Assembly (NCBI GenBank): GCA_049968235.1 | Contig: JBMFRC010000004.1 | Coordinates: 160,001-224,000, forward strand | DNA from: Candidatus Hydrogenedens sp. | GTDB lineage: Bacteria > Hydrogenedentota > Hydrogenedentia > Hydrogenedentales > Hydrogenedentaceae | Reading direction: 5' to 3' | Length of the DNA: 64,000 nt | Shown: positions 1 to 64,000 of the stretch, in pieces | Numbering within the stretch: position 1 is the stretch's first letter | How the letters are laid out: the number at the start of each line of letters is the position of its first letter | Program-made: the position numbers and the translations under genes | The notes under the pieces: generated by a model | Seen by the model: the letters and a program-made list of their open reading frames with translations, nothing else | What the model was told of the DNA's origin: nothing | Database searches by the model: none

Positions 1-331
1 CTGCAATAATCTTTGTTGGACTTCCTTCGACTGCTTCTCTTGCGTATCTTATCATTTTACTTCCGCCTAAAGCATGAACTGTTAGCATATCTACTTCAAG
101 GCTTCGGGCTGAATGTACTGCATTTTTTACTGTATTGGGAATATCGTGATATTTTAAGTCGAGAAAAATTTTTTTATTCTTTTTTTTAAGTAAGGAAATT
201 ACCTGAGGTCCCCATCGGGTAAATAATTGACTACCTACTTTGAACCAAACACAATTTGGACATAAATCAAGAATTTTGTGAACTTCGTCGATTGTATTAA
301 TATCTAAACCTATAATAATTTTCTCTGACAT
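1..331 (-). CDS. pyrF: orotidine 5'-phosphate decarboxylase, N-terminal part (3' end runs off window)
   Basis: Reverse-strand translation starting at the ATG complementary to 329-331 gives MSEKIIIGLDINTIDEVHKILDLCPNCVWFKVGSQLF...KKIFLDLKYHDIPNTV, the OMP decarboxylase N-terminal signature (DxK/ KxHDIPNT). It sits immediately downstream of pyrD in the same operon. It is not in the ORF track because it is truncated by the window edge. Confidence 0.6.
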   Translation of the reverse strand, partial: MSEKIIIGLDINTIDEVHKILDLCPNCVWFKVGSQLFTRWGPQVISLLKKKNKKIFLDLKYHDIPNTVKNAVHSARSLEVDMLTVHALGGSKMIRYAREAVEGSPTKIIA

Positions 332-346
332 ATATCTGCTTTCTAC

Positions 347-1279
347 TCAATCAATAATCACAGAACCTATAAGTTTATTAATATCGTCTATACCGCTGTT
401 AAGGCAATATTCTTTCAAGCCCTGTATTATACGAATAGGAGCCAATGGGTCACGGAATAAATAGGAACCTACTGCGACCATTGTTGCTCCTGCAATAAGG
501 AATTCCAGAGCATCCGAAGTGGTACAAATTCCCCCCATTCCTATCACAGGGATTTTTACTATCCTACTTACATCCCAGACCATTTTTAAGGCAATGGGAC
601 GAATAGCAGGCCCACTAAGTCCCCCTACGACATTTTTTAACTTAGGTTTTCTTGTTTTCGGGTTTATTGCCATACCCAGAAGTGTATTGATAATAGAAAT
701 AGCATCTGCTCCCCCTTTTTCTGCCGATAAAGCAGGTTCTGTAATGTCTGTAATGTTGGGAGAGAGTTTGACAATTAGAGGCAGTTTTACACTTGAACGA
801 ACAGCACGGGTATATTTTTCTACCCATTCTGGGGACTGTGCAATAAGTGGACATTTGAATTTATTTTTTGCATCATGGACATTGGGACATGATAAGTTCA
901 TTTCAATAGCATCAGCACCACCTTCTTTTTCAAGGCGTTCTGCCAATTTCACATATTCATCAATGGATGTTCCATAAATATTGGCAATAATGGTGCATTT
1001 TTTCTCTCGTAAAAATGGAAGTTTACTCATTAAATAAGTTTCTATTCCGACATTTTGTAGTCCTATAGCGTTTAACATTCCGGCGGGAGTTTCTACAATA
1101 CGGGGAGGGGTATTACCCAATCGGGGGTGTAACGTAAGACTTTTTACAGTAACTGCCCCTAATTCTGATATATCGTAATATTCAGAATATTCTTCTCCGT
1201 AGCCAAAGGTTCCTGAAGATACCGTTACAGGATTTTTTAATTTAAGATTTCCTATAGTTACCTGAAGGTTAATATTCAT
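347..1279 (-). CDS. pyrD: dihydroorotate dehydrogenase class 1B, catalytic subunit
   Basis: 310 aa. TIM-barrel DHOD motifs (GTFGYGEEY..., NLSCPN, GGI...SDALEFLIAGATMVAVGS). Paired with the PyrK electron-transfer subunit immediately upstream. Confidence 0.85.
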   Translation of the reverse strand: MNINLQVTIGNLKLKNPVTVSSGTFGYGEEYSEYYDISELGAVTVKSLTLHPRLGNTPPRIVETPAGMLNAIGLQNVGIETYLMSKLPFLREKKCTIIANIYGTSIDEYVKLAERLEKEGGADAIEMNLSCPNVHDAKNKFKCPLIAQSPEWVEKYTRAVRSSVKLPLIVKLSPNITDITEPALSAEKGGADAISIINTLLGMAINPKTRKPKLKNVVGGLSGPAIRPIALKMVWDVSRIVKIPVIGMGGICTTSDALEFLIAGATMVAVGSYLFRDPLAPIRIIQGLKEYCLNSGIDDINKLIGSVIID

Positions 1280-1280
1280 T

Positions 1281-2081
1281 TTATTTTTCTCCGATTTTAT
1301 CCCAGAGAATTACCTGTGTATCAAATACAGGTCCTTCTTTACAGACACGAGCCATCATTTCATTTTCAATTTCCATCTTTGCAGGAAGGACGCATCCCAA
1401 GCAAACACCTTCTCCACAAGCCATTTCTGCTTCTAAAGAGGCATAACAGGTCCACTTTTTTTGTTCGCAAATTTTATGGACATTTTTAATCATTGGAAGG
1501 GGACCACATGTATATACAAGAGTTGAGTCGGGTAGATTAAGCGTTTCAAGAATATCTGTTGCAAGTCCTTTGTGTCCGGAACTTCCATCTTCAGTTACAA
1601 GGTGTAACTTACAGCCCATCTGTCGAAAATCTTTTTCACACAAGAGGTGATTATAATCTTTTCCTGCTAAAATAATTTCTGGGGCAACATCCCGAATTTT
1701 TAATATTCTCTCCACTAATGCGGGAAAGGGTGCTACGCCAATTCCCCCTGCAACAATGAGATAGTGTGAATATTCTTTCAAAATAGGAAAAGAATTTCCT
1801 AAAGGTCCCTGAATATTAATTCTTTCGCCTACGGATAATGTAGAGAGAATTTTTGTTCCTTCACCACACACTTTGTAAAGGATAGAGATACCATCTGAAA
1901 AGATACGCTCTATAGACATGGGTCTGCGTAAGAAGGGATAGTATCCCGGGGAAACTTCTAACATAACAAATTGTCCGGGTAATGACGAAATTGCAATTTC
2001 TTTGCTTTGGAGCACCATTCTGTAATGATTGGGTGCTATAAGGTTATGTAAAGTTATAAGGCATTCATGAAGTTTGTCCAT
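1281..2081 (-). CDS. pyrK: dihydroorotate dehydrogenase electron transfer subunit (FAD/NAD-binding, 2Fe-2S)
   Basis: 266 aa. Ferredoxin-reductase-like fold with C-terminal Cys cluster (CGEGVCLGCV). Stop is adjacent to the pyrD start, which is the classic pyrK-pyrD arrangement. Confidence 0.8.
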   Translation of the reverse strand: MDKLHECLITLHNLIAPNHYRMVLQSKEIAISSLPGQFVMLEVSPGYYPFLRRPMSIERIFSDGISILYKVCGEGTKILSTLSVGERINIQGPLGNSFPILKEYSHYLIVAGGIGVAPFPALVERILKIRDVAPEIILAGKDYNHLLCEKDFRQMGCKLHLVTEDGSSGHKGLATDILETLNLPDSTLVYTCGPLPMIKNVHKICEQKKWTCYASLEAEMACGEGVCLGCVLPAKMEIENEMMARVCKEGPVFDTQVILWDKIGEK

Positions 2082-2090
2082 ATTTTTCCA

Positions 2091-3188
2091 CTACCTCCGG
2101 AATTCCAATCCCATTTGACTACGTAATAAATTTAAACTGCTCCGAATCCGTTCTGCCAGGACATCTCCAATCCCTTCGACCTCCATTAAATCTTCTTTGG
2201 AAGCGTGGAGTATTTGTTTAATTCCAACAAATTTTGCGACCAAATTTTCGATTAATGTTGATGGTAAACGGTGCGTCATTGTTAAAATCCGATAGCCGCG
2301 AGGAGTTAAATATGTATCCACAGAACGGAGGTTTGAACCATAACCTAATATTTGACTTATATTACCTAAATCCAGTAATTCGTCTTGCGTTAGCGCATGC
2401 AATTTTTCAAGAAGAGTATTATAATCTATCCCGGGACGTTCACGGTAGTAATCTTTTAACACTAATTCTGCTTCAGGGATTGGTATAAGTAATTCTTTGA
2501 GTTGCATTTGAATTAATCTACCTTCTGTCCCTAATTCAAGAATGATGGGGTGTAATTCGTCTGCAAGTCGTAATACGACCTGAGTTCTTTGTATGGTCTT
2601 ACATACATCAAAAATCGTTACGATATCTTGAAATTCCCGAAGGGTTAAGTCCTGAAGGGATTGGTTCATCGTTACCAGAAATCTTTCAATTGTTTGTAAA
2701 GATTGCATTGCACGACTTAATAAAGTAGGCAAAGGAGCCAAAACATGTTTGCGGTCGTTCACATAAATAGTAACTGAAGAACGTCGCTGAGATACAGCGA
2801 CAACAATACAATGTGCTTGTTGAGCCATTCGTTGAGCAACGCGATGTCGAGTGCCTGTTTCATCCGAAGGAATTTTGGCATTGGGTTTTAAGAAACGATT
2901 GGCATATAAAATTTTAGTCCCATCTGCATTAAGAATAATAGCCCCATCCATTTTTGATAATTCATAAATTAATTGAGGTTTTAATTCTTCGTTTAACTCT
3001 ACTCCTCCTTCGGAAAGTTGTGATAGTTTACGAGGTTCTCCAAAACAGAGCAAAGCACCCATTCCACTTTGAATTATTGCGGATAGGGCTTCTCGAATTC
3101 GACTTCCCGGTGCTACCATTTGTAATGCCTTTTTAAATAGTTCATCTGTATCAGGAATATTACTCACGAGATTTCTCCCGATTTTCAA
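2091..3188 (-). CDS. disA: DNA integrity scanning protein DisA (diadenylate cyclase DAC domain + HhH)
   Basis: 365 aa. DAC-domain motifs DGAIIL and TRHR. C-terminal helix-hairpin-helix region (EVEGIGDVLAERI). Overlaps radA by 29 nt, which is the conserved radA-disA linkage. Confidence 0.8.
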   Translation of the reverse strand: MKIGRNLVSNIPDTDELFKKALQMVAPGSRIREALSAIIQSGMGALLCFGEPRKLSQLSEGGVELNEELKPQLIYELSKMDGAIILNADGTKILYANRFLKPNAKIPSDETGTRHRVAQRMAQQAHCIVVAVSQRRSSVTIYVNDRKHVLAPLPTLLSRAMQSLQTIERFLVTMNQSLQDLTLREFQDIVTIFDVCKTIQRTQVVLRLADELHPIILELGTEGRLIQMQLKELLIPIPEAELVLKDYYRERPGIDYNTLLEKLHALTQDELLDLGNISQILGYGSNLRSVDTYLTPRGYRILTMTHRLPSTLIENLVAKFVGIKQILHASKEDLMEVEGIGDVLAERIRSSLNLLRSQMGLEFRR

Positions 3189-4542
3189 ACAATGGATTTA
3201 GTTCTTTTATATTTTCTAAAGAAATAATTTGTAAATTTTCTGTTTTATCAGGAATATCAGACGGTTCTATTCTTGGAATTATACAGGTTTTAAATCCAAA
3301 TTTTGCAATTTCATTAAGCCGAATTCTTGCCCCATTTACTCGTCGAATCTCACCTGCCAAACCCACCTCTCCAAAAGTAATCCAATCAGGAGGGATAGGT
3401 AAATCCCAGAAACTGGATAGCATGGAAATTACAACGGGTAGGTCAACTGCAGTTTCTTCCACAAATACTCCACCGGCGACATTAACGAAGATATCTCTAT
3501 CGGAAAGGTATATACCTGCTTTCTTTTCAAGGATAGCAACCAGTAAGGCTATTCTTTGGCTATTTAAGCCCATTATACCTCTGCGGGGTTGAGGAATTCG
3601 GCTTTTGCCTACCAGGGATTGAATTTCCACTAGTAAGGGGCGAGAACCTCCAACCATAGGGAATACGATAGAACCACTTACACCCATAGATCTTTCCTGT
3701 AAAAAGATAGCACTGGGGTCTGCTATTTCTTTTAATCCTTCACAACACATCTCAAATACACCGATTTCATGTGTGGAGCCAAATCGGTTTTTTATGGCTC
3801 GTAATACTCTCAGGGAATGTTTCCCTTCCCCTTCAAAATAAAGGACGGTATCTACAATATGTTCTAAGACTTTCGGACCTGCAATATATCCTTCTTTGGT
3901 AATATGCCCAATGATAATCATGGGAACATTTATTTGTTTTGCCTTCTGGACCAATTCATAAGTGCATTCGCGAACCTGTGTAATACTGCCAGGTAGAGAA
4001 TCTACATCTGGATTGCTAATACTCTGAATAGAATCGATAATAACCAGGGAATACTGATTTGTATCTATACTTGAAAGGATATCTGACATATCCGTTGATG
4101 GGAACATAAATAAATCTGGATGGATTGCATTTACCCTTTGTGCCCGTTCTTTTACTTGATGAAAGGATTCTTCTCCATGTATATATAATACAGGTCCATT
4201 AATTCTTGCCCATAAACCCGCCGTCTGTATAACTAATGTGGATTTTCCTATACCGGGTTCTCCGCCAATCAATATAACTGCTCCCTGAATAATTCCTCCT
4301 CCAACAACTCGGTCAAATTCTTTTATGCCGGTTGGTATTTTTTTTGATTGCTCTTCGAGATGATTCTTTTCAAAAATAGAAATAGGCTGAATATCTACTC
4401 TTTTTTGTTTATTTTTTGAAGAATTTGTAGTGATTTTTTCTAAAAAAGGGTTCCATGATTCGCATTGAGGGCATTTGCCAAGCCATTTGGGTGATTCAAA
4501 ACCACATTCGGAACATTCGTAAATTTTTTTCTCATGTGCCAT
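3160..4542 (-). CDS. radA: DNA repair protein RadA/Sms
   Basis: 460 aa. N-terminal C4 zinc finger (CSECGFESPKWLGKCPQC). Walker A GGEPGIGKST. KNRFG motif. C-terminal Lon-protease-like domain. Confidence 0.9.
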   Translation of the reverse strand: MAHEKKIYECSECGFESPKWLGKCPQCESWNPFLEKITTNSSKNKQKRVDIQPISIFEKNHLEEQSKKIPTGIKEFDRVVGGGIIQGAVILIGGEPGIGKSTLVIQTAGLWARINGPVLYIHGEESFHQVKERAQRVNAIHPDLFMFPSTDMSDILSSIDTNQYSLVIIDSIQSISNPDVDSLPGSITQVRECTYELVQKAKQINVPMIIIGHITKEGYIAGPKVLEHIVDTVLYFEGEGKHSLRVLRAIKNRFGSTHEIGVFEMCCEGLKEIADPSAIFLQERSMGVSGSIVFPMVGGSRPLLVEIQSLVGKSRIPQPRRGIMGLNSQRIALLVAILEKKAGIYLSDRDIFVNVAGGVFVEETAVDLPVVISMLSSFWDLPIPPDWITFGEVGLAGEIRRVNGARIRLNEIAKFGFKTCIIPRIEPSDIPDKTENLQIISLENIKELNPLFENREKSRE

Positions 4543-4637
4543 CGTTGTAAAATCTTATTGTTTTAATTGATATTATTTGCCATCTAAATAATATCGAATT
4601 TTTATGCTATATCCCAACTGAAAAGAAAGGGTTGTAA

Positions 4638-5891
4638 ATGGACCAATTATTTTTTTTAACTGAACAAGAGGTTTTGTATATCAAAAATAATTACGGGACA
4701 CCTATTTTTATTTATGATGAGAAGACGATGTTTCAAAAGGCACAAGAGGTATTATCATTTCCGCATGCCTTTGGTTTTACTGCCCGTTTTGCAATGAAAG
4801 CACTTCCAACACGTAAAATCCTACAAAAATTTCATATGTGGGGACTTCATATAGATGCAAGTAGTGGTTATGAAGCGGAACGAGCAATTAAAGCAGGCAT
4901 CCCTCCATCTCATATCCAAATTACAGCACAACAAATTCCTTACAACTTAAAAGAGTTGGTGGAACAGGGAGTTTTATATAATGCATGTTCCATTCAACAG
5001 TTAAAAGTATATGGAGAAATGTTCCCGGGTACAGAGGTCTGTGTTCGAATCAATCCCGGATTGGGTTCGGGTTCTTCTAATCGCACAAATGTAGGTGGAC
5101 CATCAGCCAGTTTTGGTATATGGCATGAATATCTAAATCGTGTATATACGGTAGCAGATGAATATAGGTTAAAAATTACAGGTATGCACACCCATATAGG
5201 GTCGGGGTCGGACCCGGAAGTTTGGGTTCGCTGTGCTCATTTAGCATTAGAAACTGCTGGGAAAATGCCTGATGTTCGGAGGATTAGCCTCGGTGGAGGA
5301 TATAAAGTTGCGCGTATGTCTGATGAAAAAACAGCAAATTTACAGGAAATAGGAAATAGAATATTGCCTGCGTTTTTTGAGTTTGAAAAGAAACACGGCA
5401 GGAAATTGCATTTAGAGATAGAACCTGGAACATACCTTGTTGCAAATGCAGGTTCACTTTTATGCAGTGTAATTGATGTGGTCGATACAGGAAGTACAGG
5501 GTATCGATTCATTAAAATAGATTCGGGGATGACAGAAAATGTTCGTCCCAGCATGTATGGTGCATTACATCCTTTAATAGTTGTGCCTTATGAAAAAGAT
5601 AGTCAACGGGATAAATATTCGTATATTGTTTCAGGACATTGTTGTGAAAGTGGCGATATATTTACACCTCAACGAGGAGACCCTGAAAGCCTTGAACCCA
5701 GGGAATTATTAGAAGCAAAGATAGGAGATGTTTTAGTTGTAGAGGGGGCTGGAGCATATTGCTCAAGCCAATCTTGTAAAAACTACAATTCCTTCCCTGA
5801 ATGCGGAGAATTATTACGAATAGCGCCGTTTGAATTTGAATGGATAAGAAAGCCTCAGACATTAGAACAAATGATTCAAAATGAAGTATAA
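4638..5891 (+). CDS. PLP-dependent decarboxylase, Orn/DAP/Arg decarboxylase (fold III) family (LysA- or NspC-like)
   Basis: 417 aa. PLP-lysine region FAMKALP. GGG-rich loop SLGGGYKV. Family-diagnostic HCCESGD motif (SGHCCESGDIF). The exact substrate is not resolvable from sequence alone. Confidence 0.7.
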   Translation: MDQLFFLTEQEVLYIKNNYGTPIFIYDEKTMFQKAQEVLSFPHAFGFTARFAMKALPTRKILQKFHMWGLHIDASSGYEAERAIKAGIPPSHIQITAQQIPYNLKELVEQGVLYNACSIQQLKVYGEMFPGTEVCVRINPGLGSGSSNRTNVGGPSASFGIWHEYLNRVYTVADEYRLKITGMHTHIGSGSDPEVWVRCAHLALETAGKMPDVRRISLGGGYKVARMSDEKTANLQEIGNRILPAFFEFEKKHGRKLHLEIEPGTYLVANAGSLLCSVIDVVDTGSTGYRFIKIDSGMTENVRPSMYGALHPLIVVPYEKDSQRDKYSYIVSGHCCESGDIFTPQRGDPESLEPRELLEAKIGDVLVVEGAGAYCSSQSCKNYNSFPECGELLRIAPFEFEWIRKPQTLEQMIQNEV

Positions 5892-5911
5892 AACAGGATA
5901 AGGATACATAT

Positions 5912-6691
5912 ATGACACATCGAACTGCTTTGGTTACGGGTGCCAGCAGAGGGATTGGAAAAGGGATTGTTCTTACATTAGCAAAACAGGGATATAACAT
6001 AATTGCCATAGCCAGAAACCCGGAAGGACTTCGATTGCTACAAAAGGAAATAGAAGAAAACTATCATGTAAAATGTTTCCCATTTTCTCTTGATATTGGG
6101 GACTTAAATGAACAGGAGTTATGGTTTTCCAATCATTTTCCAACCTTACCCGAAATTGATATTCTTGTGAATAATGCAGGCATAGCACCTGATAGACGTT
6201 CTGACATTTTAGAATGTTCCATAGAAAGTTATGAGAAGGTTCTTAATACAAATTTAAAAGGTGTTTTCTTCTTTACCCAAAAAATTGCCCAACGAATGGT
6301 CACTTTCATACAAAAGGGTATTAAAGAAGGGTATAAACCTCGTATTATCTTTATAACCAGTATTTCTGCGATAACTGCTTCGCCCAACCGGGCTGAATAT
6401 TGCATTAGTAAAGCAGGTTTAAGCATGGCTTCTCAACTTTATGCTGTCCGTCTCGCAGAGTATAATATACCTGTATTTGAAATACGCCCTGGCATAATTA
6501 TGACGGATATGACCGAACCTGTTCGTTCCAAATATGATACATTAATTGAACGAGGTTTATTGCTTCAAAAACGATGGGGAAAGCCTGAAGATGTAGCCAA
6601 TTGTGTTAAATCTATTGCGGAAGGAAATTTTGACTATGCTACAGGGTCTATTTTTGAAATTAGTGGGGGTTTTAGCATTTTAAGATTATAA
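5912..6691 (+). CDS. short-chain dehydrogenase/reductase (FabG-like)
   Basis: 259 aa. TGASRGIGKG Rossmann motif, NNAG, catalytic YxxxK (YCISKAG). Confidence 0.8.
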   Translation: MTHRTALVTGASRGIGKGIVLTLAKQGYNIIAIARNPEGLRLLQKEIEENYHVKCFPFSLDIGDLNEQELWFSNHFPTLPEIDILVNNAGIAPDRRSDILECSIESYEKVLNTNLKGVFFFTQKIAQRMVTFIQKGIKEGYKPRIIFITSISAITASPNRAEYCISKAGLSMASQLYAVRLAEYNIPVFEIRPGIIMTDMTEPVRSKYDTLIERGLLLQKRWGKPEDVANCVKSIAEGNFDYATGSIFEISGGFSILRL

Positions 6692-6714
6692 AATTGATTA
6701 AAGGTGAATGTGTT

Positions 6715-7380
6715 ATGAATATTAAACGACACGAATTGGCACAAATGATTGACCATACGCTTCTCCGTCCTTACGCAAGTGAGGATGATATAAGGATTTT
6801 ATGTCAGGAAGCAAAAGAAAATAATTTTTATGCAGTAAGTATTAACCCTACATGGACAAAGTTATGTGCCCAGTTACTCAAGGATACCCCTGTGAAAGTA
6901 GATGTGTGTGTGGGCTTCCCTTTAGGGGCAACTACGGCACATATTAAAGTGGCGGAAACTGCGGAAGCCATTAAAAACGGTGCTCAAGAAATCGATATGG
7001 TGATTAATATTGGTGCCTTAAAATCAGGATTTACTGCTTATGTTGAAAAAGAAATTGCTATCGTGGTTAAGACTGCTGGCACTGTTCCCGTAAAAGTTAT
7101 TTTAGAAACGAGTTATTTGAGTAATGATGAAAAAGTTGCCGTCTGCGAAATGGCAATACGCACAGGAGCAAAGTTTGTAAAAACTTCTACTGGTTACGGA
7201 ACTAAAGGGGCAACGGTGGAGGATGTTCAACTGTTGCGAAAAGCAGTGGGAAATTTTTTGGGTGTTAAGGCTGCAGGAGGTATACGGACTTATGGAGAAG
7301 CAGTGGCTATGATAGAAGCGGGGGCTAATCGTATTGGTACAAGCACAAGTTTAGATATTTTACAGGACGCCCCATTATAA
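6715..7380 (+). CDS. deoC: deoxyribose-phosphate aldolase
   Basis: DeoC class I aldolase motifs (VCVGFPLGA, KTSTGYG Schiff-base lysine region, GVKAAGGIRT). The ORF opens at 6694, but the ATG at 6715 is preceded by AGGTGA (6702-6707) and is the likelier start. Confidence 0.8.
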   Translation: MNIKRHELAQMIDHTLLRPYASEDDIRILCQEAKENNFYAVSINPTWTKLCAQLLKDTPVKVDVCVGFPLGATTAHIKVAETAEAIKNGAQEIDMVINIGALKSGFTAYVEKEIAIVVKTAGTVPVKVILETSYLSNDEKVAVCEMAIRTGAKFVKTSTGYGTKGATVEDVQLLRKAVGNFLGVKAAGGIRTYGEAVAMIEAGANRIGTSTSLDILQDAPL

Positions 7381-7423
7381 TTTCTATATCAAAAATTACA
7401 TTATTCAACAGAGGAGGTAAGAT

Positions 7424-7915
7424 ATGGATGCAATTGAAGCCATTAGAACACGCCGTTCTGTAAGAAGATATTTAAATAAGGAAGTTCCGAAAGAATTGTT
7501 AGAAACTATTGTAGATTGTGGAAGATTATCTGCTACAGCAAGGAATGAACAACCGTGGGAATTTATCGTAATTGTGGACAAAGAACTAAAAAGAAATGTG
7601 GCAGAACAGACGGACAATGGAAAATTCATCAGTGAAGCAGGTGCATGTATAGCGGTAGTATGTAAGGATACGAAATATTACATAGAGGATGGTTCTGCTG
7701 CGACACAAAACATTCTCGTTTCTGCTCGTGCATTAGGTCTGGGTTCCTGTTGGGTAGCGGGAGATAAAAAACCCTATTGTTCTTCTATTTTAAAATTATT
7801 GAATGTCCCTGAGACATACCGTCTGGTGAGTCTTATCGCTATAGGCTACCCGGAATCTATCCCATCTCCTCATAAAAGAAGTTTAAATGAGGTCTTGCAT
7901 TGGAATTGTTTTTAG
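7424..7915 (+). CDS. nitroreductase family protein
   Basis: 163 aa. N-terminal RRSVRRY FMN-binding motif and a small NAD(P)H nitroreductase fold. Preceded by GAGGAGG at 7412-7418. Confidence 0.75.
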   Translation: MDAIEAIRTRRSVRRYLNKEVPKELLETIVDCGRLSATARNEQPWEFIVIVDKELKRNVAEQTDNGKFISEAGACIAVVCKDTKYYIEDGSAATQNILVSARALGLGSCWVAGDKKPYCSSILKLLNVPETYRLVSLIAIGYPESIPSPHKRSLNEVLHWNCF

Positions 7916-9930
7916 ATACTCCCATTAAGAATCATAGCACATTGCTTAAAATAATCATATGTAGCATATTGGGCTCGAATAGTTCCTTTACCATGCTCTA
8001 CGTATCGGTTTGTTTGCCGTTCATCCAGAACGCGAGCCTTAATATTATCTTGAATCTGGAAAGAAACTATATCCAACACTTGTTTTTTTAGTTCGGAGGA
8101 AATAATGGGGAAAGCACACTCGACCCGGTAGTCAAGATTGCGTTCCATCAAATCTGCAGAGGCCAGGTAAATAGTTGTCTGTTCCCCTTTTCCAAAAATA
8201 TATATCCGTTGATGTTCTAAAAATCGGTCTAAAATAGAAATGGCAGAAATATTCGGGTGTGGAGGCATTGCATAAGTTGTGCGGACAACTAAATCAATCT
8301 TTACACCTGCATCGGCAGATTCTTTTAATTTTTTTACAATTCGGGTATCTGTGAGATGATTTACTTTCAAGAAAATATACCCATTAGTACCTTTTTCTTT
8401 TTCACGATTAATTAATTTATTTAACGATTTTCTAAGTGTGAAAGGAGAAATCCACAGATATTCAAAATCAGGTGGTGTTAAAGGAGGTAATCCGGAACTT
8501 CGGTCTAAAAGTTTAAAGGCTTCTTCGACTTCTTCAGTAATAGAGGGATTGGAAGTTAGTAAAATACTATCCACATATTGACGAGCAGTTTTTTCATGAA
8601 AGTTTCCTGTAGATAGCCCTACAAAACTTTTGTTTTTCTTTTTAATCAAAAGGAATTTTGCATGCACCTTCATCGGCGGGACACCATAAGCCACGCGAAC
8701 TCCGGCTTCTGATAAGCGTTCTGCTATCTGAATATTGTGCTGTTCATCAAATCGTGCTTGAAGCTCTATGGAAGCAAACACTTTTTTCCCGTTTCGAGCT
8801 GCATTGATAAGTGCATTAACAATTTTCGATTGACTTGCCACACGATAAATAGTCATTTTAATTTCTTCGACATCAGGGTCAATAGCAGACTCTCGAATAA
8901 GTCGTATAACATGGTCAAATGATTGGTAAGGATATGTAAGTAAAATATCCTGTTTCTCTACTATATCTAAAACGGGGGTACGAGGACCATCCAAAATGGG
9001 GTGTTTTGCGGAAGGTAAAGGTTCGAACAGTAAATCTTTTCTTTTCGCAGGGAAATTCATCAAATCTTTCATATTATGATAGCGTCCACCTGCAATTACT
9101 GTATCCTCTTCTGTGATTTTCAATTCTTTTAATAATTTTTTACATAGTTTTTTAGGCATGTTTTCATCATAGTGAAAACGGGTAGGACGACCTCCTTTAC
9201 GTTGTTCCAGGACTTTTCGCATTTTGCGAATATATCCCTCGGAGAAATCATTATCAATATCTAATTCTGCATCTCTGGATATTTTAAATTCATAGGCTTC
9301 AATATCGTCAAAGGGAAATATATATAGGACATCTGTAAGAAAGAGGCGAATTACATCGTCAATATATGCAATATTTCCACTGGGCAATTCTACAAAACGG
9401 GGAAGCGATGCGGGAATTTCCAGTACTGCATATTTTTTTTTATCCTGCATATTCATCTGAATGGCAAAATATAAGGCGCCATCCCTCAATGAAGGTAAAG
9501 GAATTTTATCCTGTAAAATTATAGGAACAAGTGTGTGAAGAATATTCTCTTTGAAATAATCGGAAAGCCAATGATATTCTGATGGTGCTAACTCATATAA
9601 ATCTTCCTGGGTTAATATTCGAATGCCGTAATTTTCTAATTCTTTTGTAATGGTTTCATACGCCTGTCGAAATCGTTCATCTAATTCGCGTGAAAATTCT
9701 CCGATGGCTTCTAAAAGATATGCCATCTTTTGTTCCCCCAATTCGAGTCGTCTTTGAACACTCGCAACACGAACCTTAAAAAATTCATCCATATTGGAAG
9801 AAAAAATACCTAAAAATTTTAATCGCTCTAATAAAGGATTTCGTTCATCTTCCGCTTCTTGTAAAACGCGTTCATTAAAAGAGAGAACAGAAATCTCACG
9901 GGTATAAAAAATTTTTTCTTTGTTAAGCAT
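7912..9930 (-). CDS. ppk: polyphosphate kinase 1
   Basis: 672 aa. PPK1 N-terminal motif (FNERVLQEA...NPLLERLKFLGIFSSNMDEFF). Two PLD-like HKD-type domains (KVHAKFLLI, HLTDTRIVK). Confidence 0.9.
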   Translation of the reverse strand: MLNKEKIFYTREISVLSFNERVLQEAEDERNPLLERLKFLGIFSSNMDEFFKVRVASVQRRLELGEQKMAYLLEAIGEFSRELDERFRQAYETITKELENYGIRILTQEDLYELAPSEYHWLSDYFKENILHTLVPIILQDKIPLPSLRDGALYFAIQMNMQDKKKYAVLEIPASLPRFVELPSGNIAYIDDVIRLFLTDVLYIFPFDDIEAYEFKISRDAELDIDNDFSEGYIRKMRKVLEQRKGGRPTRFHYDENMPKKLCKKLLKELKITEEDTVIAGGRYHNMKDLMNFPAKRKDLLFEPLPSAKHPILDGPRTPVLDIVEKQDILLTYPYQSFDHVIRLIRESAIDPDVEEIKMTIYRVASQSKIVNALINAARNGKKVFASIELQARFDEQHNIQIAERLSEAGVRVAYGVPPMKVHAKFLLIKKKNKSFVGLSTGNFHEKTARQYVDSILLTSNPSITEEVEEAFKLLDRSSGLPPLTPPDFEYLWISPFTLRKSLNKLINREKEKGTNGYIFLKVNHLTDTRIVKKLKESADAGVKIDLVVRTTYAMPPHPNISAISILDRFLEHQRIYIFGKGEQTTIYLASADLMERNLDYRVECAFPIISSELKKQVLDIVSFQIQDNIKARVLDERQTNRYVEHGKGTIRAQYATYDYFKQCAMILNGSI

Positions 9931-10031
9931 ACAATTTTATATAAGATGAATTATTTATATTTTCACTACTAATTTAAGATATTTTGTATCTATTAATCAA
10001 ACTGCTGTACCCTGGGAATTTTTTATTTCTG

Positions 10032-13000
10032 TCAGAAACAAAAACCATCCTCACTTTCATCTGGACAGGGATAATATCTCCCCATATTAAATATTTGTAT
10101 TGTGCGAATTAATTCGGAGAGAGAAATGACCCAATCCTGAGGATTGTAATCGCTGGAATGGGGTTGACAGTCGTGGTTATCACCATACCCGGGAAGATAG
10201 CCATCCTCAAGTTTAGAACTATTATCACAGTGATAAGCGCCCATGTTAAAGAACTGGACTATTCTTAATAGTTCTTCCAAATCAATCTTACCGTTTCTGT
10301 TTATATCTGAACTATGGAAATAGATGTATTCGCCTTCGAGAACCCCTTCTGTGTTCCCTTCTCCTTCTATAAGACCTTCTATATTTCCTTCTACAATTCC
10401 CTCGCCTTCACCAGTCCCCTCAAAAATACCTTCTACTATTCCTTCCTGTTGTGTGCATTCTTTATAATTTATAAAATCTGACAACTCAAAATTGGGGGGA
10501 ATTCCTTCACCAGCAGATAATCCTGCAATAAAACTTGAAGAAACGCAGTTAAGCCATGTGATAGAAATTGTTCCATCATAAAACATTTCTAACTGAATAT
10601 TGGCTTCTCCCGTACCATATCTTGGGACACTGGAAAAGGTAACAACAAAAGCATCTGTATCAAACTGATATGAAATAGAACCTCCTTTGCTTGGGTCTAA
10701 ATCATCAAACATAAGGGATATTCTTGGTAAGGAAAAATGAATTTCTAAGGATTCGGAATAGTCATCATTACCTTGTGTAAAGGTAACATAACCATTACTT
10801 CCCACATAACACCGGGAATATTTCACCCCATAAAGATAAACATAAGTTTCTAATGGGAAGTCAATCTGGGTAAAAGCATCATCTCCAATAGTAATAGGTG
10901 TTGAATTCTTTGTAGTTCTTGGGAAATCTTGCGCACTCTGTAAACATACATGATATTTATCTGAGGAATTATCGGGGGTGAATATAATCTGGTGATTAGA
11001 TAAAGGAACAGTATCTACAACATCTGAGGTATAGTAATAAGTAAAATAATCCGGTTGATGTAAAGTAGTAAAGGTATCACAATTTGTTGAATATTCGTTT
11101 CCTGCAATATCTGTTAATACAATCCTGTATGTATATTCAGTATCCGAACTCAAACCTGCAATTAAAAATTTATGATTTGTATTCATAGCAAGAGAATTTT
11201 CATATTGTTCAAAGGGAACCGAACATTGACTCCCATATTCAAAACGGGCAGAACAATTTTCATCAGTTTCTAATTGCACATCTACACTTTTTATATCTGG
11301 AATTATTGATAAAAGTAATAATTGAGGTGGGTAAATATCCGTTGTTGATTCGGCAGTGATTGTGTGAGGAGACCCTGATTCTGTCAATTCATCATAATAT
11401 TCTGCAGTAATTAACCCGTTATGAACAACAGAAAGAAGTCCATCATTATTTCCTGTGGCTAAATCTGTAAGTTGAATATTTCCTTCAAAAAACCCTGAAA
11501 TCTGCGTTTCAGTCAATACTATCTGTTCATTATCTCCGCTATCGGACCTAACCGGGATAAATATTTCTCCCTGTCCGGATAAGTTAGCATCTGCCAGGAC
11601 AAGAGTTGCTATTGAAGAGCCATTATAAATTGGTTTATCCCATTGTATAGTGCCATCTGAACCTGTAATTACAGGTAAATCTGTTTGATAGGGGACAATG
11701 GGGTTCCCCGTTATAGTCAATTTAACAATAGGAATAACTCCTGGAGGAGAAAATGCAACCAGATTACTCCCGAAATTAGAACGGACAGCACCTAATAATG
11801 TATTGGAATTAGAAAGTGATATAACTGCATTTGCCCATTCTATATAAACGGGAAATGGTAAACCATTTGGGTCAATCCCTGAACCATGAGTAATACTCGG
11901 ACTTTGTAGGATACCAGCCCATATTTCGGTAGAAGGGTCTCCTAAAAGGTTATACATTTCAAAATATCGTTGTGTGGTTGATTTGTTACCGTAATAATTG
12001 AAAAATTTTAATTTTCCATTAAGTATCATCCCTGCAGTCCATGTTTTCTTTAATGAAAAGAAACTTTCTATAACAGACTTCTCTAATATATCATCTTCCT
12101 CCCAATATGAAGTTACAGAACTCCCTACAAAACCAACCCCGCCTGCGGATACTCTCTGCCATGTTTCCCCAAAGCATTCAGGTTTGGCGTATTGCCCTGT
12201 ATCACATGCAAAACTAAGGACCCACGGATATACAGTATTGGTAAAGGAATTAATATCACTTTGTGATATAGGGGGACCATCTGCCCAACTCACATCAGAG
12301 CCATGCCCGGAATATACAATCCATCCTCGTCCAGAATTTACTGCAGTAATTACATCTGAAGTTGTTGCTCCATAAGTTACCGTATACAATTTTTGAGAAA
12401 TAAATTCTGCTGGTTCAAAGTAATTTGAGACCACATAATTGTGTGTTGCCTCTGTAATACTATAATTATCTGAACCCGTTAAAAAAGAGGCTTTTATATA
12501 CCATGGCTCCGGGAGTGTCCATTGTGCTTTTTCGTATTTGAGAATCTTGTTTAAGGCATTTTCTAATTGATTTGAGGTTGAGACGCTAATCCTACCTACC
12601 CATAAATCCGGGGTATAATATTCGTCGCCATCTACAATAGAGTAATATAAGTCTGTTATGGGATTATTGGGAGCAGAACCTGCTGGAGCCTGAATATAGT
12701 AAGGGTCGCCTACCAGGACTACAAATGTAGGCGGGACCTCCCAATTCGTATATGCCTGTTTGATATAATCTCGAATAGCAGTAGCATTTGTTCCTATATT
12801 TGCAACATTTTCTACGGTTGTAATAAAACCTCTTTGTGTTTTCCATTGAACCCATTCATTAAGTTTGCTATTCCCTACAAAAGAAGAAGCGACAATAACA
12901 AGCATTCCCACAGGAATATTATAACTTTTGCTCTCTGACTTTTCCATTAATGGAGAGGAATTTAAAATAAAGGGTTCCCATAAATCATCAATGTATTTTG

Positions 13001-13637
13001 AAAAATATTTTTTGTCTCGTGATGAAAAAGTTTTTGGAGTATCCCAACGAATAGTTAATAAGAGGTTTTTTGTTATGTAAATTTTTGAATTTAGGGGTTC
13101 ATAACTTATGGGATAATAGGTTATTTGATAGAGGTTTTTTCCACGAACATTTCCAAAAGGTTCTATTTCTGCAACTTTTTCTCCCTGTTTTTCATTTGAA
13201 TTGTAGACATTATTATTTTTTGTAAGTTTCGGTTTTTGAACTCCCTCTCTTTTTTCCCATGGAGGTTGAACAGGATAGAGAGGATACTGAATTTTTAGTT
13301 CTTCAGGGAGGGTTTGTTCCTCATAGGCCAGAGATACATTGGTTGCATTAGAAGGTAGTTCGATATATCTTCTCCATGCAGGCAATTCTGGATTGCCAAT
13401 AGAACCTGATGTTCCCATGCCCGGAATGATAATTTTTGTAAAAGTATTTTCTTCTATAGTTTCTTTTATGATTTCAGGGTTAGAAGTCAAGTTGATTTGA
13501 ATCTTAATTCCCCCTGTTTCAGGAAAAGTAGTTACGCGAACGACATCTCCTTTTGCTTCAAAAATTACCAATATTATTAGAGGTAATACTATCAAAAGAT
13601 TATTATTAAACCACAAAATACTTTTTTTCCTTTTCAT
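10032..13637 (-). CDS. secreted peptidase C25 (gingipain-like) multi-domain protein with C-terminal dockerin/EF-hand-like pair
   Basis: 1201 aa. N-terminal signal peptide/TM. C25 catalytic His and Cys motifs (WIVYSGHGS ... VLSFACDTGQY). Glu/Gly-rich tandem tract near the C-terminus. Two repeated calcium-loop-plus-helix segments (DINRNGKIDLEELLRIVQFFNMG and DYNPQDWVISLSELIRTIQIFNMG) followed by Cys-containing tails. Confidence 0.7.
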   Translation of the reverse strand: MKRKKSILWFNNNLLIVLPLIILVIFEAKGDVVRVTTFPETGGIKIQINLTSNPEIIKETIEENTFTKIIIPGMGTSGSIGNPELPAWRRYIELPSNATNVSLAYEEQTLPEELKIQYPLYPVQPPWEKREGVQKPKLTKNNNVYNSNEKQGEKVAEIEPFGNVRGKNLYQITYYPISYEPLNSKIYITKNLLLTIRWDTPKTFSSRDKKYFSKYIDDLWEPFILNSSPLMEKSESKSYNIPVGMLVIVASSFVGNSKLNEWVQWKTQRGFITTVENVANIGTNATAIRDYIKQAYTNWEVPPTFVVLVGDPYYIQAPAGSAPNNPITDLYYSIVDGDEYYTPDLWVGRISVSTSNQLENALNKILKYEKAQWTLPEPWYIKASFLTGSDNYSITEATHNYVVSNYFEPAEFISQKLYTVTYGATTSDVITAVNSGRGWIVYSGHGSDVSWADGPPISQSDINSFTNTVYPWVLSFACDTGQYAKPECFGETWQRVSAGGVGFVGSSVTSYWEEDDILEKSVIESFFSLKKTWTAGMILNGKLKFFNYYGNKSTTQRYFEMYNLLGDPSTEIWAGILQSPSITHGSGIDPNGLPFPVYIEWANAVISLSNSNTLLGAVRSNFGSNLVAFSPPGVIPIVKLTITGNPIVPYQTDLPVITGSDGTIQWDKPIYNGSSIATLVLADANLSGQGEIFIPVRSDSGDNEQIVLTETQISGFFEGNIQLTDLATGNNDGLLSVVHNGLITAEYYDELTESGSPHTITAESTTDIYPPQLLLLSIIPDIKSVDVQLETDENCSARFEYGSQCSVPFEQYENSLAMNTNHKFLIAGLSSDTEYTYRIVLTDIAGNEYSTNCDTFTTLHQPDYFTYYYTSDVVDTVPLSNHQIIFTPDNSSDKYHVCLQSAQDFPRTTKNSTPITIGDDAFTQIDFPLETYVYLYGVKYSRCYVGSNGYVTFTQGNDDYSESLEIHFSLPRISLMFDDLDPSKGGSISYQFDTDAFVVTFSSVPRYGTGEANIQLEMFYDGTISITWLNCVSSSFIAGLSAGEGIPPNFELSDFINYKECTQQEGIVEGIFEGTGEGEGIVEGNIEGLIEGEGNTEGVLEGEYIYFHSSDINRNGKIDLEELLRIVQFFNMGAYHCDNSSKLEDGYLPGYGDNHDCQPHSSDYNPQDWVISLSELIRTIQIFNMGRYYPCPDESEDGFCF
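10329..10448 (-). repeat. in-frame degenerate tandem repeat encoding a Gly-Glu-rich [V/I/T/N/L][V/E]EG[I/N/L/T/E] tract (inside the C25 peptidase CDS)
   Basis: The plus strand shows reiterated ccttc / ccctc units. The protein reads GEGIVEGIFEGTGEGEGIVEGNIEGLIEGEGNTEGVLEGE. Confidence 0.6.
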
Positions 13638-13714
13638 AACTTCCAGCCAAAGATGTTTATAATCTAATGTATAACTGTAAAATTATACCATATATTCGGA
13701 ATATTTATTCCCGT

Positions 13715-13750
13715 AAAAAGAATTACTGCGGTCTTTTTAGACCGCAGTAA
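13715..13750 (-). terminator. rho-independent terminator downstream of hup (minus strand)
   Basis: Perfect 9-bp stem actgcggtc (13725-13733) / gaccgcagt (13740-13748) with a 6-nt loop. On the minus strand it is followed by AAUUCUUUU. Located 30 nt past the hup stop. Confidence 0.5.
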
Positions 13751-13778
13751 AAATAAGTTATTTAGACTACAATACCAC

Positions 13779-14093
13779 TTACTTCTTTGCACCCAGAACT
13801 GCATCTTTTGCCGCTTTTGCAATCCGGAATTTCAAAACTTTCTTTGCGGGGACTTTCATTTTTTCTTTTGTCTGAGGATTGATTTGAATGCGGGCTTTGC
13901 GGTCAACGACCACCAGTTTGCCTAAGCCAGGAATGACAAAACTAGCCGGTGCCTGTGCATAAGCCAATTCCACTAAACTTTGAAGAACTTCATTAATGTT
14001 CTTCTTGGTTAGCCCTGTTGCCTCAGCGAGTGTGCTGATGATTTGTGCTTTGGTCATTGGCTTATCTTCTTTTTTTGCTTTTTTAAACGCCAT
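13779..14093 (-). CDS. hup: HU/IHF-family DNA-binding protein with Lys-rich N- and C-terminal tails
   Basis: 104 aa. HU core (ATGLTKKNINEVLQSLVELAY...FVIPGLGKLVVVDRKARIQINPQTKEKMKVPAKKVLKFR). Extra KK-rich termini. Confidence 0.8.
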   Translation of the reverse strand: MAFKKAKKEDKPMTKAQIISTLAEATGLTKKNINEVLQSLVELAYAQAPASFVIPGLGKLVVVDRKARIQINPQTKEKMKVPAKKVLKFRIAKAAKDAVLGAKK

Positions 14094-14135
14094 AATTGTT
14101 CCTCCAGTGGGTTACTCCCCATTGTTTTTATCTGG

Positions 14136-14170
14136 TTCACAAAACACTACAACGGGTAGTGTTTTGTGAA
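14136..14170. promoter_or_regulatory. perfect 15-bp inverted repeat (ttcacaaaacactac-N5-gtagtgttttgtgaa) in the hup / comB-like divergent intergenic region
   Basis: Exact palindrome arms at 14136-14150 and 14156-14170. It lies about 45-80 nt upstream of the hup start codon (minus strand) and about 145 nt upstream of the plus-strand gene at 14316. This is a candidate operator or 5'-UTR hairpin. Confidence 0.35.
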
Positions 14171-14315
14171 TACCATATTTTCGTTGATATATTAAAATAT
14201 ACAATTTAAACTCAAAAATCAAATTGAAAAGCAATTTATTTCTAATTTTTTTAATGTATAACCTAATAAAATGAGGGATATGACAATATTGAAGAATAAA
14301 TTTTAAGGAATTGCT

Positions 14316-15050
14316 GTGATTATTCGTTTAATACAAGGGAAAAAAGGTTGTGCTTTTGGGAAAGAACATAATTTAGGTATTGTGGTTGTTGATGCATTAA
14401 GAGCAAGTGCAACTGCAATAATGTTACTTCATCATGGCGCTAAAAGAATTTTAGTAACTGATGAAGTAGAAAATGCTCTTTACTTAAAGAAAAAATATCC
14501 ATCCGCTATGTTATTTGGTGAACGACAAGGTTTACCGCCTGCCGGCTTTGATTATGGAAATAGTCCAAGAGAAACAATACATGCACGAGATAAAGAGGTT
14601 ATCTTCACAACAACTACAGGAGCCCGCCTTCTCATTGAAGGATACAGTGAACAAATCCCATTCATAATAATGGCAACAACTATTAATGCAAAAGCGGTAA
14701 GTAATTTTCTAAAAAAGCAGAATAAAGATTTTGTCATTGTTCCCGTAGGCTTGTTCGATGATATAAACTTTTCTGCTCAGGAGGATTGGGTTGCGGGTAG
14801 TTATATTATTAGTTTATTAGATGCAGATATAAGACATGGGAAAGACGATTATGAATATTGGAAGATGAGAATTGATTCGGAAGGAATAGAAAGATTATTT
14901 AGTACTGCGCCGCACTCCGAAAAACTTCGCAAGGTGGGGCTTCAAGAAGATATTATCTGGTGTGCACAAACCAATATCTCGAATTGTATTCCTATAGTAG
15001 TAAAGAAGGAGAATGAATATGTTATTCTCGAAAATATTGGGGCGTATTGA
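14316..15050 (+). CDS. 2-phosphosulfolactate phosphatase (ComB) family protein
   Basis: 244 aa. ComB-family motifs VVVVDALRASATAI and GERQG...GFDYGNSPRE. Confidence 0.55.
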   Translation: MIIRLIQGKKGCAFGKEHNLGIVVVDALRASATAIMLLHHGAKRILVTDEVENALYLKKKYPSAMLFGERQGLPPAGFDYGNSPRETIHARDKEVIFTTTTGARLLIEGYSEQIPFIIMATTINAKAVSNFLKKQNKDFVIVPVGLFDDINFSAQEDWVAGSYIISLLDADIRHGKDDYEYWKMRIDSEGIERLFSTAPHSEKLRKVGLQEDIIWCAQTNISNCIPIVVKKENEYVILENIGAY

Positions 15051-15053
15051 TAA

Positions 15054-15521
15054 CTATTCCGGAATATAACCTTCAGGGGATTTTGTAAGAATAGCCCACG
15101 CCGATTTGTCCACCCATTCATATAATTTTTCTACACCTAAACCGAGTGAATACCACGCTGGTATATACATTAATGTAATCTGTCCGTGCAAATTCCATCG
15201 CATATGGGAATAATCCCAGATTCTTAACCCTAAAACTTTATGAAATATTATTCCGGATACATATTCAACAATAAAGATACCTATCATATAAACGATGGCT
15301 CGGAAAGGTAATGGGATTTTTTTTGCTTTTAATGGATTTCGGAGCCATGGAGTAATAATCCCTAACAAGCCATAATCTATCATCATCCATGGCGAAGAAT
15401 GCCCATTCATACTTATATTTCCGTGCGATATTAACCCTCCTATCCCTGTGAATAAAACTTCCATCGTTAATCCTAATATAGAAAAGATTATGAAACGGAT
15501 TAAGGCTCTTTGAAACTTCAT
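15054..15521 (-). CDS. small polytopic membrane protein (DUF1113 / 'ABC-transporter type IV'-like), function unknown
   Basis: 155 aa. Four predicted hydrophobic helices. Convergent with the ComB-like gene. No catalytic motif recognised. Confidence 0.4.
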   Translation of the reverse strand: MKFQRALIRFIIFSILGLTMEVLFTGIGGLISHGNISMNGHSSPWMMIDYGLLGIITPWLRNPLKAKKIPLPFRAIVYMIGIFIVEYVSGIIFHKVLGLRIWDYSHMRWNLHGQITLMYIPAWYSLGLGVEKLYEWVDKSAWAILTKSPEGYIPE

Positions 15522-15557
15522 AGAGATTCCTTTCTTTATTTGTTGTTAGTACGTTCA

Positions 15558-16463
15558 TCATGCGCGAGGATGTGCATTTTTATGGGCTTGTGTAATTCGT
15601 TCTACACTTACATGGGTATAAATTTGAGTAGTAGAGATGTTGGAATGTCCAAGAAGTTCCTGAACAACTCGTAAATCAGCCCCTCTATTTAATAAATGTG
15701 TTGCGAAGGTATGTCGTAAGGTATGAGGGGTAACTTTATCCGATAATCCTGCTAATGATGCATAATGTTTTATAATCCGCCATAGAGTTACTCTGCTCAT
15801 AGGTTTGCCTGTTTGGGATAGAAATACCGATGGGGATTTTACTTTGCCTGTTTCTCTTACTCTGAGCCAGTTCTGTATTCTTTCTATGGCTATGTTTCCT
15901 ATGGGGACAATGCGAATCTTATCTCCTTTACCCCGAACTCTCAACATTCCTTCATTTAGAGATAAATCATGTATCGTAATGTGACTTAGTTCACTAACTC
16001 TTAAACCACAAGAATAGAAAAGTTCCAATATTGCAATGTCTCTTTCTTTATTTCGGGGCGAAGTTTCTGCGACTTTGAATATTTGTTCTATTTCGCCTTC
16101 TGTCAAAAAATGAGGTAACTTTTTGGATAAACGGGGTGTATCCAATCCATCAATAGGATTTTTATCGATTATTTGTTCATTATGGAGAAACTTATAAAAC
16201 CCACGTAATGTGCTGAGATGTTGTGCTAAAGAACGAGCCGATATTCCCCGTTTTTGAAGAGTTAAAAGATATTCTAAAATCAAGTGCGAATTGATTTTTA
16301 TGAGTTCATCGATATTTTTTTCACTGATAAAAAGGCTGAATGAATTCAAGTTTCGTCTGTATGTTAAAAGCGTATTCTCTGATAATCCCCATTCAAATAC
16401 AGCTAGTTCAAGGAAATAATCAATAAGTGGTTTAAACTTTGAGGTTATATCATTCTGGTTCAT
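15558..16463 (-). CDS. xerD: tyrosine site-specific recombinase XerC/XerD
   Basis: 301 aa. C-terminal catalytic box LRHTFATHLLNRGADLRVVQELLGHSNISTTQIYTHV (R..H..R..Y). N-terminal SAM-like core-binding domain. Confidence 0.85.
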   Translation of the reverse strand: MNQNDITSKFKPLIDYFLELAVFEWGLSENTLLTYRRNLNSFSLFISEKNIDELIKINSHLILEYLLTLQKRGISARSLAQHLSTLRGFYKFLHNEQIIDKNPIDGLDTPRLSKKLPHFLTEGEIEQIFKVAETSPRNKERDIAILELFYSCGLRVSELSHITIHDLSLNEGMLRVRGKGDKIRIVPIGNIAIERIQNWLRVRETGKVKSPSVFLSQTGKPMSRVTLWRIIKHYASLAGLSDKVTPHTLRHTFATHLLNRGADLRVVQELLGHSNISTTQIYTHVSVERITQAHKNAHPRA

Positions 16464-17058
16464 CCAGAGTAAATTCTCCGGGCTCTTTTATAGGGGTTTG
16501 TTTTGTTTTATTGTCTTCACTTACTTTTTTAAGTTTCTCTTCTTCTTCCAATTTCCGGACAACTTTTAACAAGAGTTTGTTTGCACTGGGATGTTCTAAT
16601 TCTACTGCTTTTTCCAACATCCATCGGCTACGGTTCAAATCGCCTAATTTGTAATAGCAAAATCCTAAACCATAATAGGCATCGCGATGTTCTGGATTCT
16701 CTTCGCATATCCATCGGTATAAGGCAACTGCCTCGACAATTTTACCACGATTCACCAGAGTAGCTGCTTCTCTGGAACGAATTTTAATATCTGATGAAAA
16801 TGTCAGATTACTTCTACCTGTAGTTTCAAAACCATCATCGGGCAATGGAAGTTTTACTACAGTTTTTGGAATTTCTTCTTTAGGAGCGGGAGAATCTTTG
16901 CTTGATAAATATTCTCCTTCGGGCTTTTCCAGTCGTACGGAAAGAATTTTACCACAACGTGGACAGGTTCCTTTCATTTCATTTTGTTCGATTTTGGGCA
17001 ATATTTTAGCCCCACATTCGCATTCTAAAATTTTGGTGATTGTTTCATTTCTGTCCAT
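16450..17058 (-). CDS. zinc-ribbon + TPR domain protein, function unknown
   Basis: 202 aa. N-terminal CxC...CxxC (ECECGAK...CPRCGK). C-terminal TPR-like helices (ALYRWICEENPEHRDAYYGLGFCYYKLGDLNRSRWMLEKAVEL). Overlaps the xerD start by 14 nt, so it is probably co-transcribed. Confidence 0.45.
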   Translation of the reverse strand: MDRNETITKILECECGAKILPKIEQNEMKGTCPRCGKILSVRLEKPEGEYLSSKDSPAPKEEIPKTVVKLPLPDDGFETTGRSNLTFSSDIKIRSREAATLVNRGKIVEAVALYRWICEENPEHRDAYYGLGFCYYKLGDLNRSRWMLEKAVELEHPSANKLLLKVVRKLEEEEKLKKVSEDNKTKQTPIKEPGEFTLDEPE

Positions 17059-17105
17059 CTAAATACTCCTACAAAACTTATGTTACATCCATGAAATCTT
17101 TGCCT

Positions 17106-18161
17106 TCATTGATTGCATAATCCATATTTTGTGTTTTTTTTCCCCTCTTCTGTCTCTGAGATTTCTTTACATGAAAACTTTCTTATGCTCTCTGCGATAT
17201 GACCCAATAAATCGGATTCTATAGCCTTTATTGCACCACGAATACCGTTAGCAATTCCCAATGCTGTAGATGCGCCATGTAAAACAATCACAATTCCCTG
17301 TACACCTAATAAGGGCGCACCCGGATATTCATTAGGATTTACAGTTTTCTTTAATTCTTGAAGGGCACTTCTTGCTAATACAGCCCCTAAACGATTCATC
17401 GAGGTTTTTAAAAGTTGTTCTTTCATAAAATTACCTACGAATTTAGCAACGGATTCAGCAGTTTTTAAAATAATATTTCCTACAAATCCATCGCAGACAA
17501 CAACATCTGCTTCTCCGCCAAAAACGCCATTCGGCTCAATATTTCCTACAAATGTAATACCTTCTACTTTACTTAGAATCTGGAAAGTTTGTTTTAAAAC
17601 ATTACTCCCTTTTACCATTTCTTCACCGATATTAATCAGTCCAAGTCGAGGATTTTCAACACCTAATGCATAATGGGAATAGGCAATACCCATCAAGGCA
17701 AAATCACAAAGATGACGAACCTGACAGTCCACATTAGCACCTAAATCTAACAGAACAACTTTTCCGCCAATTGTCGGTAGTGCCTGGGCTAAGGCTGGTC
17801 GTGATATACCTTGCATAATCCCAAGGATAATTCGTGAACCTACCATAACAGCACCTGTATTCCCTGCACTTACAACCGCATCTACCTCCCCTGCTTTTAA
17901 TTTCCGTAAAGCGACAAGAAGGCTACTTTCTTTCTTCTGGCGAAGGGCGATTACGGGCTGATCTTGCATAGAAATATATTCCGGGGTGTGGACTATCTCT
18001 ATATTCCCTTTTTTAGGATACTTTTCTAATTCTTTCTTTAATATTTCTTCATTACCGACAAGAATAATATCGCAATTTTGGTCTAAACTTGCTTCCACAG
18101 CCCCTTGCACCTCTATGGCAGGAGCACCATCTGAACCCATCGCATCTAAAGCGATGCGCAT
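17106..18161 (-). CDS. plsX: phosphate acyltransferase PlsX
   Basis: 351 aa. MRIALDAMGSDGAP N-terminus, typical PlsX. Downstream of rpmF as in most bacteria. Confidence 0.9.
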   Translation of the reverse strand: MRIALDAMGSDGAPAIEVQGAVEASLDQNCDIILVGNEEILKKELEKYPKKGNIEIVHTPEYISMQDQPVIALRQKKESSLLVALRKLKAGEVDAVVSAGNTGAVMVGSRIILGIMQGISRPALAQALPTIGGKVVLLDLGANVDCQVRHLCDFALMGIAYSHYALGVENPRLGLINIGEEMVKGSNVLKQTFQILSKVEGITFVGNIEPNGVFGGEADVVVCDGFVGNIILKTAESVAKFVGNFMKEQLLKTSMNRLGAVLARSALQELKKTVNPNEYPGAPLLGVQGIVIVLHGASTALGIANGIRGAIKAIESDLLGHIAESIRKFSCKEISETEEGKKNTKYGLCNQ

Positions 18162-18191
18162 GTTTTTTCTCCATGTTAAAGTTTGGAATTT

Positions 18192-18374
18192 CTATTCTTC
18201 TTCAAGATTTAATATCATACGATTTTTGTAATACCCGCATTTGGGGCAAACACGGTGCGGAAGGATTTTCTCACTGCAATGGGGACATTCAACCAAATTT
18301 GATTTTGTTAATGCATGATGAGACCTTCTCATATTTTTCTTTGCTTTACCGGTTCTTCGTTTTGGTACAGGCAC
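18192..18374 (-). CDS. rpmF: 50S ribosomal protein L32
   Basis: 60 aa. MPVPKRRTGKAKKNMRRSHHAL... with the C4 zinc ribbon CPHC...CPKCG. Confidence 0.9.
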   Translation of the reverse strand: MPVPKRRTGKAKKNMRRSHHALTKSNLVECPHCSEKILPHRVCPKCGYYKNRMILNLEEE

Positions 18375-18377
18375 TTT

Positions 18378-18986
18378 TTACTCCTCCTTTAAGTTAAGTT
18401 TAATTCCTTGAAGTAATTCAGATAATTTTGTGTTTGAAAGTTGTGTTTGTTCATCTTCGCTATTGATATTACATGAGCATGTTTCATGATTTAGATTTGT
18501 GCCACATATAGGACATAAACCTGCACATCTTTCACTACATAAAAATTTATAGGGCATATCCAATACCAATTCTTCCCAGATATAAGGAGTTAAATCAATT
18601 TCATCTCCTTGAAATACTCTTTTTTCTGCCAATTCATCAAATTCTTCTTTACCTTTCCTGTGTTTATTTTCAACATTACGGTTACTTTCTTCTATAGGAT
18701 TTAAATATATATTCATTTGTCCTCGTTCAAATAGCCATGTCATTTCTTTTTCCAGTTTATACTGCATATTGTCAAGGCAACGGTCACAGGTATGATTATA
18801 ATATCCTGATATTTTCCCTTGAAATAAAAAGTTTTTCCCTGTTTTCTTTATTATCCCGCATAAATGTATTGTTTCTATTGGAAGTGGGTCTATATCAATG
18901 GGCTGTAATTCAGCAACATTAATGATTTCATTAATCAGATAACCCTTATCTGATATATCCATTATTCTTATTTTTAGTATATCCAA
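18378..18986 (-). CDS. yceD: DUF177 / YceD-family protein (23S rRNA accumulation protein)
   Basis: 202 aa. Cys-rich C-terminus (CSERCAGLCPICGTNLNHETCSC). Conserved position immediately upstream of rpmF-plsX. Confidence 0.75.
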   Translation of the reverse strand: MDILKIRIMDISDKGYLINEIINVAELQPIDIDPLPIETIHLCGIIKKTGKNFLFQGKISGYYNHTCDRCLDNMQYKLEKEMTWLFERGQMNIYLNPIEESNRNVENKHRKGKEEFDELAEKRVFQGDEIDLTPYIWEELVLDMPYKFLCSERCAGLCPICGTNLNHETCSCNINSEDEQTQLSNTKLSELLQGIKLNLKEE

Positions 18987-19203
18987 TGATGTAATCCTTA
19001 ATCAGATAGGGCTTGTTTTGAAAATTGTAACACACTTCAAAAAAAGATTCAAACAAGGAAAATTTTTATTTCCTAAGGGATAAGATATTATATTATACAT
19101 TAAATAACCATAATTTTCCAAAATAAATTTTTTTAATGAGAAATATTCATAAAATAGAAACTGTTTTGTTACAATAAAGGAATAAACGATAGGAGAAACA
19201 AAA

Positions 19204-19815
19204 ATGGCTAAAACCGATGCAATCCAAAAATCAATAATCATCGTTTCAACATGCATGTTCATCTGTGTGGTGTTTGGGCTTTCACATCAAGCAAAAGCCT
19301 TGAATATTGGCGACCCTATGCCTGATTTCAATCTTAAAGATTATGATGGTAAAGAATATTCATTGGCTCAATTCAAGGGTAAAATTGTTGTTCTTGAGTT
19401 TTGTTCTCAAGAATGTCCTTATTCTCGAGGAGCCGACCCGGATATAGCGGAATTACATGCAAAATATAGTACGAGAGGTGTTGTTTTTCTCGGTATAGAT
19501 TCTCACTTTAAAACACAACCTGAAGATATAAAAAAATATGCACTTGAAACAAAAAAACCATACCCTATATTGAAAGATATAGAAAACAAATACGCTGATA
19601 AGGTAGATGCTAAAGTAACACCGGAAATTTTTATTGTGGATAAGGATGGTAAGGTAGTTTATCATGGGGCATTTGATGACCGTAAAGGACCGGATGGACA
19701 ACCAACGGAAAAATATACGGAGAATGCTCTTGAAGCCTTATTAGCAGGTAAACCTATAGAAAAAGCAGAAACAAAGGCGTGGGGTTGTACTATTAAAAGA
19801 GTTCCTAAAAATTGA
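19204..19815 (+). CDS. redoxin/AhpC-TSA family thiol-disulfide oxidoreductase with signal peptide
   Basis: 203 aa. N-terminal hydrophobic signal. Thioredoxin-fold active site region VVLEFCSQECPYS. Confidence 0.7.
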   Translation: MAKTDAIQKSIIIVSTCMFICVVFGLSHQAKALNIGDPMPDFNLKDYDGKEYSLAQFKGKIVVLEFCSQECPYSRGADPDIAELHAKYSTRGVVFLGIDSHFKTQPEDIKKYALETKKPYPILKDIENKYADKVDAKVTPEIFIVDKDGKVVYHGAFDDRKGPDGQPTEKYTENALEALLAGKPIEKAETKAWGCTIKRVPKN

Positions 19816-19830
19816 TATCGTTCTGAATAA

Positions 19831-20388
19831 TTGAATTTTATGATAAATTGTTATTACAAGTTTAATGTTCTTGTTTTTGCTGTTATCTTATCAATAACAT
19901 TTTCTTTTTTTTTAGTAGCAGAGGAGAAATCGACTGAAGAAGAACCTGTTATTCATGATATTAAACTAACTCAAATAGAGACCTTGCTTTCTGAAAAAAA
20001 GCGAGGTCTCATTATTATCAACTTATGGGCGACATGGTGCCCTCCATGTGTTTCGGAACTCCCCTATTTTGGGGATATTTATAAAAAATATTCGGAAGAG
20101 CAAGTTCATATATATTTAATCAACATAGAAGGGAAAGAAATAAAGGAGAAGGTTTTAAAACCATTTTTAAAAAAGAATTCTCTCCCCTGCCCTGTATATT
20201 TATTAGAAGAAGGAAAACCTGAGGAACTCGAAAAAGTTTTAAGCACAGAAATAAGCGGTGCTTTACCAATTACGCTTATATATAATTCAGATGGGAAACT
20301 GATTAAGAAGTTCGAAGGGGCAATCACTGTAGATGATATAAAATCGGTTTTACGTGGAAATGGTATTTTACCTATTTCCCCAAAATAA
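19831..20388 (+). CDS. TlpA-like membrane-anchored thioredoxin
   Basis: 185 aa. N-terminal TM helix. WCPPC active site (INLWATWCPPCVSELPYF). Confidence 0.7.
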   Translation: MNFMINCYYKFNVLVFAVILSITFSFFLVAEEKSTEEEPVIHDIKLTQIETLLSEKKRGLIIINLWATWCPPCVSELPYFGDIYKKYSEEQVHIYLINIEGKEIKEKVLKPFLKKNSLPCPVYLLEEGKPEELEKVLSTEISGALPITLIYNSDGKLIKKFEGAITVDDIKSVLRGNGILPISPK

Positions 20389-20743
20389 GGGGAAATGTTC
20401 GTGTAATGACAACATTAACCTCTGTTCCCATAAAATTTTGGATAATTACTTGACCGCATTTCGCAGGAAGAGAGATTTTCTGTTTATACAATTGAGATAA
20501 TAATGGCTTAATGTATCTTTTAGGTATAGGTTTATCCGTTTTGACGGGGATATAGGGCATTTCTTCTGAATCTGTTTGAACAACCGCTGTAACAACTCGT
20601 TTAGGGTCTGTTACTTCTTCATGAGCATATACCTCTCCTCGTTCACATTTTGCACCTTGAAATTGGTATTGTCCTGTGGAAGTTTTTTCGACTGTAATAT
20701 GACAACCGTTTGGACAACTTAAACAGATGATTTCTTTTTCCAT
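20372..20743 (-). CDS. DUF1667 domain protein (small Cys-rich partner of GlpA-like flavoproteins)
   Basis: 123 aa. CLSCPNGCHITVE...GAKCERG. Last gene of a 3-gene module together with the two flavoproteins upstream. Confidence 0.6.
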   Translation of the reverse strand: MEKEIICLSCPNGCHITVEKTSTGQYQFQGAKCERGEVYAHEEVTDPKRVVTAVVQTDSEEMPYIPVKTDKPIPKRYIKPLLSQLYKQKISLPAKCGQVIIQNFMGTEVNVVITRTFPLILGK

Positions 20744-20755
20744 AGTCTTATCCTG

Positions 20756-22018
20756 TTAACTAAGTGAAAATTCTATGGGTAATAATTCTCCATTACAAAC
20801 CAATTCATTTAAATCTTCTTGTTTCAATTCTATATGAAACATTTCAGCGGGTTTGACATGCCTTAATGTAAACTGACGGATTGTTTTTTCACCCTGGCGG
20901 ATGGTTAATGTTGCTTTATCACTAACAATCAGGGAACGCATGGAAAATCGGTTTTTCTCACCTAATCGATATTTATTGGGAAGTACATATTTTAGATTAG
21001 CCCCTACAATAACTTTTCCCTGCTCAATTTTTTCGGTTTTTCCCTGTAAAAAGTTTAATAATTCATTTGCACATCTCCGTGCCTCATCCGATACCCAATC
21101 GACAAGGTCATGGACATGTAAAACATTGCCACATGCAAAAACGCCTTCTGCAGAAGTCATTAATCTTGTATCTACTAAAGGACCTCCTGTTTCAGGATTA
21201 ATTTTTATTCCTGCAGACTGGGTCAATTCATTTTCCGGGACAAGTCCTACAGAAAATAGGAGAGTATCACACTCTACTTTGAAGGTTTTTGTAAAATTGG
21301 GAGTTCCATTTATCAGTGGAGTTATTTCTACTGCTTCTACCCTATCTTTTCCTTCTATTTTTGTTATAATATGGCTTAAGTATAGAGGAATATTAAAGTC
21401 ATTTAGACATTGGACAACATTCCTCGTAATACCAGAAGGGTAGGGCAATATTTCAACGACAGCGAGTACTTCTGCTCCTGTCCATGTTAATCTACGAGCC
21501 ATAATCAAACCAATATCTCCCGAACCAACAATAACTACTCGTTTGCCCGGGATATAGCCATCTATATTAATCAATCGTTGAGCCAGACCGGCAGTAAATA
21601 TTCCCGCAGGTCTTGTTCCAGGGATACCTAAATTACCTCGATTTCGTTCTCTACAACCCATTGCGAGGACTATAGCCCTTGCATTAATTCTGAAAACACC
21701 ATGTTGACTACTGCATAGATTTACCTGTTTTACAGGTTGATGAACCGCCATATTTGTTGCTGTTGTATTCAAATAAATATCTATGTCCGATTTGACAATA
21801 TCTTGAATAAATCGTTCAGCAAATTCAGGTCCTGTAAGTTCTTCCTTAAATAAATGTATTCCAAATCCATTATGAATACACTGGGGTAAGATTCCCCCTA
21901 AGAAAGGCTCTCGGTCAACAATAGCAGTTTTCAAACCTTGTTCTGCTACTTTTAATGCAGAAGCCATTCCTGCTGCACCTGCGCCTATTACTAAAACATC
22001 ATAGTTTCGTTCCTGCAT
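20756..22018 (-). CDS. NAD(P)/FAD-dependent pyridine-nucleotide-disulfide-type oxidoreductase
   Basis: 420 aa. Two Rossmann dinucleotide motifs (VLVIGAGAAGMASA and VVIVGSGDIGLIMA). Confidence 0.75.
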   Translation of the reverse strand: MQERNYDVLVIGAGAAGMASALKVAEQGLKTAIVDREPFLGGILPQCIHNGFGIHLFKEELTGPEFAERFIQDIVKSDIDIYLNTTATNMAVHQPVKQVNLCSSQHGVFRINARAIVLAMGCRERNRGNLGIPGTRPAGIFTAGLAQRLINIDGYIPGKRVVIVGSGDIGLIMARRLTWTGAEVLAVVEILPYPSGITRNVVQCLNDFNIPLYLSHIITKIEGKDRVEAVEITPLINGTPNFTKTFKVECDTLLFSVGLVPENELTQSAGIKINPETGGPLVDTRLMTSAEGVFACGNVLHVHDLVDWVSDEARRCANELLNFLQGKTEKIEQGKVIVGANLKYVLPNKYRLGEKNRFSMRSLIVSDKATLTIRQGEKTIRQFTLRHVKPAEMFHIELKQEDLNELVCNGELLPIEFSLS

Positions 22019-22027
22019 ATAAAACTC

Positions 22028-23494
22028 CTATCTCTCTGCTTTCTCATCGGCAAGGGATTGTAGACGTTGAGATATTATCCAGCTATTATCTCCCCGTTTC
22101 GTAATTTGTTCTATCGGTATACCTGTCTCTTGTGAAATTATCTTTAAAATTTTGTAAGTACAAAATGCTCCCTGACACCGTCCCATTCCGGCACGGGTAT
22201 AAAACTTTATTCCATCAAGGGTTGTGTGTCCCTTGGAAATGGCTTCAACAATTTCCGCTTCAGAAACACTTTCACATCGGCAAACAATATGCCCATATTT
22301 AGGGTCTTTTTCTACAATCTTTTCTAATTCTTCAAAACTTAATTCACGCACTTTAATAGGATGTGGTAGGAATGGGTCAAAATCCTTTTTCTCTATGAGT
22401 TGTAATCCTTGTTGTTTTAGTATGTCTTTTACATACTCTCCAATAGCAGGAGAGGCAGTTAATCCCGGTGACTGAATGCCTGCAACTTGAATAAAGCATG
22501 GTTGTTTTTTAGAAGGCTCAATATAAAAATCATTGCCTTTCATTGTGGGTCTTAAACCTGCAAAAGAGGTAATTATTTCCCTTCGCGAAATAGCAGGAAC
22601 CATATAAGTTGCCTGCATAAATACCGTTTCTAAATTCTGTGATGTTGTTTCAACATCATATTTATCTTCTGTTTCTATTGCAGTAGGACCCACCATTAAT
22701 GTTCCCTCAACTGTGGGAATAGCTAATATCCCTTTTGTGTGAGCACCAGGAACAGGGAAAATTACATGATTGGGTAAACCTCTTGCATTCCGTTGTAATA
22801 AGAATTCTTCGCCTTTACGTGGAGTAATTTCAAAAATTTCTGCATTGAATGATTTTGAAATTTCATCAGCAAAAAGTCCCGCTGAATTTACTACATACCT
22901 TGCTTTGATAGTTTCTCCCTCTTTTGATTTTATAATCCAATAATCATTCATCCGTGTCCCCTGTTCTACCGTAAATTGTGCTTTTATGTCCACTCCATTT
23001 TTTTGTGCGGATTCAACTAAAGCAAAAACATAACGGTAAGGTTCTATAATTCCACCTGTGGGGGCATATAATCCTCCAACTACATCAGTATTTAACTGAG
23101 GCTCTAAACTCAAAATTCGTTCTCTTCCACATATTTCCATTCGGGGAACGCCATTTGCTATACCCTGGGCATATAGGTGTTCGATAGTTTTCATCTCTTC
23201 AACGCTAAAAGCGACAACAATAATCCCAACCCTTTTAAAGGGGAAGCCCAATTCATAATGGAGTTGGTCGAACATCAAATTTCCGCGTATCTCCAAACGG
23301 GCTTTTAAGGAGGTAATGGGGTGATGAAAACCTGCGTGTATAATCCCTGAATTGGCTTTGGTAACACCAAATCCAACATCTACACATTTTTCTAACAAGA
23401 CTACTGATATTTCATACGCAGACAATTTACGGGCAATGGAAGCACCACAACATCCAGCGCCAATGATAGCAACATCATAAATTTGACTATTCAT
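22028..23494 (-). CDS. FAD-dependent oxidoreductase (GlpA / L-2-hydroxyglutarate-oxidase-like) with C-terminal BFD-like [2Fe-2S] domain
   Basis: 488 aa. N-terminal VAIIGAGCCGASIA FAD motif. C-terminal BFD-like Cys motif CRCESVSEAEI...GMGRCQGAFC. Confidence 0.75.
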   Translation of the reverse strand: MNSQIYDVAIIGAGCCGASIARKLSAYEISVVLLEKCVDVGFGVTKANSGIIHAGFHHPITSLKARLEIRGNLMFDQLHYELGFPFKRVGIIVVAFSVEEMKTIEHLYAQGIANGVPRMEICGRERILSLEPQLNTDVVGGLYAPTGGIIEPYRYVFALVESAQKNGVDIKAQFTVEQGTRMNDYWIIKSKEGETIKARYVVNSAGLFADEISKSFNAEIFEITPRKGEEFLLQRNARGLPNHVIFPVPGAHTKGILAIPTVEGTLMVGPTAIETEDKYDVETTSQNLETVFMQATYMVPAISRREIITSFAGLRPTMKGNDFYIEPSKKQPCFIQVAGIQSPGLTASPAIGEYVKDILKQQGLQLIEKKDFDPFLPHPIKVRELSFEELEKIVEKDPKYGHIVCRCESVSEAEIVEAISKGHTTLDGIKFYTRAGMGRCQGAFCTYKILKIISQETGIPIEQITKRGDNSWIISQRLQSLADEKAER

Positions 23495-23566
23495 TGTTAT
23501 ATTTGTTTTTCCTGTATTTCTTTAATTTAACAAAAATTTTGATTGTTTTATGCATAAATATATCAA

Positions 23567-24622
23567 TTAAAGGGTTTCTTTTTCGAATTGGCGAGAATGT
23601 AAGATTAAGTTTTCTAATTTGTGCATTGCTTTTCCGGAATCTATTGCTTCTTCGGCAATACAAATTGCCTCTTTCCAATCGGAGGTTCTTCCACTGACTA
23701 AAATTCCAAAAATAGCGTTCAATAAAACAGCATCTCTATACGGAGTTTTTTCTCCCATTAAGACACTTCGGACTATTTCTGCGTTTTTTTCTAATGTTCC
23801 TCCTTTAATATGTTCAATGGAATGTCTCAACAAACCAAAATCTTCTGGACAAATTTGATAATGCTTGATATCATCTTCTGAGATTTCTATGACATCCGTT
23901 TTGTCAGAGATACTTAATTCATCTACTCCATCATTTCCCCAGACGACAAAACCTTTCTTTATTCCTAACTTTTGTAATGCCTTTGCAATCGGTTCTAATA
24001 ATTCTTTTGCAAAAATTCCTATTATCTGTCCATCTAAAGACACAGGATTTGATAATGGACCTAATAAGTTAAATACTGTCGGGAAAGGTAATTCTGAACG
24101 AACTTTTGCTACATTTTTCATAGCAGGATGAAATCTTCGGGCAAATAAGAAACCAATTCCCACTTCTTCAATGCAGTTTACTACTTTATCCGGGGGAAGG
24201 TCAATAACAACTCCAAGATGCTCCAGGACATCTGCACTTCCACAAGAACTGGTAGCACTCCGATTGCCATGTTTTGCCACATAAATATCTGCCCCAGCAC
24301 AAACAAAGGCTGTTGTGGTTGAGATATTGAAAGTTCCTTTTCGGTCACCGCCTGTTCCACATGTATCTATAATAGGATGTTTATCAATATTTATGGGAAG
24401 AGCAAATTTTCGCATTGCTGTTGCAAGACCTGCCAATTCTTCACCTTGATAGGGACGAAGTGATAAAGCGGTTAAAAAGGAAGCCGTCAGGATTTCCGAG
24501 ACATTTCCTTCCATTATTTCTGATAGAGCATCGGAATAATCTTCGCGGGATAAGTTTTCACTCTTTACAATTTTTTTAAAGATATCTGAAAATAACATAT
24601 TTACACCTCTTGAATAGTTCAT
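23567..24622 (-). CDS. trpD: anthranilate phosphoribosyltransferase family protein (orphan TrpD / TrpD2-like)
   Basis: 351 aa. Glycine-rich PRPP loop DTCGTGGDRKGTFNISTTTAFV and the KHGNRS motif. No other trp genes in the window. Confidence 0.75.
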   Translation of the reverse strand: MNYSRGVNMLFSDIFKKIVKSENLSREDYSDALSEIMEGNVSEILTASFLTALSLRPYQGEELAGLATAMRKFALPINIDKHPIIDTCGTGGDRKGTFNISTTTAFVCAGADIYVAKHGNRSATSSCGSADVLEHLGVVIDLPPDKVVNCIEEVGIGFLFARRFHPAMKNVAKVRSELPFPTVFNLLGPLSNPVSLDGQIIGIFAKELLEPIAKALQKLGIKKGFVVWGNDGVDELSISDKTDVIEISEDDIKHYQICPEDFGLLRHSIEHIKGGTLEKNAEIVRSVLMGEKTPYRDAVLLNAIFGILVSGRTSDWKEAICIAEEAIDSGKAMHKLENLILHSRQFEKETL

Positions 24623-24645
24623 TTATTTTAAGAGCAGTGGAAAAA

Positions 24646-26091
24646 TCATTTATCTTTTTTAGGAATTTTCAAATCACGAGGTGATGAATTGTATATACCG
24701 ATGTAGTCTAAAGTTGGACAAGCAAGTGCTTTATCTATTTGTATTCTTACCTCTTTTGTTTTTTGTTCTGGGATACAATGGATTCTTTTGTAGCCAATGG
24801 TAGTGGCAGTACTTACCTTTTCCCATTTTGCTTTTTTATTTTTAACCCATATTGAATGTTCTTCTACTCTTTGTCCTAATGAAATTTGCTCTTTTATAAC
24901 TACGCGGTCGAATACAATTGGGGATTTGAATTTTAATGTAATATATCCAGCAAGGATATGGTCATCTGTAGCCCAGTATTTATTATCATTTTCTTTTAAG
25001 CACATTTCAGGAGCATAGTCTGGAGCGTTACCGCGAATATTACTTGCATCCCAATCTGCTTTCTCTGCAAGATTTGTTTTGAATGTTTCATCCAGAACAG
25101 AACGCCACTCTAAAAGGCGTTCAACATCTGGTTCCGGTAAATGACCGGAACGGTCCGGAGACACATTCAGTAGGAGAACAGCACCTCTTCCTACAGAGTA
25201 ATAATAAATCCGTAATAGTTGATTTAATGACAACAATTTCTTTTCGCCATCTGTATGAAAGAACCATTGTCCCTGTCGAATAGGGACATCACATTCCGCA
25301 GGATACCAAACTTTTTTCCCTTCTCTTTCTTGCACGTTCCATAGTGTTTCTGGTGCCAAACCATCTTCATTTCCTACCCAACGAATATCGGGCCCACAAA
25401 TAGCAATCAAAGCATTGGGTTGTTTTTCTTTTATCAATTTATAGTAGCCATCCCAATCATATACATGCCCTTTGGTTCCGGCACCATCAAACCATACCTC
25501 GAACACCGGTCCATAATTTGTTAACAATTCCTGAAGAAGGTTCTTAAAATATTCATCATAGGCTTTGTTATCATTATAACGTGGTTCATGACGGTCCCAT
25601 GGGGAGAGATAAAAGCCGAAATGGATACCAGCTTTATTACATGCCTCTGCAACACCTTTTACAACATCACCTTGTCCATTTGCCCATGGAGAGAAACGGA
25701 CACAATAATCTGTATGCATTGTGGGATATAAAACAAACCCGTCATGATGTTTTGCGGTTATTATTAAATAACCCATATATACCTTTCTGGCTACATCTGC
25801 CCACTGTTGTGGATTGAAATCTGTCGGATTAAAACTATCAGCAGGTTTTGTTCCGTCTGTCCATTCTTCATTGTGGAAAGTATTAATTCCGAAATGGCAA
25901 AACATACCCATCTCCTGTTGGTGCCATTTGACCTGCTGAGGAGTTGGGATAGGATATAACGGTTCAGGAGGGCTTATTCTACGAAGCGAACAACATGTCG
26001 AATTGTCTTTACAATCGGCATGTATATTTTCTGCATATACAATCATAAATACGACGATAGTAATAATACTTATTTTAGTAAGCAGGTTCAT
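24646..26091 (-). CDS. alpha-L-fucosidase (GH29) with signal peptide and C-terminal F5/8-type-C-like domain
   Basis: 481 aa. N-terminal signal. GH29 core (FGINTFHNEEWTDG...ITAKHHDGFVLYPT...). C-terminal beta-sandwich region. Confidence 0.8.
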   Translation of the reverse strand: MNLLTKISIITIVVFMIVYAENIHADCKDNSTCCSLRRISPPEPLYPIPTPQQVKWHQQEMGMFCHFGINTFHNEEWTDGTKPADSFNPTDFNPQQWADVARKVYMGYLIITAKHHDGFVLYPTMHTDYCVRFSPWANGQGDVVKGVAEACNKAGIHFGFYLSPWDRHEPRYNDNKAYDEYFKNLLQELLTNYGPVFEVWFDGAGTKGHVYDWDGYYKLIKEKQPNALIAICGPDIRWVGNEDGLAPETLWNVQEREGKKVWYPAECDVPIRQGQWFFHTDGEKKLLSLNQLLRIYYYSVGRGAVLLLNVSPDRSGHLPEPDVERLLEWRSVLDETFKTNLAEKADWDASNIRGNAPDYAPEMCLKENDNKYWATDDHILAGYITLKFKSPIVFDRVVIKEQISLGQRVEEHSIWVKNKKAKWEKVSTATTIGYKRIHCIPEQKTKEVRIQIDKALACPTLDYIGIYNSSPRDLKIPKKDK

Positions 26092-26106
26092 CTCTTATTC
26101 TCCTGT

Positions 26107-27021
26107 TTATTTAACATTAGCATTTCTTCGGTCAATAAGTATCTCATTATCCGGTTGTGATTTACACTGCATATACAATTGTCTCAATGAATCGAACACG
26201 GATTTTGTCGATATTGTTATATGAGGATTACATAAGAGACCACACAAATAAAGATTAAGCAAAGATTCTTTTTTGTTTTTTGTTGTTTCCATGGATAATT
26301 TATGATTGGAACATATTTCAGGTAATAGTTCTTCCCATGATTTTTTCAAATCCTTTAGGAATACTTCCAAATTTTTTGGGGGTATCAAACACATAAAATG
26401 TCCGTTTCCTATGTGCCCCAATTGGTAGTCTTTCCCAAAATAAGCATTTGCAACGGTTTTGATATGCCTTGCAAAAGTATTGACAATTTTTAATGTATCT
26501 GCATTGGAAAGGGTAGATTGTAAAGAAGGCAAACCAGACAATTCTATATAAACAAAGCCACATTTCTGATGAAGTAAGATGGCTCTTTGTAATTCTAATC
26601 GTATGAAACGAACACTTCCAAGTCCTGTATAGGAATCCACTAGAGGGGTATTTTCTATTGAAGTTGCCAGAGTATTCAGCCGTGAAAGGAGTAGTGATAA
26701 TGAAATAGGTTTTACTAAATAGTCATCTCCCCCTTGTGAGAAACCGTGTTCTATTTCTTCCGGGTCATTCATTGCAGAAAGGAAGATAATCCCTGTATTG
26801 TAAACATCTCTATTAATACGAATTTGTCGGCATAATTCGAAACCGGAATTACGGGGCATCATTACATCAAGTAAGACAATAGTAATTCCATCCCGTTTTA
26901 TTGTATCTACCACATGTTCCGGAGAATTTAATTCGAAACATTGGTAATTTTTTTGTTCTAAGGCATGTTTTAATTGATTTGAAAAACTTATATCATCATC
27001 AACGATAAGTAATTTTACCAA
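26107..27021 (-). CDS. response regulator: REC domain + degenerate GGDEF domain
   Basis: 304 aa. REC (LLIVDDD...LLDVMMP...DDYLVKP). GGDEF-like fold beginning DSYTGLG, but the active-site GG(D/E)EF is replaced by GNGHF. This predicts loss of diguanylate cyclase activity. Confidence 0.7.
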   Translation of the reverse strand: MVKLLIVDDDISFSNQLKHALEQKNYQCFELNSPEHVVDTIKRDGITIVLLDVMMPRNSGFELCRQIRINRDVYNTGIIFLSAMNDPEEIEHGFSQGGDDYLVKPISLSLLLSRLNTLATSIENTPLVDSYTGLGSVRFIRLELQRAILLHQKCGFVYIELSGLPSLQSTLSNADTLKIVNTFARHIKTVANAYFGKDYQLGHIGNGHFMCLIPPKNLEVFLKDLKKSWEELLPEICSNHKLSMETTKNKKESLLNLYLCGLLCNPHITISTKSVFDSLRQLYMQCKSQPDNEILIDRRNANVK

Positions 27022-27187
27022 ATTATGATTCCTGAATTATGTTTTATGAAACCGTTATTAAATATCGTTTATATTCTATTTAAAATTAATGTCGATGAAC
27101 AACTAATTATCTATACCTATTTTTGTATAATATATTTATATCGTTGGTTAATCATAAACCCCAGGAGAAAATATAAATTTTTATTTT

Positions 27188-29722
27188 ATGAATGACGAAG
27201 AGAAAAATAAAGAACCTACTTCTTTAAATTCTCCTGATAACAATATTAATTCTTCATCATCGAATCAGGAGAAAGGGGTTGATGAGGTATTAGACCAATC
27301 CTTTATTGACTCTTTATTTCAAAATGCTCAAAAAGAGGCATCCCCACCTCCCATTGATACTCCATCCCCAGAAAGTTCACCTCAAACTTCTACCCCTGCA
27401 AAGGAGGAAATTCCTCCTAATTTAGCACAGAAAATAGTTGCTCCTCCTAAAAAACAAGATGCAGAAGTGGCATTACTCAGTCAGGATGAAATTGAGGAAT
27501 TGATTGAGTTAGCACGAAAAGAGGATAAAGAACGGCAAAAGAAGAAACAGGAAATATTAGAACAAATCACCAGTAAAGCAGTGGCTCAGCCCAGTCAAAA
27601 ACCTGTTTCTAAGAAGAAAATTAATTTAAAAAAATACCTCATCCCTATTGGTATCAGTCTGATATTAGGACTAACGAGTGGGATATGGACTTATATTTAT
27701 CTCATGAAGAATCGTCTAATTCCTGTGGAAGAGATAGCACCTACATATACGAAAGACCTTTCTACAGCAAAGGAATATGCGAAGATACTTATTGATGACA
27801 AACAATACTTAAACGCAATATATATATTAGAGAGGGCTTTGAAAAATAATCCACAATCTTCCCCTGATAAAGCAGATGCTCAATTCCTTTTAATTAAAGC
27901 GAAATACCTTTCCGGAAGAATAAATCCGGGAACAAAGGAATTTCAAAAGTTCATAGATGAAATAGAAACCGTAACAAAAGAAAATCCTGACCATCCTATG
28001 GCACCTTATGTATTCCTCTGGAAAGGGAAACTTCATGAGGCTGATAATTTTCCATATCCCGCTATAGAAGCGTATGAACGAATCGTTCAAACTTATCCTC
28101 AATTTGAAGGGCGAGATGAGGCTTTGTTTGCATTAAGTCGTCTTGAATTACAGATGAACAACACTGTGAAATCAGCCCAGTGGGGACAGCAATTGATAAA
28201 AGAATTTCCTGCTTCCCCTTATGCATTAGAGGCAAGGTTCAATCTTGCGGAATCATATCGTTTGACAGGATTATTGGAAGATGCGAGAACATTATATATT
28301 CGAATTGCAGATATGGCACCTGACACAGAAATAGGTGCTCGGGCAATTCTCCGTTTATCTGAAATGGCATATAAACAAGGGAGATATGAACAGGCATTAA
28401 TCCCATTAGAAACAAAATTAAATTATATTCGTCAGTTCCAATATAACGATGAAGCATATTTATTGTTAGCAAAAACATATAAGGCACTCGGAAGATTAGA
28501 GGAAGCCAGAACTGCTTTGCAAGATTTACTGTTTTTTTTCCCTGCTTCCGAAGTTCATCCTCATGCATGGGTAGAACTAAGTCAGATATATTACTCCTTA
28601 GGAGATAAAGAAAAAGCATTTCAAACCGCGAATGAGGCGAGTCTTTTATATCCAAACCATCCTGATGTATTGGCAAATAAAGCAGACTTTTTAGCTTTAC
28701 AGGGTAATTCATATGCTTCTGCTATTGCTTATCTTGAAGCAGAAAAAAATGGAGGAATCAAACCATCATATTTACTAAAAGCAGGGCAACTATTAATGAT
28801 AAATTCTCAACTTGAAGAGGCGATAAAAGCATTTGATGAATTGAAGAATCGCTATTATGGGACAAAAGAGGCATTAAAAGGAAGTATTGAAAGAGCAAAA
28901 TGTCTGTATAAATTAGGGAAGTTTTCTTCTGCTGTTTCTTCGCTTGAAGATTTGAAGAAATTAACTCCCGCTACAGAACCTGAATATAAAAGTATATTAC
29001 AGGAATTGACGACGATGTATTTTGAACTTGGTCTTAAAGAAACATCTGCCGAAATTGCAAAAGAGTGGTTCCAAAAAGCGGATACCCCGGAAGAAAAGAT
29101 TAATTCTGCCATGTTCCTGATTAATAATGATAATACAAATATAGTTTATTCCAATCTGTCATCTATTGATTTATCTACCGTTAACAAGGAAAAAACAGTA
29201 AATTTTCTTTATTTGTTATCACAAAAATTATTAACAACGCTTCCCTCTGAAGGATTGGCTCTTTTAGAACAGGTGTATTATCAATATCCTGAATTTAGGT
29301 CATCCGATATCCGCTATCATTTGTTAGAAACATATATCCATACGGAACGAACAACTTCAGCAAGGCGAATTATTCAAGATTGGGAAACAGAACTGGATAC
29401 ACAAAAAGAATCTATTCAGAATTTTATTGATGGAGAAATTTTATGGGGTAATTATATGTTTGAAAGACAAGAATGGGAACCTGCGTTGCAGGCATATTCT
29501 ACTGCTATTGAAATTTCCGAGAAAAATGGGGAACAATTGCAGGGAATACGATTTCATACGGATTGGGCAAAATATCAGAGAGCCAATATTCTTGCTCAAA
29601 CATCTCTGATGGAGGAATCTATAAAAATACTTGATGAGTTGATACGAGCCAAATCAGCATTGACATCTTTAGCCCAGGTAAAACTAGAACAAATTAAACT
29701 TGAAATGATTGCAAAAAAGTAA
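27188..29722 (+). CDS. large membrane-anchored TPR-repeat protein with Pro/Ser-rich N-terminal region
   Basis: 844 aa. Low-complexity N-terminus (SPPPIDTPSPESSPQTSTP). Single TM helix (YLIPIGISLILGLTSGIWTYIYL). At least 15 TPR-like repeats downstream. Confidence 0.6.
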   Translation: MNDEEKNKEPTSLNSPDNNINSSSSNQEKGVDEVLDQSFIDSLFQNAQKEASPPPIDTPSPESSPQTSTPAKEEIPPNLAQKIVAPPKKQDAEVALLSQDEIEELIELARKEDKERQKKKQEILEQITSKAVAQPSQKPVSKKKINLKKYLIPIGISLILGLTSGIWTYIYLMKNRLIPVEEIAPTYTKDLSTAKEYAKILIDDKQYLNAIYILERALKNNPQSSPDKADAQFLLIKAKYLSGRINPGTKEFQKFIDEIETVTKENPDHPMAPYVFLWKGKLHEADNFPYPAIEAYERIVQTYPQFEGRDEALFALSRLELQMNNTVKSAQWGQQLIKEFPASPYALEARFNLAESYRLTGLLEDARTLYIRIADMAPDTEIGARAILRLSEMAYKQGRYEQALIPLETKLNYIRQFQYNDEAYLLLAKTYKALGRLEEARTALQDLLFFFPASEVHPHAWVELSQIYYSLGDKEKAFQTANEASLLYPNHPDVLANKADFLALQGNSYASAIAYLEAEKNGGIKPSYLLKAGQLLMINSQLEEAIKAFDELKNRYYGTKEALKGSIERAKCLYKLGKFSSAVSSLEDLKKLTPATEPEYKSILQELTTMYFELGLKETSAEIAKEWFQKADTPEEKINSAMFLINNDNTNIVYSNLSSIDLSTVNKEKTVNFLYLLSQKLLTTLPSEGLALLEQVYYQYPEFRSSDIRYHLLETYIHTERTTSARRIIQDWETELDTQKESIQNFIDGEILWGNYMFERQEWEPALQAYSTAIEISEKNGEQLQGIRFHTDWAKYQRANILAQTSLMEESIKILDELIRAKSALTSLAQVKLEQIKLEMIAKK

Positions 29723-29734
29723 GAAAGAACAGAG

Positions 29735-30181
29735 ATGACATCCTTTAAAGAGAAACAGTCGCAGAATTTTTTATATTGGTCTCAACGACAACAAGCATGG
29801 CTAAAATCCCAAATAAAATCAGCAGAAAACCTGAAATTGTTGTTAGAAAAAAATAATTTAGATAATGAAATAGAAACGGAAATAAAAAAACATGGAAAAC
29901 AAAATGAGCAATTAAATACATTGATACAAGAATATGATATTTTAAGAAAAGAAATACCCTCTGATATTTTAAAGGAACAAAAGAATCAGGAAATTATTAA
30001 AGGAATAAAAGAACTTATTCAGACATTGATAAAAATTAATGATGAAATATATCAAATAGTGTTAAAACAAAAAGAAAATCTTCAAAAAGAAATGGGTGAC
30101 TTTTTCTCACTAAAAAGTCGGTTTGAAAAATACAATCCACAGGGGAAAAAGTTATCGGAAAATGTAGATTATGATGTCTAA
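29735..30181 (+). CDS. small coiled-coil protein, unknown (translationally coupled to the histidine kinase)
   Basis: 148 aa. Lys/Glu-rich, heptad-like. Its 3' end overlaps the downstream kinase start by 11 nt. Confidence 0.4.
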   Translation: MTSFKEKQSQNFLYWSQRQQAWLKSQIKSAENLKLLLEKNNLDNEIETEIKKHGKQNEQLNTLIQEYDILRKEIPSDILKEQKNQEIIKGIKELIQTLIKINDEIYQIVLKQKENLQKEMGDFFSLKSRFEKYNPQGKKLSENVDYDV

Positions 30182-31343
30182 ACCTACAGAAAAAATGGTT
30201 TCTATTTCTCAGATAGATTTAGAGAACCTTACAAAAGCATTAGAAGAATTTACCAAAACCAGTCAATCATGGGAGCAGGCATATTCATTACTACAAAAAA
30301 GGATTTCCGAACTTAACCATGAATTGGAATTAAAAAATCATGAATTAGCAATGACATCCGAATATTTAGGTAATCTTCTGGAATCTATATCGGATGGTGT
30401 TATTGCAGTAGATCTGGAGGATAAAATAAATCGTTTTAACCGTTCTGCTTCGCTTATTTCGGGATATAAATCTTCGGAAGTTTTAGGCAAAAAATTTTCT
30501 GAAGTTTTTAACCGCCCCTTCTCTATCGAAGAAAATAATGAGAATACTTATCAACTCTGTTCGAAAACAGGGAGGCTCATTCCTATTACAGAACGAAATT
30601 CTTTTATAACAGATTCACATGGAAATGTAATAGGAAAAGTCAAAGTTTTCCAGGATTTAAGTGAAATTCTTGAGCTAAGGGCGCACATTCAACATAAGGA
30701 GAGGTTAGCATTAATAGGAGAAATGTCTGCTACCATTGCTCATGAAATACGCAATCCGTTAGGGGGGATACGCGGATTTGCTTCCTTTCTGGCACAGGAC
30801 TTACCCGAAGATGACCCAAGACAAAGATTTGTAAAAAAGATAATGCAAGGAATCCAGACATTAGAACACACTATCAATGATTTATTAGAGTATGCTCGCC
30901 CTATAGAATTAAAACAGGAAGTAAGACCTTTATGTGAGTTAATTCGTTCCAGTTTAGAATTTCTATCCTATGATAAAAAGAATATATCCATTCTGGTGGA
31001 ATGTCCTCCTGAGATAAAAACTAACTTTGATTTTATCCGCATGAAACAGGTTATCACGAACATTGTTGTAAATGCGGTTCAAAGTATTAGCACACAGGGG
31101 ATAATTAAGATTAAAGGCGAAGTAGAAAATAAATTTGTTCGAATAGAAATAAAAGATAATGGCTGTGGAATAAAACCTGAAATACTACCCAAGATTTTTT
31201 CCCCATTTTTTTCGACAAAAGAAAGGGGAACAGGTTTAGGATTAGCCTTGTGTGCTAAAATTGTAGATGCACATGGAGGACAAATTAAAGCAGAAAGTGC
31301 TGTGGGCGAAGGGACTACAATCACAATATGGTTGCCTTTATAG
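30171..31343 (+). CDS. soluble PAS-domain sensor histidine kinase (NtrB/AtoS-like)
   Basis: 390 aa. No TM helices. PAS region (LESISDGVIAVD...). H-box HEIRNPLGGIRGF. HATPase N, G1 (DNGCGI) and G2 (GTGLGLAL) boxes. Confidence 0.8.
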   Translation: MMSKPTEKMVSISQIDLENLTKALEEFTKTSQSWEQAYSLLQKRISELNHELELKNHELAMTSEYLGNLLESISDGVIAVDLEDKINRFNRSASLISGYKSSEVLGKKFSEVFNRPFSIEENNENTYQLCSKTGRLIPITERNSFITDSHGNVIGKVKVFQDLSEILELRAHIQHKERLALIGEMSATIAHEIRNPLGGIRGFASFLAQDLPEDDPRQRFVKKIMQGIQTLEHTINDLLEYARPIELKQEVRPLCELIRSSLEFLSYDKKNISILVECPPEIKTNFDFIRMKQVITNIVVNAVQSISTQGIIKIKGEVENKFVRIEIKDNGCGIKPEILPKIFSPFFSTKERGTGLGLALCAKIVDAHGGQIKAESAVGEGTTITIWLPL

Positions 31344-31375
31344 GAAGAATTCAAATAGTTCAGAAGGGATAAATT

Positions 31376-32767
31376 ATGCCAAAAGCAAAAATTCTTGTAA
31401 TTGACGATGAGCCTCTCATGCGTGAATTTATCGAGGAAGCCATGACTCGTGCTGGCTATCGTGTGGTGAGTTCTGGAAGTGGCGCAGAAGGGGTAGAATT
31501 GATTAAAACACAACCCTTTGATTTGATAATAACGGACTTAAAAATGGAACCGGTTGATGGTATGGAGGTGTTACAAGAAAGTGTTAAGGTCTCCCCGGAG
31601 ATACCTGTTATCATAATGACTGCTTACGCAACAATAGAAACCGCCATCAGGACATTAAAAGCAGGTGCAGTAGATTATCTTGTAAAGCCTTTTACTCCGG
31701 AGGCTATTGAAATTGCAGTAAAACGGGCTCTGGACAAAGTCAAAATGAACGCAGAAAATAAGTACCTCCGTTCGGAACTGAATGCATATTTAGGTCCTCC
31801 TGAAATTATTGGAAAAAGTAAAATAATGCAAGAATTGCATGAGAAAATAAACAAGATTGCTGATTCTCGTTCCACCGTGCTTATTCGTGGAGAAACTGGA
31901 GTAGGAAAAGAGTTAGTGGCACGGACGATTCATGTCTTAAGTCCTCGAAGAGAAAAACCTTTTATAAAGGTAAATTGTGCCGCTCTTTCTTCAGGTATTC
32001 TTGAAAGTGAACTTTTCGGGCATGAACGAGGAGCCTTCACTGGTGCTTATGAGAAAAAGATTGGTCGTTTTGAACTTGCCAATGGTGGGTCCTTATTGCT
32101 GGATGAAATAAGTGAGATTCATGTAGACCTTCAGCCCAAACTCCTTCGTGCATTACAGGAACGAGAAATTGAAAGGGTGGGCGGAACAGAGACTATATCT
32201 GTAGATGTTCGTATTATTGCCACGTCCAATAGAAACCTTGAAGAAGCCATTGAGAAACATTCTTTCCGTCAGGATTTGTTTTACCGCTTAAATGTTATAA
32301 CGATTTATGTGCCACCCCTTCGCGAAAGGAAAGAAGACATTCCCGAATTGGCAAATTATTTCTTGAAACGGTTTTCTAAAGAAAATGGGAGAAATGTTGA
32401 TACCATTACCCCCAAGGCGATGGAATATTTTATGGAATATGACTGGCCTGGAAATGTTCGTGAATTGCAAAACATAATAGAACGCGCTGTGGTCCTTGCC
32501 GGTGATAAGAAAACTCTATGTATAAAGGATTTTGAGTTTCTTAAAATAAGGAGTCATAGTGAACATAATGTTTCGCAGATGCAGACAGGTATTACCTTGG
32601 CAGAAATGGAAAAAAATATCATTCTCAAGACATTAGAACATTGTGGAGGTAATAAAACGAAATCGGCTGAGGTTTTAGGCATTAGTGTGCGAACACTTAG
32701 AAATAAATTGCATGAATATGGATTGGTTAAACCGCAGAAAAATCGAATGGAACGCATTCCAAAATAG
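31376..32767 (+). CDS. sigma-54-dependent response regulator (NtrC/AtoC family enhancer-binding protein)
   Basis: 463 aa. REC. AAA+ sigma-54 interaction domain with Walker A GETGVGKE and the GAFTGA motif (ESELFGHERGAFTGA). C-terminal Fis-type HTH. Confidence 0.9.
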   Translation: MPKAKILVIDDEPLMREFIEEAMTRAGYRVVSSGSGAEGVELIKTQPFDLIITDLKMEPVDGMEVLQESVKVSPEIPVIIMTAYATIETAIRTLKAGAVDYLVKPFTPEAIEIAVKRALDKVKMNAENKYLRSELNAYLGPPEIIGKSKIMQELHEKINKIADSRSTVLIRGETGVGKELVARTIHVLSPRREKPFIKVNCAALSSGILESELFGHERGAFTGAYEKKIGRFELANGGSLLLDEISEIHVDLQPKLLRALQEREIERVGGTETISVDVRIIATSNRNLEEAIEKHSFRQDLFYRLNVITIYVPPLRERKEDIPELANYFLKRFSKENGRNVDTITPKAMEYFMEYDWPGNVRELQNIIERAVVLAGDKKTLCIKDFEFLKIRSHSEHNVSQMQTGITLAEMEKNIILKTLEHCGGNKTKSAEVLGISVRTLRNKLHEYGLVKPQKNRMERIPK

Positions 32768-32811
32768 AAATGGAATAAAAAATATCCTATCTTGAAATAT
32801 AATTATAAAGT

Positions 32812-34995
32812 ATGAAAAAAAAAGAGACTATATTTTTTCTTTTAATTATTCTTTTTGCGATTGTAATACGGGTTATATATTTCTACTATATCTCACAACA
32901 ACCTGAATTTTCACACCCAATTATAGATCCTCAATTTAACGATTACTGGGCACATAAAATATTGTATCAGGGTAATTATCCATCTCCAACGGGAGATGAC
33001 CCTATGATAGAAAATACACCTTATGGAAGACCGCCAGGTTATCCTTTTCTTCTAGCTTTTATATACTTTCTTTTCGGAGATAATTATAATTCTCCGCGGT
33101 TAATACAATTTTTTGTGGGAATTGTAAATGTTTTTTTTATGTATTATTTTGTTTCGAGAATTTTTGTGAGTAAAAAAGCAGGATTAGTTTCTGCATTTTT
33201 AATGGCTATCCTTTGGGAACCTATTTATTTTGAAGGGGAAATAAACTATCCTGTATGGGTAATCTCACTTACAATAGTTCTTTTATTTACCTCATTACGA
33301 TATCTGCAAATAAAAACAACAAAATTTGTGATTCTTTCGGGCTTTTTACTAGGAATTATCGCTCTCTTTAGACCCAATGGACTTTTATTGTTACCTATGT
33401 ATGTTGGAATTGTGTTTCATATATTTGGGAAACGGAACTTCAAGAAGGCTCTTGCTCATTGCATTCTCTTTTCTGTATCCGTATTCTTAATAATATCTCC
33501 TGTTTTTATTAGAAACTATATAGTCAGTAATGATTTTTTTTTGATTTCGTGTTTTGGGGGGATAAATACATACATAGGTAACAATGCCCAGTCAACGGGG
33601 GACAGTCCTACGGTCCCGAATATAATTCATTTGTGTGGAGTTGATAATTGGGATTGTTTTAATTATCGATTATTAGTAAAAGGTCTTGGGATAAAACAAG
33701 AGGGTCGTTACTATTCATTCAAGGAGGCTTCTCAGTTCTTTTATAAAAAGGTTTATGAGTATTGGAAAAAAGAACCTATCTCTGCAATCAAATTAACGGC
33801 TCGTAAATTCTTTTTATTTTGGGGTCCTGCTATAGTTTCTGATGGAAAAGTTATTTATCATGACAGGGAAGCAACATTTCTTCGTTTATTGCCCGGTTTT
33901 CCTTTTCTGGTGGGATTATCTTTTTACTTCTTAATTTTGTTTATTCGACAGAGAAATCAATTACCTCCGGAACTTAAAACGCTTCTATTATTTATTTTTA
34001 CATGGAGTTTTGTTTATTCGTTATCTGTTATTCCTTTTTTTGTTTCAGAACGATACCGAATCCCTATTATTCCACCTTTATGCATTATAGGGGGAATAGG
34101 TACCGTTTTATTTCTTAGTAATACTGGTAATCAAAATAAGTTAAACAAGTTTAAACAAATTATTATTTGTTTACTATGCCTTACCCTTGTTTATAAGACA
34201 CCTGTAAAATATGAACCGGATACACCTCGATGGTTTTACCATAAAGCCATTGTTTCCTATAAATCTCAAAATGAAAAAGATGCGGTTTACTATGCTAATA
34301 AAGCCATTTCAAAGAACCCCAATTATTCAGAAGTTTATGCCTTTCTTGGTATAATCTCTCTTAATCATCATGAGTTTAAAGAGGCAGAAAATTATTGTTT
34401 AAAAGCATTAGAAAAAAATCCTGATTATGCTATGGCAAATAATAATTTAGGTTATATTATGGAATTAGAAAAGAAATTTGACCTTGCAGAAAAGTATTAC
34501 TATAAAGCATGTGAATTAAGTCCTGTATATACCCTGGCATGGATAAACCTCGGGAGAATGTATTTGTATTATCATAACCAGATTAACTTAGCAAAAGATT
34601 GTTTCGTAAAAGTAACTGAGTTAGACCCCAACTCATGGGTTGGATGGTTTCACTTAGGGAATGTATATATACAAATGGGAGAATACTCCTCAGCGGAGAA
34701 ATTTCTAACAAAATCTCTTTCATTAAATCCGGAAAATGCCCTTATTCATAATAATTTTGGTTTTTTATATATACAGAGAAAACAGTATGAAAAAGCGATA
34801 GAGTTTTTAAAAACAGCATTAGAAAAAGAGCCACAATTTACAGATGCTATGTTTAATCTCGGGAATGCGTTTAAAGAAATGAAGCAATATGAAGAGGCAG
34901 AATATTGGTATAAAAAAGTTTTAGAAATTGACCCACAATTTACAGATGCAGTAGATAAAATCAATGAAATAAATACAAATAAAAAAACTAACTAA
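32812..34995 (+). CDS. membrane GT-C glycosyltransferase (PMT/ArnT/TMTC-like) fused to C-terminal TPR repeats, subfamily A
   Basis: 727 aa. About 12 TM helices in the N-terminal 440 aa, with an acidic first-loop motif (PQFNDYWAHK) and RPPGYPFLLA. C-terminal about 270 aa of canonical TPRs (AFLGIISLNHHEFKEAENYCLKALEKNPDY...). The architecture parallels eukaryotic TMTC O-mannosyltransferases. Confidence 0.65.
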   Translation: MKKKETIFFLLIILFAIVIRVIYFYYISQQPEFSHPIIDPQFNDYWAHKILYQGNYPSPTGDDPMIENTPYGRPPGYPFLLAFIYFLFGDNYNSPRLIQFFVGIVNVFFMYYFVSRIFVSKKAGLVSAFLMAILWEPIYFEGEINYPVWVISLTIVLLFTSLRYLQIKTTKFVILSGFLLGIIALFRPNGLLLLPMYVGIVFHIFGKRNFKKALAHCILFSVSVFLIISPVFIRNYIVSNDFFLISCFGGINTYIGNNAQSTGDSPTVPNIIHLCGVDNWDCFNYRLLVKGLGIKQEGRYYSFKEASQFFYKKVYEYWKKEPISAIKLTARKFFLFWGPAIVSDGKVIYHDREATFLRLLPGFPFLVGLSFYFLILFIRQRNQLPPELKTLLLFIFTWSFVYSLSVIPFFVSERYRIPIIPPLCIIGGIGTVLFLSNTGNQNKLNKFKQIIICLLCLTLVYKTPVKYEPDTPRWFYHKAIVSYKSQNEKDAVYYANKAISKNPNYSEVYAFLGIISLNHHEFKEAENYCLKALEKNPDYAMANNNLGYIMELEKKFDLAEKYYYKACELSPVYTLAWINLGRMYLYYHNQINLAKDCFVKVTELDPNSWVGWFHLGNVYIQMGEYSSAEKFLTKSLSLNPENALIHNNFGFLYIQRKQYEKAIEFLKTALEKEPQFTDAMFNLGNAFKEMKQYEEAEYWYKKVLEIDPQFTDAVDKINEINTNKKTN

Positions 34996-35008
34996 ATATT
35001 AAAAGAAT

Positions 35009-37654
35009 ATGGATAACGAAAATAAAAAAAATAAAGATTGGGTAATTCTCTCGTGGATACTTTTGTTTGCGTTCTGTTTTCGGATTATTTATCTCTGGCA
35101 ATTAGTAGATGCTCCAGACTTTATTGCACTTCGGCAGGACTTGGATGTTCAGGATTATCAGGCAAGAGCGATACTATCCGGAGATTGGACTGTTCGGGAA
35201 GGGGTTTCTGACCCACATATTCCAACGACGCCGTATTATCGACCTCCGGGTTACCCATACTTCCTTGCAGTTGTATATTATTTTTTTGACGGTTCCTATC
35301 TGGCACCGCGATTCATTCATTTTTTTCTTGGACTCGTGCATATTGTCCTAATATATTTTTTAGCCAGAATTATATTTAATAGAATCGCAGGTTTATGTGC
35401 ATCTTTTCTTGTAGCCACTTATTGGGCTTTTATTTATTATGAAGGAGAAGTAAACGACCCTGCTTTATTTGTTTTTCTTGTCCCCTGTATATTATTTCTG
35501 ATTTATTATGCTGTTACTAAGGACTTTATCTTGTATTCTTTTTTCTCAGGCTTATGTATTGGTATATATGCCATCATGAGACCTAATATTCTATCATTTA
35601 TTCCTTTTTTATCATTATGGATTTTGTTCTTTTTTTATAAGCAGAAAAAACTATTTAAGAGTTTCTTTCATATATTTTTTTTGATAATTGCAATTTTTAC
35701 TGTGATAACTCCGGTTACAGTTCGGAATTATCTCGTATCGGGTGAATTTGTGCCTATCTCTACTTATTTTGGGGAGAATCTATTGATAGGAAATAGTGAG
35801 GATGCTGATGGAGTAACGCCGTGGTTGCCTTACCTTCAGGAATTAGAAGGAACGGGTAATTGGTCTGTATGGCATTATGATAATGTTGTAAAGGGTTTAG
35901 GGAAATTTTTGGGGAGAGAAGTTTCACATTCCGAAGCATCAAATATTTTTGCTAAAATGGCTATAAATTATATTATTCATCACCCATGGCAAACATTTTT
36001 ACTCACATGCAAAAAAGCTATTTTATTCTGGAGTCCACAAGAAATTACAGAGAACAAAGTTGTAGAGGGGGAAAGACAACATTATATACCTCTGAAATAT
36101 ATGCCTCGATTTCCTATTGTCCTGAGTACATTTTTATTAGGTTTGTTTTTTTTGATAAAAAATATATTTTTCAATAAGACATTTAAAGATACAAATATAA
36201 ATATTTATTTTCTAACACTGGTATTGTTGTTTATATTTACATATTTTGCTTCATTTCTTCCCTTTTTTGTAAATGCAAGGGCTCGTGTTCCGATATTGGG
36301 ATTGATGTTCATCATCGGCGGATACACATTTTCAGAAATTCGGTATTTATTTGTTAAGAGAAGAATAACTCCCGCTCTCATAAGTATTTTTGTTTTAGTA
36401 ATACTTTTTCTCATAACTCATATTGATATTATTCCCTATAAACCGGATATGTGCCGTTGGCATTATGACCGTGCTGACTCTTATCTCCGTGTAGGTCGTG
36501 TTGATGAAGCATTACAGGAAGTACATGCTCTTATGTCTCGTCCGGAACGTCCTATGACTTACATGCCATTCCGGCTGGGACATGCACTTGCAAAGTTAAA
36601 TTATTCCGAATTAGCTATAGATTTATTACGACTGGCACTTAGTCCTGACCCTTCAGAACAGCCTTCTATGTATAGAGAAGATATTTACTATCATATCGGT
36701 GCTTTATTTATGAAATTAAAAAGATATGATGAAGCCATCAAAGAATTTGAAAATGCTTTATCTTTAAATCCCAAAGACCCGAGAGTTCATAATGACCTAG
36801 GTGTCATTTACAAAGAACGCAATGACTTAGTAAAAGCCGAACAAGAATATAAATATGCTATTGATACAGAACCAGAATTTAATCTTGCTATAGCAAACTT
36901 GACAGAATTGTATATTCAACAGAAAAAATACGCTGAAGCGATTGAATTGCTGGGAAATAGCCTAAAATTACAGCCTCAAAATACAGAGTTACTTTATAAT
37001 TTAGGATTTGTTTATCATAATTCGGGACAACTTGAAAAAGCACTTTCCTATTACCAACAAGTATTATCTCATGATAGTAAGGAACCTAATACACTTAATA
37101 ATATGGCTATGATTTATTTAGAAAAAAATGACCTGGAAAAAGCCAAAAATACCCTGTTATGGTGTATATGCAAGAATTCCTATTTTACACTCGCATATGC
37201 GAATATGGGGGACATTTTATATTCAGAAAACCAACTACCAAAAGCCCTATATTATTATGATAAAGGGCTTGAAACGAATTATGAACATATAGGACTTTGC
37301 GCTGCGTTAGCCTTACTTTATACAGAAATGGGTAATGCCGAGAAAGGGATTGTGGAATTAATGGATGTTTTAAAAAAACATCCAGAGTCCACCAATTTAT
37401 GGTTTGCTCTGGGAAATATCTATAAAAATAGTAATCAAAATAATGAGGCTATTGGTGCTTATAATAAAGTATTAGATATAGATAGTTCTTATACATCGGC
37501 GTATAGAAATTTGATGGAAATTTATTTAAATAAAGGAGATGTTAATAAAACACTGGAAATCTTTGAAAAAGCGAAACAAAACATTAAAGATTCTGAACAA
37601 ATAGAATATTTATCCTCTCTTATCCTGGAAAAACAAGGAAATACCAATAAATGA
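35009..37654 (+). CDS. membrane GT-C glycosyltransferase (PMT/ArnT/TMTC-like) fused to C-terminal TPR repeats, subfamily A paralog
   Basis: 881 aa. Paralogous to the upstream gene (VQDYQARAIL...YYRPPGYPYFLAVVYYFF). Multiple TM helices. C-terminal about 400 aa of TPRs. Stop overlaps the downstream GT2 start (ATGA at 37651-37654). Confidence 0.65.
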   Translation: MDNENKKNKDWVILSWILLFAFCFRIIYLWQLVDAPDFIALRQDLDVQDYQARAILSGDWTVREGVSDPHIPTTPYYRPPGYPYFLAVVYYFFDGSYLAPRFIHFFLGLVHIVLIYFLARIIFNRIAGLCASFLVATYWAFIYYEGEVNDPALFVFLVPCILFLIYYAVTKDFILYSFFSGLCIGIYAIMRPNILSFIPFLSLWILFFFYKQKKLFKSFFHIFFLIIAIFTVITPVTVRNYLVSGEFVPISTYFGENLLIGNSEDADGVTPWLPYLQELEGTGNWSVWHYDNVVKGLGKFLGREVSHSEASNIFAKMAINYIIHHPWQTFLLTCKKAILFWSPQEITENKVVEGERQHYIPLKYMPRFPIVLSTFLLGLFFLIKNIFFNKTFKDTNINIYFLTLVLLFIFTYFASFLPFFVNARARVPILGLMFIIGGYTFSEIRYLFVKRRITPALISIFVLVILFLITHIDIIPYKPDMCRWHYDRADSYLRVGRVDEALQEVHALMSRPERPMTYMPFRLGHALAKLNYSELAIDLLRLALSPDPSEQPSMYREDIYYHIGALFMKLKRYDEAIKEFENALSLNPKDPRVHNDLGVIYKERNDLVKAEQEYKYAIDTEPEFNLAIANLTELYIQQKKYAEAIELLGNSLKLQPQNTELLYNLGFVYHNSGQLEKALSYYQQVLSHDSKEPNTLNNMAMIYLEKNDLEKAKNTLLWCICKNSYFTLAYANMGDILYSENQLPKALYYYDKGLETNYEHIGLCAALALLYTEMGNAEKGIVELMDVLKKHPESTNLWFALGNIYKNSNQNNEAIGAYNKVLDIDSSYTSAYRNLMEIYLNKGDVNKTLEIFEKAKQNIKDSEQIEYLSSLILEKQGNTNK

Positions 37655-38802
37655 CACATTGTGATGAAATAGAACTAAGCGTTGTATTACCTTGTTTGAA
37701 TGAAGAACGGACTATTGGACAATGTGTACAGAAAACACAAAAGGTTTTCGATAAATATCATATTAAAGGTGAAATTATTGTCGCAGATAATAATTCTACG
37801 GATAGTTCCTCATCAATTGCGGAACAAGCAGGTGCGAAGGTAGTCAAGGTAATTACTCCTGGATACGGGAATACTCTTCGAAACGGTATAAAAGAAGCAA
37901 AAGGGAAATATATAATCTTTTTTGATTCTGATTTATCCTATGACCCTGAGGATATTCCTCAAATATTAGAGAAATTACGAGAAGGTTATCCTATTGTTCT
38001 GGGGTCTAGGAAAAAAGGAACGATTGATAGAGGCTCTATGCCATGGTTACATAGATATATAGGCACTCCGATAATGACTTTACTTGCGAATATTTTTTTT
38101 AAGGCACATATAACGGATATTAATTCGGGTATGCGTGGTATGTCCCGAAAAGTATTTGATGAATTAGATTTACATTCGGAAGGCATGGAATTTGCTTCTG
38201 AAATGATAGCAAAAGCACATTGGACCCAAACTAAAATAGCGGAAGTTCCTATTCATTTTCACTGTGACCAGAGGGGAAGGCGTCCACATTTACATTCTGT
38301 TCGTGATGGATGGAGACATTTACAACTTATGTTTCATTATTGTTCTATTAATTGGTTTCTTATACCGGGTTTTATATTGTTATTTTTTTCATACCTTGTA
38401 TTTTTTATTCTGCCTCAGTATATGGATATTTATACATCCTTTTTTATTTCTTTACTAACCAACATTATTGCAACCCAAATTTTATTGATTGGAGTCATTG
38501 CTCAGGGTAGAGTTCGTGGTTCAAAGTTTAGATACATTCCATCAAAATATCTCCTTTTTTTATCCCGAATAATCAAAGTCGAAAAGGGTATGTTTTTGGG
38601 TTTAGGGATATGTTTTTTAGGCATGTTTTTAATGCTTTATACTCTTCGTTCAGGAATAAACATGCCAGATATAACTATAAAAATATTTTTTGGGGGTATT
38701 CTATGTTTTGTTCAGGGGGTTCAGGTTTTATTTAGTTCCATTTTAATCGGGCTGTTTGGAATTCGTGTTTCAGAAGAGGAAGAATTTTTTAGAAAATCTT
38801 AG
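37651..38802 (+). CDS. GT2 polyprenyl-phosphate glycosyltransferase (DPM1/ArnC/GtrB-like) with C-terminal TM helices
   Basis: 383 aa. GT-A N-terminus (LSVVLPCLNEERTI, DSD...YDPED). Four C-terminal hydrophobic helices. This is the architecture of lipid-phosphate-sugar donor synthases that feed GT-C enzymes. Confidence 0.8.
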   Translation: MTHCDEIELSVVLPCLNEERTIGQCVQKTQKVFDKYHIKGEIIVADNNSTDSSSSIAEQAGAKVVKVITPGYGNTLRNGIKEAKGKYIIFFDSDLSYDPEDIPQILEKLREGYPIVLGSRKKGTIDRGSMPWLHRYIGTPIMTLLANIFFKAHITDINSGMRGMSRKVFDELDLHSEGMEFASEMIAKAHWTQTKIAEVPIHFHCDQRGRRPHLHSVRDGWRHLQLMFHYCSINWFLIPGFILLFFSYLVFFILPQYMDIYTSFFISLLTNIIATQILLIGVIAQGRVRGSKFRYIPSKYLLFLSRIIKVEKGMFLGLGICFLGMFLMLYTLRSGINMPDITIKIFFGGILCFVQGVQVLFSSILIGLFGIRVSEEEEFFRKS

Positions 38803-38817
38803 AGTTATAATAAAGAT

Positions 38818-40281
38818 ATGAAACATGTTGTATTTGTAATGCCACCATATCCTTATTCTCGTTCCATTGGACAGGAGGAAGGAAAAAGGCAAATTGGGTT
38901 AATGCCGCCTTTAGGTGTTGGGTATCTTACTGCATACTTAGAGCGGACAGGGAAATACCAATGTTATTTTGTCGATGCAGTTGCGGAGAGGTTATCTATT
39001 GAGGAAACTGTTTCTCGTATTCTATCATTCGAACCGGATGTAATTGGAATTTCATCTTTTACGACTTTTCTTCTCAATACTTCATATCAACTTGCACGAA
39101 GATTAAAAGAAGAATGTCCTTCGATTCCATTGTTAATGGGAGGTCCTCACACTACTTCTTTCGGGGAACAGGTGTTGAAAGACTGTCCGTATATTGATTA
39201 TGTCATTCCGGGAGATGCTGAAGTTCCTCTTTTAGAGTTATTAGAAAAGATTTTTTGTGGAGATATACCGGATAAGGTAAAAGGCATCATTTATAAAAAT
39301 GAAAAAGATGAAATCGTAGATACGGGCTGTTCTATCCCTGTAGATGATATTGATACTCTACCTTTCCCCTCACGACACATTTATAACCATGAGTTATATG
39401 AGCCTTTACCGAGTTTAAGTCCCAAACGCCCTGCCATGTCGATGATTACAGCACGGGGTTGTCCATGGGCACGATGTAAATTTTGTTATCAGGGAGGGAA
39501 ATATGCATCTCCATTTCGTCGTCGGTCTCCGGAAAATGTTGTGGCAGAATTAAAATACCTTATTGAAAAATATAATGTAAAAAATATTGTATTCTGGGAT
39601 GATAATTTTTGTATCTTTCCTGAATGGATACATAAATTTTGCTCCCTTATAAAACAGGGGAAAATAAAATTAGATTGGTCTGTTTTATCGCGTGTAAATA
39701 CAGTAACACCGGAAATGTTAAATGAAATGGCAGAAGTAGGTTGTTACAGTATTCAATTTGGTATTGAATCCGGAAATGAGGAAATACTTAAACTTATTCG
39801 AAAAGGTCACACATTAGAACAATGTCGAAATGCAGTCCGCTGGGCAAAATCCGCTGGTATGGAGACAAGGGCTTTCTTTGTTTTGGGTTTTCCTACGGAG
39901 ACCCCAGCAATGAGTGAAGAGACTATTCGTTTTGCATGTGAATTAAATATCGATTATGTTGTTTTCTTTTCGTATTATGTAGCACCCGGAACACTTCTTG
40001 CCGAGATTGCTATGAGAGAAGGGCAGTGTTTTGAATTTATAGGACAACATTTACCTTCTTACCTTCCTAATACCTATCCTGATTTGGAGACATTAACAAA
40101 GAAAGTACAATCCGCCTATCGAAGATATTACCTCAGACCTCGATATTTCGCTCGAACTATTACAAGAACGATTCGTCGTCCCCATCATTTGAAAAATCAA
40201 ATAAAGGCATTTAATTATTGGCTTGGATTGAGTTTAAAAAAATGGACTCACAACAAAAATTCAACAGTTAACATAACCTAA
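38818..40281 (+). CDS. B12-binding domain radical SAM protein (class B rSAM)
   Basis: 487 aa. N-terminal cobalamin-binding Rossmann region (DVIGISSFTTF...LLMGGPHTT). Radical SAM Cys cluster (RGCPWARCKFCYQG), then the TIM-barrel core. Confidence 0.8.
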   Translation: MKHVVFVMPPYPYSRSIGQEEGKRQIGLMPPLGVGYLTAYLERTGKYQCYFVDAVAERLSIEETVSRILSFEPDVIGISSFTTFLLNTSYQLARRLKEECPSIPLLMGGPHTTSFGEQVLKDCPYIDYVIPGDAEVPLLELLEKIFCGDIPDKVKGIIYKNEKDEIVDTGCSIPVDDIDTLPFPSRHIYNHELYEPLPSLSPKRPAMSMITARGCPWARCKFCYQGGKYASPFRRRSPENVVAELKYLIEKYNVKNIVFWDDNFCIFPEWIHKFCSLIKQGKIKLDWSVLSRVNTVTPEMLNEMAEVGCYSIQFGIESGNEEILKLIRKGHTLEQCRNAVRWAKSAGMETRAFFVLGFPTETPAMSEETIRFACELNIDYVVFFSYYVAPGTLLAEIAMREGQCFEFIGQHLPSYLPNTYPDLETLTKKVQSAYRRYYLRPRYFARTITRTIRRPHHLKNQIKAFNYWLGLSLKKWTHNKNSTVNIT

Positions 40282-40297
40282 AAATAAAGGATAAACT

Positions 40298-41767
40298 ATG
40301 AGAACAAATATGTTCTTTTATTACTTCATAACAGGATTTCTATTCTCAATAATCTTTCAACAAATAGGAATAACCGAAGAAATATATAATATAGGAAACC
40401 GACGAGAAATTTTTATTGATAATAAATTAATTGATAAATTAGAGAATATATCATTTAAGTTATGTGAGCCTATTCCTGCTGAGAAGGTTTTATATTTTGA
40501 TAAACCGTGGGAGGGTAAACACAGTGGATATGTGACCTTAATCCATGACCAAGACATTTATCGCCTCTATTACAGAGGACTTCCTGTTTCAAAAGCCGAT
40601 GGCTCAAATGCAGAAGTTACCTGTTATGCAGAAAGCACAGATGGTATTCATTTCATTAAACCATCTTTGGGACTCTTTGAAATAGCAGGTTCAAAAGACA
40701 ATAATGTAATTCTTGCTAATGATCCACCTTTTTCACATAATTTTGCTCCTTTTATAGACGAAAAGCCCAACATTCCCAAGGAAGAACGATATAAAGCAGT
40801 GGCAGGGACTTTTGATAGTGGTTTATATACCTTCGTTTCCCCAGATGGAATCCGATGGCGGAAATTATCAGAGAAACCTATACTTAAAGGGGCATCATGG
40901 AAAGATTTTGCCTTTGATTCTCAAAATGTAGCTTTTTGGTCTATTTTAGAACAAAAGTATATTTTGTATTTTCGCACCTGGAATGGTCCCAATCAAGAAT
41001 ATCGTTGGGTAAGTCGAACAACCAGTTCAGATTTTTTAAATTGGGAAAAACCTGTAGTAATGGATAAAGGAAATGCACCATGGGAACATATATATACCAA
41101 TCAGACAATCCCTTATTTTAATGCTCCACACCTATATGTTTCAATATCAGCCCGATTTGTCCCTGGATGTAAAGTATTATTACAAGAAGAAATAAAATCC
41201 ATAGGGGTTGATATAGATTACAGTCATGATTGTTCCGATGTAATATTCATGAGTAGTCGAGGGGATAATATATATAGCCGATTTTTTTTAAATGCTTTCT
41301 TAAAACCTGAATATCCTTTAGAAAACTGGGTATCCAGAACCAATTATCCTGTGCGAGGCATTGTTCCTGCAGGTGATTATCAAATGGCTTTTTATATTCA
41401 AAAAAATTATGCACAGGACACTGCATATATTCAGCGATATTTACTTCGTCTGGATGGTTTTTCCTGTCTTTCCGCAGGATATGCAGAAGGTATTATTACC
41501 ACTGTGCCGTTAATTTTCAAAGGGGATAATCTGTTTCTTAACTTTGTTACCTCTGCTATAGGTTATATAAATGTAGAAGTTCAGGATATAAATGGAAATT
41601 CCATATCGGGATATGAGTTTAGTAATTCCATACCGTTGAAAGGAAATCGGATTAATTTCAAAGTATCATGGAATGATACTAATAATTTATCTTCATTGCA
41701 GGGAGCACCTATTCGATTATCTTTTAAGATGAAAGATGCAGATTTATATGCAATCCAATTTAAGTAA
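40298..41767 (+). CDS. secreted hypothetical protein (possible beta-propeller glycan-active enzyme)
   Basis: 489 aa. N-terminal hydrophobic signal/anchor. No motif I can assign with confidence. Occupies the operon between the rSAM and an esterase. Confidence 0.35.
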   Translation: MRTNMFFYYFITGFLFSIIFQQIGITEEIYNIGNRREIFIDNKLIDKLENISFKLCEPIPAEKVLYFDKPWEGKHSGYVTLIHDQDIYRLYYRGLPVSKADGSNAEVTCYAESTDGIHFIKPSLGLFEIAGSKDNNVILANDPPFSHNFAPFIDEKPNIPKEERYKAVAGTFDSGLYTFVSPDGIRWRKLSEKPILKGASWKDFAFDSQNVAFWSILEQKYILYFRTWNGPNQEYRWVSRTTSSDFLNWEKPVVMDKGNAPWEHIYTNQTIPYFNAPHLYVSISARFVPGCKVLLQEEIKSIGVDIDYSHDCSDVIFMSSRGDNIYSRFFLNAFLKPEYPLENWVSRTNYPVRGIVPAGDYQMAFYIQKNYAQDTAYIQRYLLRLDGFSCLSAGYAEGIITTVPLIFKGDNLFLNFVTSAIGYINVEVQDINGNSISGYEFSNSIPLKGNRINFKVSWNDTNNLSSLQGAPIRLSFKMKDADLYAIQFK

Positions 41768-41783
41768 TTAAGGAGGTATAACT

Positions 41784-42857
41784 ATGCTTTATAAAGCATT
41801 AACATTACTTCTTGTTTTTTTCTTAAACCAACAAAACATTTTAGAAAAACCTCCTTTTTATAAGGATAAGAATAATTTGCTTTATTACATTGGAAATGGA
41901 GGAGAAATTCATGAGATAACGAGTTTAAAAGAATGGGATATAAGGAAAAATCATATACTTCAAAATATGCTTCTTGTAATGGGTCCATTGCCAGACCGTT
42001 CCCATTTACCTCCTCTGGATGTGAAAGTTGAATCTACAGAGGATATGGGGTCATATTGGCGAAAGAAAATTACATTTAATGCTGAAAAAAATGATAGATT
42101 ACCTGCTTATTTGTTGGTACCTAAAAATGTTAATGGTAAAAGACCTGCTATTGTATGTTTACATCAAACTATAGATATTGGGAAAGCCGGTCCTGTGGGT
42201 ATCGGTGATTCTAAGAATCGACATCTGGCAAAAGAACTTGCTGAAAGAGGATATATTGTTATTGTCCCGGATTATCCGGGCTTTGGCGATTATAAGATTG
42301 ATGTATATTCAATGGGATATGCAAGTGCCACTGCGAAAGGTATTGGGAATCACCGTCGTTGCATTGACCTGCTACAAACAATGATTGAAGTGGATAAAGA
42401 TAAAATTGGCGCTATTGGACATTCTTTAGGTGGACACAACACTCTTTTTTTAGGGGCATTTGATAAACGGATTAAAGTAATGGTTACCAGTTGCGGTTTT
42501 ACCAGTATGAGAAAATATTATAATGGTGACTTAACAGGGTGGTCTCATAAAGGTTATATGCCAAGAATAAAAGAACAATATCAATGCAATCCGGACTTAC
42601 TCCCTTTTGATTTTACGGAAGTTCTCGGGATATTAGCTCCCCGCCCCGTATTTATTAACGCCCCCATACATGACAATAATTTTGAAGTAACAGGTGTAGA
42701 TGATTGCGTTAATTCTGCGCAAAGGATTTATACCCTTTATAAGGCAGAAGAAAACTTAAAAGGAATTCATCCGGATTGTGGACATGATTTCCCCCCTGAA
42801 ATCCGAGAAGAAGCCTATCGTTTTTTAGATAAACATTTAGGCTGGAACCCTAAATAG
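41784..42857 (+). CDS. alpha/beta-hydrolase (dienelactone hydrolase / acetyl-esterase-like) with signal peptide
   Basis: 357 aa. Nucleophile elbow GHSLGGHN. Catalytic His near the C-terminus (HPDCGHDFP). Confidence 0.7.
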   Translation: MLYKALTLLLVFFLNQQNILEKPPFYKDKNNLLYYIGNGGEIHEITSLKEWDIRKNHILQNMLLVMGPLPDRSHLPPLDVKVESTEDMGSYWRKKITFNAEKNDRLPAYLLVPKNVNGKRPAIVCLHQTIDIGKAGPVGIGDSKNRHLAKELAERGYIVIVPDYPGFGDYKIDVYSMGYASATAKGIGNHRRCIDLLQTMIEVDKDKIGAIGHSLGGHNTLFLGAFDKRIKVMVTSCGFTSMRKYYNGDLTGWSHKGYMPRIKEQYQCNPDLLPFDFTEVLGILAPRPVFINAPIHDNNFEVTGVDDCVNSAQRIYTLYKAEENLKGIHPDCGHDFPPEIREEAYRFLDKHLGWNPK

Positions 42858-42858
42858 A

Positions 42859-45072
42859 TTATCTGCCTTCACTTCCTAATTTTGCTGTTAAATATTCCTC
42901 AAAAAAAGACTCAATAAAAATTCCTTTATCTTTCAATTCATAATATTCCCGCAATGCTTTTTTATAATTCTTTTCTATGAAAATGGAATCAAGAAGATTT
43001 TTCCATGACCGGTATTGCCCATTTTCACATTGTATAGCGGAATAGAACCAATTTTTTGCTTCTTCCTCATTACCTTGAGATAGTGAAATAACACCTAAGG
43101 CAATTCGTGGAAGAGCAATATCAGGATTTATATGGATAATAAAGCGAAGTTTTTCTTGTGTGGTTTTCATATCGCCGTTTATCGATGTCATTATAGCATC
43201 AAAACATAGGTATGCCAATTTCAAATCTTTATCTAACAGAATCGCTTTTTGAAGGAAATATTCTTTATATCCCGGATTTATGTTTCTCTGACTTATCTGA
43301 TAATATCTCAGGGATTTTGTAAGTGTGGTGATATTTCCCCCACTTTTGAGAGTATTATATAAATTCTGAAATTGCAATTTTTGTAATGGGTCATTATTAA
43401 TCAATTTCTCAATTAGATACATTGCACACTCTTTGTGATTGGTTTCGACATTGGCAAGGGCAAAATCAGATATTGTAAATTTAAGGGAATCATTTTCAAA
43501 TTCTTTGCCTGCCTGATGAGAATATCCACCTCCTTGTTGGAATAGTACTTTATATAATCGGATAGGTTCTATACCGTATAAATCATAAGTTTCATATTGA
43601 ATTTGGTTGTTACTTAACAAACATTCCAATTCAGGGGAACCAAAATCGCCGAAATAAAAGGAGATATAAACAAACCATATTTTATCCGACAAACAACTTG
43701 ATTTTCTTTGAAATAGTTCATGAATAATTGGAATGAACGTGCTTATATCTTCAACAAAGGACACCGGTATTTTTTCATTTTTAAGATTAAATGTAAAGAC
43801 ATCTTTATTGATTGCTTGATACACAAATACAGGGGAGTTCTCTTTATCTGAATTTTGTTTTTCTATAAAATGAACTGTATCTTGCCAATTTGTTCTTTGG
43901 GGTCCCGGAAGAGTAATGATTAATTGATAACACAATATTAATATCAAGAAGATTAATAGTAAATAACCAATAATTTTGTGCTTATTTATTTTTATTAAAC
44001 TACCATAAAGCAAATATATTGCAAGGCTACAATATAAGGTATATCTTGGGAATATACATGGTCTCCATATAATAGACAGGACATATAATAATAACGGGGG
44101 GATTAAGATTATTAACAATAAAAGAACTATTCCATACCTTAATTTTAATTCACTTTCATTATCAACATGCCTAAAAACAAACCTAAAACTTAAAATCATC
44201 ACTATTGTAGTTATAACCAATAGAGAAGCATCAAATATAGAATGTATATTTATAAAATATTTGGGGATAACTTCTTCTATAACTCTTACCTGATATGTCA
44301 TTTTTACTGCGTCATCAGCAAATAAATCTCCAAGAAATTCAAATAGTGTCGGTATTTTAAACCAGGAAGACTGTTCCGATGAATAATAATGTATACTTGA
44401 TATATACACGATTGAGGGAATACTAATTAATATTTGAGATGCAATAAAGTAGTATTTCTTATAATCGCTTGTATAAAAAACATAAAATATCCATACTATT
44501 TCGATTATAAGGATAATTACAGCAAAAGGATGTGTCCATAATAAAAGGATGTTTATTAATGTTAAAGTAATCCAATTTTTTCTATTACGATTCTCAGAAT
44601 ATAAAAGCAAAAAATATATGGACAGAGTAAACAAAAGTGTTAATAAAACATACATTCGTATTCCCTGTCCAAAAAAACGATGAATCGGAGATATAGCGAA
44701 AAAAAATCCCGCCAACAAGCCCATCTTTTCTGAATTGAATCTTCGACCTATAAGGAATAGAACAGGGATAGTCATTACACTTAACAGAATGGATAGTAAA
44801 CGCAGACCTATAACAGAGGGGGAAACATAATGCCAGAAAAGGTATTCGAGTATATAATAAACAGGCATAGTGGCAGGGTCATAAAGAGGATTTAAGAAAA
44901 GGAATTCCTTTAATGATTCAGCATTAATATGCACTAAACTGGAATACTCATCCCACCAGACCGATTCATCTGAAATGTTATATATACGAATAACAAAAGC
45001 CAATAGGACAATAAGTGAACAATAAACTAACACGTGTATTTTATGTTTTTTTTGTCCTTTTATTTTTTCCAC
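42859..45072 (-). CDS. membrane GT-C glycosyltransferase (PMT/ArnT-like, DE-motif) with C-terminal TPR-like domain, subfamily B
   Basis: 737 aa. First-loop WWDEYSS (the DE motif of the PMT/ArnT/GT39-83 superfamily). About 11 TM helices. C-terminal soluble helical-repeat (TPR-like) region. Convergent with the esterase, with zero intergenic spacing. Confidence 0.7.
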   Translation of the reverse strand: MEKIKGQKKHKIHVLVYCSLIVLLAFVIRIYNISDESVWWDEYSSLVHINAESLKEFLFLNPLYDPATMPVYYILEYLFWHYVSPSVIGLRLLSILLSVMTIPVLFLIGRRFNSEKMGLLAGFFFAISPIHRFFGQGIRMYVLLTLLFTLSIYFLLLYSENRNRKNWITLTLINILLLWTHPFAVIILIIEIVWIFYVFYTSDYKKYYFIASQILISIPSIVYISSIHYYSSEQSSWFKIPTLFEFLGDLFADDAVKMTYQVRVIEEVIPKYFINIHSIFDASLLVITTIVMILSFRFVFRHVDNESELKLRYGIVLLLLIILIPPLLLYVLSIIWRPCIFPRYTLYCSLAIYLLYGSLIKINKHKIIGYLLLIFLILILCYQLIITLPGPQRTNWQDTVHFIEKQNSDKENSPVFVYQAINKDVFTFNLKNEKIPVSFVEDISTFIPIIHELFQRKSSCLSDKIWFVYISFYFGDFGSPELECLLSNNQIQYETYDLYGIEPIRLYKVLFQQGGGYSHQAGKEFENDSLKFTISDFALANVETNHKECAMYLIEKLINNDPLQKLQFQNLYNTLKSGGNITTLTKSLRYYQISQRNINPGYKEYFLQKAILLDKDLKLAYLCFDAIMTSINGDMKTTQEKLRFIIHINPDIALPRIALGVISLSQGNEEEAKNWFYSAIQCENGQYRSWKNLLDSIFIEKNYKKALREYYELKDKGIFIESFFEEYLTAKLGSEGR
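44741..45040. repeat. direct repeat copy A (5' end of the GT-C gene 42859-45072); near-identical to 52618-52900
   Basis: A run of roughly 110 bp appears identical in both copies (gacctataacagagggggaaacataatgccagaaaaggtattcgagtatataataaacaggcatagtggcagggtcataaagaggatttaagaaaaggaattcctttaatga). The flanks are roughly 85-90% similar. Copy B carries a short deletion in the 3' flank. Confidence 0.7.
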
Positions 45073-45329
45073 AAGAAAGCCTTAAATCACAAGTTATAAG
45101 ATAGAATTACATACTTACAGTTTAGCAATTGGGTGTTCGTGAATTCCATAGCCCCTTTGTAGCACGATGAATAAATATAAATGTTCAATATCAACAGGAA
45201 ATAAGACATTTATAAAAGTATATAGCAATAAGAAATAAGATAAAGCAGATAATATTAGAAAGCAAGAAGGAGAAATATATACTTGCGATTAAGTATCACC
45301 TAAATGCGAATACTATTCTGCAAAAACGA

Positions 45330-45995
45330 AAGATGATTAAAGAACCGAAAGAACCTATAAAACAATCGTAAAACTGTTGTATCTACGCCCGAGGATGATA
45401 ATGAAAGTAGAAGAATTGAGAAAACTTGATGATAAATCATCACGATCCCATAAACTACGAACCGTGTTCAATCTGAAGAATGACCAGAAAGCAGAGAATG
45501 TTAAAGCATTTTTAGATGAGTTGATGGCAGTCTATCCTTATCCAATACGAATGATACCGACCAATAATGGTAAGGAATCTACTAACTGCTTCTGCCGGGG
45601 TAGAAAACAACCCTCCGGTAAATATATCTTTGGGCACCTCTGTCAGAGACTCGTTATAGGATACTGACTGACTTTCCCTATACACCGGAAATAAATGGTT
45701 AGTAGAAGGTTTTAATGGTATAATAACAGAAATATTAAAACAACATTATTTCACGGATTACAAAAAGTCGATGGATAAATCAAACCAGTATACCTATTGT
45801 TATAATTATGTTCATAAACAACAATTATTAAACAACAAAAGCCCAGCAGAGGCATTAGGTAAATGGTATAATAAAAAATCTTTCCTTTTTCGCCCTCTTT
45901 TATTCTATCAAATTACATCTTTTCAAAACCTAGCAATTAATTACTATGAGAAAGAAAATCAGACGCAAAGTTATCCCTCAAACCTATTAAACTGA
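45330..45995 (+). pseudogene. degraded IS481/IS3-type transposase (rve integrase core) remnant
   Basis: Two short ORF fragments. LDDKSSRS...VKAFLDELMAVYPYPIRMIPTNNGKESTNCF matches the DDE core pattern (IDDHSR...AFL...VLTDNGxEF). ...YTYCYNYVHKQQLLNNKSPAEAL matches the conserved HxYNxxRPHxxL...TP C-terminus. There are multiple frame disruptions and no intact ORF. Confidence 0.55.
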
Positions 45996-48261
45996 GTACT
46001 TGTTGATACCGCATTTCCATTATCTTATTATTAGAGATAACAGGTTCTTTATGCAAAATCTTTCTAAGTTCTTGTTCACTCTTCCATTTATATGGGAAAC
46101 AGCCCAAGGGAAGTATACATTGCGAATCTTCCAATTTATGTTTCGCAAAATGGTTTAAGTAATGAGCTGGACAAAAACCATAGTTCATCAATTTTTCAGA
46201 TTCTTTGGCGAGAGATCTGTAGTCCTTACTCTTCAAAGCGTTCCAAATAGGTCTCATTGTATAGTAGAAAAATATATTTAACCTTTTGCACTTATTAAAT
46301 ACTTTTTCTGCCTCATCAGGATTAGTTTCCAAAAGAGATAATGCATATGGAAAACTTATCCAGGAGATAATATCTATTCCTGGCTTTAATAAATTTTCAA
46401 TCCAGCAAGATTTCCCAATGGATATCCAATCCATAGCCACCTGAATATACGAGCCTCTTTCAGGTGTCTCGTCTGGATTTATATAGTGGGACAAAATAAT
46501 CCCATCTAAAGAATTTACCTCATTTTCAAAGCATAGTTTAAGGTTGGCCATCAATTCCTCAGGAAGTTCCTTTTTTAACCGAAAGTCTGAAGTTTTTCCG
46601 TCAACAATATTCTTAAGGTTATCTTCTACTCGAAACCCGAAATACGCTAAACCTTCAAAAAATGGAAATTCCTTCACAGTAAAATAAATAAGGTGATTCT
46701 CCTCCCACTCTTTCCTTATTGACGGTGCTAATATCCCATATTCTGTCCTCAGAACGACCCACACCGTATATTCCGAAGGAAGATGCTTAATAAGGTATAC
46801 GAGGGCATCAGTGGCTAAATGGAGGGACCCCGCAGAAATTAAGACAGGCTCTTTCTGTTTTAGTCTGGAGCACCAGTGATAGTAAAAAATTGGTGTAATC
46901 TCCTGATGAGCAATAATGAATATATCTTTACCGCTTACATCTTGGGACAAAAGGTCTGTGCATTCATTCCAGGCAGTATATGGCTTCCCTTGTTGATACA
47001 TAAGATATTGAAGAAAAATATATCCCAGCACAACCAAAACCAATAATACCTTCAAAATTCTCTTAGAAGAAGCCCACCTAAAAACCAAATTAATCAGTAG
47101 CCCCCACCGAATAATCAAAGCAGGCAAAAGAAAGCGGAGTGTCATTACAGGAATCTTTGACACCAGGGTAAATCCTACAAAAAACAATGGCATCAAAAAC
47201 GCTAAACATATTAGCGTAAACTCCGGAAGTTCGTCATGTATTGTCTTATCCTTGATACGAGAAAACATCTCCACCAAAAAATAAAATAGTAGAATCAACT
47301 CAAAGACAACATTCCCGCCCTTAAGGGAATAAACCAATATTTTGTCGACAGCACTTGCAATCATATTAGTAAAATCACTATAGCCAAAGATGGAGAAAAT
47401 TAAAATTGCAAACGATGCAAATCGGGGAACTTCATCATCATAAATCCCAAACACATAATTAAAAATAGTAAATAAACAAATTTGAGGTGTATATGCTACA
47501 TTAGAAGGCATAGCAAACAAATCGAGATAAAGCAAAACTAAACAACCCATAAGTAGATTTAACAAACCGAGCATCAGAATTTTTTTCGACCTGTTATTGA
47601 GGAAAAAGTAAATGATAATCCCCGCCTCAAAGAAGAGTAACCACATATAAATATAATAGGTCAGCAGTAATAAGAGATTTACAAAAATTAGGAGTAAACA
47701 TTGAGATGTTCTTATTTCTCCTTCATTCCTTTTGATAAGATTAAAAAATAAATAAAGAGAGCAGATAGAAAGGGAAAAACCCGACGCATGAGGTCTTAAA
47801 AGCATACTGTACCATAAAAAAGTTGGAATAGTAGCGATTGTCATTGCGGATAAAAAACAAACAATTTCATTCCGGAAAAAAATCTTGAATAATCGGTAGC
47901 CAAAAATAACAGTAAATATACTTGCAATTATAGAGAACAATCTAAAAGATTCCGGAGATATACCCAGCAACTTCACAAATATATAAAATATAGTCAAATA
48001 AACAGGGGCAACTTCAGGTCCCTGCGTTCCCACCATTTGGATAAAAGTGTACAAATCCTGAACCTTCAAATATGCTACTCCCCAAAAATACTCATCAAAC
48101 CATATAGAAGGCTTTTGAGATAAGAACAAAATTAATAAGCAGGTGAGAACTACAAGAATACCTATCGGCAAATACCTTTTTTTTACTAATATCAAAGAGT
48201 TATCCATACCTATCTCCAAATTACATAATATCTCGAATTCGTATGAGGTCCATAATCTCAC
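45937..48261 (-). CDS. membrane GT-C glycosyltransferase (PMT/ArnT-like, DE-motif) with C-terminal helical domain, subfamily B
   Basis: 774 aa. First-loop IWFDEYFWG. Many TM helices across about 450 aa. C-terminal soluble domain homologous to that of the adjacent upstream gene (HKLEDSQCILPLGCFPY vs HKLEGSKCVLPIGVFPF). Confidence 0.6.
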   Translation of the reverse strand: MRLWTSYEFEILCNLEIGMDNSLILVKKRYLPIGILVVLTCLLILFLSQKPSIWFDEYFWGVAYLKVQDLYTFIQMVGTQGPEVAPVYLTIFYIFVKLLGISPESFRLFSIIASIFTVIFGYRLFKIFFRNEIVCFLSAMTIATIPTFLWYSMLLRPHASGFSLSICSLYLFFNLIKRNEGEIRTSQCLLLIFVNLLLLLTYYIYMWLLFFEAGIIIYFFLNNRSKKILMLGLLNLLMGCLVLLYLDLFAMPSNVAYTPQICLFTIFNYVFGIYDDEVPRFASFAILIFSIFGYSDFTNMIASAVDKILVYSLKGGNVVFELILLFYFLVEMFSRIKDKTIHDELPEFTLICLAFLMPLFFVGFTLVSKIPVMTLRFLLPALIIRWGLLINLVFRWASSKRILKVLLVLVVLGYIFLQYLMYQQGKPYTAWNECTDLLSQDVSGKDIFIIAHQEITPIFYYHWCSRLKQKEPVLISAGSLHLATDALVYLIKHLPSEYTVWVVLRTEYGILAPSIRKEWEENHLIYFTVKEFPFFEGLAYFGFRVEDNLKNIVDGKTSDFRLKKELPEELMANLKLCFENEVNSLDGIILSHYINPDETPERGSYIQVAMDWISIGKSCWIENLLKPGIDIISWISFPYALSLLETNPDEAEKVFNKCKRLNIFFYYTMRPIWNALKSKDYRSLAKESEKLMNYGFCPAHYLNHFAKHKLEDSQCILPLGCFPYKWKSEQELRKILHKEPVISNNKIMEMRYQQVLSLIGLRDNFASDFLSHSN

Positions 48262-50470
48262 CGTATCGGGTTTCTATTTTTTGATTCACTGTTTTATTAG
48301 GCTCTTTAAGCAAAATATCCCTTAATCTACTCTCACTATTTGTAGTGAATGGGAAAACACCTATGGGGAGAACACATTTTGAACCTTCTAACTTATGTTC
48401 CGCAAGATGATAAAACACATAAGCAAAAAAATAACCGTCATTTAGGAGCCTCTCAGATTCTTTCTTCAATAATGAATACTCATTCTTTTTAAGGTATTCC
48501 CAAATATTGGAAAACACAAAAGCAAAGTAAGGATTTTGCCCTTTTAGTCTCCGAAATATTTCCTCAGCCACATTCTGATTTTCCAACTCTGATAAAGCAT
48601 ACCCAAAAGTTACCCAAGAAGTTAGTTTCTGATATTGCTTTAAAAGAATTCTTGCCCAATCCGACTTTCCTAATCTTATAAGGTCGAGGATTATATGTAT
48701 AACATTAGTCATGCCTATTTCATCCCCAAAATCCCTATAGCGAGCCAATATAATTTTCTCTTCCTCCGTAAACTCATTCTTAAGATTAGCCTGGAGCAGG
48801 GGCACCAATGGACTAGACGAGTATAAGGATTCTTCTACATAAGGCGACTCTTCCTTCACCTTAAGATTTTCCTCGACGGAAAATATATAACACAAAATCC
48901 CTTCCCAAGAAGGGAATCTTGCCAAGGAGTATCTTAAATTGTATTCATCATAAACGGCGGTCATTTTTTGTTCGAAACTTGGGTCCCACTTAGTATTGTA
49001 TATAATGCATATCTTATGTTCAGGGGGAAGTTGCTTAACCAAATAGAGGAGGAAATCCAGAGAAGTATCTAAAGAATCCGAGGTAAAGATAGAAGGAAAC
49101 TTTCTCCTTGTCTTTTCCCGCCAATTGTATTTGAACACAGCACAATCCACATCTGAACCACAAATTATGATGTCATCTTCTCTGAGGTTTTCATTAACAT
49201 ATTGAACGCATCCTTCCCAATCCGTATAAATACTATTTGCTCTAAACAAAAGATATTGATGTAATGCCCATATTAAAATAACAGCAACAACAAACCACTT
49301 TAGTAGAACTTTTTTAGTATTCCAATTATTCAACATAATAAACAACCAACAGAACTTTGCAACATAACAAACTAAAATATATCGAGCCACCAGAACATTA
49401 CCACCAGAAATAAAAGACCAGCCGGCGAAAACAATAGGGCATACAAAGGCAAGTAAGTATATAAATAACAGTTTTTCATCGAATGTCCAAAAGCCTTTTA
49501 TCAATTTCCAAGTTGTAGCTAGGAACGAAGCGAAAAGTACCAACGCAATCAATCCGCCTCCAACATTTAAAACTACTAACGGAGCAACATCACATATCTT
49601 TTGAATCATCGGTGGAGGTACATTCGGAGCAATAATCGGCTGAATATAAACACTCCAAGAAACATAAGAAGGCACTTCAAAATTTCTCACCCCAAAAATT
49701 ATTTCCAACACCTCCAAAAATGAGTAATTTAAGGGAAGTGCCAAAAACTGGTTGCCATAAAAAACATAAACCAAATACATAAAACCTAAAGAAAAAACTA
49801 TCAGGTTGAGGATAGTAGGAAGTAAATACACAAATTTATCTCTAATTACCCTTAGGAAAAGCAAAAAAATCTCAACAGCAATAATCCAAATAAAGAGATA
49901 GTGTGATAAAACCATAAAAATATTAATTACAGGAAGAGAAAAAATAAAAAAAAGTGAATTTTTCCTCTCCGAAGACAAACAGCGAATAAGTAAATATAAT
50001 GAGATAAAAGCAAACATCTGAACTATGGAGTGATACCTCAAAGAAAAGGCATTCCACAAAAATAGGGGAAAGGATACAAATAATAAACTCGCGGCGAGAG
50101 CATATCTTCGTGGTAACAAACTTTTTGCAATAAGGTAGATAAAATTGGCACTCACAATGTTAAAAAGAACTATTACCCATCGAAAAGATTCCACTGAAAC
50201 ACCTAACCTTCCACAAATTAAATAAAGGAAAAAAAAATAAAGAGGAGGGCCCTGGGGGCCATAAGATAAGATATACAGATAAAAAGTAGTGAAACTCGGA
50301 ACATTTAGGTAGTCTAACCCTCCTAAATACTCATCTCCCCAAACAGACGGCTTTTGAGCGATTAATAATATAAATGTTAATGTTATAATCGACAATAATA
50401 AGTGTTCAATACTTCCTATCCGACGGGACAAGTTCCAATATTTACCTATATATATCATGTTAAAATCCAA
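48221..50470 (-). CDS. membrane GT-C glycosyltransferase (PMT/ArnT-like, DE-motif) with C-terminal helical domain, subfamily B, tandem paralog
   Basis: 749 aa. First-loop VWGDEYLGG. Same architecture as the downstream neighbour. The 3' end overlaps the next gene by 41 nt. Confidence 0.6.
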   Translation of the reverse strand: MDFNMIYIGKYWNLSRRIGSIEHLLLSIITLTFILLIAQKPSVWGDEYLGGLDYLNVPSFTTFYLYILSYGPQGPPLYFFFLYLICGRLGVSVESFRWVIVLFNIVSANFIYLIAKSLLPRRYALAASLLFVSFPLFLWNAFSLRYHSIVQMFAFISLYLLIRCLSSERKNSLFFIFSLPVINIFMVLSHYLFIWIIAVEIFLLFLRVIRDKFVYLLPTILNLIVFSLGFMYLVYVFYGNQFLALPLNYSFLEVLEIIFGVRNFEVPSYVSWSVYIQPIIAPNVPPPMIQKICDVAPLVVLNVGGGLIALVLFASFLATTWKLIKGFWTFDEKLLFIYLLAFVCPIVFAGWSFISGGNVLVARYILVCYVAKFCWLFIMLNNWNTKKVLLKWFVVAVILIWALHQYLLFRANSIYTDWEGCVQYVNENLREDDIIICGSDVDCAVFKYNWREKTRRKFPSIFTSDSLDTSLDFLLYLVKQLPPEHKICIIYNTKWDPSFEQKMTAVYDEYNLRYSLARFPSWEGILCYIFSVEENLKVKEESPYVEESLYSSSPLVPLLQANLKNEFTEEEKIILARYRDFGDEIGMTNVIHIILDLIRLGKSDWARILLKQYQKLTSWVTFGYALSELENQNVAEEIFRRLKGQNPYFAFVFSNIWEYLKKNEYSLLKKESERLLNDGYFFAYVFYHLAEHKLEGSKCVLPIGVFPFTTNSESRLRDILLKEPNKTVNQKIETRYGEIMDLIRIRDIM

Positions 50471-50773
50471 TCATCATCATTATCATAGAGTATAAAACCC
50501 CAACTAAATAGGAGTAATATATGAAGAGAAGTTTTAACAAATCAATTCAATAGTACTATACAACAAATCGTAAATATCCATCTATAAAACTACTAATAAC
50601 AACTAAGTTCAAAAAAATTTCAATTAGAGTGGTAAGAACATAAAACAAAAATCTGTCAGTTTGTAATGGTAGTATTTGGAGGATGAAAATTATAATACAC
50701 GTTTTGTAGTATAATAAAGGAATATATTGTGTTATGTTTGTGTTTTATTGAAAAAAAGGGTAAAAGATAGTTT

Positions 50774-52312
50774 ATGAATGTTTTATTAGTTTCACTCCAA
50801 AAAAATTTTAGTATTATTGGCTTAAAACTCTTACACGAGATATTACGCAGAGAGGGCTTTAATTCTAACATTTTATACATACCGGGCTTCCCACAGGATT
50901 CAAAAAATCTCGATTCTCTAAAAGGATATATAAAAGATTTTTCACCAGAATGGATAGGGGTAAGTCTTACATCAACAGAGTATAAATATGCAAGGGATTT
51001 TACATTATTTATGAAAAAAAACTTTGACATCCCGGTAATATGGGGTGGAGTAGAACCTACTGTTTCGCCCGAGCACTGTATAGATTATGCTGACTATGTG
51101 TGTATAGGAGAAGGGGAGAAAGCAGTTATAGATATTTCAAATGTTATAAAAAATGGTAAAAAGTTAGAAAATATTAACAATTTAGCATTCAGAGATGGAA
51201 AAGAAATTCATAGAAATCCATTAAACCCTTTAATTGAGAACTTGGATGAGTTACCTTTTATACCTCGTGTACCCTCTAACTCATTCTTGTTATACAAAGG
51301 TAAATTACTAGAACTAACTCATAAACTGGTTAGAAAAAATACAGTACTCCACGCAAGCATTTACAGAGTCATAAATAGCCGCGGATGTCCAATGCACTGT
51401 ACTTTTTGCATAAATTCCTTCTACTTTGATTTGTATCCCACCTATCATTTTAGGACTGCTTCACCTAAACACATAATAGAAGGTATAGTCCGTGGTCTGC
51501 AGGAGCCACTACCAGTTGCAGTTATATCATTTTTAGATGAAAACTTCTTCGCCCGCAAAAAAGAAGACTTGGACATGTTCTTCAAACTATACAAGGAAAG
51601 GGTAAACATCCCGTATATCATCTATTCTTCCCCGAATTACATCACCGATGAAAATCTTGAAAAGGCAATTGATTCAGGACTACGAGGTATTCAAATAGGT
51701 TTACAGAGCGGAAGTGAATCAGTCTGCAAAAACATTTACAAAAGGACTGTCTCCATCAAAAAATTCTTGGAAAGTGTAGAAAGAGTAAAAAGATATGATG
51801 TTGTCCCTAATATTGATGTCATCTGCGATAACCCATTCGAGACACTCGAAGATGACTTAGCGACAATCGAAGTTTTGTGCAAAATTCCAAAACCTTACTT
51901 TTTCTATCTGCTTTCTTTAACATTCTTTGAAGGTATCCCTCTGAGAAAAATAGCTGAAGAAAAAAAACCCGAAGTTCTTCATGACCCACATGTAAAAGAT
52001 ATCCTCATAACCAAACCTACAACCGTAAACAGACTAAAACATTTAGCTGGCATATCTCCGTCTAAAATTGTCATGTTCTTCAGCAAGTGGTATAAGAAAA
52101 ATCCTGATTCAGTAATACTAAAAATACTTGTAGAAATTTGCTTTTGGTTCACACTAATTTTCATCCAACCATTTGTATTTCTCTGGATACTTTATATCTT
52201 TAGCAAAAAGTCTATAAAGCAAATGTTAAAGTATCTTTACTATTTTGTCGATTTCCGTATATTCAAAACCTTCAACTTCTGGCGAACTTCTAAAGACACA
52301 GCCCAAACATAA
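50774..52312 (+). CDS. B12-binding domain radical SAM protein (class B rSAM) with C-terminal hydrophobic segment
   Basis: 512 aa. B12-binding N-terminus (WIGVSLTSTEY...VIWGGVEPTVSPEH). Canonical CxxxCxxC (RGCPMHCTFC). C-terminal TM-like helix (ICFWFTLIFIQPFVFLWILYIF). Confidence 0.8.
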   Translation: MNVLLVSLQKNFSIIGLKLLHEILRREGFNSNILYIPGFPQDSKNLDSLKGYIKDFSPEWIGVSLTSTEYKYARDFTLFMKKNFDIPVIWGGVEPTVSPEHCIDYADYVCIGEGEKAVIDISNVIKNGKKLENINNLAFRDGKEIHRNPLNPLIENLDELPFIPRVPSNSFLLYKGKLLELTHKLVRKNTVLHASIYRVINSRGCPMHCTFCINSFYFDLYPTYHFRTASPKHIIEGIVRGLQEPLPVAVISFLDENFFARKKEDLDMFFKLYKERVNIPYIIYSSPNYITDENLEKAIDSGLRGIQIGLQSGSESVCKNIYKRTVSIKKFLESVERVKRYDVVPNIDVICDNPFETLEDDLATIEVLCKIPKPYFFYLLSLTFFEGIPLRKIAEEKKPEVLHDPHVKDILITKPTTVNRLKHLAGISPSKIVMFFSKWYKKNPDSVILKILVEICFWFTLIFIQPFVFLWILYIFSKKSIKQMLKYLYYFVDFRIFKTFNFWRTSKDTAQT

Positions 52313-52617
52313 GAAAATCAACCTGGTCTCAAGCACAATTAGAATATTCGATAACGACAAGTGTATTGGGTACCACGAAGAAATTCAAAATTTAGCAAGT
52401 TAATATCTAAAACTAAAAAAACTCCTTTCATCAGTCTGCGAATAATCAATTCATTTAATTAAAAAGTATTCAGCCCACTTTATTACCACTTCACAATTAA
52501 AATAAAGAATATATATCCAATATTAAGAGGACGATATGAGAATTTAAGAAACGATAGAATTTGAAGGAGTTTACTACCCACCTTCTGCTGAGTAAAAAAA
52601 ACAGCCCTCAGGAAAAT

Positions 52618-52900
52618 ATATCTTCGACCTATAAGAAATTGGACATAGATAGTAAACGCAGACCTATAACAGAGGGGGAAACATAATGCCAGAAAAGGTA
52701 TTCGAGTATATAATAAACAGGCATAGTGGCAGGGTCATAAAGAGGATTTAAGAAAAGGAATTCCTTTAATGACCCAGCATTTATATGAACTAAACTGGAA
52801 TACTCATCCCACCACCCTGATTCATCTGAAGTTTTATATATACAAATAACAAAAGCCAATAAAATAATAAGCAAACAAAAAACAAACACTTGTATATTAT
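52618..52900. repeat. direct repeat copy B (inside the chimeric pseudogene)
   Basis: See copy A. The two copies have the same orientation and lie about 7.8 kb apart. They bracket the IS remnant, two GT-C paralogs and a B12-rSAM gene. Confidence 0.7.
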
Positions 52901-53401
52901 GTCTCTTAGGTAATAATCCGGGATTTTGGATTATTTCCCCTGTCTTATCCTTCCAGTAAATCCCATTAATATTCTGTAATGACTCTTTTTCCGGAAAAGT
53001 TTCTATAATCTGCTTTAATGCAATTTCGCCTTCCCCGGGACCAGAATATCTATATCTACATCGTCAAAGACACCTTTTCGGACTGCAGAAGCATGTGGTC
53101 ATCCTACAATAATCCATGCAGAAGGACAGGCTGTTCTAAGCATAGGAATTAATGAAGGCAATAAATAGGCAAAGGTTGTAAAAGTAGATATACCTATAAT
53201 ATCGGGATTAAATTCTTTAATACGCCCGCATAATTCTTCTACGCTATAATTTTCTAATCTTTGATTTAATATGCCTATATCAATATCTCTTAACGCCCTT
53301 CGGAGATACGCCGAAAGATAAAGTAAACCCATAGGAGGTGTGGCTAATGGATATAAAGGCCTTCGTAAACCCAGATTAACTAAAAACAATCTTTTCTTCA
53401 T
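52629..53401 (-). pseudogene. chimeric pseudogene: 5' part of a B12-rSAM (B12-binding domain) fused in-frame to the 5' end of a subfamily-B GT-C gene; disrupted by an in-frame TGA and a -1 frameshift
   Basis: Minus-strand reading 53401->53099 gives MKKRLFLVNL...IGISTFTTF...AWIIVG then TGA. The intact paralog has IVGGPHxx here, so GGA->TGA. Continuing gives PHASAVRKGVFDDVDIDILV. Then a 1-nt loss in a G-run (ccgggg) shifts into GEGEIALKQIIETFPEKESLQNINGIYWKDKTGEIIQNPGLLPKRHNIQ. This runs directly into VFVFCLLIILLAFVICIYKTSDESGWWDEYSSLVHINAGSLKEF..., the N-terminus of the 42859-45072 GT-C protein. It terminates at 52629. Confidence 0.6.
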
Positions 53402-53451
53402 TTATCTCGGACCTAAATAGTTAAAATTATACACCAAATTTTTTTATCATT

Positions 53452-54624
53452 TCAGATAGCATGGAAAAATTTTTCATAGGTATGTGCTGGTATAGCATGA
53501 AATTTACATAAAATCCATACCAACCATTTAAATTTTCGAAGTAAGGGATAATACGAGGGATAGTCTGTAAAGTACTTATTGGGTGCATTAATAATTGCCT
53601 CAAATTCTTCACGACTTATACCTTGTTTTCTTAAACAATGTTCAACTCGTTCTTCATCTTCAAAAAATGGAACTTCTCGTAACGCTCTTAATGCGGATTC
53701 GCGAGATATTACACCCGTTCTGACTTTTGCAGATAGTTCTACTACACGCCAGTCAAAACCGAATTTTCTCCGGGCATAATAGTAAACCAGAGTAAACAGT
53801 TCATTATCCAGGTGATGTTGCCCTGTATCCTGCCAATCAAATTTCTCTTTTAATAATTTCTCTACTTTTTCCCCCGTATCATCATAGTAATTGGTAATAT
53901 TTATTACACGGATTCTTTTCCAGAGAATCCAATAAATCATATCCTTTAATTCTACATTTTGAAAATGCTTTAACGGTATTGTGCAATATCGTTTGACAAT
54001 AGCACGCGTATATTTCCCGTCAATGTAGTTCCATTTCAATGGCGTTATCCCTTCTTCACGGAAGGAATGACTTAAAATAATGTAATGGACATTCTCGGCA
54101 ACTGCAGTTCGATATAAACTACTTGCAATGCCTATATCATCTGTTAGGTCAATATAAGGGACACAGGCGCGGATAGTTGCATTAGTCAATTCTCGTGATT
54201 CAGGCCAGTCCATAATTATTGTATGTAATTCTACATCTAATTTATCGCAGAGTTTGGCAAGGTTTGTTTTGGCAATTTCCGAGTCCCAACCGTTATCAAA
54301 ATGAACAGCCAGAGGACGCAATTTCATTATTTCCTTAACATAATATAAACAATAAGAAGTATCTCTCCCACCACTGACCCCAACTATACAATCGTATTTT
54401 TTTTCTTTTCCATCGTTTCTTATCTTCTCTGCAATTTTTTGCAATATCATTGCTCCTTTTTCGCCGGTAGGAAAACGCCTATCCAATTTATCATGTATGT
54501 GGCAGAAATTACATATACCTTGATGATCTAAATAAACTCCCGGAATAGATGTATCCATAACACATCGTTTGCATAATGTTTTATCTTCATTTTGTCGAAA
54601 CATATATCTACCAACTCTATTCAT
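53452..54624 (-). CDS. N-acetyl sugar amidotransferase, PP-loop ATPase family (WbuX/PseA-like)
   Basis: 390 aa. N-terminal Cys cluster (CKRCVMD...CNFC). PP-loop SGGxDS (CIVGVSGGRDTSY). Immediately followed by HisF- and HisH-like genes, the conserved acetamidino-sugar trio. Confidence 0.75.
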   Translation of the reverse strand: MNRVGRYMFRQNEDKTLCKRCVMDTSIPGVYLDHQGICNFCHIHDKLDRRFPTGEKGAMILQKIAEKIRNDGKEKKYDCIVGVSGGRDTSYCLYYVKEIMKLRPLAVHFDNGWDSEIAKTNLAKLCDKLDVELHTIIMDWPESRELTNATIRACVPYIDLTDDIGIASSLYRTAVAENVHYIILSHSFREEGITPLKWNYIDGKYTRAIVKRYCTIPLKHFQNVELKDMIYWILWKRIRVINITNYYDDTGEKVEKLLKEKFDWQDTGQHHLDNELFTLVYYYARRKFGFDWRVVELSAKVRTGVISRESALRALREVPFFEDEERVEHCLRKQGISREEFEAIINAPNKYFTDYPSYYPLLRKFKWLVWILCKFHAIPAHTYEKFFHAI

Positions 54625-55439
54625 AATCGTGATAATTCTAAATCAATCGGTTTTTTGGGGTCTCTTTTCCGAACATGTTCAGGTCGAAAATGCTCTAATA
54701 ATTGTTCTTCTGTAGGATAAGTTATTAATACTGTTCTTCGAGGACCGTAAAAAAGGAAGAATGCCCCACATGCTACTGCAGAAACTCCCGAAAAATAATA
54801 GGCATCCGCTAAATCTTTTACAGAACCTGCACCTCCGCAAGCAATTACAGGAATCTGGACATTATCTACAATCACTTTTATTAATTCCAAATCATATCCT
54901 TCAAGAGTCCCATCTCTATCAATACTTGTAATTAATATTTCACCTGCTCCTTCTTCCTCCGCTCTTTTCGCCAATTCGATTGGATTCAATCCTGTTGATT
55001 TTCGTCCTCCATGTGTGAATACTTCATATTTGCCATTTACTCTACGGACATCAATGGATACTACAATACATTGTCTTCCAAACTGTTCAGCGGATTTTTT
55101 TAATAAATCGGGAACCTCAATTACAGAAGTGTTAAGGACCACTCTATCAGCCCCTGCATTCAGTAATTCTCTTATGGTATTAATATCACGAATTCCGCCT
55201 CCAACTGTAAACGGCATGGATGTTTCCGCAGATATTTGTTTCACTATCTCTATTTCTGGAGAGCGATTTTCAAGTGTTGCTACAATATCTAACAAGATTA
55301 ATTCATCTACATTATGTTGATTAAAAACACGAGCTGCATTAATGGGACAACCCACATATTTCGGATTGGTAAATTGGATTGTTTTTTCCAATCCCCAATG
55401 TCGTAATAAAAGGACAGGTATCACTCTAACTTTTAGCAT
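54621..55439 (-). CDS. imidazole glycerol phosphate synthase cyclase-subunit paralog (HisF-like, WbuZ-type) of a glycan amidotransferase module
   Basis: 272 aa. HisF (beta/alpha)8 motifs (RVIPVLLL...DELILLDI...FTVGGGIR...ADRVVLNTS...IVVSIDV...GAGEILITSIDRDGT). Its context, not the his operon, indicates the LPS/glycan role. Confidence 0.8.
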   Translation of the reverse strand: MLKVRVIPVLLLRHWGLEKTIQFTNPKYVGCPINAARVFNQHNVDELILLDIVATLENRSPEIEIVKQISAETSMPFTVGGGIRDINTIRELLNAGADRVVLNTSVIEVPDLLKKSAEQFGRQCIVVSIDVRRVNGKYEVFTHGGRKSTGLNPIELAKRAEEEGAGEILITSIDRDGTLEGYDLELIKVIVDNVQIPVIACGGAGSVKDLADAYYFSGVSAVACGAFFLFYGPRRTVLITYPTEEQLLEHFRPEHVRKRDPKKPIDLELSRL

Positions 55440-56085
55440 TCAATACCTCGTTTAAAAAATTTTGTATTAACATTGTACCACTGATATAACTCTTTTCGGG
55501 ATGAAATTGAGTTCCATAAATATTCTTGTTTTGATATAAGGAAATAAATGGAATTCCATATTCCGTTATTCCCAGTTTTCCATTAATTTCCTTAAATGGA
55601 ACAAAATAAGAATGAGCAAAATAAAAATTAGGGGTTTCTATCATTCCGGATAACAATGATAATTCTTCTTTATAAACCTTTACATCGTTCCAACCGATAT
55701 GTGGTACGCGAATAGGGTCTTTAACTACATCTCGTATATGACAAACTCTTGCAGGTATCCATCCTAATCCCTTTGATTTTCCTTCCTCACTGAATTCTGT
55801 CATAATTTGAAAGCCTAAACAAATACCCAAGACGGGCTTTTTTAATTCTAATACATAATGATTTAATCTTCTGGTCAAGCCTATCTTTGTAAGGAAATCC
55901 ATAGCACTTCCGCAAGCACCAACTCCAGGTAAGACAATTGCATCGAATTTATCCAACTCAATTTCATTACTAACAACTTCAATAGCAACTCCGGTTTTAG
56001 CAAAACAACGATATACTGAATGTATATTTCCTGCGGAGTAATCAATAATTCCAATTTTTATATTTTTATCTTGAAATATTTTCAT
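55426..56085 (-). CDS. glutamine amidotransferase subunit paralog (HisH-like, WbuY-type)
   Basis: Class I GATase triad context (GICLGFQ Cys; HPEKS His). The ORF track extends to 56121, but MKIFQDKNIKIGIIDYSAGN at about 56085 is the likelier start. Confidence 0.8.
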   Translation of the reverse strand: MKIFQDKNIKIGIIDYSAGNIHSVYRCFAKTGVAIEVVSNEIELDKFDAIVLPGVGACGSAMDFLTKIGLTRRLNHYVLELKKPVLGICLGFQIMTEFSEEGKSKGLGWIPARVCHIRDVVKDPIRVPHIGWNDVKVYKEELSLLSGMIETPNFYFAHSYFVPFKEINGKLGITEYGIPFISLYQNKNIYGTQFHPEKSYISGTMLIQNFLNEVLNAKS

Positions 56086-57811
56086 TCCCACGGAAACTAT
56101 CCTTGTTTTGTGCCACCACAAAATTATTCAAAAACAGGTAATCCAGTCCTGACTCTATAAATGTCTGTAAGGCTTCTTCTGGAGTCCGAACAATGGGTGA
56201 TTCATGCATATTGAAACTTGTATTCAGTATTACACTGGTTCCTGTTAATTCCTTATAATTTTTTAATATTTTATAAAAAGTCGGATTATTTTCTTTTTTT
56301 ACAAGTTGGGCTCGCGTTGTTCCATCTATATGTACAACGGCACCATGTTGTTCTTTCATCTTTTGTGTACTTCGAAAACAGCATGTCATAAATTCACCTG
56401 CATGCCTTGCTTTTTCATATCCTATCAAAAACTGTTCCGCGTCCTCATATAAAAGAGCCGGAGCAAAAGGCATAAAATCACTTCGTTTTAACATAATGTT
56501 TAACTTTCCTGTTATATCCCGCATTGTAGAATCACATAAGATAGAACGATTACCTAAAGCACGTGGTCCCCATTCCATTTTATCATAAAATCGTGCAATA
56601 ATTTTTTTATGATAAAGACTTTCTGCTATAAATTGAAATATTTTTGTATCATCAAATTCCTGAAATGGAAGATTATATTTAAGTATTGCTGATTTAATTT
56701 CTTCGTTACTAAAACAATCTCCCCAAAATGCGTGCGGGAGGGGCTGGGGATTGAAATGGAATTGCGAACATATAGCCCCCAGGCTCAGTCCCCCATCTCC
56801 CATGTTTGGATATACAAATAATTCTTCGACTTCTGGTAATTCATGTATTTTTTGATTTAGCAACACATTAGCAAATACTCCTCCTGCAACGGCTACCTTA
56901 TTAAGTCCTGTTTTCTTTAGCCAATATTGAATTAAAGAACCAATTGTCTGTTCTAAGATATTTTGTGACCATGCACATAAATCCTCTCTTGAATATTTTT
57001 GTAATAATTGCAAAAGCCAGTCTCTTAATTTTTTACCATGAGGACCTTTGTATAAGAGAAGATTTTCATTCCATGAAAATGGGTTTTCATCTTTAATTTT
57101 GGATGCATCTCCATGGGCAGAAAGTCCCGTAAGTTTTCCTTCATCTCTACAAGGAACAAAGCCTAATACCTCTGTTAAATTTTCAAAAAATAGGCCAAAA
57201 GAACTTTTAGCAGAGGATTTCCATAACCTTGTTATAATATTTCCATGTCCTTGAGAAACAGTTAAGGATAGTCCATCCCCCATTCCATCTGCAGTAACAA
57301 TAAGTGCATTATCATACCCCGAACAGAAATAACTTCCCCATGCATGGGCTTCGTGATGCTCAATAAAATAAATAGGGATATGAGGAGGAAGAAAGGGTAA
57401 TCGCTTATGAATTATTTTTTTCAAAATGACAGATAATTTTTTTTTCATTCCTTCGGATGGATTCATATAACTAATAGGATTATAAGAAACAGCCCATTCT
57501 GTAATATTACTCCAATATGTTTTACTTTTTTGATTTTTTTCTCGCCTTGAAAGAAATGCTTTTTTTTGTAAATTTGGGAATAAGCGAAAAAATGGGAATG
57601 GGGTTACAAATCCAGAGACACATACTCCTTCTATATCTTTCCAGGTTAAACCTGTTTGTTTTAAGGCATTTTCTAACGATAGGTATGGAAAGCCTCCCTC
57701 ATTTTTTCTTTGTGTGTATCGTTCCTCGTTGGACATAAATAAAATTTTATCATCATCACAAAGAGTAACACCCGCGTCAAAAAAATCTTCACTAATTCCC
57801 AATATAATCAT
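56066..57811 (-). CDS. NodU/CmcH-family carbamoyltransferase
   Basis: 581 aa. ASKHA-fold N-domain (MIILGISEDFFDAGVTLC...). Metal-binding His residues (HHEAHAW). C-terminal YrdC-like carbamoyl-adenylate domain. Family members O-carbamoylate sugars and antibiotics. Confidence 0.8.
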   Translation of the reverse strand: MIILGISEDFFDAGVTLCDDDKILFMSNEERYTQRKNEGGFPYLSLENALKQTGLTWKDIEGVCVSGFVTPFPFFRLFPNLQKKAFLSRREKNQKSKTYWSNITEWAVSYNPISYMNPSEGMKKKLSVILKKIIHKRLPFLPPHIPIYFIEHHEAHAWGSYFCSGYDNALIVTADGMGDGLSLTVSQGHGNIITRLWKSSAKSSFGLFFENLTEVLGFVPCRDEGKLTGLSAHGDASKIKDENPFSWNENLLLYKGPHGKKLRDWLLQLLQKYSREDLCAWSQNILEQTIGSLIQYWLKKTGLNKVAVAGGVFANVLLNQKIHELPEVEELFVYPNMGDGGLSLGAICSQFHFNPQPLPHAFWGDCFSNEEIKSAILKYNLPFQEFDDTKIFQFIAESLYHKKIIARFYDKMEWGPRALGNRSILCDSTMRDITGKLNIMLKRSDFMPFAPALLYEDAEQFLIGYEKARHAGEFMTCCFRSTQKMKEQHGAVVHIDGTTRAQLVKKENNPTFYKILKNYKELTGTSVILNTSFNMHESPIVRTPEEALQTFIESGLDYLFLNNFVVAQNKDSFRGNENISR

Positions 57812-57841
57812 GAATAATCAATCCTTTGAATTGAAAACAAT

Positions 57842-58828
57842 TTATATCCATAGAGCATTCCAGATTGCAGAAGGATTTAAATTCCATATTAAAGCAAGTT
57901 CTACTATCGGTGCACACCAACAGGTTGCACAACCTATAGGAACTGTTAATTGTTTTATTGACTTCTCGAAATTTTTTTCTGTTTCTTTTTTCTGTTTATA
58001 CAGTTTTCGTGTTCCAAACAAGTGGCAGGAAAGTATCGTTCCATCCGGTTCTATTGTATATGTTAACCGACCTGCACAACACCATATTTTCGTGGGATGA
58101 GGCCAGTTGCTTAAATATTTTAAGCCTGCAAATGAATTGCGTACAGGTGCCCCCTGTTTTTTATTTTTTATAATGTACTGTATCGTATCAAAATACTCAT
58201 CTTTATTAGGAGCAATTGGATTGGGTTTTAATGATGAATCCAGATGTAGAGTTGCAGGTTGAAACATTACTTTAATATGTTCTTCCTGAGCCTTTTGCAA
58301 AACATAATCTATTGTTTTTATATTTAGTTTTGAAATTACACATAAAAAAGATGTAGATATATTTTTCATTTTGCAATATTTTACAACCTCAAATAAATGT
58401 TTGTAGGTCCCTTTACCTCGGATTTCATCATGTATCTCTTCGGGACCATCAAAACTTAAATTAATATGGTCAATATACTTCTCAATTCCGTCATGTTTTT
58501 CTATGTTTACCCCCGTAGAACTTAAAAAAATGTTCAATCCAAGTGATTTTGAATGTTGCAAAATTGTCATTATATCTTTTTTAATTAATGGTTCTCCTCC
58601 ACCAAATGTAATCCATCTTACACCTGATTTGTATAAGATTGTTAATCTTTCTATAATTTCTTCCGTATCTAACTCATTTATAGAAACTTCACGAGAACCA
58701 CAGTAAAGGCACTGATAAGGACAACGAAAAGTTAAATTCCATTCTACAAACAATGGTGCATTTATCCCTAATATTTTTGTTTTTATCCATGATTTTAAGA
58801 GTGCAGGGACGTTTTTTATTTTCTTCAT
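57842..58828 (-). CDS. radical SAM protein with C-terminal SPASM/twitch-like Cys-rich domain
   Basis: 328 aa. CxxxCxxC (LTFRCPYQCLYCGS). C-terminal auxiliary-cluster cysteines (CCAGRL...CHLFG...CATCWC). Confidence 0.7.
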   Translation of the reverse strand: MKKIKNVPALLKSWIKTKILGINAPLFVEWNLTFRCPYQCLYCGSREVSINELDTEEIIERLTILYKSGVRWITFGGGEPLIKKDIMTILQHSKSLGLNIFLSSTGVNIEKHDGIEKYIDHINLSFDGPEEIHDEIRGKGTYKHLFEVVKYCKMKNISTSFLCVISKLNIKTIDYVLQKAQEEHIKVMFQPATLHLDSSLKPNPIAPNKDEYFDTIQYIIKNKKQGAPVRNSFAGLKYLSNWPHPTKIWCCAGRLTYTIEPDGTILSCHLFGTRKLYKQKKETEKNFEKSIKQLTVPIGCATCWCAPIVELALIWNLNPSAIWNALWI

Positions 58829-59757
58829 TGAATACTTTCTTCCAAATGAATCTTTTTATATAATTTCAATCGAAATAGTGCTAACCAACCTACGGGAATC
58901 CATATCCAGAATGTAATTATACGAAACAGTCCTATAACAAGGATTATTTCTGGCAACTGAACCTTAAGCCAGTGCAGAGAAATACTCATTGTTGTTTCAA
59001 CAATCCCAATTCCTCCGGGGATTCCGCTACATATTGCGAGGAAGAGATTTCCCAACACAATCATTTCTGCTTGAGTTAAATATATTCCTGATTCTTTTCC
59101 TCCTAACAATAAATAAAAAATAAGACCGTTAACAGCCCAACCTATTGAACAACCTATGCAAAATATGATGAGGAATAAAGGATGTGATAAATCATCTGCC
59201 AGTGATATTTTGAATTTTGATAACAAGGGCTTTGACATTTTAATGAATAAAGGGAACATAATTAATATTAAAAGTGAAAGAATTATCGGCAGGAGAAAAG
59301 TATTCGCATAAAATCCTAAGGACATAATTATTATTAAAAATGCTCCTTCAAAAACACATAATAAAAATAGAAATTCTAAAGACATTGCCTTTGAGAGGGA
59401 AATATCTGTTGTTTTTGTAATTATATATCCTCTTAAAGCCCTTCCTAACTGTGCGGGCAATATAATTCCTGCTCCAGAACTCAGGTAAATCCAAACTGAC
59501 TTCATTATAGGAACATTTGCAGAATACTTTTTGAGCATACATCTCCATAAATAATAATCCAATATCCAGTCTAACAACCGTAAAGAACATGCAAACAGGA
59601 ACAATCGCCATCTATTTATAATTAAATTCTTTATATCTGTAAGATTCTCTTCTCTTATCTGATAAATTCCAAAACAAGTTATTACAAAAAGAAGAACAAA
59701 ACCAGATATATGTAGTAAATTTAATATTTTGTCTTTATTTTTTATAAAATTAAACAT
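58825..59757 (-). CDS. flippase-like polytopic membrane protein (UPF0104 / LPG-synthase-TM-like)
   Basis: 310 aa, about 8 TM helices. This family is commonly adjacent to GT2 polyprenyl-phosphate glycosyltransferases. Overlaps the upstream rSAM by 4 nt. Confidence 0.5.
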   Translation of the reverse strand: MFNFIKNKDKILNLLHISGFVLLFVITCFGIYQIREENLTDIKNLIINRWRLFLFACSLRLLDWILDYYLWRCMLKKYSANVPIMKSVWIYLSSGAGIILPAQLGRALRGYIITKTTDISLSKAMSLEFLFLLCVFEGAFLIIIMSLGFYANTFLLPIILSLLILIMFPLFIKMSKPLLSKFKISLADDLSHPLFLIIFCIGCSIGWAVNGLIFYLLLGGKESGIYLTQAEMIVLGNLFLAICSGIPGGIGIVETTMSISLHWLKVQLPEIILVIGLFRIITFWIWIPVGWLALFRLKLYKKIHLEESIQ

Positions 59758-59781
59758 TAGTTAAATTATTTTAATTTAGGA

Positions 59782-60978
59782 TTGTATATGATACCACGAC
59801 GATGGATACATATTTTACCTGCTGAATATAACGAAGTTCTAAATCCTTCCCCGGAAGTACTATCCAATTACGATATTATTTCCCGATGGGAAAATGAGTT
59901 CCGTTCTTTTATAGGTTCTCCAAATGCTGTTTCTTTGCCCTCTGGAAGAGTTGGACTAAAACTTATATTACAACATTTGAATCTTAAAGAGAATGACGAA
60001 ATAATTATTCCTGCACTCACATTGAAAGCACTGGTAAGTATTATAACATCATCAGGACTAAAACCTGTTTGTGCAGATATAAACCCTAAAACATTAAATA
60101 TAGACCCTGAATCGGTTCAGAATTTAATTTCACCCCGAACAAAAGCTATAATCGCTTTACATACTTTTGGGAATCCTTGCTTAATTGAAAAAATATGCAA
60201 AATAGGTCAGGAAAATAATATCCCTGTTATTGAAGATACTGCTCATGCTTGTGGTGCCAGAATTCAGAATCAATTTGCGGGGACATTCGGATATGCTGGT
60301 TTTTTTAGTTTTGATATATCCAAGCCCGTAAATACATACGGGGGTGGAATGGTTACCAGTGAAGATTCGTCACTTATTGACTTCATTCGAGAATACAATA
60401 AAAAACTTATTATAGATACAGTTGAAATAACCAGGAAAGCAAAGTCTATTAAGTTAGAACAGACGTTATATAACATAAAACTCATGTATCCTATTCTTTA
60501 TTTAAGACTGTTCCGACCCTTTTTTAAGTCCCTTGAGTTTGTATACCGTAAAATTCAAAGTGTCCCTCCCGAGAATGTTCAGTTTACACCTCTACAAGCA
60601 AGTATAGGCATAGAAAAATTACCTTTCTTAAGTTCAAAAGTAGAACAAAGAAATGAAGTGGCACAATTATATCGTAAGTTATTATCTGATAAAATTAATA
60701 TTCCTTATGTAAGACCTGATTGTATACCTTCTTATTACATGTTTGTTGTTATTCTTCCTAAAAAATCTCATAATATCTGTTCTTCCCTTCTTTTTCGTGG
60801 TATTGATACTGCATTTGAGGAAGAAATAATTGATGATGTTTCTCTAATAATTGAAAAATCACATTGTCCAAACGCTAATAAGGTATACCCAAATTTGTTA
60901 GCCTTACCTTTCTATGATGGTATTTCACAAGATACTATTGAATATATCTGTAATTGTTTAAATAAACTTGTGGAATAA
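59782..60978 (+). CDS. DegT/DnrJ/EryC1/StrS-family PLP-dependent sugar aminotransferase
   Basis: 398 aa. Fold-type I aminotransferase. PLP-lysine region GFFSFDISKPVNTYGGG. DTAHA motif. Confidence 0.8.
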   Translation: MYMIPRRWIHILPAEYNEVLNPSPEVLSNYDIISRWENEFRSFIGSPNAVSLPSGRVGLKLILQHLNLKENDEIIIPALTLKALVSIITSSGLKPVCADINPKTLNIDPESVQNLISPRTKAIIALHTFGNPCLIEKICKIGQENNIPVIEDTAHACGARIQNQFAGTFGYAGFFSFDISKPVNTYGGGMVTSEDSSLIDFIREYNKKLIIDTVEITRKAKSIKLEQTLYNIKLMYPILYLRLFRPFFKSLEFVYRKIQSVPPENVQFTPLQASIGIEKLPFLSSKVEQRNEVAQLYRKLLSDKINIPYVRPDCIPSYYMFVVILPKKSHNICSSLLFRGIDTAFEEEIIDDVSLIIEKSHCPNANKVYPNLLALPFYDGISQDTIEYICNCLNKLVE

Positions 60979-60990
60979 AATAAAAAACTA

Positions 60991-63900
60991 TTAATCGGAA
61001 AGACCGATTCGTTTAATTCTTTGCTTTATATCGTCATTTTGAGGATTGAGGCTTATAACTTCTGAAAATACTTTTTTTGCATTATTTTTATCGTTTATTT
61101 TGAGGTATGTTTCCCCTAATTCTATTAACACTTCTGTAAGTGTTTCTAGTGGGACATCTTTTACTTTTAGTTTTTGAACTGCTTCTTGAAAAAGTTGTAT
61201 TGCCTGTTGATAATCACCTATCTCTTTTTTAAATTCAGCATAAGTTGCCCAGCCTTCACCATCACCGGGGTATATATCCAACGCAGTTTTATAAGCCTTC
61301 TCTGCCTCCTCGTATCTTTTCTGCTTTCTATACAAATTTCCTAAATTCCTCCATGCAAGAGGAAATTTGTATTCTAAATTTATCGCTTCCTTTAAATGTT
61401 CTTCTGCTAAATCAAACATACCCACCTGAAAAGCATAAAATCCTAAGGCATTGTGCAGGTTATGGTCATGAGGCTGTTTTTCTAATGCTTTTTCAAAATA
61501 AGGAATTACTTTTTCCAATTCCCCTTTTACATAAAAGGCATCAGCAATATTATATAGAGCGTTTATTAGGTCGGGTTTTATGGATAATGATTTTTGATAA
61601 AGTTCTATTGCTTTGTCAATATCCCCCGACACAAAAGCATGATACCCTAAATTATTATATGCCAGCGGATTTTTATCGTCTATTTTCAGAGCTTTGTTAT
61701 ACATTTCTTCCGCTTCTTTTGTTTTCCCTAATCGGTCGTATAAAACTCCTAGGTCATAAGGGACATAAGAATTATTTGGGCTATTTATCATCGCCTTCCG
61801 GTATAAGTCTATTGCTTGCTCTGTATTCCCCTTCTTTTCTGCCAACTGTGCTAGGTTATAGTATGCCAATTCATCATCAAGTCTTATTTTTAAGGCTTCA
61901 TAAAATTTACTTTCCGCTTCTTCCCACTTATTTAACTTGACTAATAAACTCCCCCAGTTGTTCAATACTAAAGTAAAATCAGGAACAATTTCTAATGCCT
62001 TTTTAAAGTGCTCTATGGCTTCTTCAGGTTTATCGTCTTGTATTAAGATTGCTAATTCTCGATGTGCTCGTGCATCCTTCGCATTCATTTCTATTGCTTT
62101 TTCAAAATATGCTATCGCTTCTTCTTTTTTTCCCATCCTTGACAATACCTGTCCTGTCATATAATATACATTCTGAGAGGAGGGGTCAATATTTAATGCT
62201 AACTTTAATTTTTCTAATGACTTTTCATACTCTCCTTTATTAGCATAAATAGCACCCATTTTGGCTATAACATAAGAAAACTGAGGATAGGCTTCTAACG
62301 CTTTTTCATAACAGGTAATCGCTTGTTCATAGTCTTTCCTCATTTCCATAATCTCTCCCAACTCATTCCATGCCCGAGCATCCCTAACATTTAGTTCTAT
62401 TGCTTTTCGAAAATAAACCTCCGCTTCATCCATTTTTTTCTGTTTCTTTAAAGCACATCCTAAAAGATAAATACTGTCTTGATATTCCGGATTTAGTTGA
62501 ATTGCCTTTTTAAAATTATTCACAGCCTCTTGTAAGTTATCTTTGGCAAAAAGAATCCTTCCCAATCGCTCATAGGCATAGGCAAAATCGGGTTTAGCAG
62601 ATACTGCTCGTCGGTAATATTCTTCTGCTGTATCCCATTCGCCATCATCCGCATGAATATTCCCCAATTCACAGAGTGCTCTTGCATCCTCTGGATTTAA
62701 ATCTATCGCTTTTAACAAAGTATCTCTCGCTTCTTCAATTCGACCTATATTCCTCAATTCTCGACCTATAAGAAAATATACATCTTGATATGAAGGGTCT
62801 GTCTCCAACGCCTTTTTGTAAAAAGTCAGAGCATCTTCAGACCGTCCTTGTGATGAGAGTATTCTGCCATATTTATCCAGGACATAAGTAAAATCGGGTA
62901 TAATTTGCAGAGCCTTTTCATAATGTATAAGTGCTTCCTTCCAATTTCCCTGGTGTTCAAGAATTTCTCCTATCTCGTTGTGGGCACGGGCATCATTCGG
63001 ATTTAATTCAAGCGACTTTATAAAATATTTCTCTGCCTTCACTTCATCTTTTAATGCAAGATAAGTTTTTCCAAGATAATAAAACATATCTTGATAATCG
63101 GGGGCTAATCGGATGCCTTTCTCGAACTGTTCTTTTGCCTCGTGAAAATAACCCGATTTAAATAAGTCCTTGCCTAACCGATGATGCATATAGGGTAAAC
63201 TTTTAGGCATGTAAAGAAGTGTCTGTGCTTCTTCCAGAGCCTTTTGAATTTCTCCTCTTCTTAAATACGAATCGGCTCGTTGATAATGCCACCTTGCCAA
63301 ATCTGGTTCAAAGGGAACCCATCGGATAGAAATAAGAATAAAGCATACAAGGAGTAGTGACAACCAACGCGTTAAAGATAAAGTATCTTTATTTTTTATA
63401 CATACCCACAAAAAATAAATAAAGTTTGCACCTATTAAAAAGAACAAAGGGAGAACAGGAACGCGTGCTCTCCCATTCACAAAAAACATCAAGAAACTGC
63501 CTAAATAAGTGATAATAAATAAATAAATTAACAATAACAATTCGTTAGAATATGAACTATTCGATAGAAAAAGAAATTTTGAAATATTGTCTTTGCTTAA
63601 CCCAGATTTTATGTTTAAAAAAATAAGAATTGTGCCTGCAATAAAAAGCCCGCCTGCCCATGGAAAAGTGGGGAGATATTTCAGAGGAGGGTAATGTTTT
63701 ATTTCGTAATACACAACTTTATTACAGGTAATTTCGATAGGACACCACAGTAAAATTGCTTTTTTAATAATCTGTATAATTGTTTTTTCAGGATGCGTTT
63801 TAATATATTCCAATGCTTTCTTTGTAAATATCATTGAAGCATCTGCATGTTTCAAGTTTTTTATCCCCAATTCTTTACCCAATCCTTTTACCACATTCAC

Positions 63901-64000
63901 ATAATCACGGGCAGTCCAGTTTCCAGTACCTTCTAATTTTTGTAAATATTGATTCCATGGAGTTGTGCCGTCTGCTTCCGGATTATTACCTATAAAAAGA
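60991..64000 (-). CDS. membrane GT-C glycosyltransferase fused to a very long TPR array, subfamily A; 5' end lies beyond the window
   Basis: The ORF-track start at 63900 (MNVVKGL) is internal. The reverse-strand frame stays open to position 64000 and reads ...GNNPEADGTTPWNQYLQKLEGTGNWTARDYVNVVKGLGKELG. This aligns to LIGNSEDADGVTPWLPYLQELEGTGNWSVWHYDNVVKGLGKFLG of the 35009-37654 protein. It is followed by more than 20 TPR repeats. Confidence 0.7.
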   Translation of the reverse strand, partial: LFIGNNPEADGTTPWNQYLQKLEGTGNWTARDYVNVVKGLGKELGIKNLKHADASMIFTKKALEYIKTHPEKTIIQIIKKAILLWCPIEITCNKVVYYEIKHYPPLKYLPTFPWAGGLFIAGTILIFLNIKSGLSKDNISKFLFLSNSSYSNELLLLIYLFIITYLGSFLMFFVNGRARVPVLPLFFLIGANFIYFLWVCIKNKDTLSLTRWLSLLLVCFILISIRWVPFEPDLARWHYQRADSYLRRGEIQKALEEAQTLLYMPKSLPYMHHRLGKDLFKSGYFHEAKEQFEKGIRLAPDYQDMFYYLGKTYLALKDEVKAEKYFIKSLELNPNDARAHNEIGEILEHQGNWKEALIHYEKALQIIPDFTYVLDKYGRILSSQGRSEDALTFYKKALETDPSYQDVYFLIGRELRNIGRIEEARDTLLKAIDLNPEDARALCELGNIHADDGEWDTAEEYYRRAVSAKPDFAYAYERLGRILFAKDNLQEAVNNFKKAIQLNPEYQDSIYLLGCALKKQKKMDEAEVYFRKAIELNVRDARAWNELGEIMEMRKDYEQAITCYEKALEAYPQFSYVIAKMGAIYANKGEYEKSLEKLKLALNIDPSSQNVYYMTGQVLSRMGKKEEAIAYFEKAIEMNAKDARAHRELAILIQDDKPEEAIEHFKKALEIVPDFTLVLNNWGSLLVKLNKWEEAESKFYEALKIRLDDELAYYNLAQLAEKKGNTEQAIDLYRKAMINSPNNSYVPYDLGVLYDRLGKTKEAEEMYNKALKIDDKNPLAYNNLGYHAFVSGDIDKAIELYQKSLSIKPDLINALYNIADAFYVKGELEKVIPYFEKALEKQPHDHNLHNALGFYAFQVGMFDLAEEHLKEAINLEYKFPLAWRNLGNLYRKQKRYEEAEKAYKTALDIYPGDGEGWATYAEFKKEIGDYQQAIQLFQEAVQKLKVKDVPLETLTEVLIELGETYLKINDKNNAKKVFSEVISLNPQNDDIKQRIKRIGLSD

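What the first reader, a model, noticed from the sequence alone, without database searches (positions are those of the whole stretch)
10032..13637. 1201-aa secreted C25 (gingipain-like) peptidase ending in a Gly/Glu repeat and a dockerin/EF-hand-like Ca2+-loop pair with Cys-rich tails
The catalytic His/Cys dyad context (YSGHGS / SFACDTGQY) is clear. The C-terminus is unusual. A degenerate EG-repeat linker is followed by two segments, DINRNGKIDLEELLRIVQFFNMG and DYNPQDWVISLSELIRTIQIFNMG. The first is a textbook EF-hand/dockerin calcium loop (D-x-N-x-N-G-x-I-D-x-x-E). Each is followed by cysteine-containing tails (AYHCD; RYYPCPDESEDGFCF).

This suggests Ca2+-dependent docking of a large protease to a surface scaffold. 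Such a protease could also be a target or processing partner of the glycosylation island.
Basis: seen in the sequence. Interest (0 to 1): 0.6.

Follow-up and report, generated by a model that had tools for sequence, protein, structure and literature searches.

The report
Gingipain-like protease with dockerin-like anchor tail
This gene encodes a secreted gingipain-type cysteine protease from an uncultured Hydrogenedens bacterium, and its odd tail is one copy of a large, unannotated, calcium-loop and disulfide-containing dockerin-like domain that this phylum puts on the C-terminus of many different secreted proteins, most likely to tether them to the cell surface.

Summary
ORF 10032-13637 (minus strand) encodes a 1201-aa protein with a signal peptide, a C25 propeptide, a C25 catalytic domain, about 490 aa of unassigned domains, an E/G linker and a 98-aa tail. 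The Asp/His/Cys residues align with the Kgp active site.

The tail is not peculiar to this protease. A profile of it finds 2,860 protein clusters (50% identity level). In 137 of 149 inspected, it ends within 10 residues of the C-terminus. Host proteins range from 97 to 2,613 aa, and the 66 scanned carry typical surface domains. Named source records are almost all Hydrogenedentota. All source names are "hypothetical protein". Pfam and NCBIfam have no model for it.

Best reading: a dockerin-like, probably Ca2+-dependent surface-anchoring or assembly tag. No partner was identified. No link to the glycosylation island was found.

The parts
10032..13637 (-). Complete ORF of 1201 aa plus stop codon: secreted gingipain-like (C25) pre-pro-peptidase with a C-terminal dockerin-like module.
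   Evidence: ORF listing. Ortholog in Ca. Hydrogenedens terephthalaticus is 81% identical over the full length and syntenic. Further orthologs in L003-L005.
13554..13637 (-). Predicted Sec signal peptide, about aa 1-28 (MKRKK, then hydrophobic LLIVLPLIILVIF, then EA|KG).
   Evidence: Read from the sequence; inference, as no signal-peptide predictor was available.
12996..13541 (-). C25 propeptide (inhibitory pro-domain), aa 33-214.
   Evidence: Pfam Propeptide_C25 at 2.2e-11, 43.7 bits against a cut-off of 22. Kgp pro-domain structure 5mun at E 3.4e-12.
11925..12905 (-). Peptidase_C25 catalytic domain, aa 245-571. Asp390 is at 12468-12470, His445 at 12303-12305, Cys478 at 12204-12206, and the putative S1 Asp515 at 12093-12095.
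   Evidence: Pfam at 6.2e-58. Kgp 4rbm/4tkx at 2e-35, with His445 and Cys478 aligned to Kgp His444 and Cys477, Asp390 to Asp388 and Asp515 to Asp516 (numbering derived from the alignment). All four residues are conserved in 5 orthologs.
10458..11924 (-). Middle region, aa 572-1060: several unassigned, probably beta-rich domains, with faint Ig-like and FN3-like signals.
   Evidence: Only sub-threshold Pfam hits (Peptidase_C25_C 0.09, Big_13, fn3_2, Pur_ac_phosph_N). No PDB sequence relative. Conserved at 63-84% identity in orthologs. Shared without the C25 domain by a 1243-aa module protein in L067.
10329..10457 (-). E/G-rich linker, aa 1061-1103 (degenerate xEG repeats).
   Evidence: 56% E+G. 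Its length is 43, 67, 1, 15 and 15 aa in the five orthologs. A 12-bp tandem repeat lies at 10362-10400. 51 of 147 family members have a linker of at least 50% E+G before the module.
10035..10328 (-). C-terminal module, aa 1104-1201: dockerin-like tandem duplication with 4 conserved Cys.
   Evidence: Profile search: 2,860 clusters, terminal in 137 of 149. AF2 pLDDT 93.6. Dockerins are the top fold matches. No Pfam or NCBIfam family matches.
10188..10316 (-). Repeat 1, aa 1108-1150: HSSD, Ca-type loop DINRNGKIDLEE (aa 1111-1122, nt 10272-10307), helix LLRIVQFFN, then a hairpin with Cys1137 and LEDGY.
   Evidence: Family consensus for the loop: D1 100%, N/D3 94%, D/N5 97%, I8 89%, E12 100%. Sub-threshold EF-hand hits.
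10035..10169 (-). Repeat 2, aa 1157-1201: Cys1157, PHSSD, 13-residue loop DYNPQDWVISLSE (aa 1163-1175, nt 10113-10151), helix LIRTIQIFN, then a hairpin with Cys1191, SEDGF and Cys1200.
   Evidence: HSSDYNPQDW is nearly invariant in the family. Cys3 and Cys4 are lost together in 30 of 258 instances, implying disulfides 1137-1157 and 1191-1200.

Best explanation
The gene encodes a Sec-exported zymogen of a gingipain-type (clan CD, family C25) cysteine endopeptidase from a Candidatus Hydrogenedens species. Its order is signal peptide, inhibitory pro-domain, catalytic domain, about 490 aa of unassigned domains, a length-variable acidic E/G spacer and a 98-aa C-terminal module.

The catalytic domain has an Asp390/His445/Cys478 triad. 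Asp515 lies at the position of the Lys-binding Asp516 of Kgp, so cleavage after basic residues, possibly Lys, is inferred.

The module is a tandem duplication of about 45 aa. Each half is an EF-type calcium loop, an amphipathic helix (LSELLRxIQFFN) and a short hairpin stapled by a disulfide. Together the halves form a dockerin-like two-F-hand fold.

It is one copy of a phylum-wide (Hydrogenedentota) C-terminal module attached to many unrelated secreted proteins. I infer that it is a Ca2+-stabilised interaction tag. After export and oxidative folding it would tether its passenger, here the protease on its flexible spacer, to a common receptor on the cell envelope or in a multiprotein assembly. 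Functionally it would take the place that the T9SS C-terminal domain has in Bacteroidota gingipains.

Shown: domain identities, catalytic residue alignment, the duplication, family size, terminal position, passenger diversity and the predicted fold. Inferred: Ca2+ binding, the disulfides, the anchoring function and the identity of the partner.
For: - C25 identity: Pfam, PDB and catalytic alignment. The catalytic residues are conserved in 5 orthologs while the linker varies from 1 to 67 aa.
- Family size and position: the module profile finds 2,860 clusters at 50% identity, 941 of them at E<1e-30. It ends within 10 aa of the C-terminus in 137 of 149.
- Export: 63 of 98 full-length hosts have signal-peptide-like N-termini.
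- Passengers are typical surface domains: InlB B-repeats, PASTA, Ig-like, LRR, PMP repeats, beta-helix, Kelch, GH10.
- Taxonomy and copy number: 525 confirmed genomic loci, with named records all Hydrogenedentota and up to 9 loci from one MAG among the top 80. 94 module ORFs occur in 830 kb.
- Internal duplication: E 5e-32.
- Loop 1 has canonical EF-loop ligand positions that are 94-100% conserved.
- Disulfides: the Cys pattern is CCCC in 225, CCxx in 30 and other in 3, so two disulfides and an extracytoplasmic location are implied.
- Interaction-module behaviour: 26 of 149 proteins have 2-4 copies, some copies are internal, and module-only secreted proteins exist (P0013, P0014, P0159).
- Positional equivalence: in L081, four tandem cohesin paralogs end either in a C-terminal TM anchor (three) or in GEGEG plus the module (one), so the module sits where a membrane anchor sits.
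- Conserved polar residues: helix positions R, Q and N are 95-100% conserved across paralogs, which suggests a common binding partner.
Against: - No partner was identified. No cohesin was found in the window or in 80 related loci, and no gene family recurs beside module genes (at most 9 of 80 loci).
- This protein has no Dockerin_1 hit, and its EF-hand hits are below the curated cut-offs.
- Loop 2 is 13 residues, so its Ca2+ binding is uncertain.
- In L081 canonical dockerin proteins sit next to the cohesins, so those cohesins may bind them and not the module.
- Model coordinates could not be inspected, so the Ca-site and disulfide geometry are unverified.
- Strict C-terminal placement is also what a secretion signal would show.
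- No experiment exists. The phylum had no cultured isolate as of 2024 (PMC11406978).
Confidence: 0.6

Rival explanations
1. The module is a C-terminal secretion or sorting signal, analogous to the T9SS CTD of Bacteroidota gingipains. A dedicated outer-membrane translocon would recognise it, and a sortase-like peptidase would then remove or exchange it. It would not be a stable docking domain.
For: It is at the extreme C-terminus in 137 of 149 proteins. Hosts have N-terminal signal peptides. There are many cargo proteins per genome. It occupies the same position as the T9SS CTD in gingipains. C25-family enzymes include the T9SS sortase PorU, to which this protein has a weak match (NCBIfam 64 bits, PDB 6za2 at 1e-3).
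Against: 26 of 149 proteins carry 2-4 copies. Some copies are internal or N-proximal (P0072 at aa 54-156 of 949; P0084 upstream of GH10). Module-only proteins exist. The fold is helical and dockerin-like, not the beta-sandwich of T9SS CTDs. There is no Por_Secre_tail match. The PorU score is far below its cut-off (64 against 420 bits). No conserved transporter gene lies beside module genes.
Confidence: 0.2
2. The module anchors cargo by binding a non-protein envelope component, such as LPS, capsule, an S-layer glycan or peptidoglycan. It would then act like SLH or CBM-type anchors, and there would be no cohesin-type protein partner.
For: No cohesin was detected in the window or in 830 kb of related DNA. 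The invariant His, Glu-Asp-Gly and aromatic residues (HSxD, EDGY/F, W66) could form a metal-dependent sugar site. The module is equivalent in position to a TM anchor in the L081 paralogs.
Against: The nearest structural relatives are protein-binding dockerins. The nearly identical conserved helices in both halves resemble the dual-binding dockerin surface. Cohesin + module proteins (P0214, P0234, P0051) exist in some lineages. Nothing was tested directly.
Confidence: 0.15
3. The C-terminal EF-hand-like pair is a Ca2+ sensor that regulates this protease intramolecularly, or the protease works on or with the downstream glycosylation island.
For: Loop 1 is a textbook EF loop. Several glycosyltransferase genes lie in the same 64-kb window.
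Against: The same module sits on thousands of unrelated, mostly non-enzymatic passengers. A dispensable linker of 1-67 aa separates it from the enzyme. The island starts about 19 kb away, beyond housekeeping genes (ppk, HU, ComB-type phosphatase, XerC/D-type recombinase, PlsX). The protease's conserved synteny is with ppk and other metabolic genes. A terminator-like hairpin isolates the gene from the upstream HU gene.
Confidence: 0.03

Closest known systems
Gingipains Kgp and RgpB of Porphyromonas gingivalis (MEROPS family C25, clan CD)
   Same: Both have a signal peptide, an inhibitory pro-domain, a C25 catalytic domain, accessory domains and a C-terminal targeting domain. The catalytic His and Cys and the Asp388 and Asp516 equivalents align. 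E-values are 2e-35 to Kgp and 1e-29 to RgpB. The pro-domain matches 5mun.
   Different: Identity is low, so the match is at family level only. The Ig-like domain after the catalytic domain is barely detectable. The accessory region has no haemagglutinin/adhesin (Cleaved_Adhesin) domains. The T9SS CTD is absent and replaced by the E/G linker plus the dockerin-like module. The host phylum differs (Hydrogenedentota).
Dockerin modules (Pfam PF00404), including non-cellulosomal dockerins. Background: Peer et al. 2009, listed as ref. 38 of PMC3821032.
   Same: Both are usually C-terminal, preceded by a flexible linker and carried by many different secreted proteins of one organism. Both are a tandem duplication of a Ca-binding loop plus helix (F-hand) with near two-fold internal symmetry. 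Dockerins are the best structural matches. Tandem 'double' copies occur (compare 8x39). Cohesin-bearing proteins can carry it.
   Different: The repeats are about 45 aa, against about 22 in dockerins as I recall them. Each has an added Cys hairpin with a conserved (T/S)EDG(Y/F) motif, and two disulfides are inferred. Loop position 12 is Glu, as in EF-hands, where dockerins have Asp (from my own knowledge). Loop 2 has 13 residues. There is an invariant His three residues before each loop. This protein has no Dockerin_1 hit, and only 13 of 81 members have weak hits. No cohesin partner has been demonstrated.
EF-hand Ca2+-binding motifs (PF00036, PF13405, PF13202, PF13499)
   Same: Loop 1 is D-x-N-x-N-G-x-I-D-x-x-E followed by a helix. 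The profile finds calmodulin loops at E about 1e-3. 54 of 81 members hit EF-hand_6 at E<=0.1.
   Different: All hits for this protein are below the curated cut-offs. The AF2 model has no entering helix before the loop. EF-hand proteins are not among the top fold matches. The protein is extracellular and disulfide-bonded.
T9SS C-terminal domain (Por_Secre_tail, TIGR04183) of Bacteroidota cargo
   Same: Functional analogy only. Both are lineage-wide C-terminal domains of about 80-100 aa on many Sec-exported surface proteins, including C25 peptidases.
   Different: There is no sequence match. The fold is helical, not a beta-sandwich. Multi-copy and internal occurrences exist.

Membership tests
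Peptidase family C25 (gingipain family) | Match to the Peptidase_C25 profile above the curated threshold | tested here: met
   PF01364 at 197.2 bits against a cut-off of 23, E 6.2e-58, covering profile positions 1-373 of 374.
Peptidase family C25 (gingipain family) | Catalytic His and Cys at the positions of Kgp His444 and Cys477 | tested here: met
   In the HMMER alignment to 4rbm/4tkx, His445 aligns with chain residue 216 (His444) and Cys478 with residue 249 (Cys477). Asp390 aligns with Asp388 and Asp515 with Asp516. All are conserved in 5 orthologs. His444, Cys477 and Asp516 are named as Kgp pocket residues in PMC13266019. The roles of Asp388 and Asp516 rest on my own knowledge.
Peptidase family C25 (gingipain family) | N-terminal C25 pro-domain | tested here: met
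   PF08126 at 43.7 bits against 22. 5mun at E 3.4e-12.
Peptidase family C25 (gingipain family) | Ig-like domain after the catalytic domain (Peptidase_C25_C) | tested here: inconclusive
   PF03785 at 13.1 bits against a cut-off of 25, E 0.09. The RgpB alignment extends to aa 630.
Peptidase family C25 (gingipain family) | Cysteine endopeptidase activity | not testable with these tools
   Needs recombinant enzyme.
T9SS sortase PorU / T9SS cargo | PorU equivalog score, or a T9SS C-terminal sorting domain | tested here: not met
   NF033707 at 64 bits against a cut-off of 420, over the C25 core only. No Por_Secre_tail hit in Pfam or NCBIfam.
Dockerin type I (PF00404) | Match to the Dockerin_1 profile | tested here: not met
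   No hit for this protein at E<=10. At family level 13 of 81 members hit at E<=0.1, best 4.4e-6.
Dockerin type I (PF00404) | Tandem duplication of a Ca-binding loop plus helix (two F-hands) | tested here: met
   hhalign of half 1 against half 2 gives E 5e-32. AF2 shows loop-helix twice, H17-29 and H70-82.
Dockerin type I (PF00404) | Size and repeat length (about 60-70 aa, about 22-residue repeats, no disulfides) | tested here: not met
   The module is 95-98 aa with 45-aa repeats and 4 conserved Cys. The typical dockerin size is from my own knowledge; the target lengths of 55-73 aa agree with it.
Dockerin type I (PF00404) | Three-dimensional similarity to solved dockerins | tested here: inconclusive
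Dockerin type I (PF00404) | Ca2+-dependent binding to a cohesin | not testable with these tools
   No cohesin in the window or in 80 loci. Cohesin + module proteins exist elsewhere.
EF-hand | Canonical 12-residue loop with ligands at positions 1, 3, 5 and 12 and a hydrophobic residue at 8 | tested here: met
   Loop 1 is DINRNGKIDLEE. Family conservation is 89-100% at these positions. Loop 2 is 13 residues and is not canonical.
EF-hand | Profile score above the curated threshold | tested here: not met
   EF-hand_1, 5, 6 and 7 score 16-22 bits against cut-offs of 25-30.
EF-hand | Helix-loop-helix with an entering helix, and a paired four-helix arrangement | tested here: not met
   The AF2 DSSP string shows coil before loop 1 and only two helices in total. 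EF-hand proteins are absent from the top fold matches.

The most novel reading that the evidence does not exclude
The 98-aa tail defines a previously undescribed, Hydrogenedentota-wide protein domain: a disulfide-stapled, extended dockerin-like double F-hand. It would be the phylum's general device for displaying or assembling secreted proteins on the cell surface. Many cargo proteins per genome would carry it, including a gingipain-like protease, adhesin-like repeat proteins, glycoside hydrolases and cohesins. It would be an independent solution to the problem that T9SS CTDs, LPXTG, PEP-CTERM or classical cohesin-dockerin pairs solve elsewhere, and its receptor is still unknown.
Probability: 0.45. 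Interest if true: 0.7.

Novelty: new variant of a known kind. Interest (0 to 1): 0.55.

Why it matters
Hydrogenedentota had no cultured isolate as of 2024 (PMC11406978), and nothing was found in the searched library about how its cells organise their surface. A single conserved C-terminal module sits on thousands of secreted proteins. That gives a sequence handle for predicting the phylum's surface proteome and for fishing out its receptor. It also offers a compact, disulfide-stabilised and probably Ca2+-switchable interaction domain that could interest protein engineers, much as cohesin-dockerin pairs have. For the protease itself, the result places a gingipain-type enzyme, probably specific for basic residues, on the surface of an anaerobic-digester bacterium. 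That fits an extracellular protein-scavenging lifestyle. Many database entries for the module are short "partial hypothetical proteins", and two carry a source name (YbcJ/S4-like) unrelated to any domain found here. A curated family model would correct this.

Tried and rejected
- The exact-sequence look-up of the full protein found nothing on record.
- The first AF2 run, with 9 sequences, gave pLDDT 58 and was discarded in favour of the 81-sequence run.
- The afdb50 fold library was unavailable.
- Model coordinates are not exposed, so Ca-site and disulfide geometry could not be measured.
- The word-indexed homology search with the P0214 cohesin domain returned a single hit and said nothing about how widespread cohesins are.
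- A 6-sequence cohesin HMM and phmmer found no cohesin in the window or in 80 loci. This is a weak negative, because the profile comes from high-GC lineages.
- All-against-all clustering of flanking ORFs found no recurrent neighbour family beyond orthologous synteny.
- The PDB sequence search of the middle region (aa 576-1060) gave nothing.
- I suspected a NIDO-like motif (YVGSNGYVTF), but Pfam gave no hit.
- Literature searches for the motif strings and for Hydrogenedentes/Hydrogenedentota with dockerin, cohesin, secretion or peptidase found nothing relevant.
- Peer et al. 2009 (PMC3035643) is not held.
- Rejected ideas: that the short (about 100 aa) hits are genuine mini-proteins, that this protein is a PorU-type sortase, and that it has an operon link with the glycosylation island.
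- On the short hits: most are partial or fragmented gene calls at contig ends or across E/G repeats.


Full report
**Observation.** The window has an ATG-to-stop ORF at 10032..13637 on the minus strand that encodes 1201 aa. Window GC is 35%. A 100% identical partial protein is recorded from a "Candidatus Hydrogenedens sp." MAG. A syntenic ortholog, 81% identical over the full length, lies in Ca. Hydrogenedens terephthalaticus contig AWNW01000010.1. The window therefore comes from a Hydrogenedens-like member of the phylum Hydrogenedentota.

**The protease part.**
- Pfam gives Propeptide_C25 (aa 33-214, 2e-11) and Peptidase_C25 (aa 245-571, 6e-58, whole profile covered).
- PDB sequences give Lys-gingipain Kgp (4rbm/4tkx, 2e-35), RgpB (1cvr, 1e-29) and the Kgp pro-domain (5mun, 3e-12).
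- In the printed alignment, His445 (YSGHGS) and Cys478 (SFACDTG) fall on Kgp chain residues 216 and 249. With the chain starting at residue 229, these are His444 and Cys477.
- Asp390 falls on Asp388, and Asp515 on Asp516. From my own knowledge, Asp516 is the S1 Lys-binding residue. PMC13266019 lists His444, Cys477 and Asp516 as pocket residues.
- All four residues are conserved in five orthologs.
- The N-terminus (MKRKK, a 13-residue hydrophobic stretch, then EA|KG) looks like a Sec signal peptide. This is an inference.
- There is no T9SS C-terminal domain, and the PorU models score far below cut-off (64 against 420 bits).
- The 490-aa region after the catalytic domain has only faint Ig/FN3-like signals and no solved relative.

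**The tail is a family, not an oddity.**
- The last 98 aa found nine relatives with the same two-fold pattern.
- An exhaustive profile search of 1.84 billion representatives found 2,860 proteins at E<=1e-3. Of these, 2,142 are at <=1e-10 and 941 at <=1e-30.
- Among the best 149, the module ends within 10 residues of the C-terminus in 137. Host lengths run from 97 to 2,613 aa. 26 proteins carry 2-4 copies. 51 of 147 have a linker of at least 50% E+G just upstream. 63 of 98 full-length hosts have signal-peptide-like N-termini.
- Passenger domains in 66 full-length members are typical surface domains: InlB B-repeat (12), PASTA (7), Bact_surface_Ig-like (6), LRR (5), Chlam_PMP (5), beta-helix (4), CHRD, Kelch and P_proprotein. 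GH10 and cohesin also occur.
Every record that names a phylum says Hydrogenedentota or Hydrogenedens, and 19 assemblies supply the top 80 loci, up to 9 each.
- In the 830 kb fetched, 94 ORFs carry the module.
- All source names are "hypothetical protein". Pfam-A and NCBIfam 20.0 have no model for it. No paper in the library contains its signature strings.

**Anatomy of the module.**
- The family consensus is HSADQNGDxxIxLSELLRVIQFFNSGGYHC-x(4-6)-TEDGYxPGxGDxxC-PHxSDYNPQDWxIxLSELLRLIQFFNxGGYHxCPxxTEDGFCPG.
- The two halves are homologous (hhalign probability 99.9%, E 5e-32).
- Loop 1 has EF-hand ligand spacing: D1 100%, N/D3 94%, D/N5 97%, I8 89%, E12 100%. Loop 2 is one residue longer.
- The four Cys behave as two pairs. 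Of 258 instances, 225 have all four, 30 have lost exactly Cys3 and Cys4, and only 3 break the rule. This points to disulfides 1137-1157 and 1191-1200 in this protein, and so to an oxidising, extracytoplasmic location.
- With 81 sequences AF2 gives pLDDT 93.6 and pTM 0.83. Each half is a loop, a 13-residue helix and a short hairpin.

**Comparison with known folds and families.**
- EF-hand proteins are not among the top fold hits.
- At sequence level this protein has no Dockerin_1 hit at E<=10, and only sub-threshold EF-hand hits on loop 1.
- Over 81 members at E<=0.1, EF-hand_6 hits 54 and Dockerin_1 hits 13. Some of the EF-hand hits come from extra EF-hands upstream of the module.
- The module profile finds calmodulin loops at about 1e-3, and no dockerin among the 60 listed matches.
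- The module is therefore best described as a dockerin-like double F-hand that has been extended by Cys hairpins. It fails membership in Dockerin_1 and in EF-hand by profile score.

**How it probably works.**
- The linker is dispensable and plastic, at 43, 67, 1, 15 and 15 aa in five orthologs that otherwise keep the catalytic residues and the module. It is therefore a spacer.
- The module behaves like an interaction domain and not like a mere export signal. Copies can be tandem, internal or N-proximal. Secreted proteins made only of 2-3 modules exist (P0013, P0014, P0159).
- Polar helix residues (R, Q, N) and the His and EDG(Y/F) motifs are 95-100% conserved across paralogs, as expected if all copies recognise one partner.
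- The most telling context is L081 (61% GC, a distant lineage). It has four tandem cohesin paralogs. Three end in a linker plus a C-terminal TM helix and basic tail. The fourth (P0214) ends in GEGEG plus the module. Two small secreted proteins with canonical dockerin loops lie beside them.
- The module thus occupies the slot of a membrane anchor. This fits direct anchoring, or docking onto the anchored cohesins as an adaptor would.
- I therefore favour a Ca2+-stabilised surface-anchoring or assembly tag (confidence about 0.6), with the protease as one of many cargo proteins.
- What is missing is the partner. No cohesin was found in the window or in the 80 loci, and no family recurs next to module genes.

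**Rivals.**
- A cleaved secretion signal of the T9SS-CTD type fits the terminal position. It fits poorly with the multi-copy and internal occurrences and with the helical fold (confidence 0.2).
- A glycan or envelope anchor without a protein partner cannot be excluded (0.15).
- Ca2+ regulation of this protease, or a functional link to the glycosylation island, is disfavoured (0.03). The island comprises PMT_2/TPR proteins at 32812-37654 and 48221-50470, a GT2, B12-radical-SAM enzymes and a carbamoyltransferase. It starts about 19 kb away, beyond ppk, HU, a ComB-type phosphatase, a XerC/D-type recombinase and PlsX. A terminator-like hairpin follows the upstream HU gene.

**Novelty and score.**
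- The protease is a new member of a known family.
- The module is a new variant of a known kind (dockerin/F-hand modules). It appears to be undescribed and unannotated despite about 2,900 clusters.
- A specialist would find the scale and the disulfide-stapled architecture interesting, but not revolutionary. The function remains inferred, and the phylum had no cultured isolate as of 2024 (PMC11406978).
- Interest is 0.55.

Noticed in passing
window 32812-58000: There is a glycosylation-type island. It has three PMT_2 (ArnT/protein-mannosyltransferase-like) proteins, two of them with TPR repeats, at 32812-34995, 35009-37654 and 48221-50470. It also has a GT2 (37651-38802), two B12-binding radical-SAM enzymes (38818-40281, 50774-52312), a carbamoyltransferase (56066-57811) and further TPR proteins (27188-29722, 60991-63900).
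   Followed up: partly
window 40298-41767 (+), 42859-45072 (-), 45937-48261 (-): Three large ORFs (489, 737 and 774 aa) inside the island have no Pfam match at E<=1e-5. They were not examined further.
   Followed up: no
L005, L007, L014, L016 (CAZJTZ01) and other CAZ*/CAY* assemblies: MAG records titled 'uncultured Nitrospirales bacterium' carry many copies of the module. In L005 there is also a close ortholog of the Hydrogenedens C25 protease, with the ppk-sized and 259-aa neighbours conserved. The record taxonomy labels are probably wrong.
   Followed up: partly
L001 4894-6339 (GCA_017880035.1, 935-kb contig), and the many short proteins: Module genes are often called as fragments of about 100 aa or as 'partial'. 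There are three consecutive same-strand ORFs in L001. This suggests frameshifts or assembly breaks in the E/G repeats and at the repeated module. Two such fragments (P0188, P0216) are named 'ribosome-associated protein YbcJ (S4-like)' by JGI, possibly via weak S4_2 hits like those seen in 7 of 81 members at E about 0.02.
   Followed up: partly
L081 1574-6662: A compact cohesin-dockerin cluster lies in a 61% GC contig. It has four tandem cohesin paralogs, three with C-terminal TM anchors and one with the module, plus two small secreted proteins with canonical dockerin-type loops. It could be a minimal non-cellulosomal cohesin-dockerin system.
   Followed up: partly
L067 3-3731: A 1243-aa module-bearing ORF shares the protease's unassigned middle region (phmmer 1e-38) but lacks the C25 domain. 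The middle region is therefore a mobile accessory domain set in its own right.
   Followed up: no
window 13723-13750 (-): A strong terminator-like hairpin (12-bp stem, 6 GC pairs, T-run) lies just downstream of the HU-family gene (13779-14093). It separates that gene from the protease gene. No comparable terminator was found in the 101-bp gap between the protease and ppk.
   Followed up: no
P0163: One module protein is labelled 'Kiritimatiellae bacterium' in NCBI. This is either a binning or label error, or a rare occurrence outside Hydrogenedentota.
   Followed up: no

What the first reader, a model, noticed from the sequence alone, without database searches (positions are those of the whole stretch)
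26107..32767. Regulatory block immediately upstream of the glycan island: degenerate-GGDEF response regulator, giant TPR membrane protein, coiled-coil protein, soluble PAS kinase, sigma-54 activator
The response regulator retains REC and the GGDEF fold but has GNGHF in place of GGEEF. This predicts a c-di-GMP binder or scaffold rather than a cyclase. It is divergently transcribed from an 844-aa membrane-anchored TPR protein. That gene is followed by a small coiled-coil ORF translationally coupled to a cytoplasmic PAS histidine kinase and an NtrC-type enhancer-binding protein. The activator ends 45 nt before the first GT-C/TPR gene.

This arrangement suggests sigma-54/two-component control of the island. 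I could not find a convincing GG-N10-GC promoter by eye.
Basis: partly seen in the sequence, partly recalled or inferred. Interest (0 to 1): 0.5.

Follow-up and report, generated by a model that had tools for sequence, protein, structure and literature searches.

The report
Two-component regulators preceding a glycan operon
The five regulator-type genes are real and conserved in uncultured Hydrogenedens bacteria, but the sequence suggests they share one transcript with the neighbouring sugar-transferase genes rather than switching them on through sigma-54, so this is a fairly ordinary, lineage-specific signalling cluster.

Summary
All five genes exist at the stated coordinates with the stated domains. 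The window comes from a Candidatus Hydrogenedens MAG.

The response regulator has an intact receiver plus a true GGDEF fold (AF2 pLDDT 92; best PDB matches WspR, DgcR, PleD). GNGHF replaces GGEEF, and the metal- and GTP-binding residues are gone. The RxxD I-site is also absent in all 26 family members. A dead cyclase is supported; a c-di-GMP receptor is not.

Sigma-54 control of the island is not supported:
- No intergenic region of the island contains even GG-N10-GC.
- The best PWM score in the window is at shuffle level.
- One sister lineage keeps the regulator and the island but lacks the TPR/coiled-coil/kinase/activator cassette.
- A distant lineage keeps only the TPR, helical-protein and kinase genes, next to cell-wall genes.

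A conserved extended -10 (TGTATAAT) upstream of the TPR gene, gaps of 44 nt or less (7 nt in one relative) and no terminators point to one sigma-70 operon. It would run from 27188 to 42857.

One new lead: the cytoplasmic tail of the TPR protein carries conserved FliM-N-like peptides (LSQDEIEELI). Distant orthologs have up to 8 copies.

Interest is low to moderate.

The parts
26107..27021 (-). Orphan response regulator: REC domain plus a pseudo-GGDEF (palm) domain. First gene of a co-directional run: GH29 fucosidase, a TrpD-like gene, then oxidoreductases.
   Evidence: The ORF is. REC scores 78 bits. The AF2 model has pLDDT 92.4 and pTM 0.90. The top 15 Foldseek PDB hits are all REC-GGDEF cyclases: WspR 3bre at 2e-19, DgcR 6zxb at 4e-18, and PleD. 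The gene order is conserved in L001, L004, L009 and L018.
26662..27021 (-). REC domain (aa 1-120) with the phospho-acceptor set D9, D10, D52, S82, Y101 and K104.
   Evidence: Pfam maps REC to residues 5-115. These residues are kept in all 60 aligned sequences.
26122..26634 (-). Pseudo-GGDEF domain (aa ~130-300). 'YIELSGLPSLQS' replaces 'DxDxFKxxND'.
   Evidence: Based on alignments A1 and A4 and the profile alignment to PleD. There is no PF00990 hit at E<=0.01.
26395..26409 (-). GNGHF (aa 205-209) in the position of the GG[D/E]EF A-site. The family pattern is G[NKGS]G[HY]F.
   Evidence: The His at position 4 is kept (Tyr in 1 of 26 members) down to about 30% overall identity.
27022..27187 (.). 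Divergent intergenic region of 166 nt.
   Evidence: Sequence, alignment A3. No GG-N10-GC on either strand.
27124..27131 (+). Extended -10 element TGTATAAT. Likely the sigma-70-type promoter of the TPR operon.
   Evidence: 'TTTTTGTATAATAT' is identical in the window and in L011, L012, L013 and L014. This is a consensus match only; there are no transcript data.
27096..27105 (+). Conserved TGAACAACTA element upstream of the -10. Function unknown; it may be an operator.
   Evidence: 'GAACAACT' is conserved in four of the five cassette-bearing loci in A3 (window, L011, L012, L014); L013 has TAACAACT.
27188..29722 (+). Single-pass membrane protein of 844 aa. It has a cytoplasmic low-complexity tail, a membrane segment at aa 152-170, and about 670 aa of YbgF/BamD-type TPR, inferred to be periplasmic.
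   Evidence: Orthologs occur only in Hydrogenedentes (18 clusters; 6 species representatives).
27290..27319 (+). Tail motif 1, LDQSFIDSLF (aa 35-44).
   Evidence: Conserved in 8 of the 9 Hydrogenedens-type orthologs.
27473..27505 (+). Tail motif 2, LLSQDEIEELI (aa 96-106). It resembles the CheY-binding peptide at the FliM N-terminus, LSQAEIDALL.
   Evidence: L96, L97 and Q99 are invariant in 11 orthologs. There are 4 copies in P0137 and 8 in P0138. The same pattern gives 1 other hit in 21,272 aa of window ORFs. The FliM_N sequence is from 10.1101/781468.
29735..30181 (+). Three-helix protein of 148 aa whose stop overlaps the kinase start by 11 nt.
   Evidence: AF2 pLDDT 81, with helices at 4-39, 44-73 and 82-133. 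No PDB match at E<=0.001. FliT and FlgN hits are sub-threshold. There are 18 clusters, all from Hydrogenedentes or unnamed metagenome contigs. In every locus examined it sits between the TPR and kinase genes.
30171..31343 (+). Soluble histidine kinase: N-terminal helix, PAS, HisKA, HATPase_c.
   Evidence: Identity to the window is 93% in L011 and 58% in L009.
31376..32767 (+). NtrC-type sigma-54 enhancer-binding response regulator: REC, AAA+ with GAFTGA, HTH_8.
   Evidence: Identity to the window is 94% in L011 and 71% in L009.
32768..32811 (+). 44-nt spacer before the first GT-C/TPR gene. No promoter-like or sigma-54-like element.
   Evidence: The equivalent spacer is 7 nt in L018 and 37 nt in L009.
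32812..42857 (+). Downstream co-directional genes: GT-C/TPR x2, GT2, B12-radical SAM, a 489-aa unknown and an alpha/beta hydrolase. Probably the same transcription unit.
   Evidence: Gaps are 16 nt or less or overlapping. No terminator-like site lies between genes.

Best explanation
The block consists of two separate things that sit side by side because of inherited gene order in the genus Candidatus Hydrogenedens.

(1) A clade-specific signalling module.
- It has a single-pass TPR membrane protein, a small three-helix protein whose gene overlaps the start of a soluble PAS histidine kinase, and in this lineage the kinase's cognate NtrC-type activator.
- The conserved core is TPR protein, helical protein and kinase.
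- I infer that the periplasmic TPR domain is the sensor the soluble kinase lacks. The cytoplasmic tail of the TPR protein and the helical protein would couple it to the kinase. The kinase would then phosphorylate the activator.
- The activator would act on sigma-54 promoters that lie outside this window.
- The module is transcribed from a conserved sigma-70-type extended -10 promoter at 27124-27131. It probably forms one long operon (27188-42857) with the GT-C/TPR glycosylation genes.
- The regulators are therefore co-expressed with the island rather than being its sigma-54 switch.

(2) An orphan response regulator on the other strand.
- Its GGDEF-derived output domain has lost the catalytic site, the GTP and metal ligands and the c-di-GMP I-site.
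- It keeps a conserved GxGHF / E160 / DRR surface.
- I infer that it acts by phosphorylation-dependent protein contacts, or binds some other ligand.
- It heads the fucosidase/TrpD-like gene run, not the island.

Shown: gene anatomy, folds, residue losses, conservation and indel pattern, absence of sigma-54 promoter signatures, and the conserved -10 element.
Inferred: co-transcription, sensor coupling, remote targets of the activator, and the RR output mode.
For: Anatomy.

Synteny. The full arrangement (RR divergent from TPR, helical protein, kinase, activator, GT-C x2, GT2, rSAM) is conserved in L004/L014, L009/L015, L011, L012, L013 and L018. TPR identity runs from 85% down to 47%.

Cassette loss in L001-L003.
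- These loci keep the RR and the whole island but lack all four cassette genes.
- By identity they nest between L004 and L009. RR/GT-C1/GT-C2/GT2 identities are 66/63/75/74 for L004, 57/58/66/72 for L001 and 41/47/59/61 for L009.
- The cassette was therefore lost there while the island stayed.

Core triad in L010. TPR (29-31% identity), a 148-aa helical protein and the PAS kinase follow a dcw cluster. There is no activator, RR or island.

Restricted distribution. The TPR and helical-protein families contain only 18 clusters each; every one that carries a source name is Hydrogenedens/Hydrogenedentes.

No sigma-54 promoter.
- PWM best score is 14.4 of a possible 19.8 and lies inside a gene. Shuffles give a mean best of 14.8 and a maximum of 17.8.
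- There are zero GG-N10-GC in the island intergenic regions. There are also none upstream of GT-C1 in L009 and L011-L014.
- By eye there is none in the L001 RR/GT-C spacer.

Operon structure.
- The extended -10 'TTTTTGTATAATAT' is conserved in five loci.
- Gaps are 44 nt or less, and 7 nt between activator and GT-C in L018.
- No terminator-like site lies between genes.

RR.
- GGDEF fold.
- A-site, ligands and I-site lost in all 26 family members, REC residues kept.
- Distant RR homologs sit in unrelated contexts.
Against: - There are no transcript data. The promoter and terminator scans are consensus matches only.
- TGGCAC-N5-TTGCW matches with 2 mismatches are somewhat more frequent than in shuffles: 29 against 18.5 +/- 4.1. 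All lie inside genes.
- Two intragenic sigma-54-like sites are conserved in position: one in GT2 at 38181 and one in the rSAM gene at 39987. The L001 version of the second is TGGAACACTTCTTGCA. They could be internal promoters rather than coding constraint.
- Wherever the activator exists it lies directly upstream of the GT-C genes, which also fits a functional link.
- Loss of the cassette in L001-type genomes could instead be relocation. These are MAGs, and only species representatives were scanned.
- The periplasmic location of the TPR domain rests on one borderline hydrophobic segment and the positive-inside rule.
- Nothing shows that the TPR protein, the helical protein and the kinase touch each other.
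Confidence: 0.5

Rival explanations
1. The PAS kinase and NtrC-type activator directly switch on the glycan island from a sigma-54 promoter in or near the island.
For: - The activator is complete, with an intact GAFTGA motif, and is highly conserved.
- It lies immediately upstream of the GT-C genes in every lineage that has it.
- Two conserved intragenic sigma-54-like matches exist, at 38181 and 39987.
Against: - No GG-N10-GC occurs in any island intergenic region, nor upstream of GT-C1 in five orthologous loci.
- The best PWM score is at shuffle level.
- The island persists without the cassette in L001-L003, and its upstream spacer there also lacks GG-N10-GC.
- There is a 7-nt gap between activator and GT-C in L018.
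- The intragenic matches encode conserved peptides (GMEFA, GTLLA). In the window, the synonymous-site differences weaken the match to the consensus.
Confidence: 0.1
2. The RR is a c-di-GMP receptor like PopA or PelD, using its degenerate GGDEF domain.
For: - It has a GGDEF fold with a dead A-site.
- Most degenerate GGDEF-only proteins retain the I-site and may act as effectors (PMC2952852).
Against: - There is no RxxD five residues upstream of the A-site, and none within 20 residues, in any of 26 family members.
- The active-looking sister group (GGDDF) also lacks RxxD at that position.
Confidence: 0.08
3. There is no functional connection at all. The cassette and the RR are just syntenic neighbours of the island within one genus, and both regulate unrelated genes elsewhere.
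For: - The whole 25-kb neighbourhood is collinear across the genus, from YceD, AhpC and DUF1667 through TrpD-like, fucosidase and RR to the cassette and island.
- The cassette can be absent.
- The core triad occurs next to dcw genes in L010.
- Distant RR homologs have unrelated neighbours.
Against: - Tight spacing, no terminators and a single conserved promoter argue for co-transcription with the island. That implies at least co-expression.
- Both the sensor protein and the GT-C enzymes carry TPR domains, inferred to face the periplasm, so a shared envelope role is plausible.
Confidence: 0.25
4. The pseudo-GGDEF domain is not dead. It has gained a new function: a new ligand or a new catalytic activity built on the conserved His.
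For: G-x-G-H-F, H203, E160 and the C-terminal D-R-R are conserved down to about 30% overall identity. This is not the pattern of a decaying site.
Against: There is no precedent tested here and no ligand prediction. The conservation could equally reflect a protein-contact surface or fold stability.
Confidence: 0.15

Closest known systems
REC-GGDEF diguanylate cyclases (PleD, WspR, DgcR)
   Same: Same two-domain architecture and fold. They are the best structural matches (3bre 2e-19, 6zxb 4e-18, PleD 4e-16). The REC phospho-acceptor residues are intact.
   Different: GNGHF replaces GG[D/E]EF. The DxD...N...D ligands are replaced, and there is no RxxD I-site. There is no Pfam GGDEF hit at E<=0.01, and the NCBIfam DgcR score is 47.7 against a cut-off of 500.
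PopA-type degenerate GGDEF response regulators (c-di-GMP effectors)
   Same: A receiver plus a catalytically dead GGDEF domain (PMC2952852).
   Different: PopA works through an intact I-site. Here the I-site is absent in the whole family.
Kinase plus NtrC-type activator pairs: AtoS/AtoC and ZraS/ZraR by score; FlgS/FlgR, FleS/FleR and FlrB/FlrC by architecture (the latter from my own knowledge)
   Same: PAS-HisKA-HATPase kinase next to a REC-AAA+(GAFTGA)-HTH_8 activator. The best NCBIfam similarities are AtoS (301.6 bits) and AtoC (478.4 bits).
   Different: All scores are below the family cut-offs (646 and 714), so there is no orthology. No sigma-54 promoter was found nearby. The pair is preceded by a clade-specific TPR membrane protein and a helical protein.
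PrsK/PrsR/PrsT of PEP-CTERM/exosortase polysaccharide loci
   Same: The same idea: a TPR protein, a histidine kinase and a sigma-54 response regulator beside envelope-glycan genes.
   Different: Scores are far below the cut-offs: PrsT 66.9 against 312, PrsK 100.9 against 300, PrsR 404 against 503. No exosortase was detected among the island ORFs.
CpoB/YbgF and BamD periplasmic TPR proteins
   Same: The TPR repeats are of this type. TIGR02795 scores 95.7 against a cut-off of 90.1, and YfiO/BamD also hits.
   Different: The score is summed over four repeated stretches of an 844-aa protein. This protein has an N-terminal cytoplasmic tail and a membrane anchor, not a signal peptide or lipoprotein architecture.
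FliM N-terminal CheY-binding peptide (EIDAL motif)
   Same: LSQDEIEELI and LDQSFIDSLF in the tail resemble MGDSILSQAEIDALL. Copies in distant orthologs, such as LSQAEIERLL and LNQSSIDALL, match at 7-8 of 10 positions.
   Different: These are in a non-flagellar TPR membrane protein, in 2-8 copies. No profile detects the similarity, and binding is untested.

Membership tests
GGDEF diguanylate cyclase | GGDEF (palm) fold | tested here: met
   AF2 pLDDT 92.4. The top 15 Foldseek PDB hits are REC-GGDEF cyclases aligned over about 300 or more columns.
GGDEF diguanylate cyclase | GG[D/E]EF A-site | tested here: not met
   GNGHF at aa 205-209 aligns with GGEEF of PleD. The family pattern is G[NKGS]G[HY]F.
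GGDEF diguanylate cyclase | Metal and GTP ligands (DxDxFKxxND...GD block) | tested here: not met
   'YIELSGLPSLQSTLSNADTLK' stands in place of 'LIDIDFFKKINDTFGHDIGDE'.
GGDEF diguanylate cyclase | Pfam PF00990 above the gathering score | tested here: not met
   No PF00990 hit at E<=0.01. The precomputed Pfam for P0001-P0026 lists no PF00990: only REC, plus a weak PF23198 in three of them.
I-site c-di-GMP effector (PopA-like) | RxxD five residues upstream of the A-site | tested here: not met
   No RxxD within 20 residues upstream in any of 26 family members. The criterion is from PMC2952852.
Response regulator receiver | REC domain with the acidic pocket, phospho-Asp, Ser/Thr and Lys | tested here: met
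   PF00072 scores 78.1 bits against a cut-off of 30.2. D9, D10, D52, S82, Y101 and K104 are conserved.
NtrC-family bacterial enhancer-binding protein | REC + AAA+ sigma-54 interaction domain with GAFTGA + HTH_8 | tested here: met
   PF00158 at 6.8e-70, PF00072 at 2.3e-29 and PF02954 at 7.7e-16. GAFTGA is present, and conserved in orthologs.
NtrC-family bacterial enhancer-binding protein | A sigma-54 (-24 GG / -12 GC) target promoter at the adjacent operon | tested here: not met
   No intergenic GG-N10-GC, and PWM scores are at shuffle level.
NtrC-family bacterial enhancer-binding protein | rpoN present in the genome | not testable with these tools
An indirect hint is a good sigma-54-like site upstream of a pilin-like gene in the related locus L010.
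HisKA-type sensor histidine kinase | HisKA with H-box plus HATPase_c | tested here: met
   PF00512 at 3.3e-16, PF02518 at 3.2e-28 and PAS at 3.1e-9. No membrane segment.
PrsK/PrsR/PrsT (PEP-CTERM system regulators) | NCBIfam equivalog scores above cut-off | tested here: not met
   66.9 against 312.2, 100.9 against 300, and 404.4 against 502.6.
FliT/FlgN flagellar chaperones | Pfam score above the gathering score, or a structural match | tested here: not met
   FliT scores 22.0 against 29.5. Four of 7 orthologs hit FliT weakly and one hits FlgN. No Foldseek hit at E<=0.001.
CpoB/YbgF | TIGR02795 above cut-off with CpoB architecture | tested here: inconclusive
   95.7 against 90.1, but summed over 4 stretches in an 844-aa membrane-anchored protein.
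FliM_N-type CheY-binding peptide | Binding to the alpha4-beta5-alpha5 face of a phosphorylated receiver | not testable with these tools
   There is motif resemblance and copy-number expansion only. Profile scans of the tails find nothing.

The most novel reading that the evidence does not exclude
The cytoplasmic tail of the TPR membrane protein is an array of FliM-N/CheZ-C-like peptides: 2 copies here and up to 8 in distant orthologs. In this reading the array acts as a membrane docking platform. It would hold receiver domains (the divergent pseudo-GGDEF regulator and/or the sigma-54 activator), or the three-helix protein and the soluble kinase. The TPR protein, helical protein and kinase would then form a previously undescribed three-component envelope sensor. 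It would re-use the flagellar CheY-binding motif outside any flagellar context.
Probability: 0.15. Interest if true: 0.6.

Novelty: new member of a known kind. Interest (0 to 1): 0.3.

Why it matters
The result corrects a tempting annotation shortcut. An enhancer-binding protein next to a glycan island was read as sigma-54 control of that island. Comparative loci show the two are separable, and the sequence lacks the promoter that model needs.

It also defines two things:
- A small Hydrogenedentes-specific signalling triad: TPR membrane protein, three-helix protein and soluble PAS kinase.
- A receiver/pseudo-GGDEF family that has lost both the catalytic and the inhibitory c-di-GMP sites while keeping a conserved GxGHF surface.

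Both are candidates for non-enzymatic signalling outputs in an uncultured phylum. If the FliM-like tail peptides really dock receiver domains, that would be a new use of a well-known motif. At present that is only a lead.

Tried and rejected
- Sigma-54 promoter search, done three ways: consensus with up to 2 mismatches, a PWM with shuffles on the window and on 339 kb of related loci, and the bare GG-N10-GC in intergenic regions and orthologous spacers. Nothing credible turned up at the island. The only good intergenic site lies in L010, upstream of a pilin-like gene.
- Conserved intragenic matches at 38181 and 39987. I attribute these to coding constraint: they encode the conserved peptides GMEFA and GTLLA, and the differences lie at synonymous sites.
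- PEP-CTERM PrsK/R/T membership. Rejected on NCBIfam cut-offs.
- A flagellar reading (FliT/FlgN-like protein, EIDAL-like motifs, soluble kinase plus activator). There are no flagellar genes in the window, the FliT/FlgN hits are sub-threshold and there is no structural match.
- Profile scan of the TPR tails against NCBIfam at E<=10. No FliM, FliN or CheZ hit.
- Rfam scan of the whole window. No family found.
- Repeat scan of the two key spacers. Nothing beyond chance-level short repeats.
- Literature search for Hydrogenedentes with sigma-54. No papers.
- Whether L001-type genomes carry the cassette elsewhere. The genome-contig scan found orthologs in only six species representatives, none of the L001 type. 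MAG incompleteness, and uncertainty over which assemblies serve as representatives, leave this open.
- Testing peptide-receiver docking by structure prediction.


Full report
**Observation**

- Response regulator (RR): 26107-27021 (-), 304 aa, TTG start with an AGGA Shine-Dalgarno.
- TPR protein: 27188-29722 (+), 844 aa.
- Helical ORF: 29735-30181 (+), 148 aa.
- Kinase: 30171-31343 (+), 390 aa.
- Activator: 31376-32767 (+), 463 aa.

The first GT-C/TPR gene starts at 32812. The spacings are:
- 166 nt between the divergent RR and TPR genes.
- 12 nt from TPR to the helical ORF.
- An 11-nt overlap between the helical ORF and the kinase (ATGATGTCTAA).
- 32 nt from the kinase to the activator.
- 44 nt from the activator to GT-C.

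Pfam and NCBIfam give these domains:
- RR: REC only.
- 844-aa protein: many TPR families, of YbgF/BamD type.
- Kinase: PAS, HisKA and HATPase_c.
- Activator: REC, Sigma54_activat, AAA lid and HTH_8.

Hydropathy shows one borderline membrane segment in the TPR protein (aa 152-170). It is preceded by a Lys-rich stretch. The kinase has no membrane segment. The window is from a Candidatus Hydrogenedens MAG: P0121 and P0170 are 100% identical NCBI entries on a 254-kb contig.

**The response regulator**

Pfam does not detect a GGDEF domain. The family consists of 26 clusters, with full-length alignment down to 29% identity. It aligns end to end with REC-GGDEF proteins.

An AF2 model built on 60 sequences is confident (pLDDT 92.4, pTM 0.90). 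Its 15 best PDB matches are all REC-GGDEF cyclases: WspR 3bre at 2e-19, DgcR 6zxb at 4e-18, and PleD. The GGDEF fold is therefore real.

A profile alignment to PleD gives two key correspondences:
- GNGHF (aa 205-209) lies on GGEEF.
- 'YIELSGLPSLQS...' lies on 'LIDIDFFKKIND...GD'.

So the A-site acids and the metal and guanine ligands are replaced. The substitution is not random decay. G[NKGS]G[HY]F, H203, E160 and a C-terminal D-R-R are kept across the family.

The I-site criterion is RxxD five residues upstream, or within a relaxed 20-residue window (PMC2952852). It fails in all 26 members. The REC phospho-acceptor residues are intact in all.

The verdict on the RR: it is a phosphorylatable regulator with a non-cyclase output domain that lacks the I-site.

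Two sister groups were seen:
- REC-'GGDDF' proteins with intact ligand motifs.
- A 312-aa 'GG[APT]DF' group.

**Comparative loci**

These are the most informative evidence.

- The full arrangement recurs in L004/L014, L009/L015, L011 (Ca. H. terephthalaticus), L012, L013 and L018.
- L001-L003 keep the RR, the fucosidase and TrpD-like run, and the whole island (GT-C/TPR x2, GT2, B12-rSAM, 489 aa, hydrolase).
  - There the RR is directly divergent from the first GT-C gene, and all four cassette genes are missing.
  - Identities of shared proteins place this lineage between L004 and L009, both of which have the cassette.
  - Loss in the L001 lineage is therefore the parsimonious reading.
- L010 is a distant GC-rich relative.
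  - The TPR protein (29-31% identity), a 148-aa helical protein and the PAS kinase sit directly after FtsI-MurE-MurF-MraY-MurD-FtsW.
  - There is no activator, RR or island.
- Distant RR homologs (30-33% identity) have unrelated neighbours.

The conserved unit is thus TPR protein, helical protein and kinase. The activator and the island are lineage-specific associates, and the RR is independent of both. The TPR and helical-protein families have only 18 clusters each; all that carry a source name are Hydrogenedens/Hydrogenedentes.

**Sigma-54 control of the island**

- The consensus search with up to 2 mismatches gives 29 matches against 18.5 +/- 4.1 in shuffles. All 29 are inside genes and all carry 2 mismatches.
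- A PWM gives a best score of 14.4 of a possible 19.8, inside the GT2 gene. The mean best score of shuffles is 14.8 and the maximum is 17.8. None of the top 30 hits is intergenic.
- The bare GG-N10-GC is absent in several places:
  - on both strands, from every intergenic region between 27022 and 50773, with 30-nt margins;
  - from about 180 nt upstream of GT-C1 in L009 and L011-L014;
  - by eye, from the 306-nt RR/GT-C spacer of L001.
- The PWM does find a good site, TGGCACGCCGATTGCC, 99 nt upstream of a pilin-like gene in L010. So the method works on DNA of this phylum.
- Two intragenic matches are conserved in position, at 38181 and 39987. They encode the conserved peptides GMEFA and GTLLA. 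They differ from their orthologs at synonymous sites in a way that weakens the match in the window.

**Promoter and operon**

'TTTTTGTATAATAT' is an extended -10 (TGTATAAT at 27124-27131). It is identical upstream of the TPR gene in five loci. A conserved TGAACAACTA lies 18 nt upstream of it.

From 27188 to 42857 there are ten co-directional genes. Their gaps are 44 nt or less, or they overlap. No terminator-like site lies between genes. In L018 the activator and the first GT-C gene are 7 nt apart. The simplest reading is one sigma-70 operon in which the regulators are co-expressed with the glycosylation genes.

**The helical protein and the TPR tail**

The 148-aa protein models as three long helices (pLDDT 81). 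It has no significant PDB match. Its FliT and FlgN hits are sub-threshold.

The cytoplasmic tail of the TPR protein contains two short conserved peptides in otherwise variable low-complexity sequence:
- LDQSFIDSLF (aa 35-44).
- LLSQDEIEELI (aa 96-106; L96, L97 and Q99 invariant).

Distant orthologs have 4 copies (P0137) and 8 copies (P0138), for example LSQAEIERLL and LNQSSIDALL. All lie N-terminal to the membrane segment. The same pattern occurs once in 21,272 aa of other window ORFs.

The peptides resemble the CheY-binding N-terminus of FliM, MGDSILSQAEIDALL (10.1101/781468; PMC6946799). Profile scans find nothing, and binding could not be tested. I treat this as a lead, not a finding.

**Comparison with known systems**

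- The RR has the architecture of PleD, WspR and DgcR. It fails three of the four defining tests of a cyclase, and it fails the I-site test of PopA-like effectors.
- The kinase and activator are ordinary members of the HisKA kinase and NtrC-type EBP families. They are closest by score to AtoS/AtoC, but below every equivalog cut-off.
- PrsK/R/T of PEP-CTERM loci is the nearest conceptual analogue (TPR protein, kinase and sigma-54 regulator beside glycan genes). Membership fails on scores.

**Verdict**

The block is a lineage-specific but conventional signalling cluster. It most likely shares an operon with the island.

Noticed in passing
L010:16608-16623 (-), with the gene at L010:16084-16509 (-): A good sigma-54-type site, TGGCACGCCGATTGCC, lies 99 nt upstream of a prepilin-type (N_methyl) gene. 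It is about 1.1 kb from the TPR/helical/kinase triad of a distant Hydrogenedentes contig. In that contig the triad follows the dcw cell-wall cluster.
   Followed up: partly
window 24646-26091 (-); L008:11244-13592: The RR gene is followed 15 nt later by a GH29 alpha-L-fucosidase, an arrangement conserved in L001, L004, L009 and L018. A 33%-identical RR homolog in L008 is followed by a GH95 fucosidase. This may be a recurring link between this RR family and fucosidases, or it may be coincidence.
   Followed up: partly
alignment A4 (proteins P0027-P0100): The nearest relatives with Pfam GGDEF hits form a REC-'GGDDF' group. Their DLDxFKxYNDxYGFxxGD motif is intact, none has RxxD five residues upstream of the A-site, and they end in a C-terminal DRR. 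A separate 312-aa group has GG[APT]DF. Neither was characterised here.
   Followed up: no
window 38181-38196 (+) and 39987-40002 (+); L009:20989-21004; L001:2453-2468 (-): Sigma-54-like matches inside the GT2 and B12-rSAM genes are conserved in position across loci. The L001 version, TGGAACACTTCTTGCA, is one mismatch from the consensus. They encode the conserved peptides GMEFA and GTLLA. This is probably coding constraint, but internal promoters are not excluded.
   Followed up: partly
window 52629-52889 (-), 53099-53401 (-), 45377-45667 (+): Gene debris in the two large ORF-poor gaps of the island:
- an 86-aa ORF that is a truncated copy of the N-terminus of the 737-aa membrane protein at 42859-45072;
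- a 100-aa ORF that by eye (not scanned) looks like the N-terminal part of a B12-binding rSAM enzyme;
- a 96-aa ORF that looks like a transposase or integrase remnant.
Together these suggest past rearrangement.
   Followed up: no
window 27163-27190: The Shine-Dalgarno AGGAG of the TPR gene lies about 20 nt from its ATG. This unusually long spacing looks conserved in L011 and L014.
   Followed up: no
window 27096-27105: A conserved TGAACAACTA element lies 18 nt upstream of the extended -10 in cassette-bearing loci. It may be an operator for an unknown regulator.
   Followed up: no
window 40298-41767, 42859-45072, 45937-48261, 53452-54624: Four sizeable island ORFs (489, 737, 774 and 390 aa) have no Pfam hit at E<=1e-4. 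The 737- and 774-aa proteins look like multi-pass membrane proteins with helical C-termini, similar to the neighbouring PMT_2 protein at 48221-50470.
   Followed up: no
window 2091-3188 (-): A DisA-type diadenylate cyclase (DAC plus DisA linker) sits next to RadA. The genome therefore has c-di-AMP signalling. No intact GGDEF, EAL or HD-GYP gene was seen among the window ORFs that were scanned.
   Followed up: no

What the first reader, a model, noticed from the sequence alone, without database searches (positions are those of the whole stretch)
32812..64000. 31-kb island with six paralogous TPR-fused GT-C glycosyltransferases plus a polyprenyl-P-sugar GT2: candidate TMTC-like protein O-glycosylation system
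Six membrane GT-C glycosyltransferases occur in this island. Subfamily A comprises 32812-34995, 35009-37654 and 60991->64000. Subfamily B comprises 42859-45072, 45937-48261 and 48221-50470 and carries the DE first-loop motif of PMT/ArnT enzymes. All six are fused to C-terminal TPR or TPR-like soluble domains.

The architecture (multi-TM GT-C + TPR) is that of eukaryotic TMTC1-4 and the logic is that of mycobacterial Ppm1/Pmt. In both, a GT2 makes polyprenyl-phosphate-sugar and a GT-C transfers it to Ser/Thr of proteins, with TPRs presumably selecting the acceptor. Here the GT2 (37651-38802) is translationally coupled to a GT-C/TPR gene.

Six paralogs with divergent TPR domains suggest six acceptor specificities or glycan steps. 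I am not aware of a characterised bacterial system with this multiplicity. The island also carries rSAM, carbamoyl and amidino chemistry.
Basis: partly seen in the sequence, partly recalled or inferred. Interest (0 to 1): 0.85.

Follow-up and report, generated by a model that had tools for sequence, protein, structure and literature searches.

The report
Clustered TPR-fused membrane glycosyltransferases in Hydrogenedens
An uncultured Hydrogenedens bacterium carries six ArnT/PMT-type membrane glycosyltransferases with periplasmic repeat domains, next to an enzyme that makes a lipid-linked sugar; they are real, but they form several separate gene modules of a known kind, and what they glycosylate is unknown.

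Summary
All six ORFs exist at the stated coordinates, in two subfamilies.

- **Subfamily B** (B1, B2, B3): B3 has a GT-C fold (best matches STT3/PglB/ArnT) and an invariant W-x-DEY motif after TM1. Its tail is an alpha/beta domain plus a helical region that is only weakly TPR-like.
- **GT2:** its closest solved relatives are polyprenyl-phosphate sugar synthases (P. furiosus DPMS, ArnC, GtrB). Its start overlaps the A2 stop codon (ATGA).
- **Topology:** an 11-TM, N-in model puts the soluble domains in the periplasm.

- **Not one system:** HK–sigma54 regulator–A1–A2–GT2–B12-rSAM–unknown–esterase, with B1 convergent, is conserved in six related MAGs. The rSAM2/B3/B2 trio recurs elsewhere in unrelated contexts. 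Here an IS481 remnant and gene fragments flank it.
- **Not TMTC members:** there is no DUF1736 loop and no DD motif.
- **Architecture is common:** thousands of protein clusters share it. P. aeruginosa TfpW is a characterised bacterial precedent.
- **Acceptor unresolved:** protein versus glycan cannot be decided from sequence.

Verdict: a new variant of a known kind, of moderate interest.

The parts
27188..29722 (+). 844-aa TPR/BamD(YfiO)-like protein. It is the first gene of the conserved same-strand run upstream of A1.
   Evidence: Pfam TPR and YfiO hits. Sub-threshold PrsT/YbgF/BamD hits. Orthologs sit at the same position in L005 and L006.
29735..30181 (+). 148-aa coiled-coil protein with only a weak FliT-like hit.
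   Evidence: PF05400 FliT, E 3e-4, below cut-off. Conserved in L005 and L006.
30171..31343 (+). PAS sensor histidine kinase.
   Evidence: HisKA, HATPase_c and PAS domains. Conserved upstream of A1 in 8 loci.
31376..32767 (+). Sigma-54-dependent response regulator (NtrC/AtoC type).
   Evidence: Response_reg, Sigma54_activat and HTH_8 domains. Conserved upstream of A1.
32812..34995 (+). A1: GT-C (PMT_2) membrane domain of about 11 TM, plus 7 TPRs and a capping helix.
35009..37654 (+). A2: GT-C (PMT_2) plus a longer TPR domain (881 aa).
   Evidence: PMT_2 E 3e-11 and TPR hits. 31% identical to A1. Tandem A1-A2 arrangement conserved.
37651..38802 (+). GT2 polyprenyl-phosphate glycosyltransferase with four C-terminal hydrophobic helices. 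Its start overlaps the A2 stop codon.
   Evidence: Glycos_transf_2. AglJ, PpgS, Dol-P-hexose and ArnC model hits, all below cut-offs. Best PDB matches are PfDPMS 5MLZ (2e-16), ArnC and GtrB. ATGA overlap.
38818..40281 (+). B12-binding radical SAM enzyme (rSAM1).
   Evidence: B12-binding and Radical_SAM domains. HpnJ/BchE-like, sub-threshold. Conserved after the GT2.
40298..41767 (+). U489: conserved protein with a hydrophobic, signal-peptide-like N-terminus (read by eye) and no family assignment.
   Evidence: No Pfam hit even at E<=10. Only a 24-bit GH130-like NCBIfam hit. No PDB hit. Conserved in six loci.
41784..42857 (+). Alpha/beta hydrolase resembling CE15 glucuronoyl and acetyl-xylan esterases.
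   Evidence: Peptidase_S9, GCE_fung and AXE1 hits. PDB matches to CE15 esterases. Conserved.
42859..45072 (-). B1: divergent B-type GT-C with a DEY loop motif, an alpha/beta domain and a TPR-like tail. It is convergent on the A operon.
   Evidence: PMT_2 1.6e-4, below cut-off. 22% identical to B3. Its tail gives weak BLAST hits to A TPRs. Position conserved.
45377..45667 (+). IS481-family transposase remnant between B1 and B2.
   Evidence: tblastn: 34-36% identity over 90% of the 96-aa ORF to annotated IS481 transposases, E 2e-5. No Pfam hit.
45937..48261 (-). B2: B-type GT-C. The likely true start is the ATG at 48207.
   Evidence: 31% identical to B3 over 747 aa. DEY motif. B3-B2 tandem conserved in L003 and L004.
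48221..50470 (-). B3: B-type GT-C plus an alpha/beta domain and a helical tail.
   Evidence: PMT_2 5e-8. AF2 pLDDT 70.8. Foldseek top hits STT3, PglB, AglB, ArnT, AftA and Pmt4. Profile against PDB: ArnT, 7e-4.
50774..52312 (+). rSAM2: B12-binding radical SAM enzyme with a hydrophobic C-terminal tail. It is divergent from B3.
   Evidence: The rSAM2/B3/B2 trio is conserved in L003 and L004.
52578..52907 (-). Pseudogene fragment of a B1-like GT-C (N-terminal 110 aa only).
   Evidence: tblastn: 72% identity to B1 residues 8-112, E 1e-41. The ORF is truncated at 86 aa.
53021..53338 (-). Fragment of an rSAM1-like B12-binding domain.
   Evidence: tblastn: 39% identity to rSAM1 residues 30-136.
53452..56121 (-). 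WbuX-type N-acetyl-sugar amidotransferase plus HisF2/WbuZ and HisH homologs. Together they form an acetamidino-sugar module.
   Evidence: All three pass NCBIfam cut-offs: 218.6/203.2, 327.7/310 and 197.6/105.4.
56066..57811 (-). NodU/CmcH-type carbamoyltransferase.
   Evidence: Carbam_trans_N and Carbam_trans_C.
57842..58828 (-). Radical SAM/SPASM-type enzyme.
58825..59757 (-). LPG_synthase_TM / flippase-like membrane protein. It is the only flippase candidate, and it is not in the A operon.
   Evidence: PF03706 7.5e-21. TIGR00374 sub-threshold.
59782..60978 (+). DegT/PseC/LegC-type sugar aminotransferase.
60991..64000 (-). A3: A-type GT-C, N-terminally truncated by the window end, with a very long TPR domain (17 TPR_2 stretches).

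Best explanation
**What the region is.** It is a juxtaposition of at least three gene modules for extracytoplasmic, lipid-linked-sugar-dependent glycosylation in a Candidatus Hydrogenedens MAG. It is not one six-enzyme machine.

**Module 1** is conserved in this lineage. It is a same-strand run: TPR protein, small coiled-coil protein, PAS histidine kinase, sigma54 response regulator, A1, A2, GT2, B12-radical-SAM enzyme, unknown protein U489 and a CE15-like esterase. B1 is convergent on this run.

**Inferred mechanism for module 1.**
1. The GT2 loads one sugar from a nucleotide sugar onto polyprenyl phosphate at the cytoplasmic face.
2. The lipid-linked sugar is flipped. No flippase was identified in the operon.
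3. A1 and A2, and possibly B1, use it as donor. All are 11-TM GT-C enzymes with the conserved first-loop Asp and the loop-5 Arg.
4. The sugar goes to a periplasmic acceptor held or selected by the C-terminal TPR domain.

**Module 2** is rSAM2 with B3 and B2. It is an independently conserved trio of a membrane-tailed B12-rSAM enzyme and two B-type GT-Cs. It appears to have been brought next to module 1 by rearrangement: an IS481 remnant lies on one side and pseudo-B1 and pseudo-rSAM fragments on the other.

**Module 3** is WbuX/HisF2/HisH, a carbamoyltransferase, an rSAM/SPASM enzyme, a flippase-like protein and DegT. It makes modified amino sugars. A3 is a further stand-alone A paralog.

**Shown versus inferred.**
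- Shown: folds, motifs, family relationships and synteny.
- Inferred: donor identity, flipping, topology and transfer.
- Unresolved: the acceptor. Roughly 40-50% for protein Ser/Thr, as in TfpW and TMTC, and the rest for an envelope glycan or lipid.
For: - **GT-C fold of B3.** The 19 Foldseek hits with E<=0.001 are all OST catalytic subunits (STT3, PglB, AglB) or ArnT, and most weaker hits down to rank 26 are further GT-C enzymes (AftA, Pmt4, AftB, ALG9, AftD, ALG12). The B profile's best PDB match is ArnT.
- **Family matches.** PMT_2 hits.
- **Catalytic residues.** DEY is invariant in B. D39, R414 and others are invariant in 27 A-family sequences.
- **GT2.** Best solved relatives are PfDPMS, ArnC and GtrB. 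NCBIfam hits are AglJ, PpgS and Dol-P-hexose models. It has four C-terminal hydrophobic helices and an ATGA overlap with A2.
- **Topology.** Helix count and K/R distribution fit 11 TM, N-in, C-out.
- **Synteny.** Module 1 is conserved in L005, L007, L008, L010 and L011, and partly in L006. Module 2 is conserved in L003 and L004 among unrelated neighbours, and lies on a different contig from module 1 in GCA_017880035.1.
- **Rearrangement marks.** IS481 remnant. Pseudo-B1 and pseudo-rSAM fragments.
- **Precedents.** TfpW. Three-component GT2/flippase/GT-C systems.
Against: - No flippase (GtrA, MATE or ArnE/F type) was found in module 1, so donor delivery is assumed.
- Nothing shows that the GT2 serves A1/A2 rather than another GT-C. 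Most A-family genes in other genomes have no GT2 within 10 kb.
- Topology rests on helix counting in AF2 secondary structure and a modest positive-inside signal. It was not checked with a dedicated predictor or with coordinates.
- The B3 model is only medium confidence (pLDDT 70.8) and its C-terminal part is poor.
- Structural equivalence of A-family D39 to ArnT D55 was not verified. hhalign aligned the B DEY motif to a different, unconserved A1 position in a low-confidence stretch.
- Operon structure is inferred from spacing and strand only. No sigma54 promoter consensus lies directly upstream of A1.
Confidence: 0.7

Rival explanations
1. The whole 31-kb region is one TMTC-like protein O-glycosylation system. 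The GT2 makes the lipid-linked sugar, and six TPR-fused GT-C paralogs each glycosylate Ser/Thr of a different set of envelope proteins, or perform successive glycan steps.
For: - A multi-TM GT-C with a periplasmic TPR domain matches TMTC1-4 and the pilin O-glycosyltransferase TfpW.
- The TPR domains differ greatly in length between paralogs: 7, about 11 and about 22 repeats.
- Catalytic residues are retained in all visible paralogs.
- The GT2 is coupled to A2.
Against: - The six genes are not a conserved unit. The B3/B2/rSAM2 trio and the A locus occur apart in other genomes.
- The junctions here carry an IS remnant and gene fragments.
- There is no DUF1736 loop or DD motif.
- No candidate acceptor such as a pilin or an S/T-rich protein was found among the annotated genes of 27-64 kb.
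- Esterase and amino-sugar genes in and around the locus fit a glycan acceptor equally well.
- Only one GT2 is present for six transferases.
Confidence: 0.2
2. This is a glycan- or lipid-modifying system of the ArnT / GtrABC / three-component type. The GT-Cs add side-chain sugars to LPS, capsule, EPS or S-layer glycan in the periplasm. The TPR domains dock onto export or assembly machinery, or bind the polymer, rather than select proteins.
For: - ArnT is the closest solved structure for both subfamilies.
- GT2 plus GT-C pairs that modify glycans are the commonest characterised bacterial case.
- The operon encodes a CE15-like carbohydrate esterase and U489, which has a weak GH130-like hit and a signal-peptide-like N-terminus.
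- An acetamidino/carbamoyl amino-sugar cluster with a flippase-like gene lies adjacent.
- The upstream TPR protein, kinase and sigma54 regulator give sub-threshold hits to the EPS-linked PrsT/PrsK/PrsR models.
Against: - In the papers searched here, the GT-C enzymes with a fused TPR domain whose acceptor is described (TfpW, TMTC1-4) act on proteins.
- No Wzx/Wzy/Wzz, ABC exporter or initiating phosphoglycosyl transferase was seen in the window.
- ArnT similarity reflects the shared fold and does not indicate the acceptor.
Confidence: 0.35
3. Some of the paralogs, especially the B family or B1, are catalytically dead scaffolds or receptors. They have kept only the GT-C fold.
For: - B2 has no PMT_2 hit and B1 is below the cut-off.
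- The B3 model has medium confidence.
- A truncated B1-like pseudogene shows that gene decay occurs in this family here.
Against: - W-x-D-E-Y, R97, R145 and R363 are invariant across B1, B2, B3 and their orthologs.
- D46 and E47 remain invariant even when remote PMT_2 homologs are added.
- The ORFs are intact and have orthologs at 50-73% identity.
Confidence: 0.05

Closest known systems
Pseudomonas aeruginosa TfpW (pilin O-arabinofuranosyltransferase, GT-C)
   Same: [quoted passage not shown] It models best on ArnT, and its TPR models best on OGT. It uses a polyprenyl-phosphate monosaccharide donor. The A1 model gives the same two best templates.
   Different: - tfpW lies directly downstream of pilA and is linked to D-Araf (PRPP-derived) donor genes.
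- Here there is no pilin gene. The donor enzyme is a GT2 rather than a phosphoribosyltransferase.
- There are tandem paralogs plus a B12-rSAM, an esterase and a sigma54 two-component system.
- Direct sequence relatedness to TfpW was not tested.
Eukaryotic TMTC1-4 (GT105 protein O-mannosyltransferases)
   Same: - Both have 11 TM helices and a lumenal or periplasmic TPR domain.
- Both have ArnT as the closest solved homolog.
- Both have an Asp in EL1 and an ER-x-x-Y-like motif before TM10 (A1 E413-R414-Y415-R416).
- Both occur as several paralogs per genome.
   Different: - There is no match to the DUF1736 (PF08409) loop model.
- EL1 has D-P in family A and D-E in family B, not D-D.
- The SHKSYRP and KE(T/Q)xxT motifs are not recognisable as such.
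- The donor here would be on bacterial polyprenyl phosphate.
- The TMTC acceptors, cadherin EC domains, are not known here.
ArnT / ArnC (lipid A aminoarabinose system) and GtrA/GtrB/GtrC-type three-component systems
   Different: - ArnT has 13 TM helices and a small alpha/beta periplasmic domain, without TPRs. B3 does have an alpha/beta domain at that position.
- No small flippase gene is present in the operon.
- The acceptor is unknown.
Actinobacterial Ppm1/Pmt and eukaryotic PMT1/2 (GT39)
   Same: The logic is the same: a polyprenyl-phosphate-mannose synthase plus a GT-C with a D-E motif in loop 1. Pmt4 and Pmt2 appear among the structural matches.
   Different: There is no PF02366 PMT match and no MIR domain. 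TPR or alpha/beta-plus-helical tails take its place.

Membership tests
GT-C superfamily, ArnT/PMT clan (Pfam PMT_2; GT39/GT83-like) | Multi-spanning N-terminal domain with the GT-C fold | tested here: met
- B3: the 19 Foldseek hits with E<=0.001 are all OST catalytic subunits or ArnT, and further GT-C enzymes follow among the weaker hits.
GT-C superfamily, ArnT/PMT clan (Pfam PMT_2; GT39/GT83-like) | Profile match to PMT_2 above the curated cut-off | tested here: inconclusive
   - Met for A1 (45 bits), A2 (44) and B3 (34), against a cut-off of 26.1.
- B1 scores 22 bits, below the cut-off. B2 has no hit.
- B2 is 31% identical to B3 over its full length.
- The matching part of A3 lies outside the window.
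GT-C superfamily, ArnT/PMT clan (Pfam PMT_2; GT39/GT83-like) | Conserved Asp (usually D-D/E) in the first extracytoplasmic loop | tested here: met
   - B: D46 and E47 are invariant in 23 sequences.
- A: D39 is invariant in 27 sequences, but it is followed by Pro.
- Structural equivalence of D39 to ArnT D55 is inferred, not superposed.
GT-C superfamily, ArnT/PMT clan (Pfam PMT_2; GT39/GT83-like) | Conserved Arg in the loop before TM10 that binds the donor phosphate | tested here: met
   A1 R414 (ERYR) is invariant. B3 R363 (ARY) is invariant. Positional equivalence is inferred from the helix order in the models.
TMTC family (GT105) | 11 TM helices with the C-terminal TPR domain on the non-cytoplasmic side | tested here: met
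   A1 has 11 membrane helices in the AF2 model, and the K/R distribution fits N-in. TPRs are shown. Orientation is inferred, not measured.
TMTC family (GT105) | DUF1736 (PF08409) loop between TM7 and TM8, with the DW motif | tested here: not met
   No PF08409 hit for any N-terminal domain even at E<=10. Human TMTCs match it at E<1e-30. A1 has only a D-N-W280 in that loop.
TMTC family (GT105) | Strictly conserved DD motif in EL1 | tested here: not met
   Family A has D39-P40. Family B has D46-E47.
TMTC family (GT105) | O-mannosylation of specific protein domains | not testable with these tools
   Needs biochemistry or glycoproteomics.
TfpW-type pilin glycosyltransferase | GT-C with 11 TM helices and a periplasmic TPR domain | tested here: met
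TfpW-type pilin glycosyltransferase | Gene adjacent to the major pilin gene, with linked D-Araf donor genes | tested here: not met
   None of the non-overlapping ORFs of >=100 aa between 27 and 64 kb matches a pilin or a polyprenyl-phosphoribose synthase.
Polyprenyl-phosphate glycosyltransferase (GT2; DPMS/GtrB/ArnC/AglJ type) | N-terminal GT2 catalytic domain with an acidic DxD-type motif | tested here: met
   PF00535 at 2.3e-28 over residues 10-172. The sequence FFDSDLSYDP is present.
Polyprenyl-phosphate glycosyltransferase (GT2; DPMS/GtrB/ArnC/AglJ type) | C-terminal transmembrane helices, and closest relatives that are lipid-phosphate sugar synthases | tested here: met
   - Four hydrophobic segments follow residue ~230.
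- The best PDB hits are PfDPMS (which aligns through residue 288), ArnC and GtrB.
- An ortholog has a weak GT2_TM_C hit.
- All NCBIfam hits are below equivalog cut-offs, so the sugar is unknown.
Three-component extracytoplasmic glycosylation system (synthase + flippase + GT-C) | A dedicated flippase gene (GtrA, MATE or ArnE/F type) in the locus | tested here: not met
   None is present in the A operon. The only flippase-like gene (LPG_synthase_TM, 58825-59757) lies 20 kb away in the amino-sugar cluster.
   No such Pfam hit at E<=10. No such structure appears among the listed fold matches.

The most novel reading that the evidence does not exclude
The conserved locus (sigma54 regulator, A1, A2, GT2, B12-rSAM, U489, esterase) could be a regulated bacterial counterpart of the TMTC pathway. 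Tandem TPR-fused GT-Cs would O-glycosylate distinct sets of periplasmic or surface proteins. The sugar would first be loaded on polyprenyl phosphate and possibly C-methylated by the B12-radical-SAM enzyme. TPR length would set acceptor choice. On this reading the many stand-alone A paralogs across Hydrogenedentota, Zixibacteria, Ignavibacteriales, Planctomycetota and other phyla would form a large, unrecognised family of bacterial protein O-glycosyltransferases.
Probability: 0.25. Interest if true: 0.7.

Novelty: new variant of a known kind. Interest (0 to 1): 0.42.

Why it matters
If the A family glycosylates proteins, it would extend TPR-guided, lipid-linked-sugar O-glycosylation from one pilin-specific Pseudomonas enzyme and the animal TMTCs to a broad set of uncultured bacterial phyla. 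It would also give a bacterial model for how TPR domains select acceptors.

The conserved pairing of GT-C enzymes with B12-radical-SAM enzymes occurs in both module 1 and module 2. It hints at an undescribed modification of the donor sugar or the acceptor.

As it stands, the locus is an uncharacterised example of a well-known enzymatic logic, in an organism that cannot yet be manipulated.

Tried and rejected
- **phmmer against PDB.** The A1 N-terminal domain and B3 found nothing useful. Only the B profile reached ArnT.
- **Sigma54 promoter scan (TGGCAC-N5-TTGC, up to 2 mismatches).** There were more matches than in any shuffle, but none in the 44-bp gap before A1. No claim of sigma54 dependence of the operon is made.
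- **U489.** No Pfam hit even at E<=10, no PDB hit, and only a 24-bit GH130-like NCBIfam hit. Its function is left open.
- **IS remnant.** Pfam was negative. tblastn against plasmids identified IS481-family transposases.
- **'Compositional island' rejected.** GC is uniform across the window.
- **Wzy/WaaL rejected**.
- **Flagellin as acceptor considered.** The leads were a FliT-like hit, a FlgR-like regulator and an acetamidino-sugar module. It was not pursued, because the hits are sub-threshold and flagellin does not normally pass through the periplasm (own knowledge).
- **Literature searches** for bacterial 'TMTC-like' proteins or PMT_2+TPR proteins found no characterised example other than TfpW.

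Full report
**Source and setting.** The GT2 protein of the window is encoded identically on contigs of NCBI assemblies GCA_049971155.1 and GCA_049969095.1. Close homologs of the GT-C proteins are named 'Candidatus Hydrogenedens sp.' or 'Hydrogenedentota' by their sources. The window is therefore from an uncultured Hydrogenedens-type bacterium. GC content is uniform, at 0.31-0.385 across the whole window. The 31-kb region is not a compositional island. The first 27 kb encode ordinary housekeeping genes.

**Checking the observation.**
- A3 does run off the window. The frame is open to base 63999, and the additional residues align with A2 from about residue 258.
- Pairwise BLAST confirms two subfamilies. 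A1/A2/A3 are 26-32% identical. B2/B3 are 31% identical. B1 is a distant member of B at 22% to B3, E 3e-12. There is no direct A-to-B similarity in the membrane domain.
- PMT_2 (PF13231) is above its cut-off in A1, A2 and B3, below it in B1, and absent in B2.
- TPR families hit A1, A2 and A3 massively and hit none of the B proteins.
- The GT2 start ATG overlaps the A2 stop (AAATGA).
- The radical-SAM, carbamoyltransferase and acetamidino genes (WbuX, HisF2, HisH) are present. The last three pass NCBIfam cut-offs.
A 110-aa fragment 72% identical to the B1 N-terminus lies at 52578-52907, and an rSAM1-like fragment lies at 53021-53338.

**Fold of the membrane domains.**
- A1 was modelled from a 27-sequence alignment and gave pLDDT 94.2 and pTM 0.89.
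- Foldseek against PDB was swamped by TPR proteins.
- B3 was modelled from 23 sequences and gave pLDDT 70.8.
- For B3, the 19 Foldseek hits with E<=0.001 were all OST catalytic subunits (STT3, PglB, AglB) or ArnT. Most weaker hits down to rank 26 were further GT-C enzymes: AftA, Pmt4, AftB, ALG9, AftD and ALG12.
- The B profile's best PDB sequence match is ArnT, E 7e-4.
- No Wzy, WaaL or other non-GT fold appears among the listed matches.
- The helix boundaries of the first ~240 residues are almost identical in the two models.
- hhalign links the two N-terminal profiles weakly, at probability 57% and E 1e-4 over 367 columns.

**Catalytic residues.**
- In the B family, S42, W44, D46, E47, Y48, R97, R145 and R363 are invariant across B1, B2, B3 and six orthologs.
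- D46, E47 and R97 remain invariant after 14 remote PMT_2 homologs are added. This is the D-E loop-1 motif of ArnT (D55/E56) and Pmt1 (D77/E78), as described in PMC7801869.
- In the A family, D39 is invariant but is followed by Pro.
- Other invariant or near-invariant positions in A include Y-x-R73-P-P-x-Y77-P, E141, R187-P-N, W280 and E-R414-Y-R.
- The last of these resembles the TMTC 'ERxxY' motif before TM10.
- The structural equivalence of D39 to the catalytic Asp is inferred, because I could not superpose coordinates.

**Soluble domains and orientation.**
- A1 has seven TPR hairpins and a capping helix. A2 and A3 have progressively longer arrays. Pfam counts 17 TPR_2 stretches in A3.
- B3 has an alpha/beta domain (418-540) followed by paired helices (555-695) of low confidence.
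- That helical tail aligns with the A TPR profile at probability 59%, E 9e-5. The alpha/beta control gives 0.3%.
- The B1 tail gives weak BLAST hits to A3 TPRs.
- More distant B homologs (E 1e-55 to 1e-68) carry genuine Pfam TPRs after the same alpha/beta domain.
- Treating the EL1 helices as juxtamembrane helices, as in ArnT and the TMTCs, leaves 11 membrane helices in both models.
- Short loops assigned to the cytoplasm hold most of the K/R. In A1 this is 11 in 30 residues, against 3 in 18 for the short outer loops.
- With the N-terminus inside, the TPR and alpha/beta domains are periplasmic. This is an inference, not a measurement.

**The GT2.**
- It has a GT2 domain at residues 10-172 and four C-terminal hydrophobic helices.
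- Its best solved relatives are Pyrococcus furiosus dolichol-phosphate-mannose synthase (5MLZ, E 2e-16, aligned to residue 288), ArnC and GtrB.
- Its NCBIfam hits are AglJ, PpgS, Dol-P-hexose transferase and ArnC, all below equivalog cut-offs.
- It is therefore a polyprenyl-phosphate glycosyltransferase of unknown sugar specificity.

**Is it one system?** Neighbourhoods of orthologs say no.
- The run HK, sigma54 regulator, A1, A2, GT2, rSAM1, U489 and esterase, with B1 convergent, recurs in L005, L007, L008, L010 and L011. It recurs partly in L006.
- The upstream TPR protein and the 148-aa protein are also conserved.
- The trio rSAM2/B3/B2 recurs on its own. In L003 it sits among unrelated genes. 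In L004 it sits next to rpsD and purA.
- In GCA_017880035.1 that trio lies on a different contig from the A locus. There the A locus runs on toward WbuX/HisF without it.
- In this window the trio is bracketed by an IS481-family transposase remnant (45377-45667) and by the pseudo-B1 and pseudo-rSAM fragments. This points to rearrangement.
- Of 78 A-family loci in one-genome-per-species data, most carry a single A gene with no GT2 within 10 kb. About 20 MAGs show two or three separate A loci each.

**How common is the architecture?**
- The A family occurs in Hydrogenedentota, Ignavibacteriales, Zixibacteria, Sumerlaeota, Planctomycetota, Omnitrophota, Calditrichaeota and Acidobacteriota MAGs.
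- A B-family profile finds 177 clusters at E<=1e-30 and 4516 at E<=1e-10 among 50%-identity cluster representatives. Many are 700-1100 aa with C-terminal TPRs.
- The close B2/B3 type is rare, with seven hits in the word-indexed search.

**Comparison with known systems.**
- The logic of a GT2 lipid-phosphate sugar synthase plus a GT-C acting outside the membrane is that of ArnC/ArnT, GtrABC, Ppm1/Pmt and the three-component systems reviewed in PMC11194591.
- A multi-TM GT-C with a periplasmic TPR domain is already characterised in bacteria. P. aeruginosa TfpW has 11 TM helices and a periplasmic TPR. It models best on ArnT and OGT, and it is required for pilin O-glycosylation with D-Araf (bioRxiv 10.1101/2020.04.19.049825).
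- The TMTCs share the 11-TM-plus-TPR layout. They are defined by a DUF1736 loop, a DD motif and further motifs (PMC7801869). The proteins here do not match these.
- These proteins therefore work like TfpW or the TMTCs in layout. They are not members of the TMTC family, and their relatedness to TfpW was not tested.

**What it most likely does.** The best-supported statement is that these are active, lipid-linked-sugar-dependent periplasmic glycosyltransferases organised in separate modules.
- The acceptor is open.
- A protein acceptor is favoured by the TPR fusion and its two characterised precedents.
- A glycan or lipid acceptor is favoured by ArnT as nearest structure, by the CE15-like esterase, by U489 with its signal-peptide-like N-terminus, and by the adjacent amino-sugar cluster.
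- Sub-threshold resemblance of the upstream TPR protein, kinase and sigma54 regulator to the EPS-linked PrsT/PrsK/PrsR models points the same way.
- No flippase is present in the A operon, and no acceptor candidate was identified.

**Verdict.** This is a new variant of a known kind, of moderate interest.

Noticed in passing
window 52578-52907 (-) and 53021-53338 (-): There is a truncated copy of the B1 N-terminus (110 aa, 72% identical; a seventh GT-C remnant). A fragment of an rSAM1-like B12-binding domain lies next to it. Both sit between rSAM2 and WbuX.
   Followed up: partly
window 45377-45667 (+), possibly continuing to 45995: An IS481-family transposase remnant lies in the 860-bp gap between B1 and B2. 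Together with the fragments above, it brackets the B2-B3-rSAM2 module.
   Followed up: partly
window 45937-52312; L003 8128-14532; L004 4125-10354: A B12-radical-SAM enzyme with a hydrophobic C-terminal tail is divergently paired with two tandem B-type GT-Cs. This three-gene module recurs in unrelated genomic contexts. B12-rSAM plus GT-C pairing also occurs in the A operon. The chemistry is unknown.
   Followed up: partly
window 27188-32767 (+): The A operon is preceded on the same strand by an 844-aa TPR/BamD-like protein, a 148-aa protein with a weak FliT-like hit, a PAS histidine kinase and a sigma54 response regulator. All are conserved in related MAGs. The TPR protein, kinase and regulator give sub-threshold hits to the PEP-CTERM PrsT/PrsK/PrsR models.
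   Followed up: partly
window 40298-41767 (+): A conserved 489-aa protein with a signal-peptide-like N-terminus has no Pfam or PDB match. Its only hit is a 24-bit match to a GH130 mannobiose phosphorylase model. It always lies between rSAM1 and the esterase.
   Followed up: partly
window 48207 vs 48261 (-): The B2 start is probably the ATG at 48207 rather than the GTG at 48261 listed by the ORF finder. This removes the 41-nt overlap with B3 and matches the ortholog spacing.
   Followed up: partly
window 10032-13637 (-): A 1201-aa gingipain-like C25 cysteine peptidase with its propeptide domain. It is unrelated to the finding.
   Followed up: no
window 15558-16463 (-): A tyrosine recombinase (Phage_integrase family, XerC/D-like) lies among housekeeping genes.
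   Followed up: no
L010, L012, L019, L021, L030 and other loci: Several MAGs titled 'uncultured Nitrospirales/Nitrospiraceae' carry the Hydrogenedens-type locus at 46-63% identity, including the full synteny in L010. Their taxonomic labels may be wrong.
   Followed up: no
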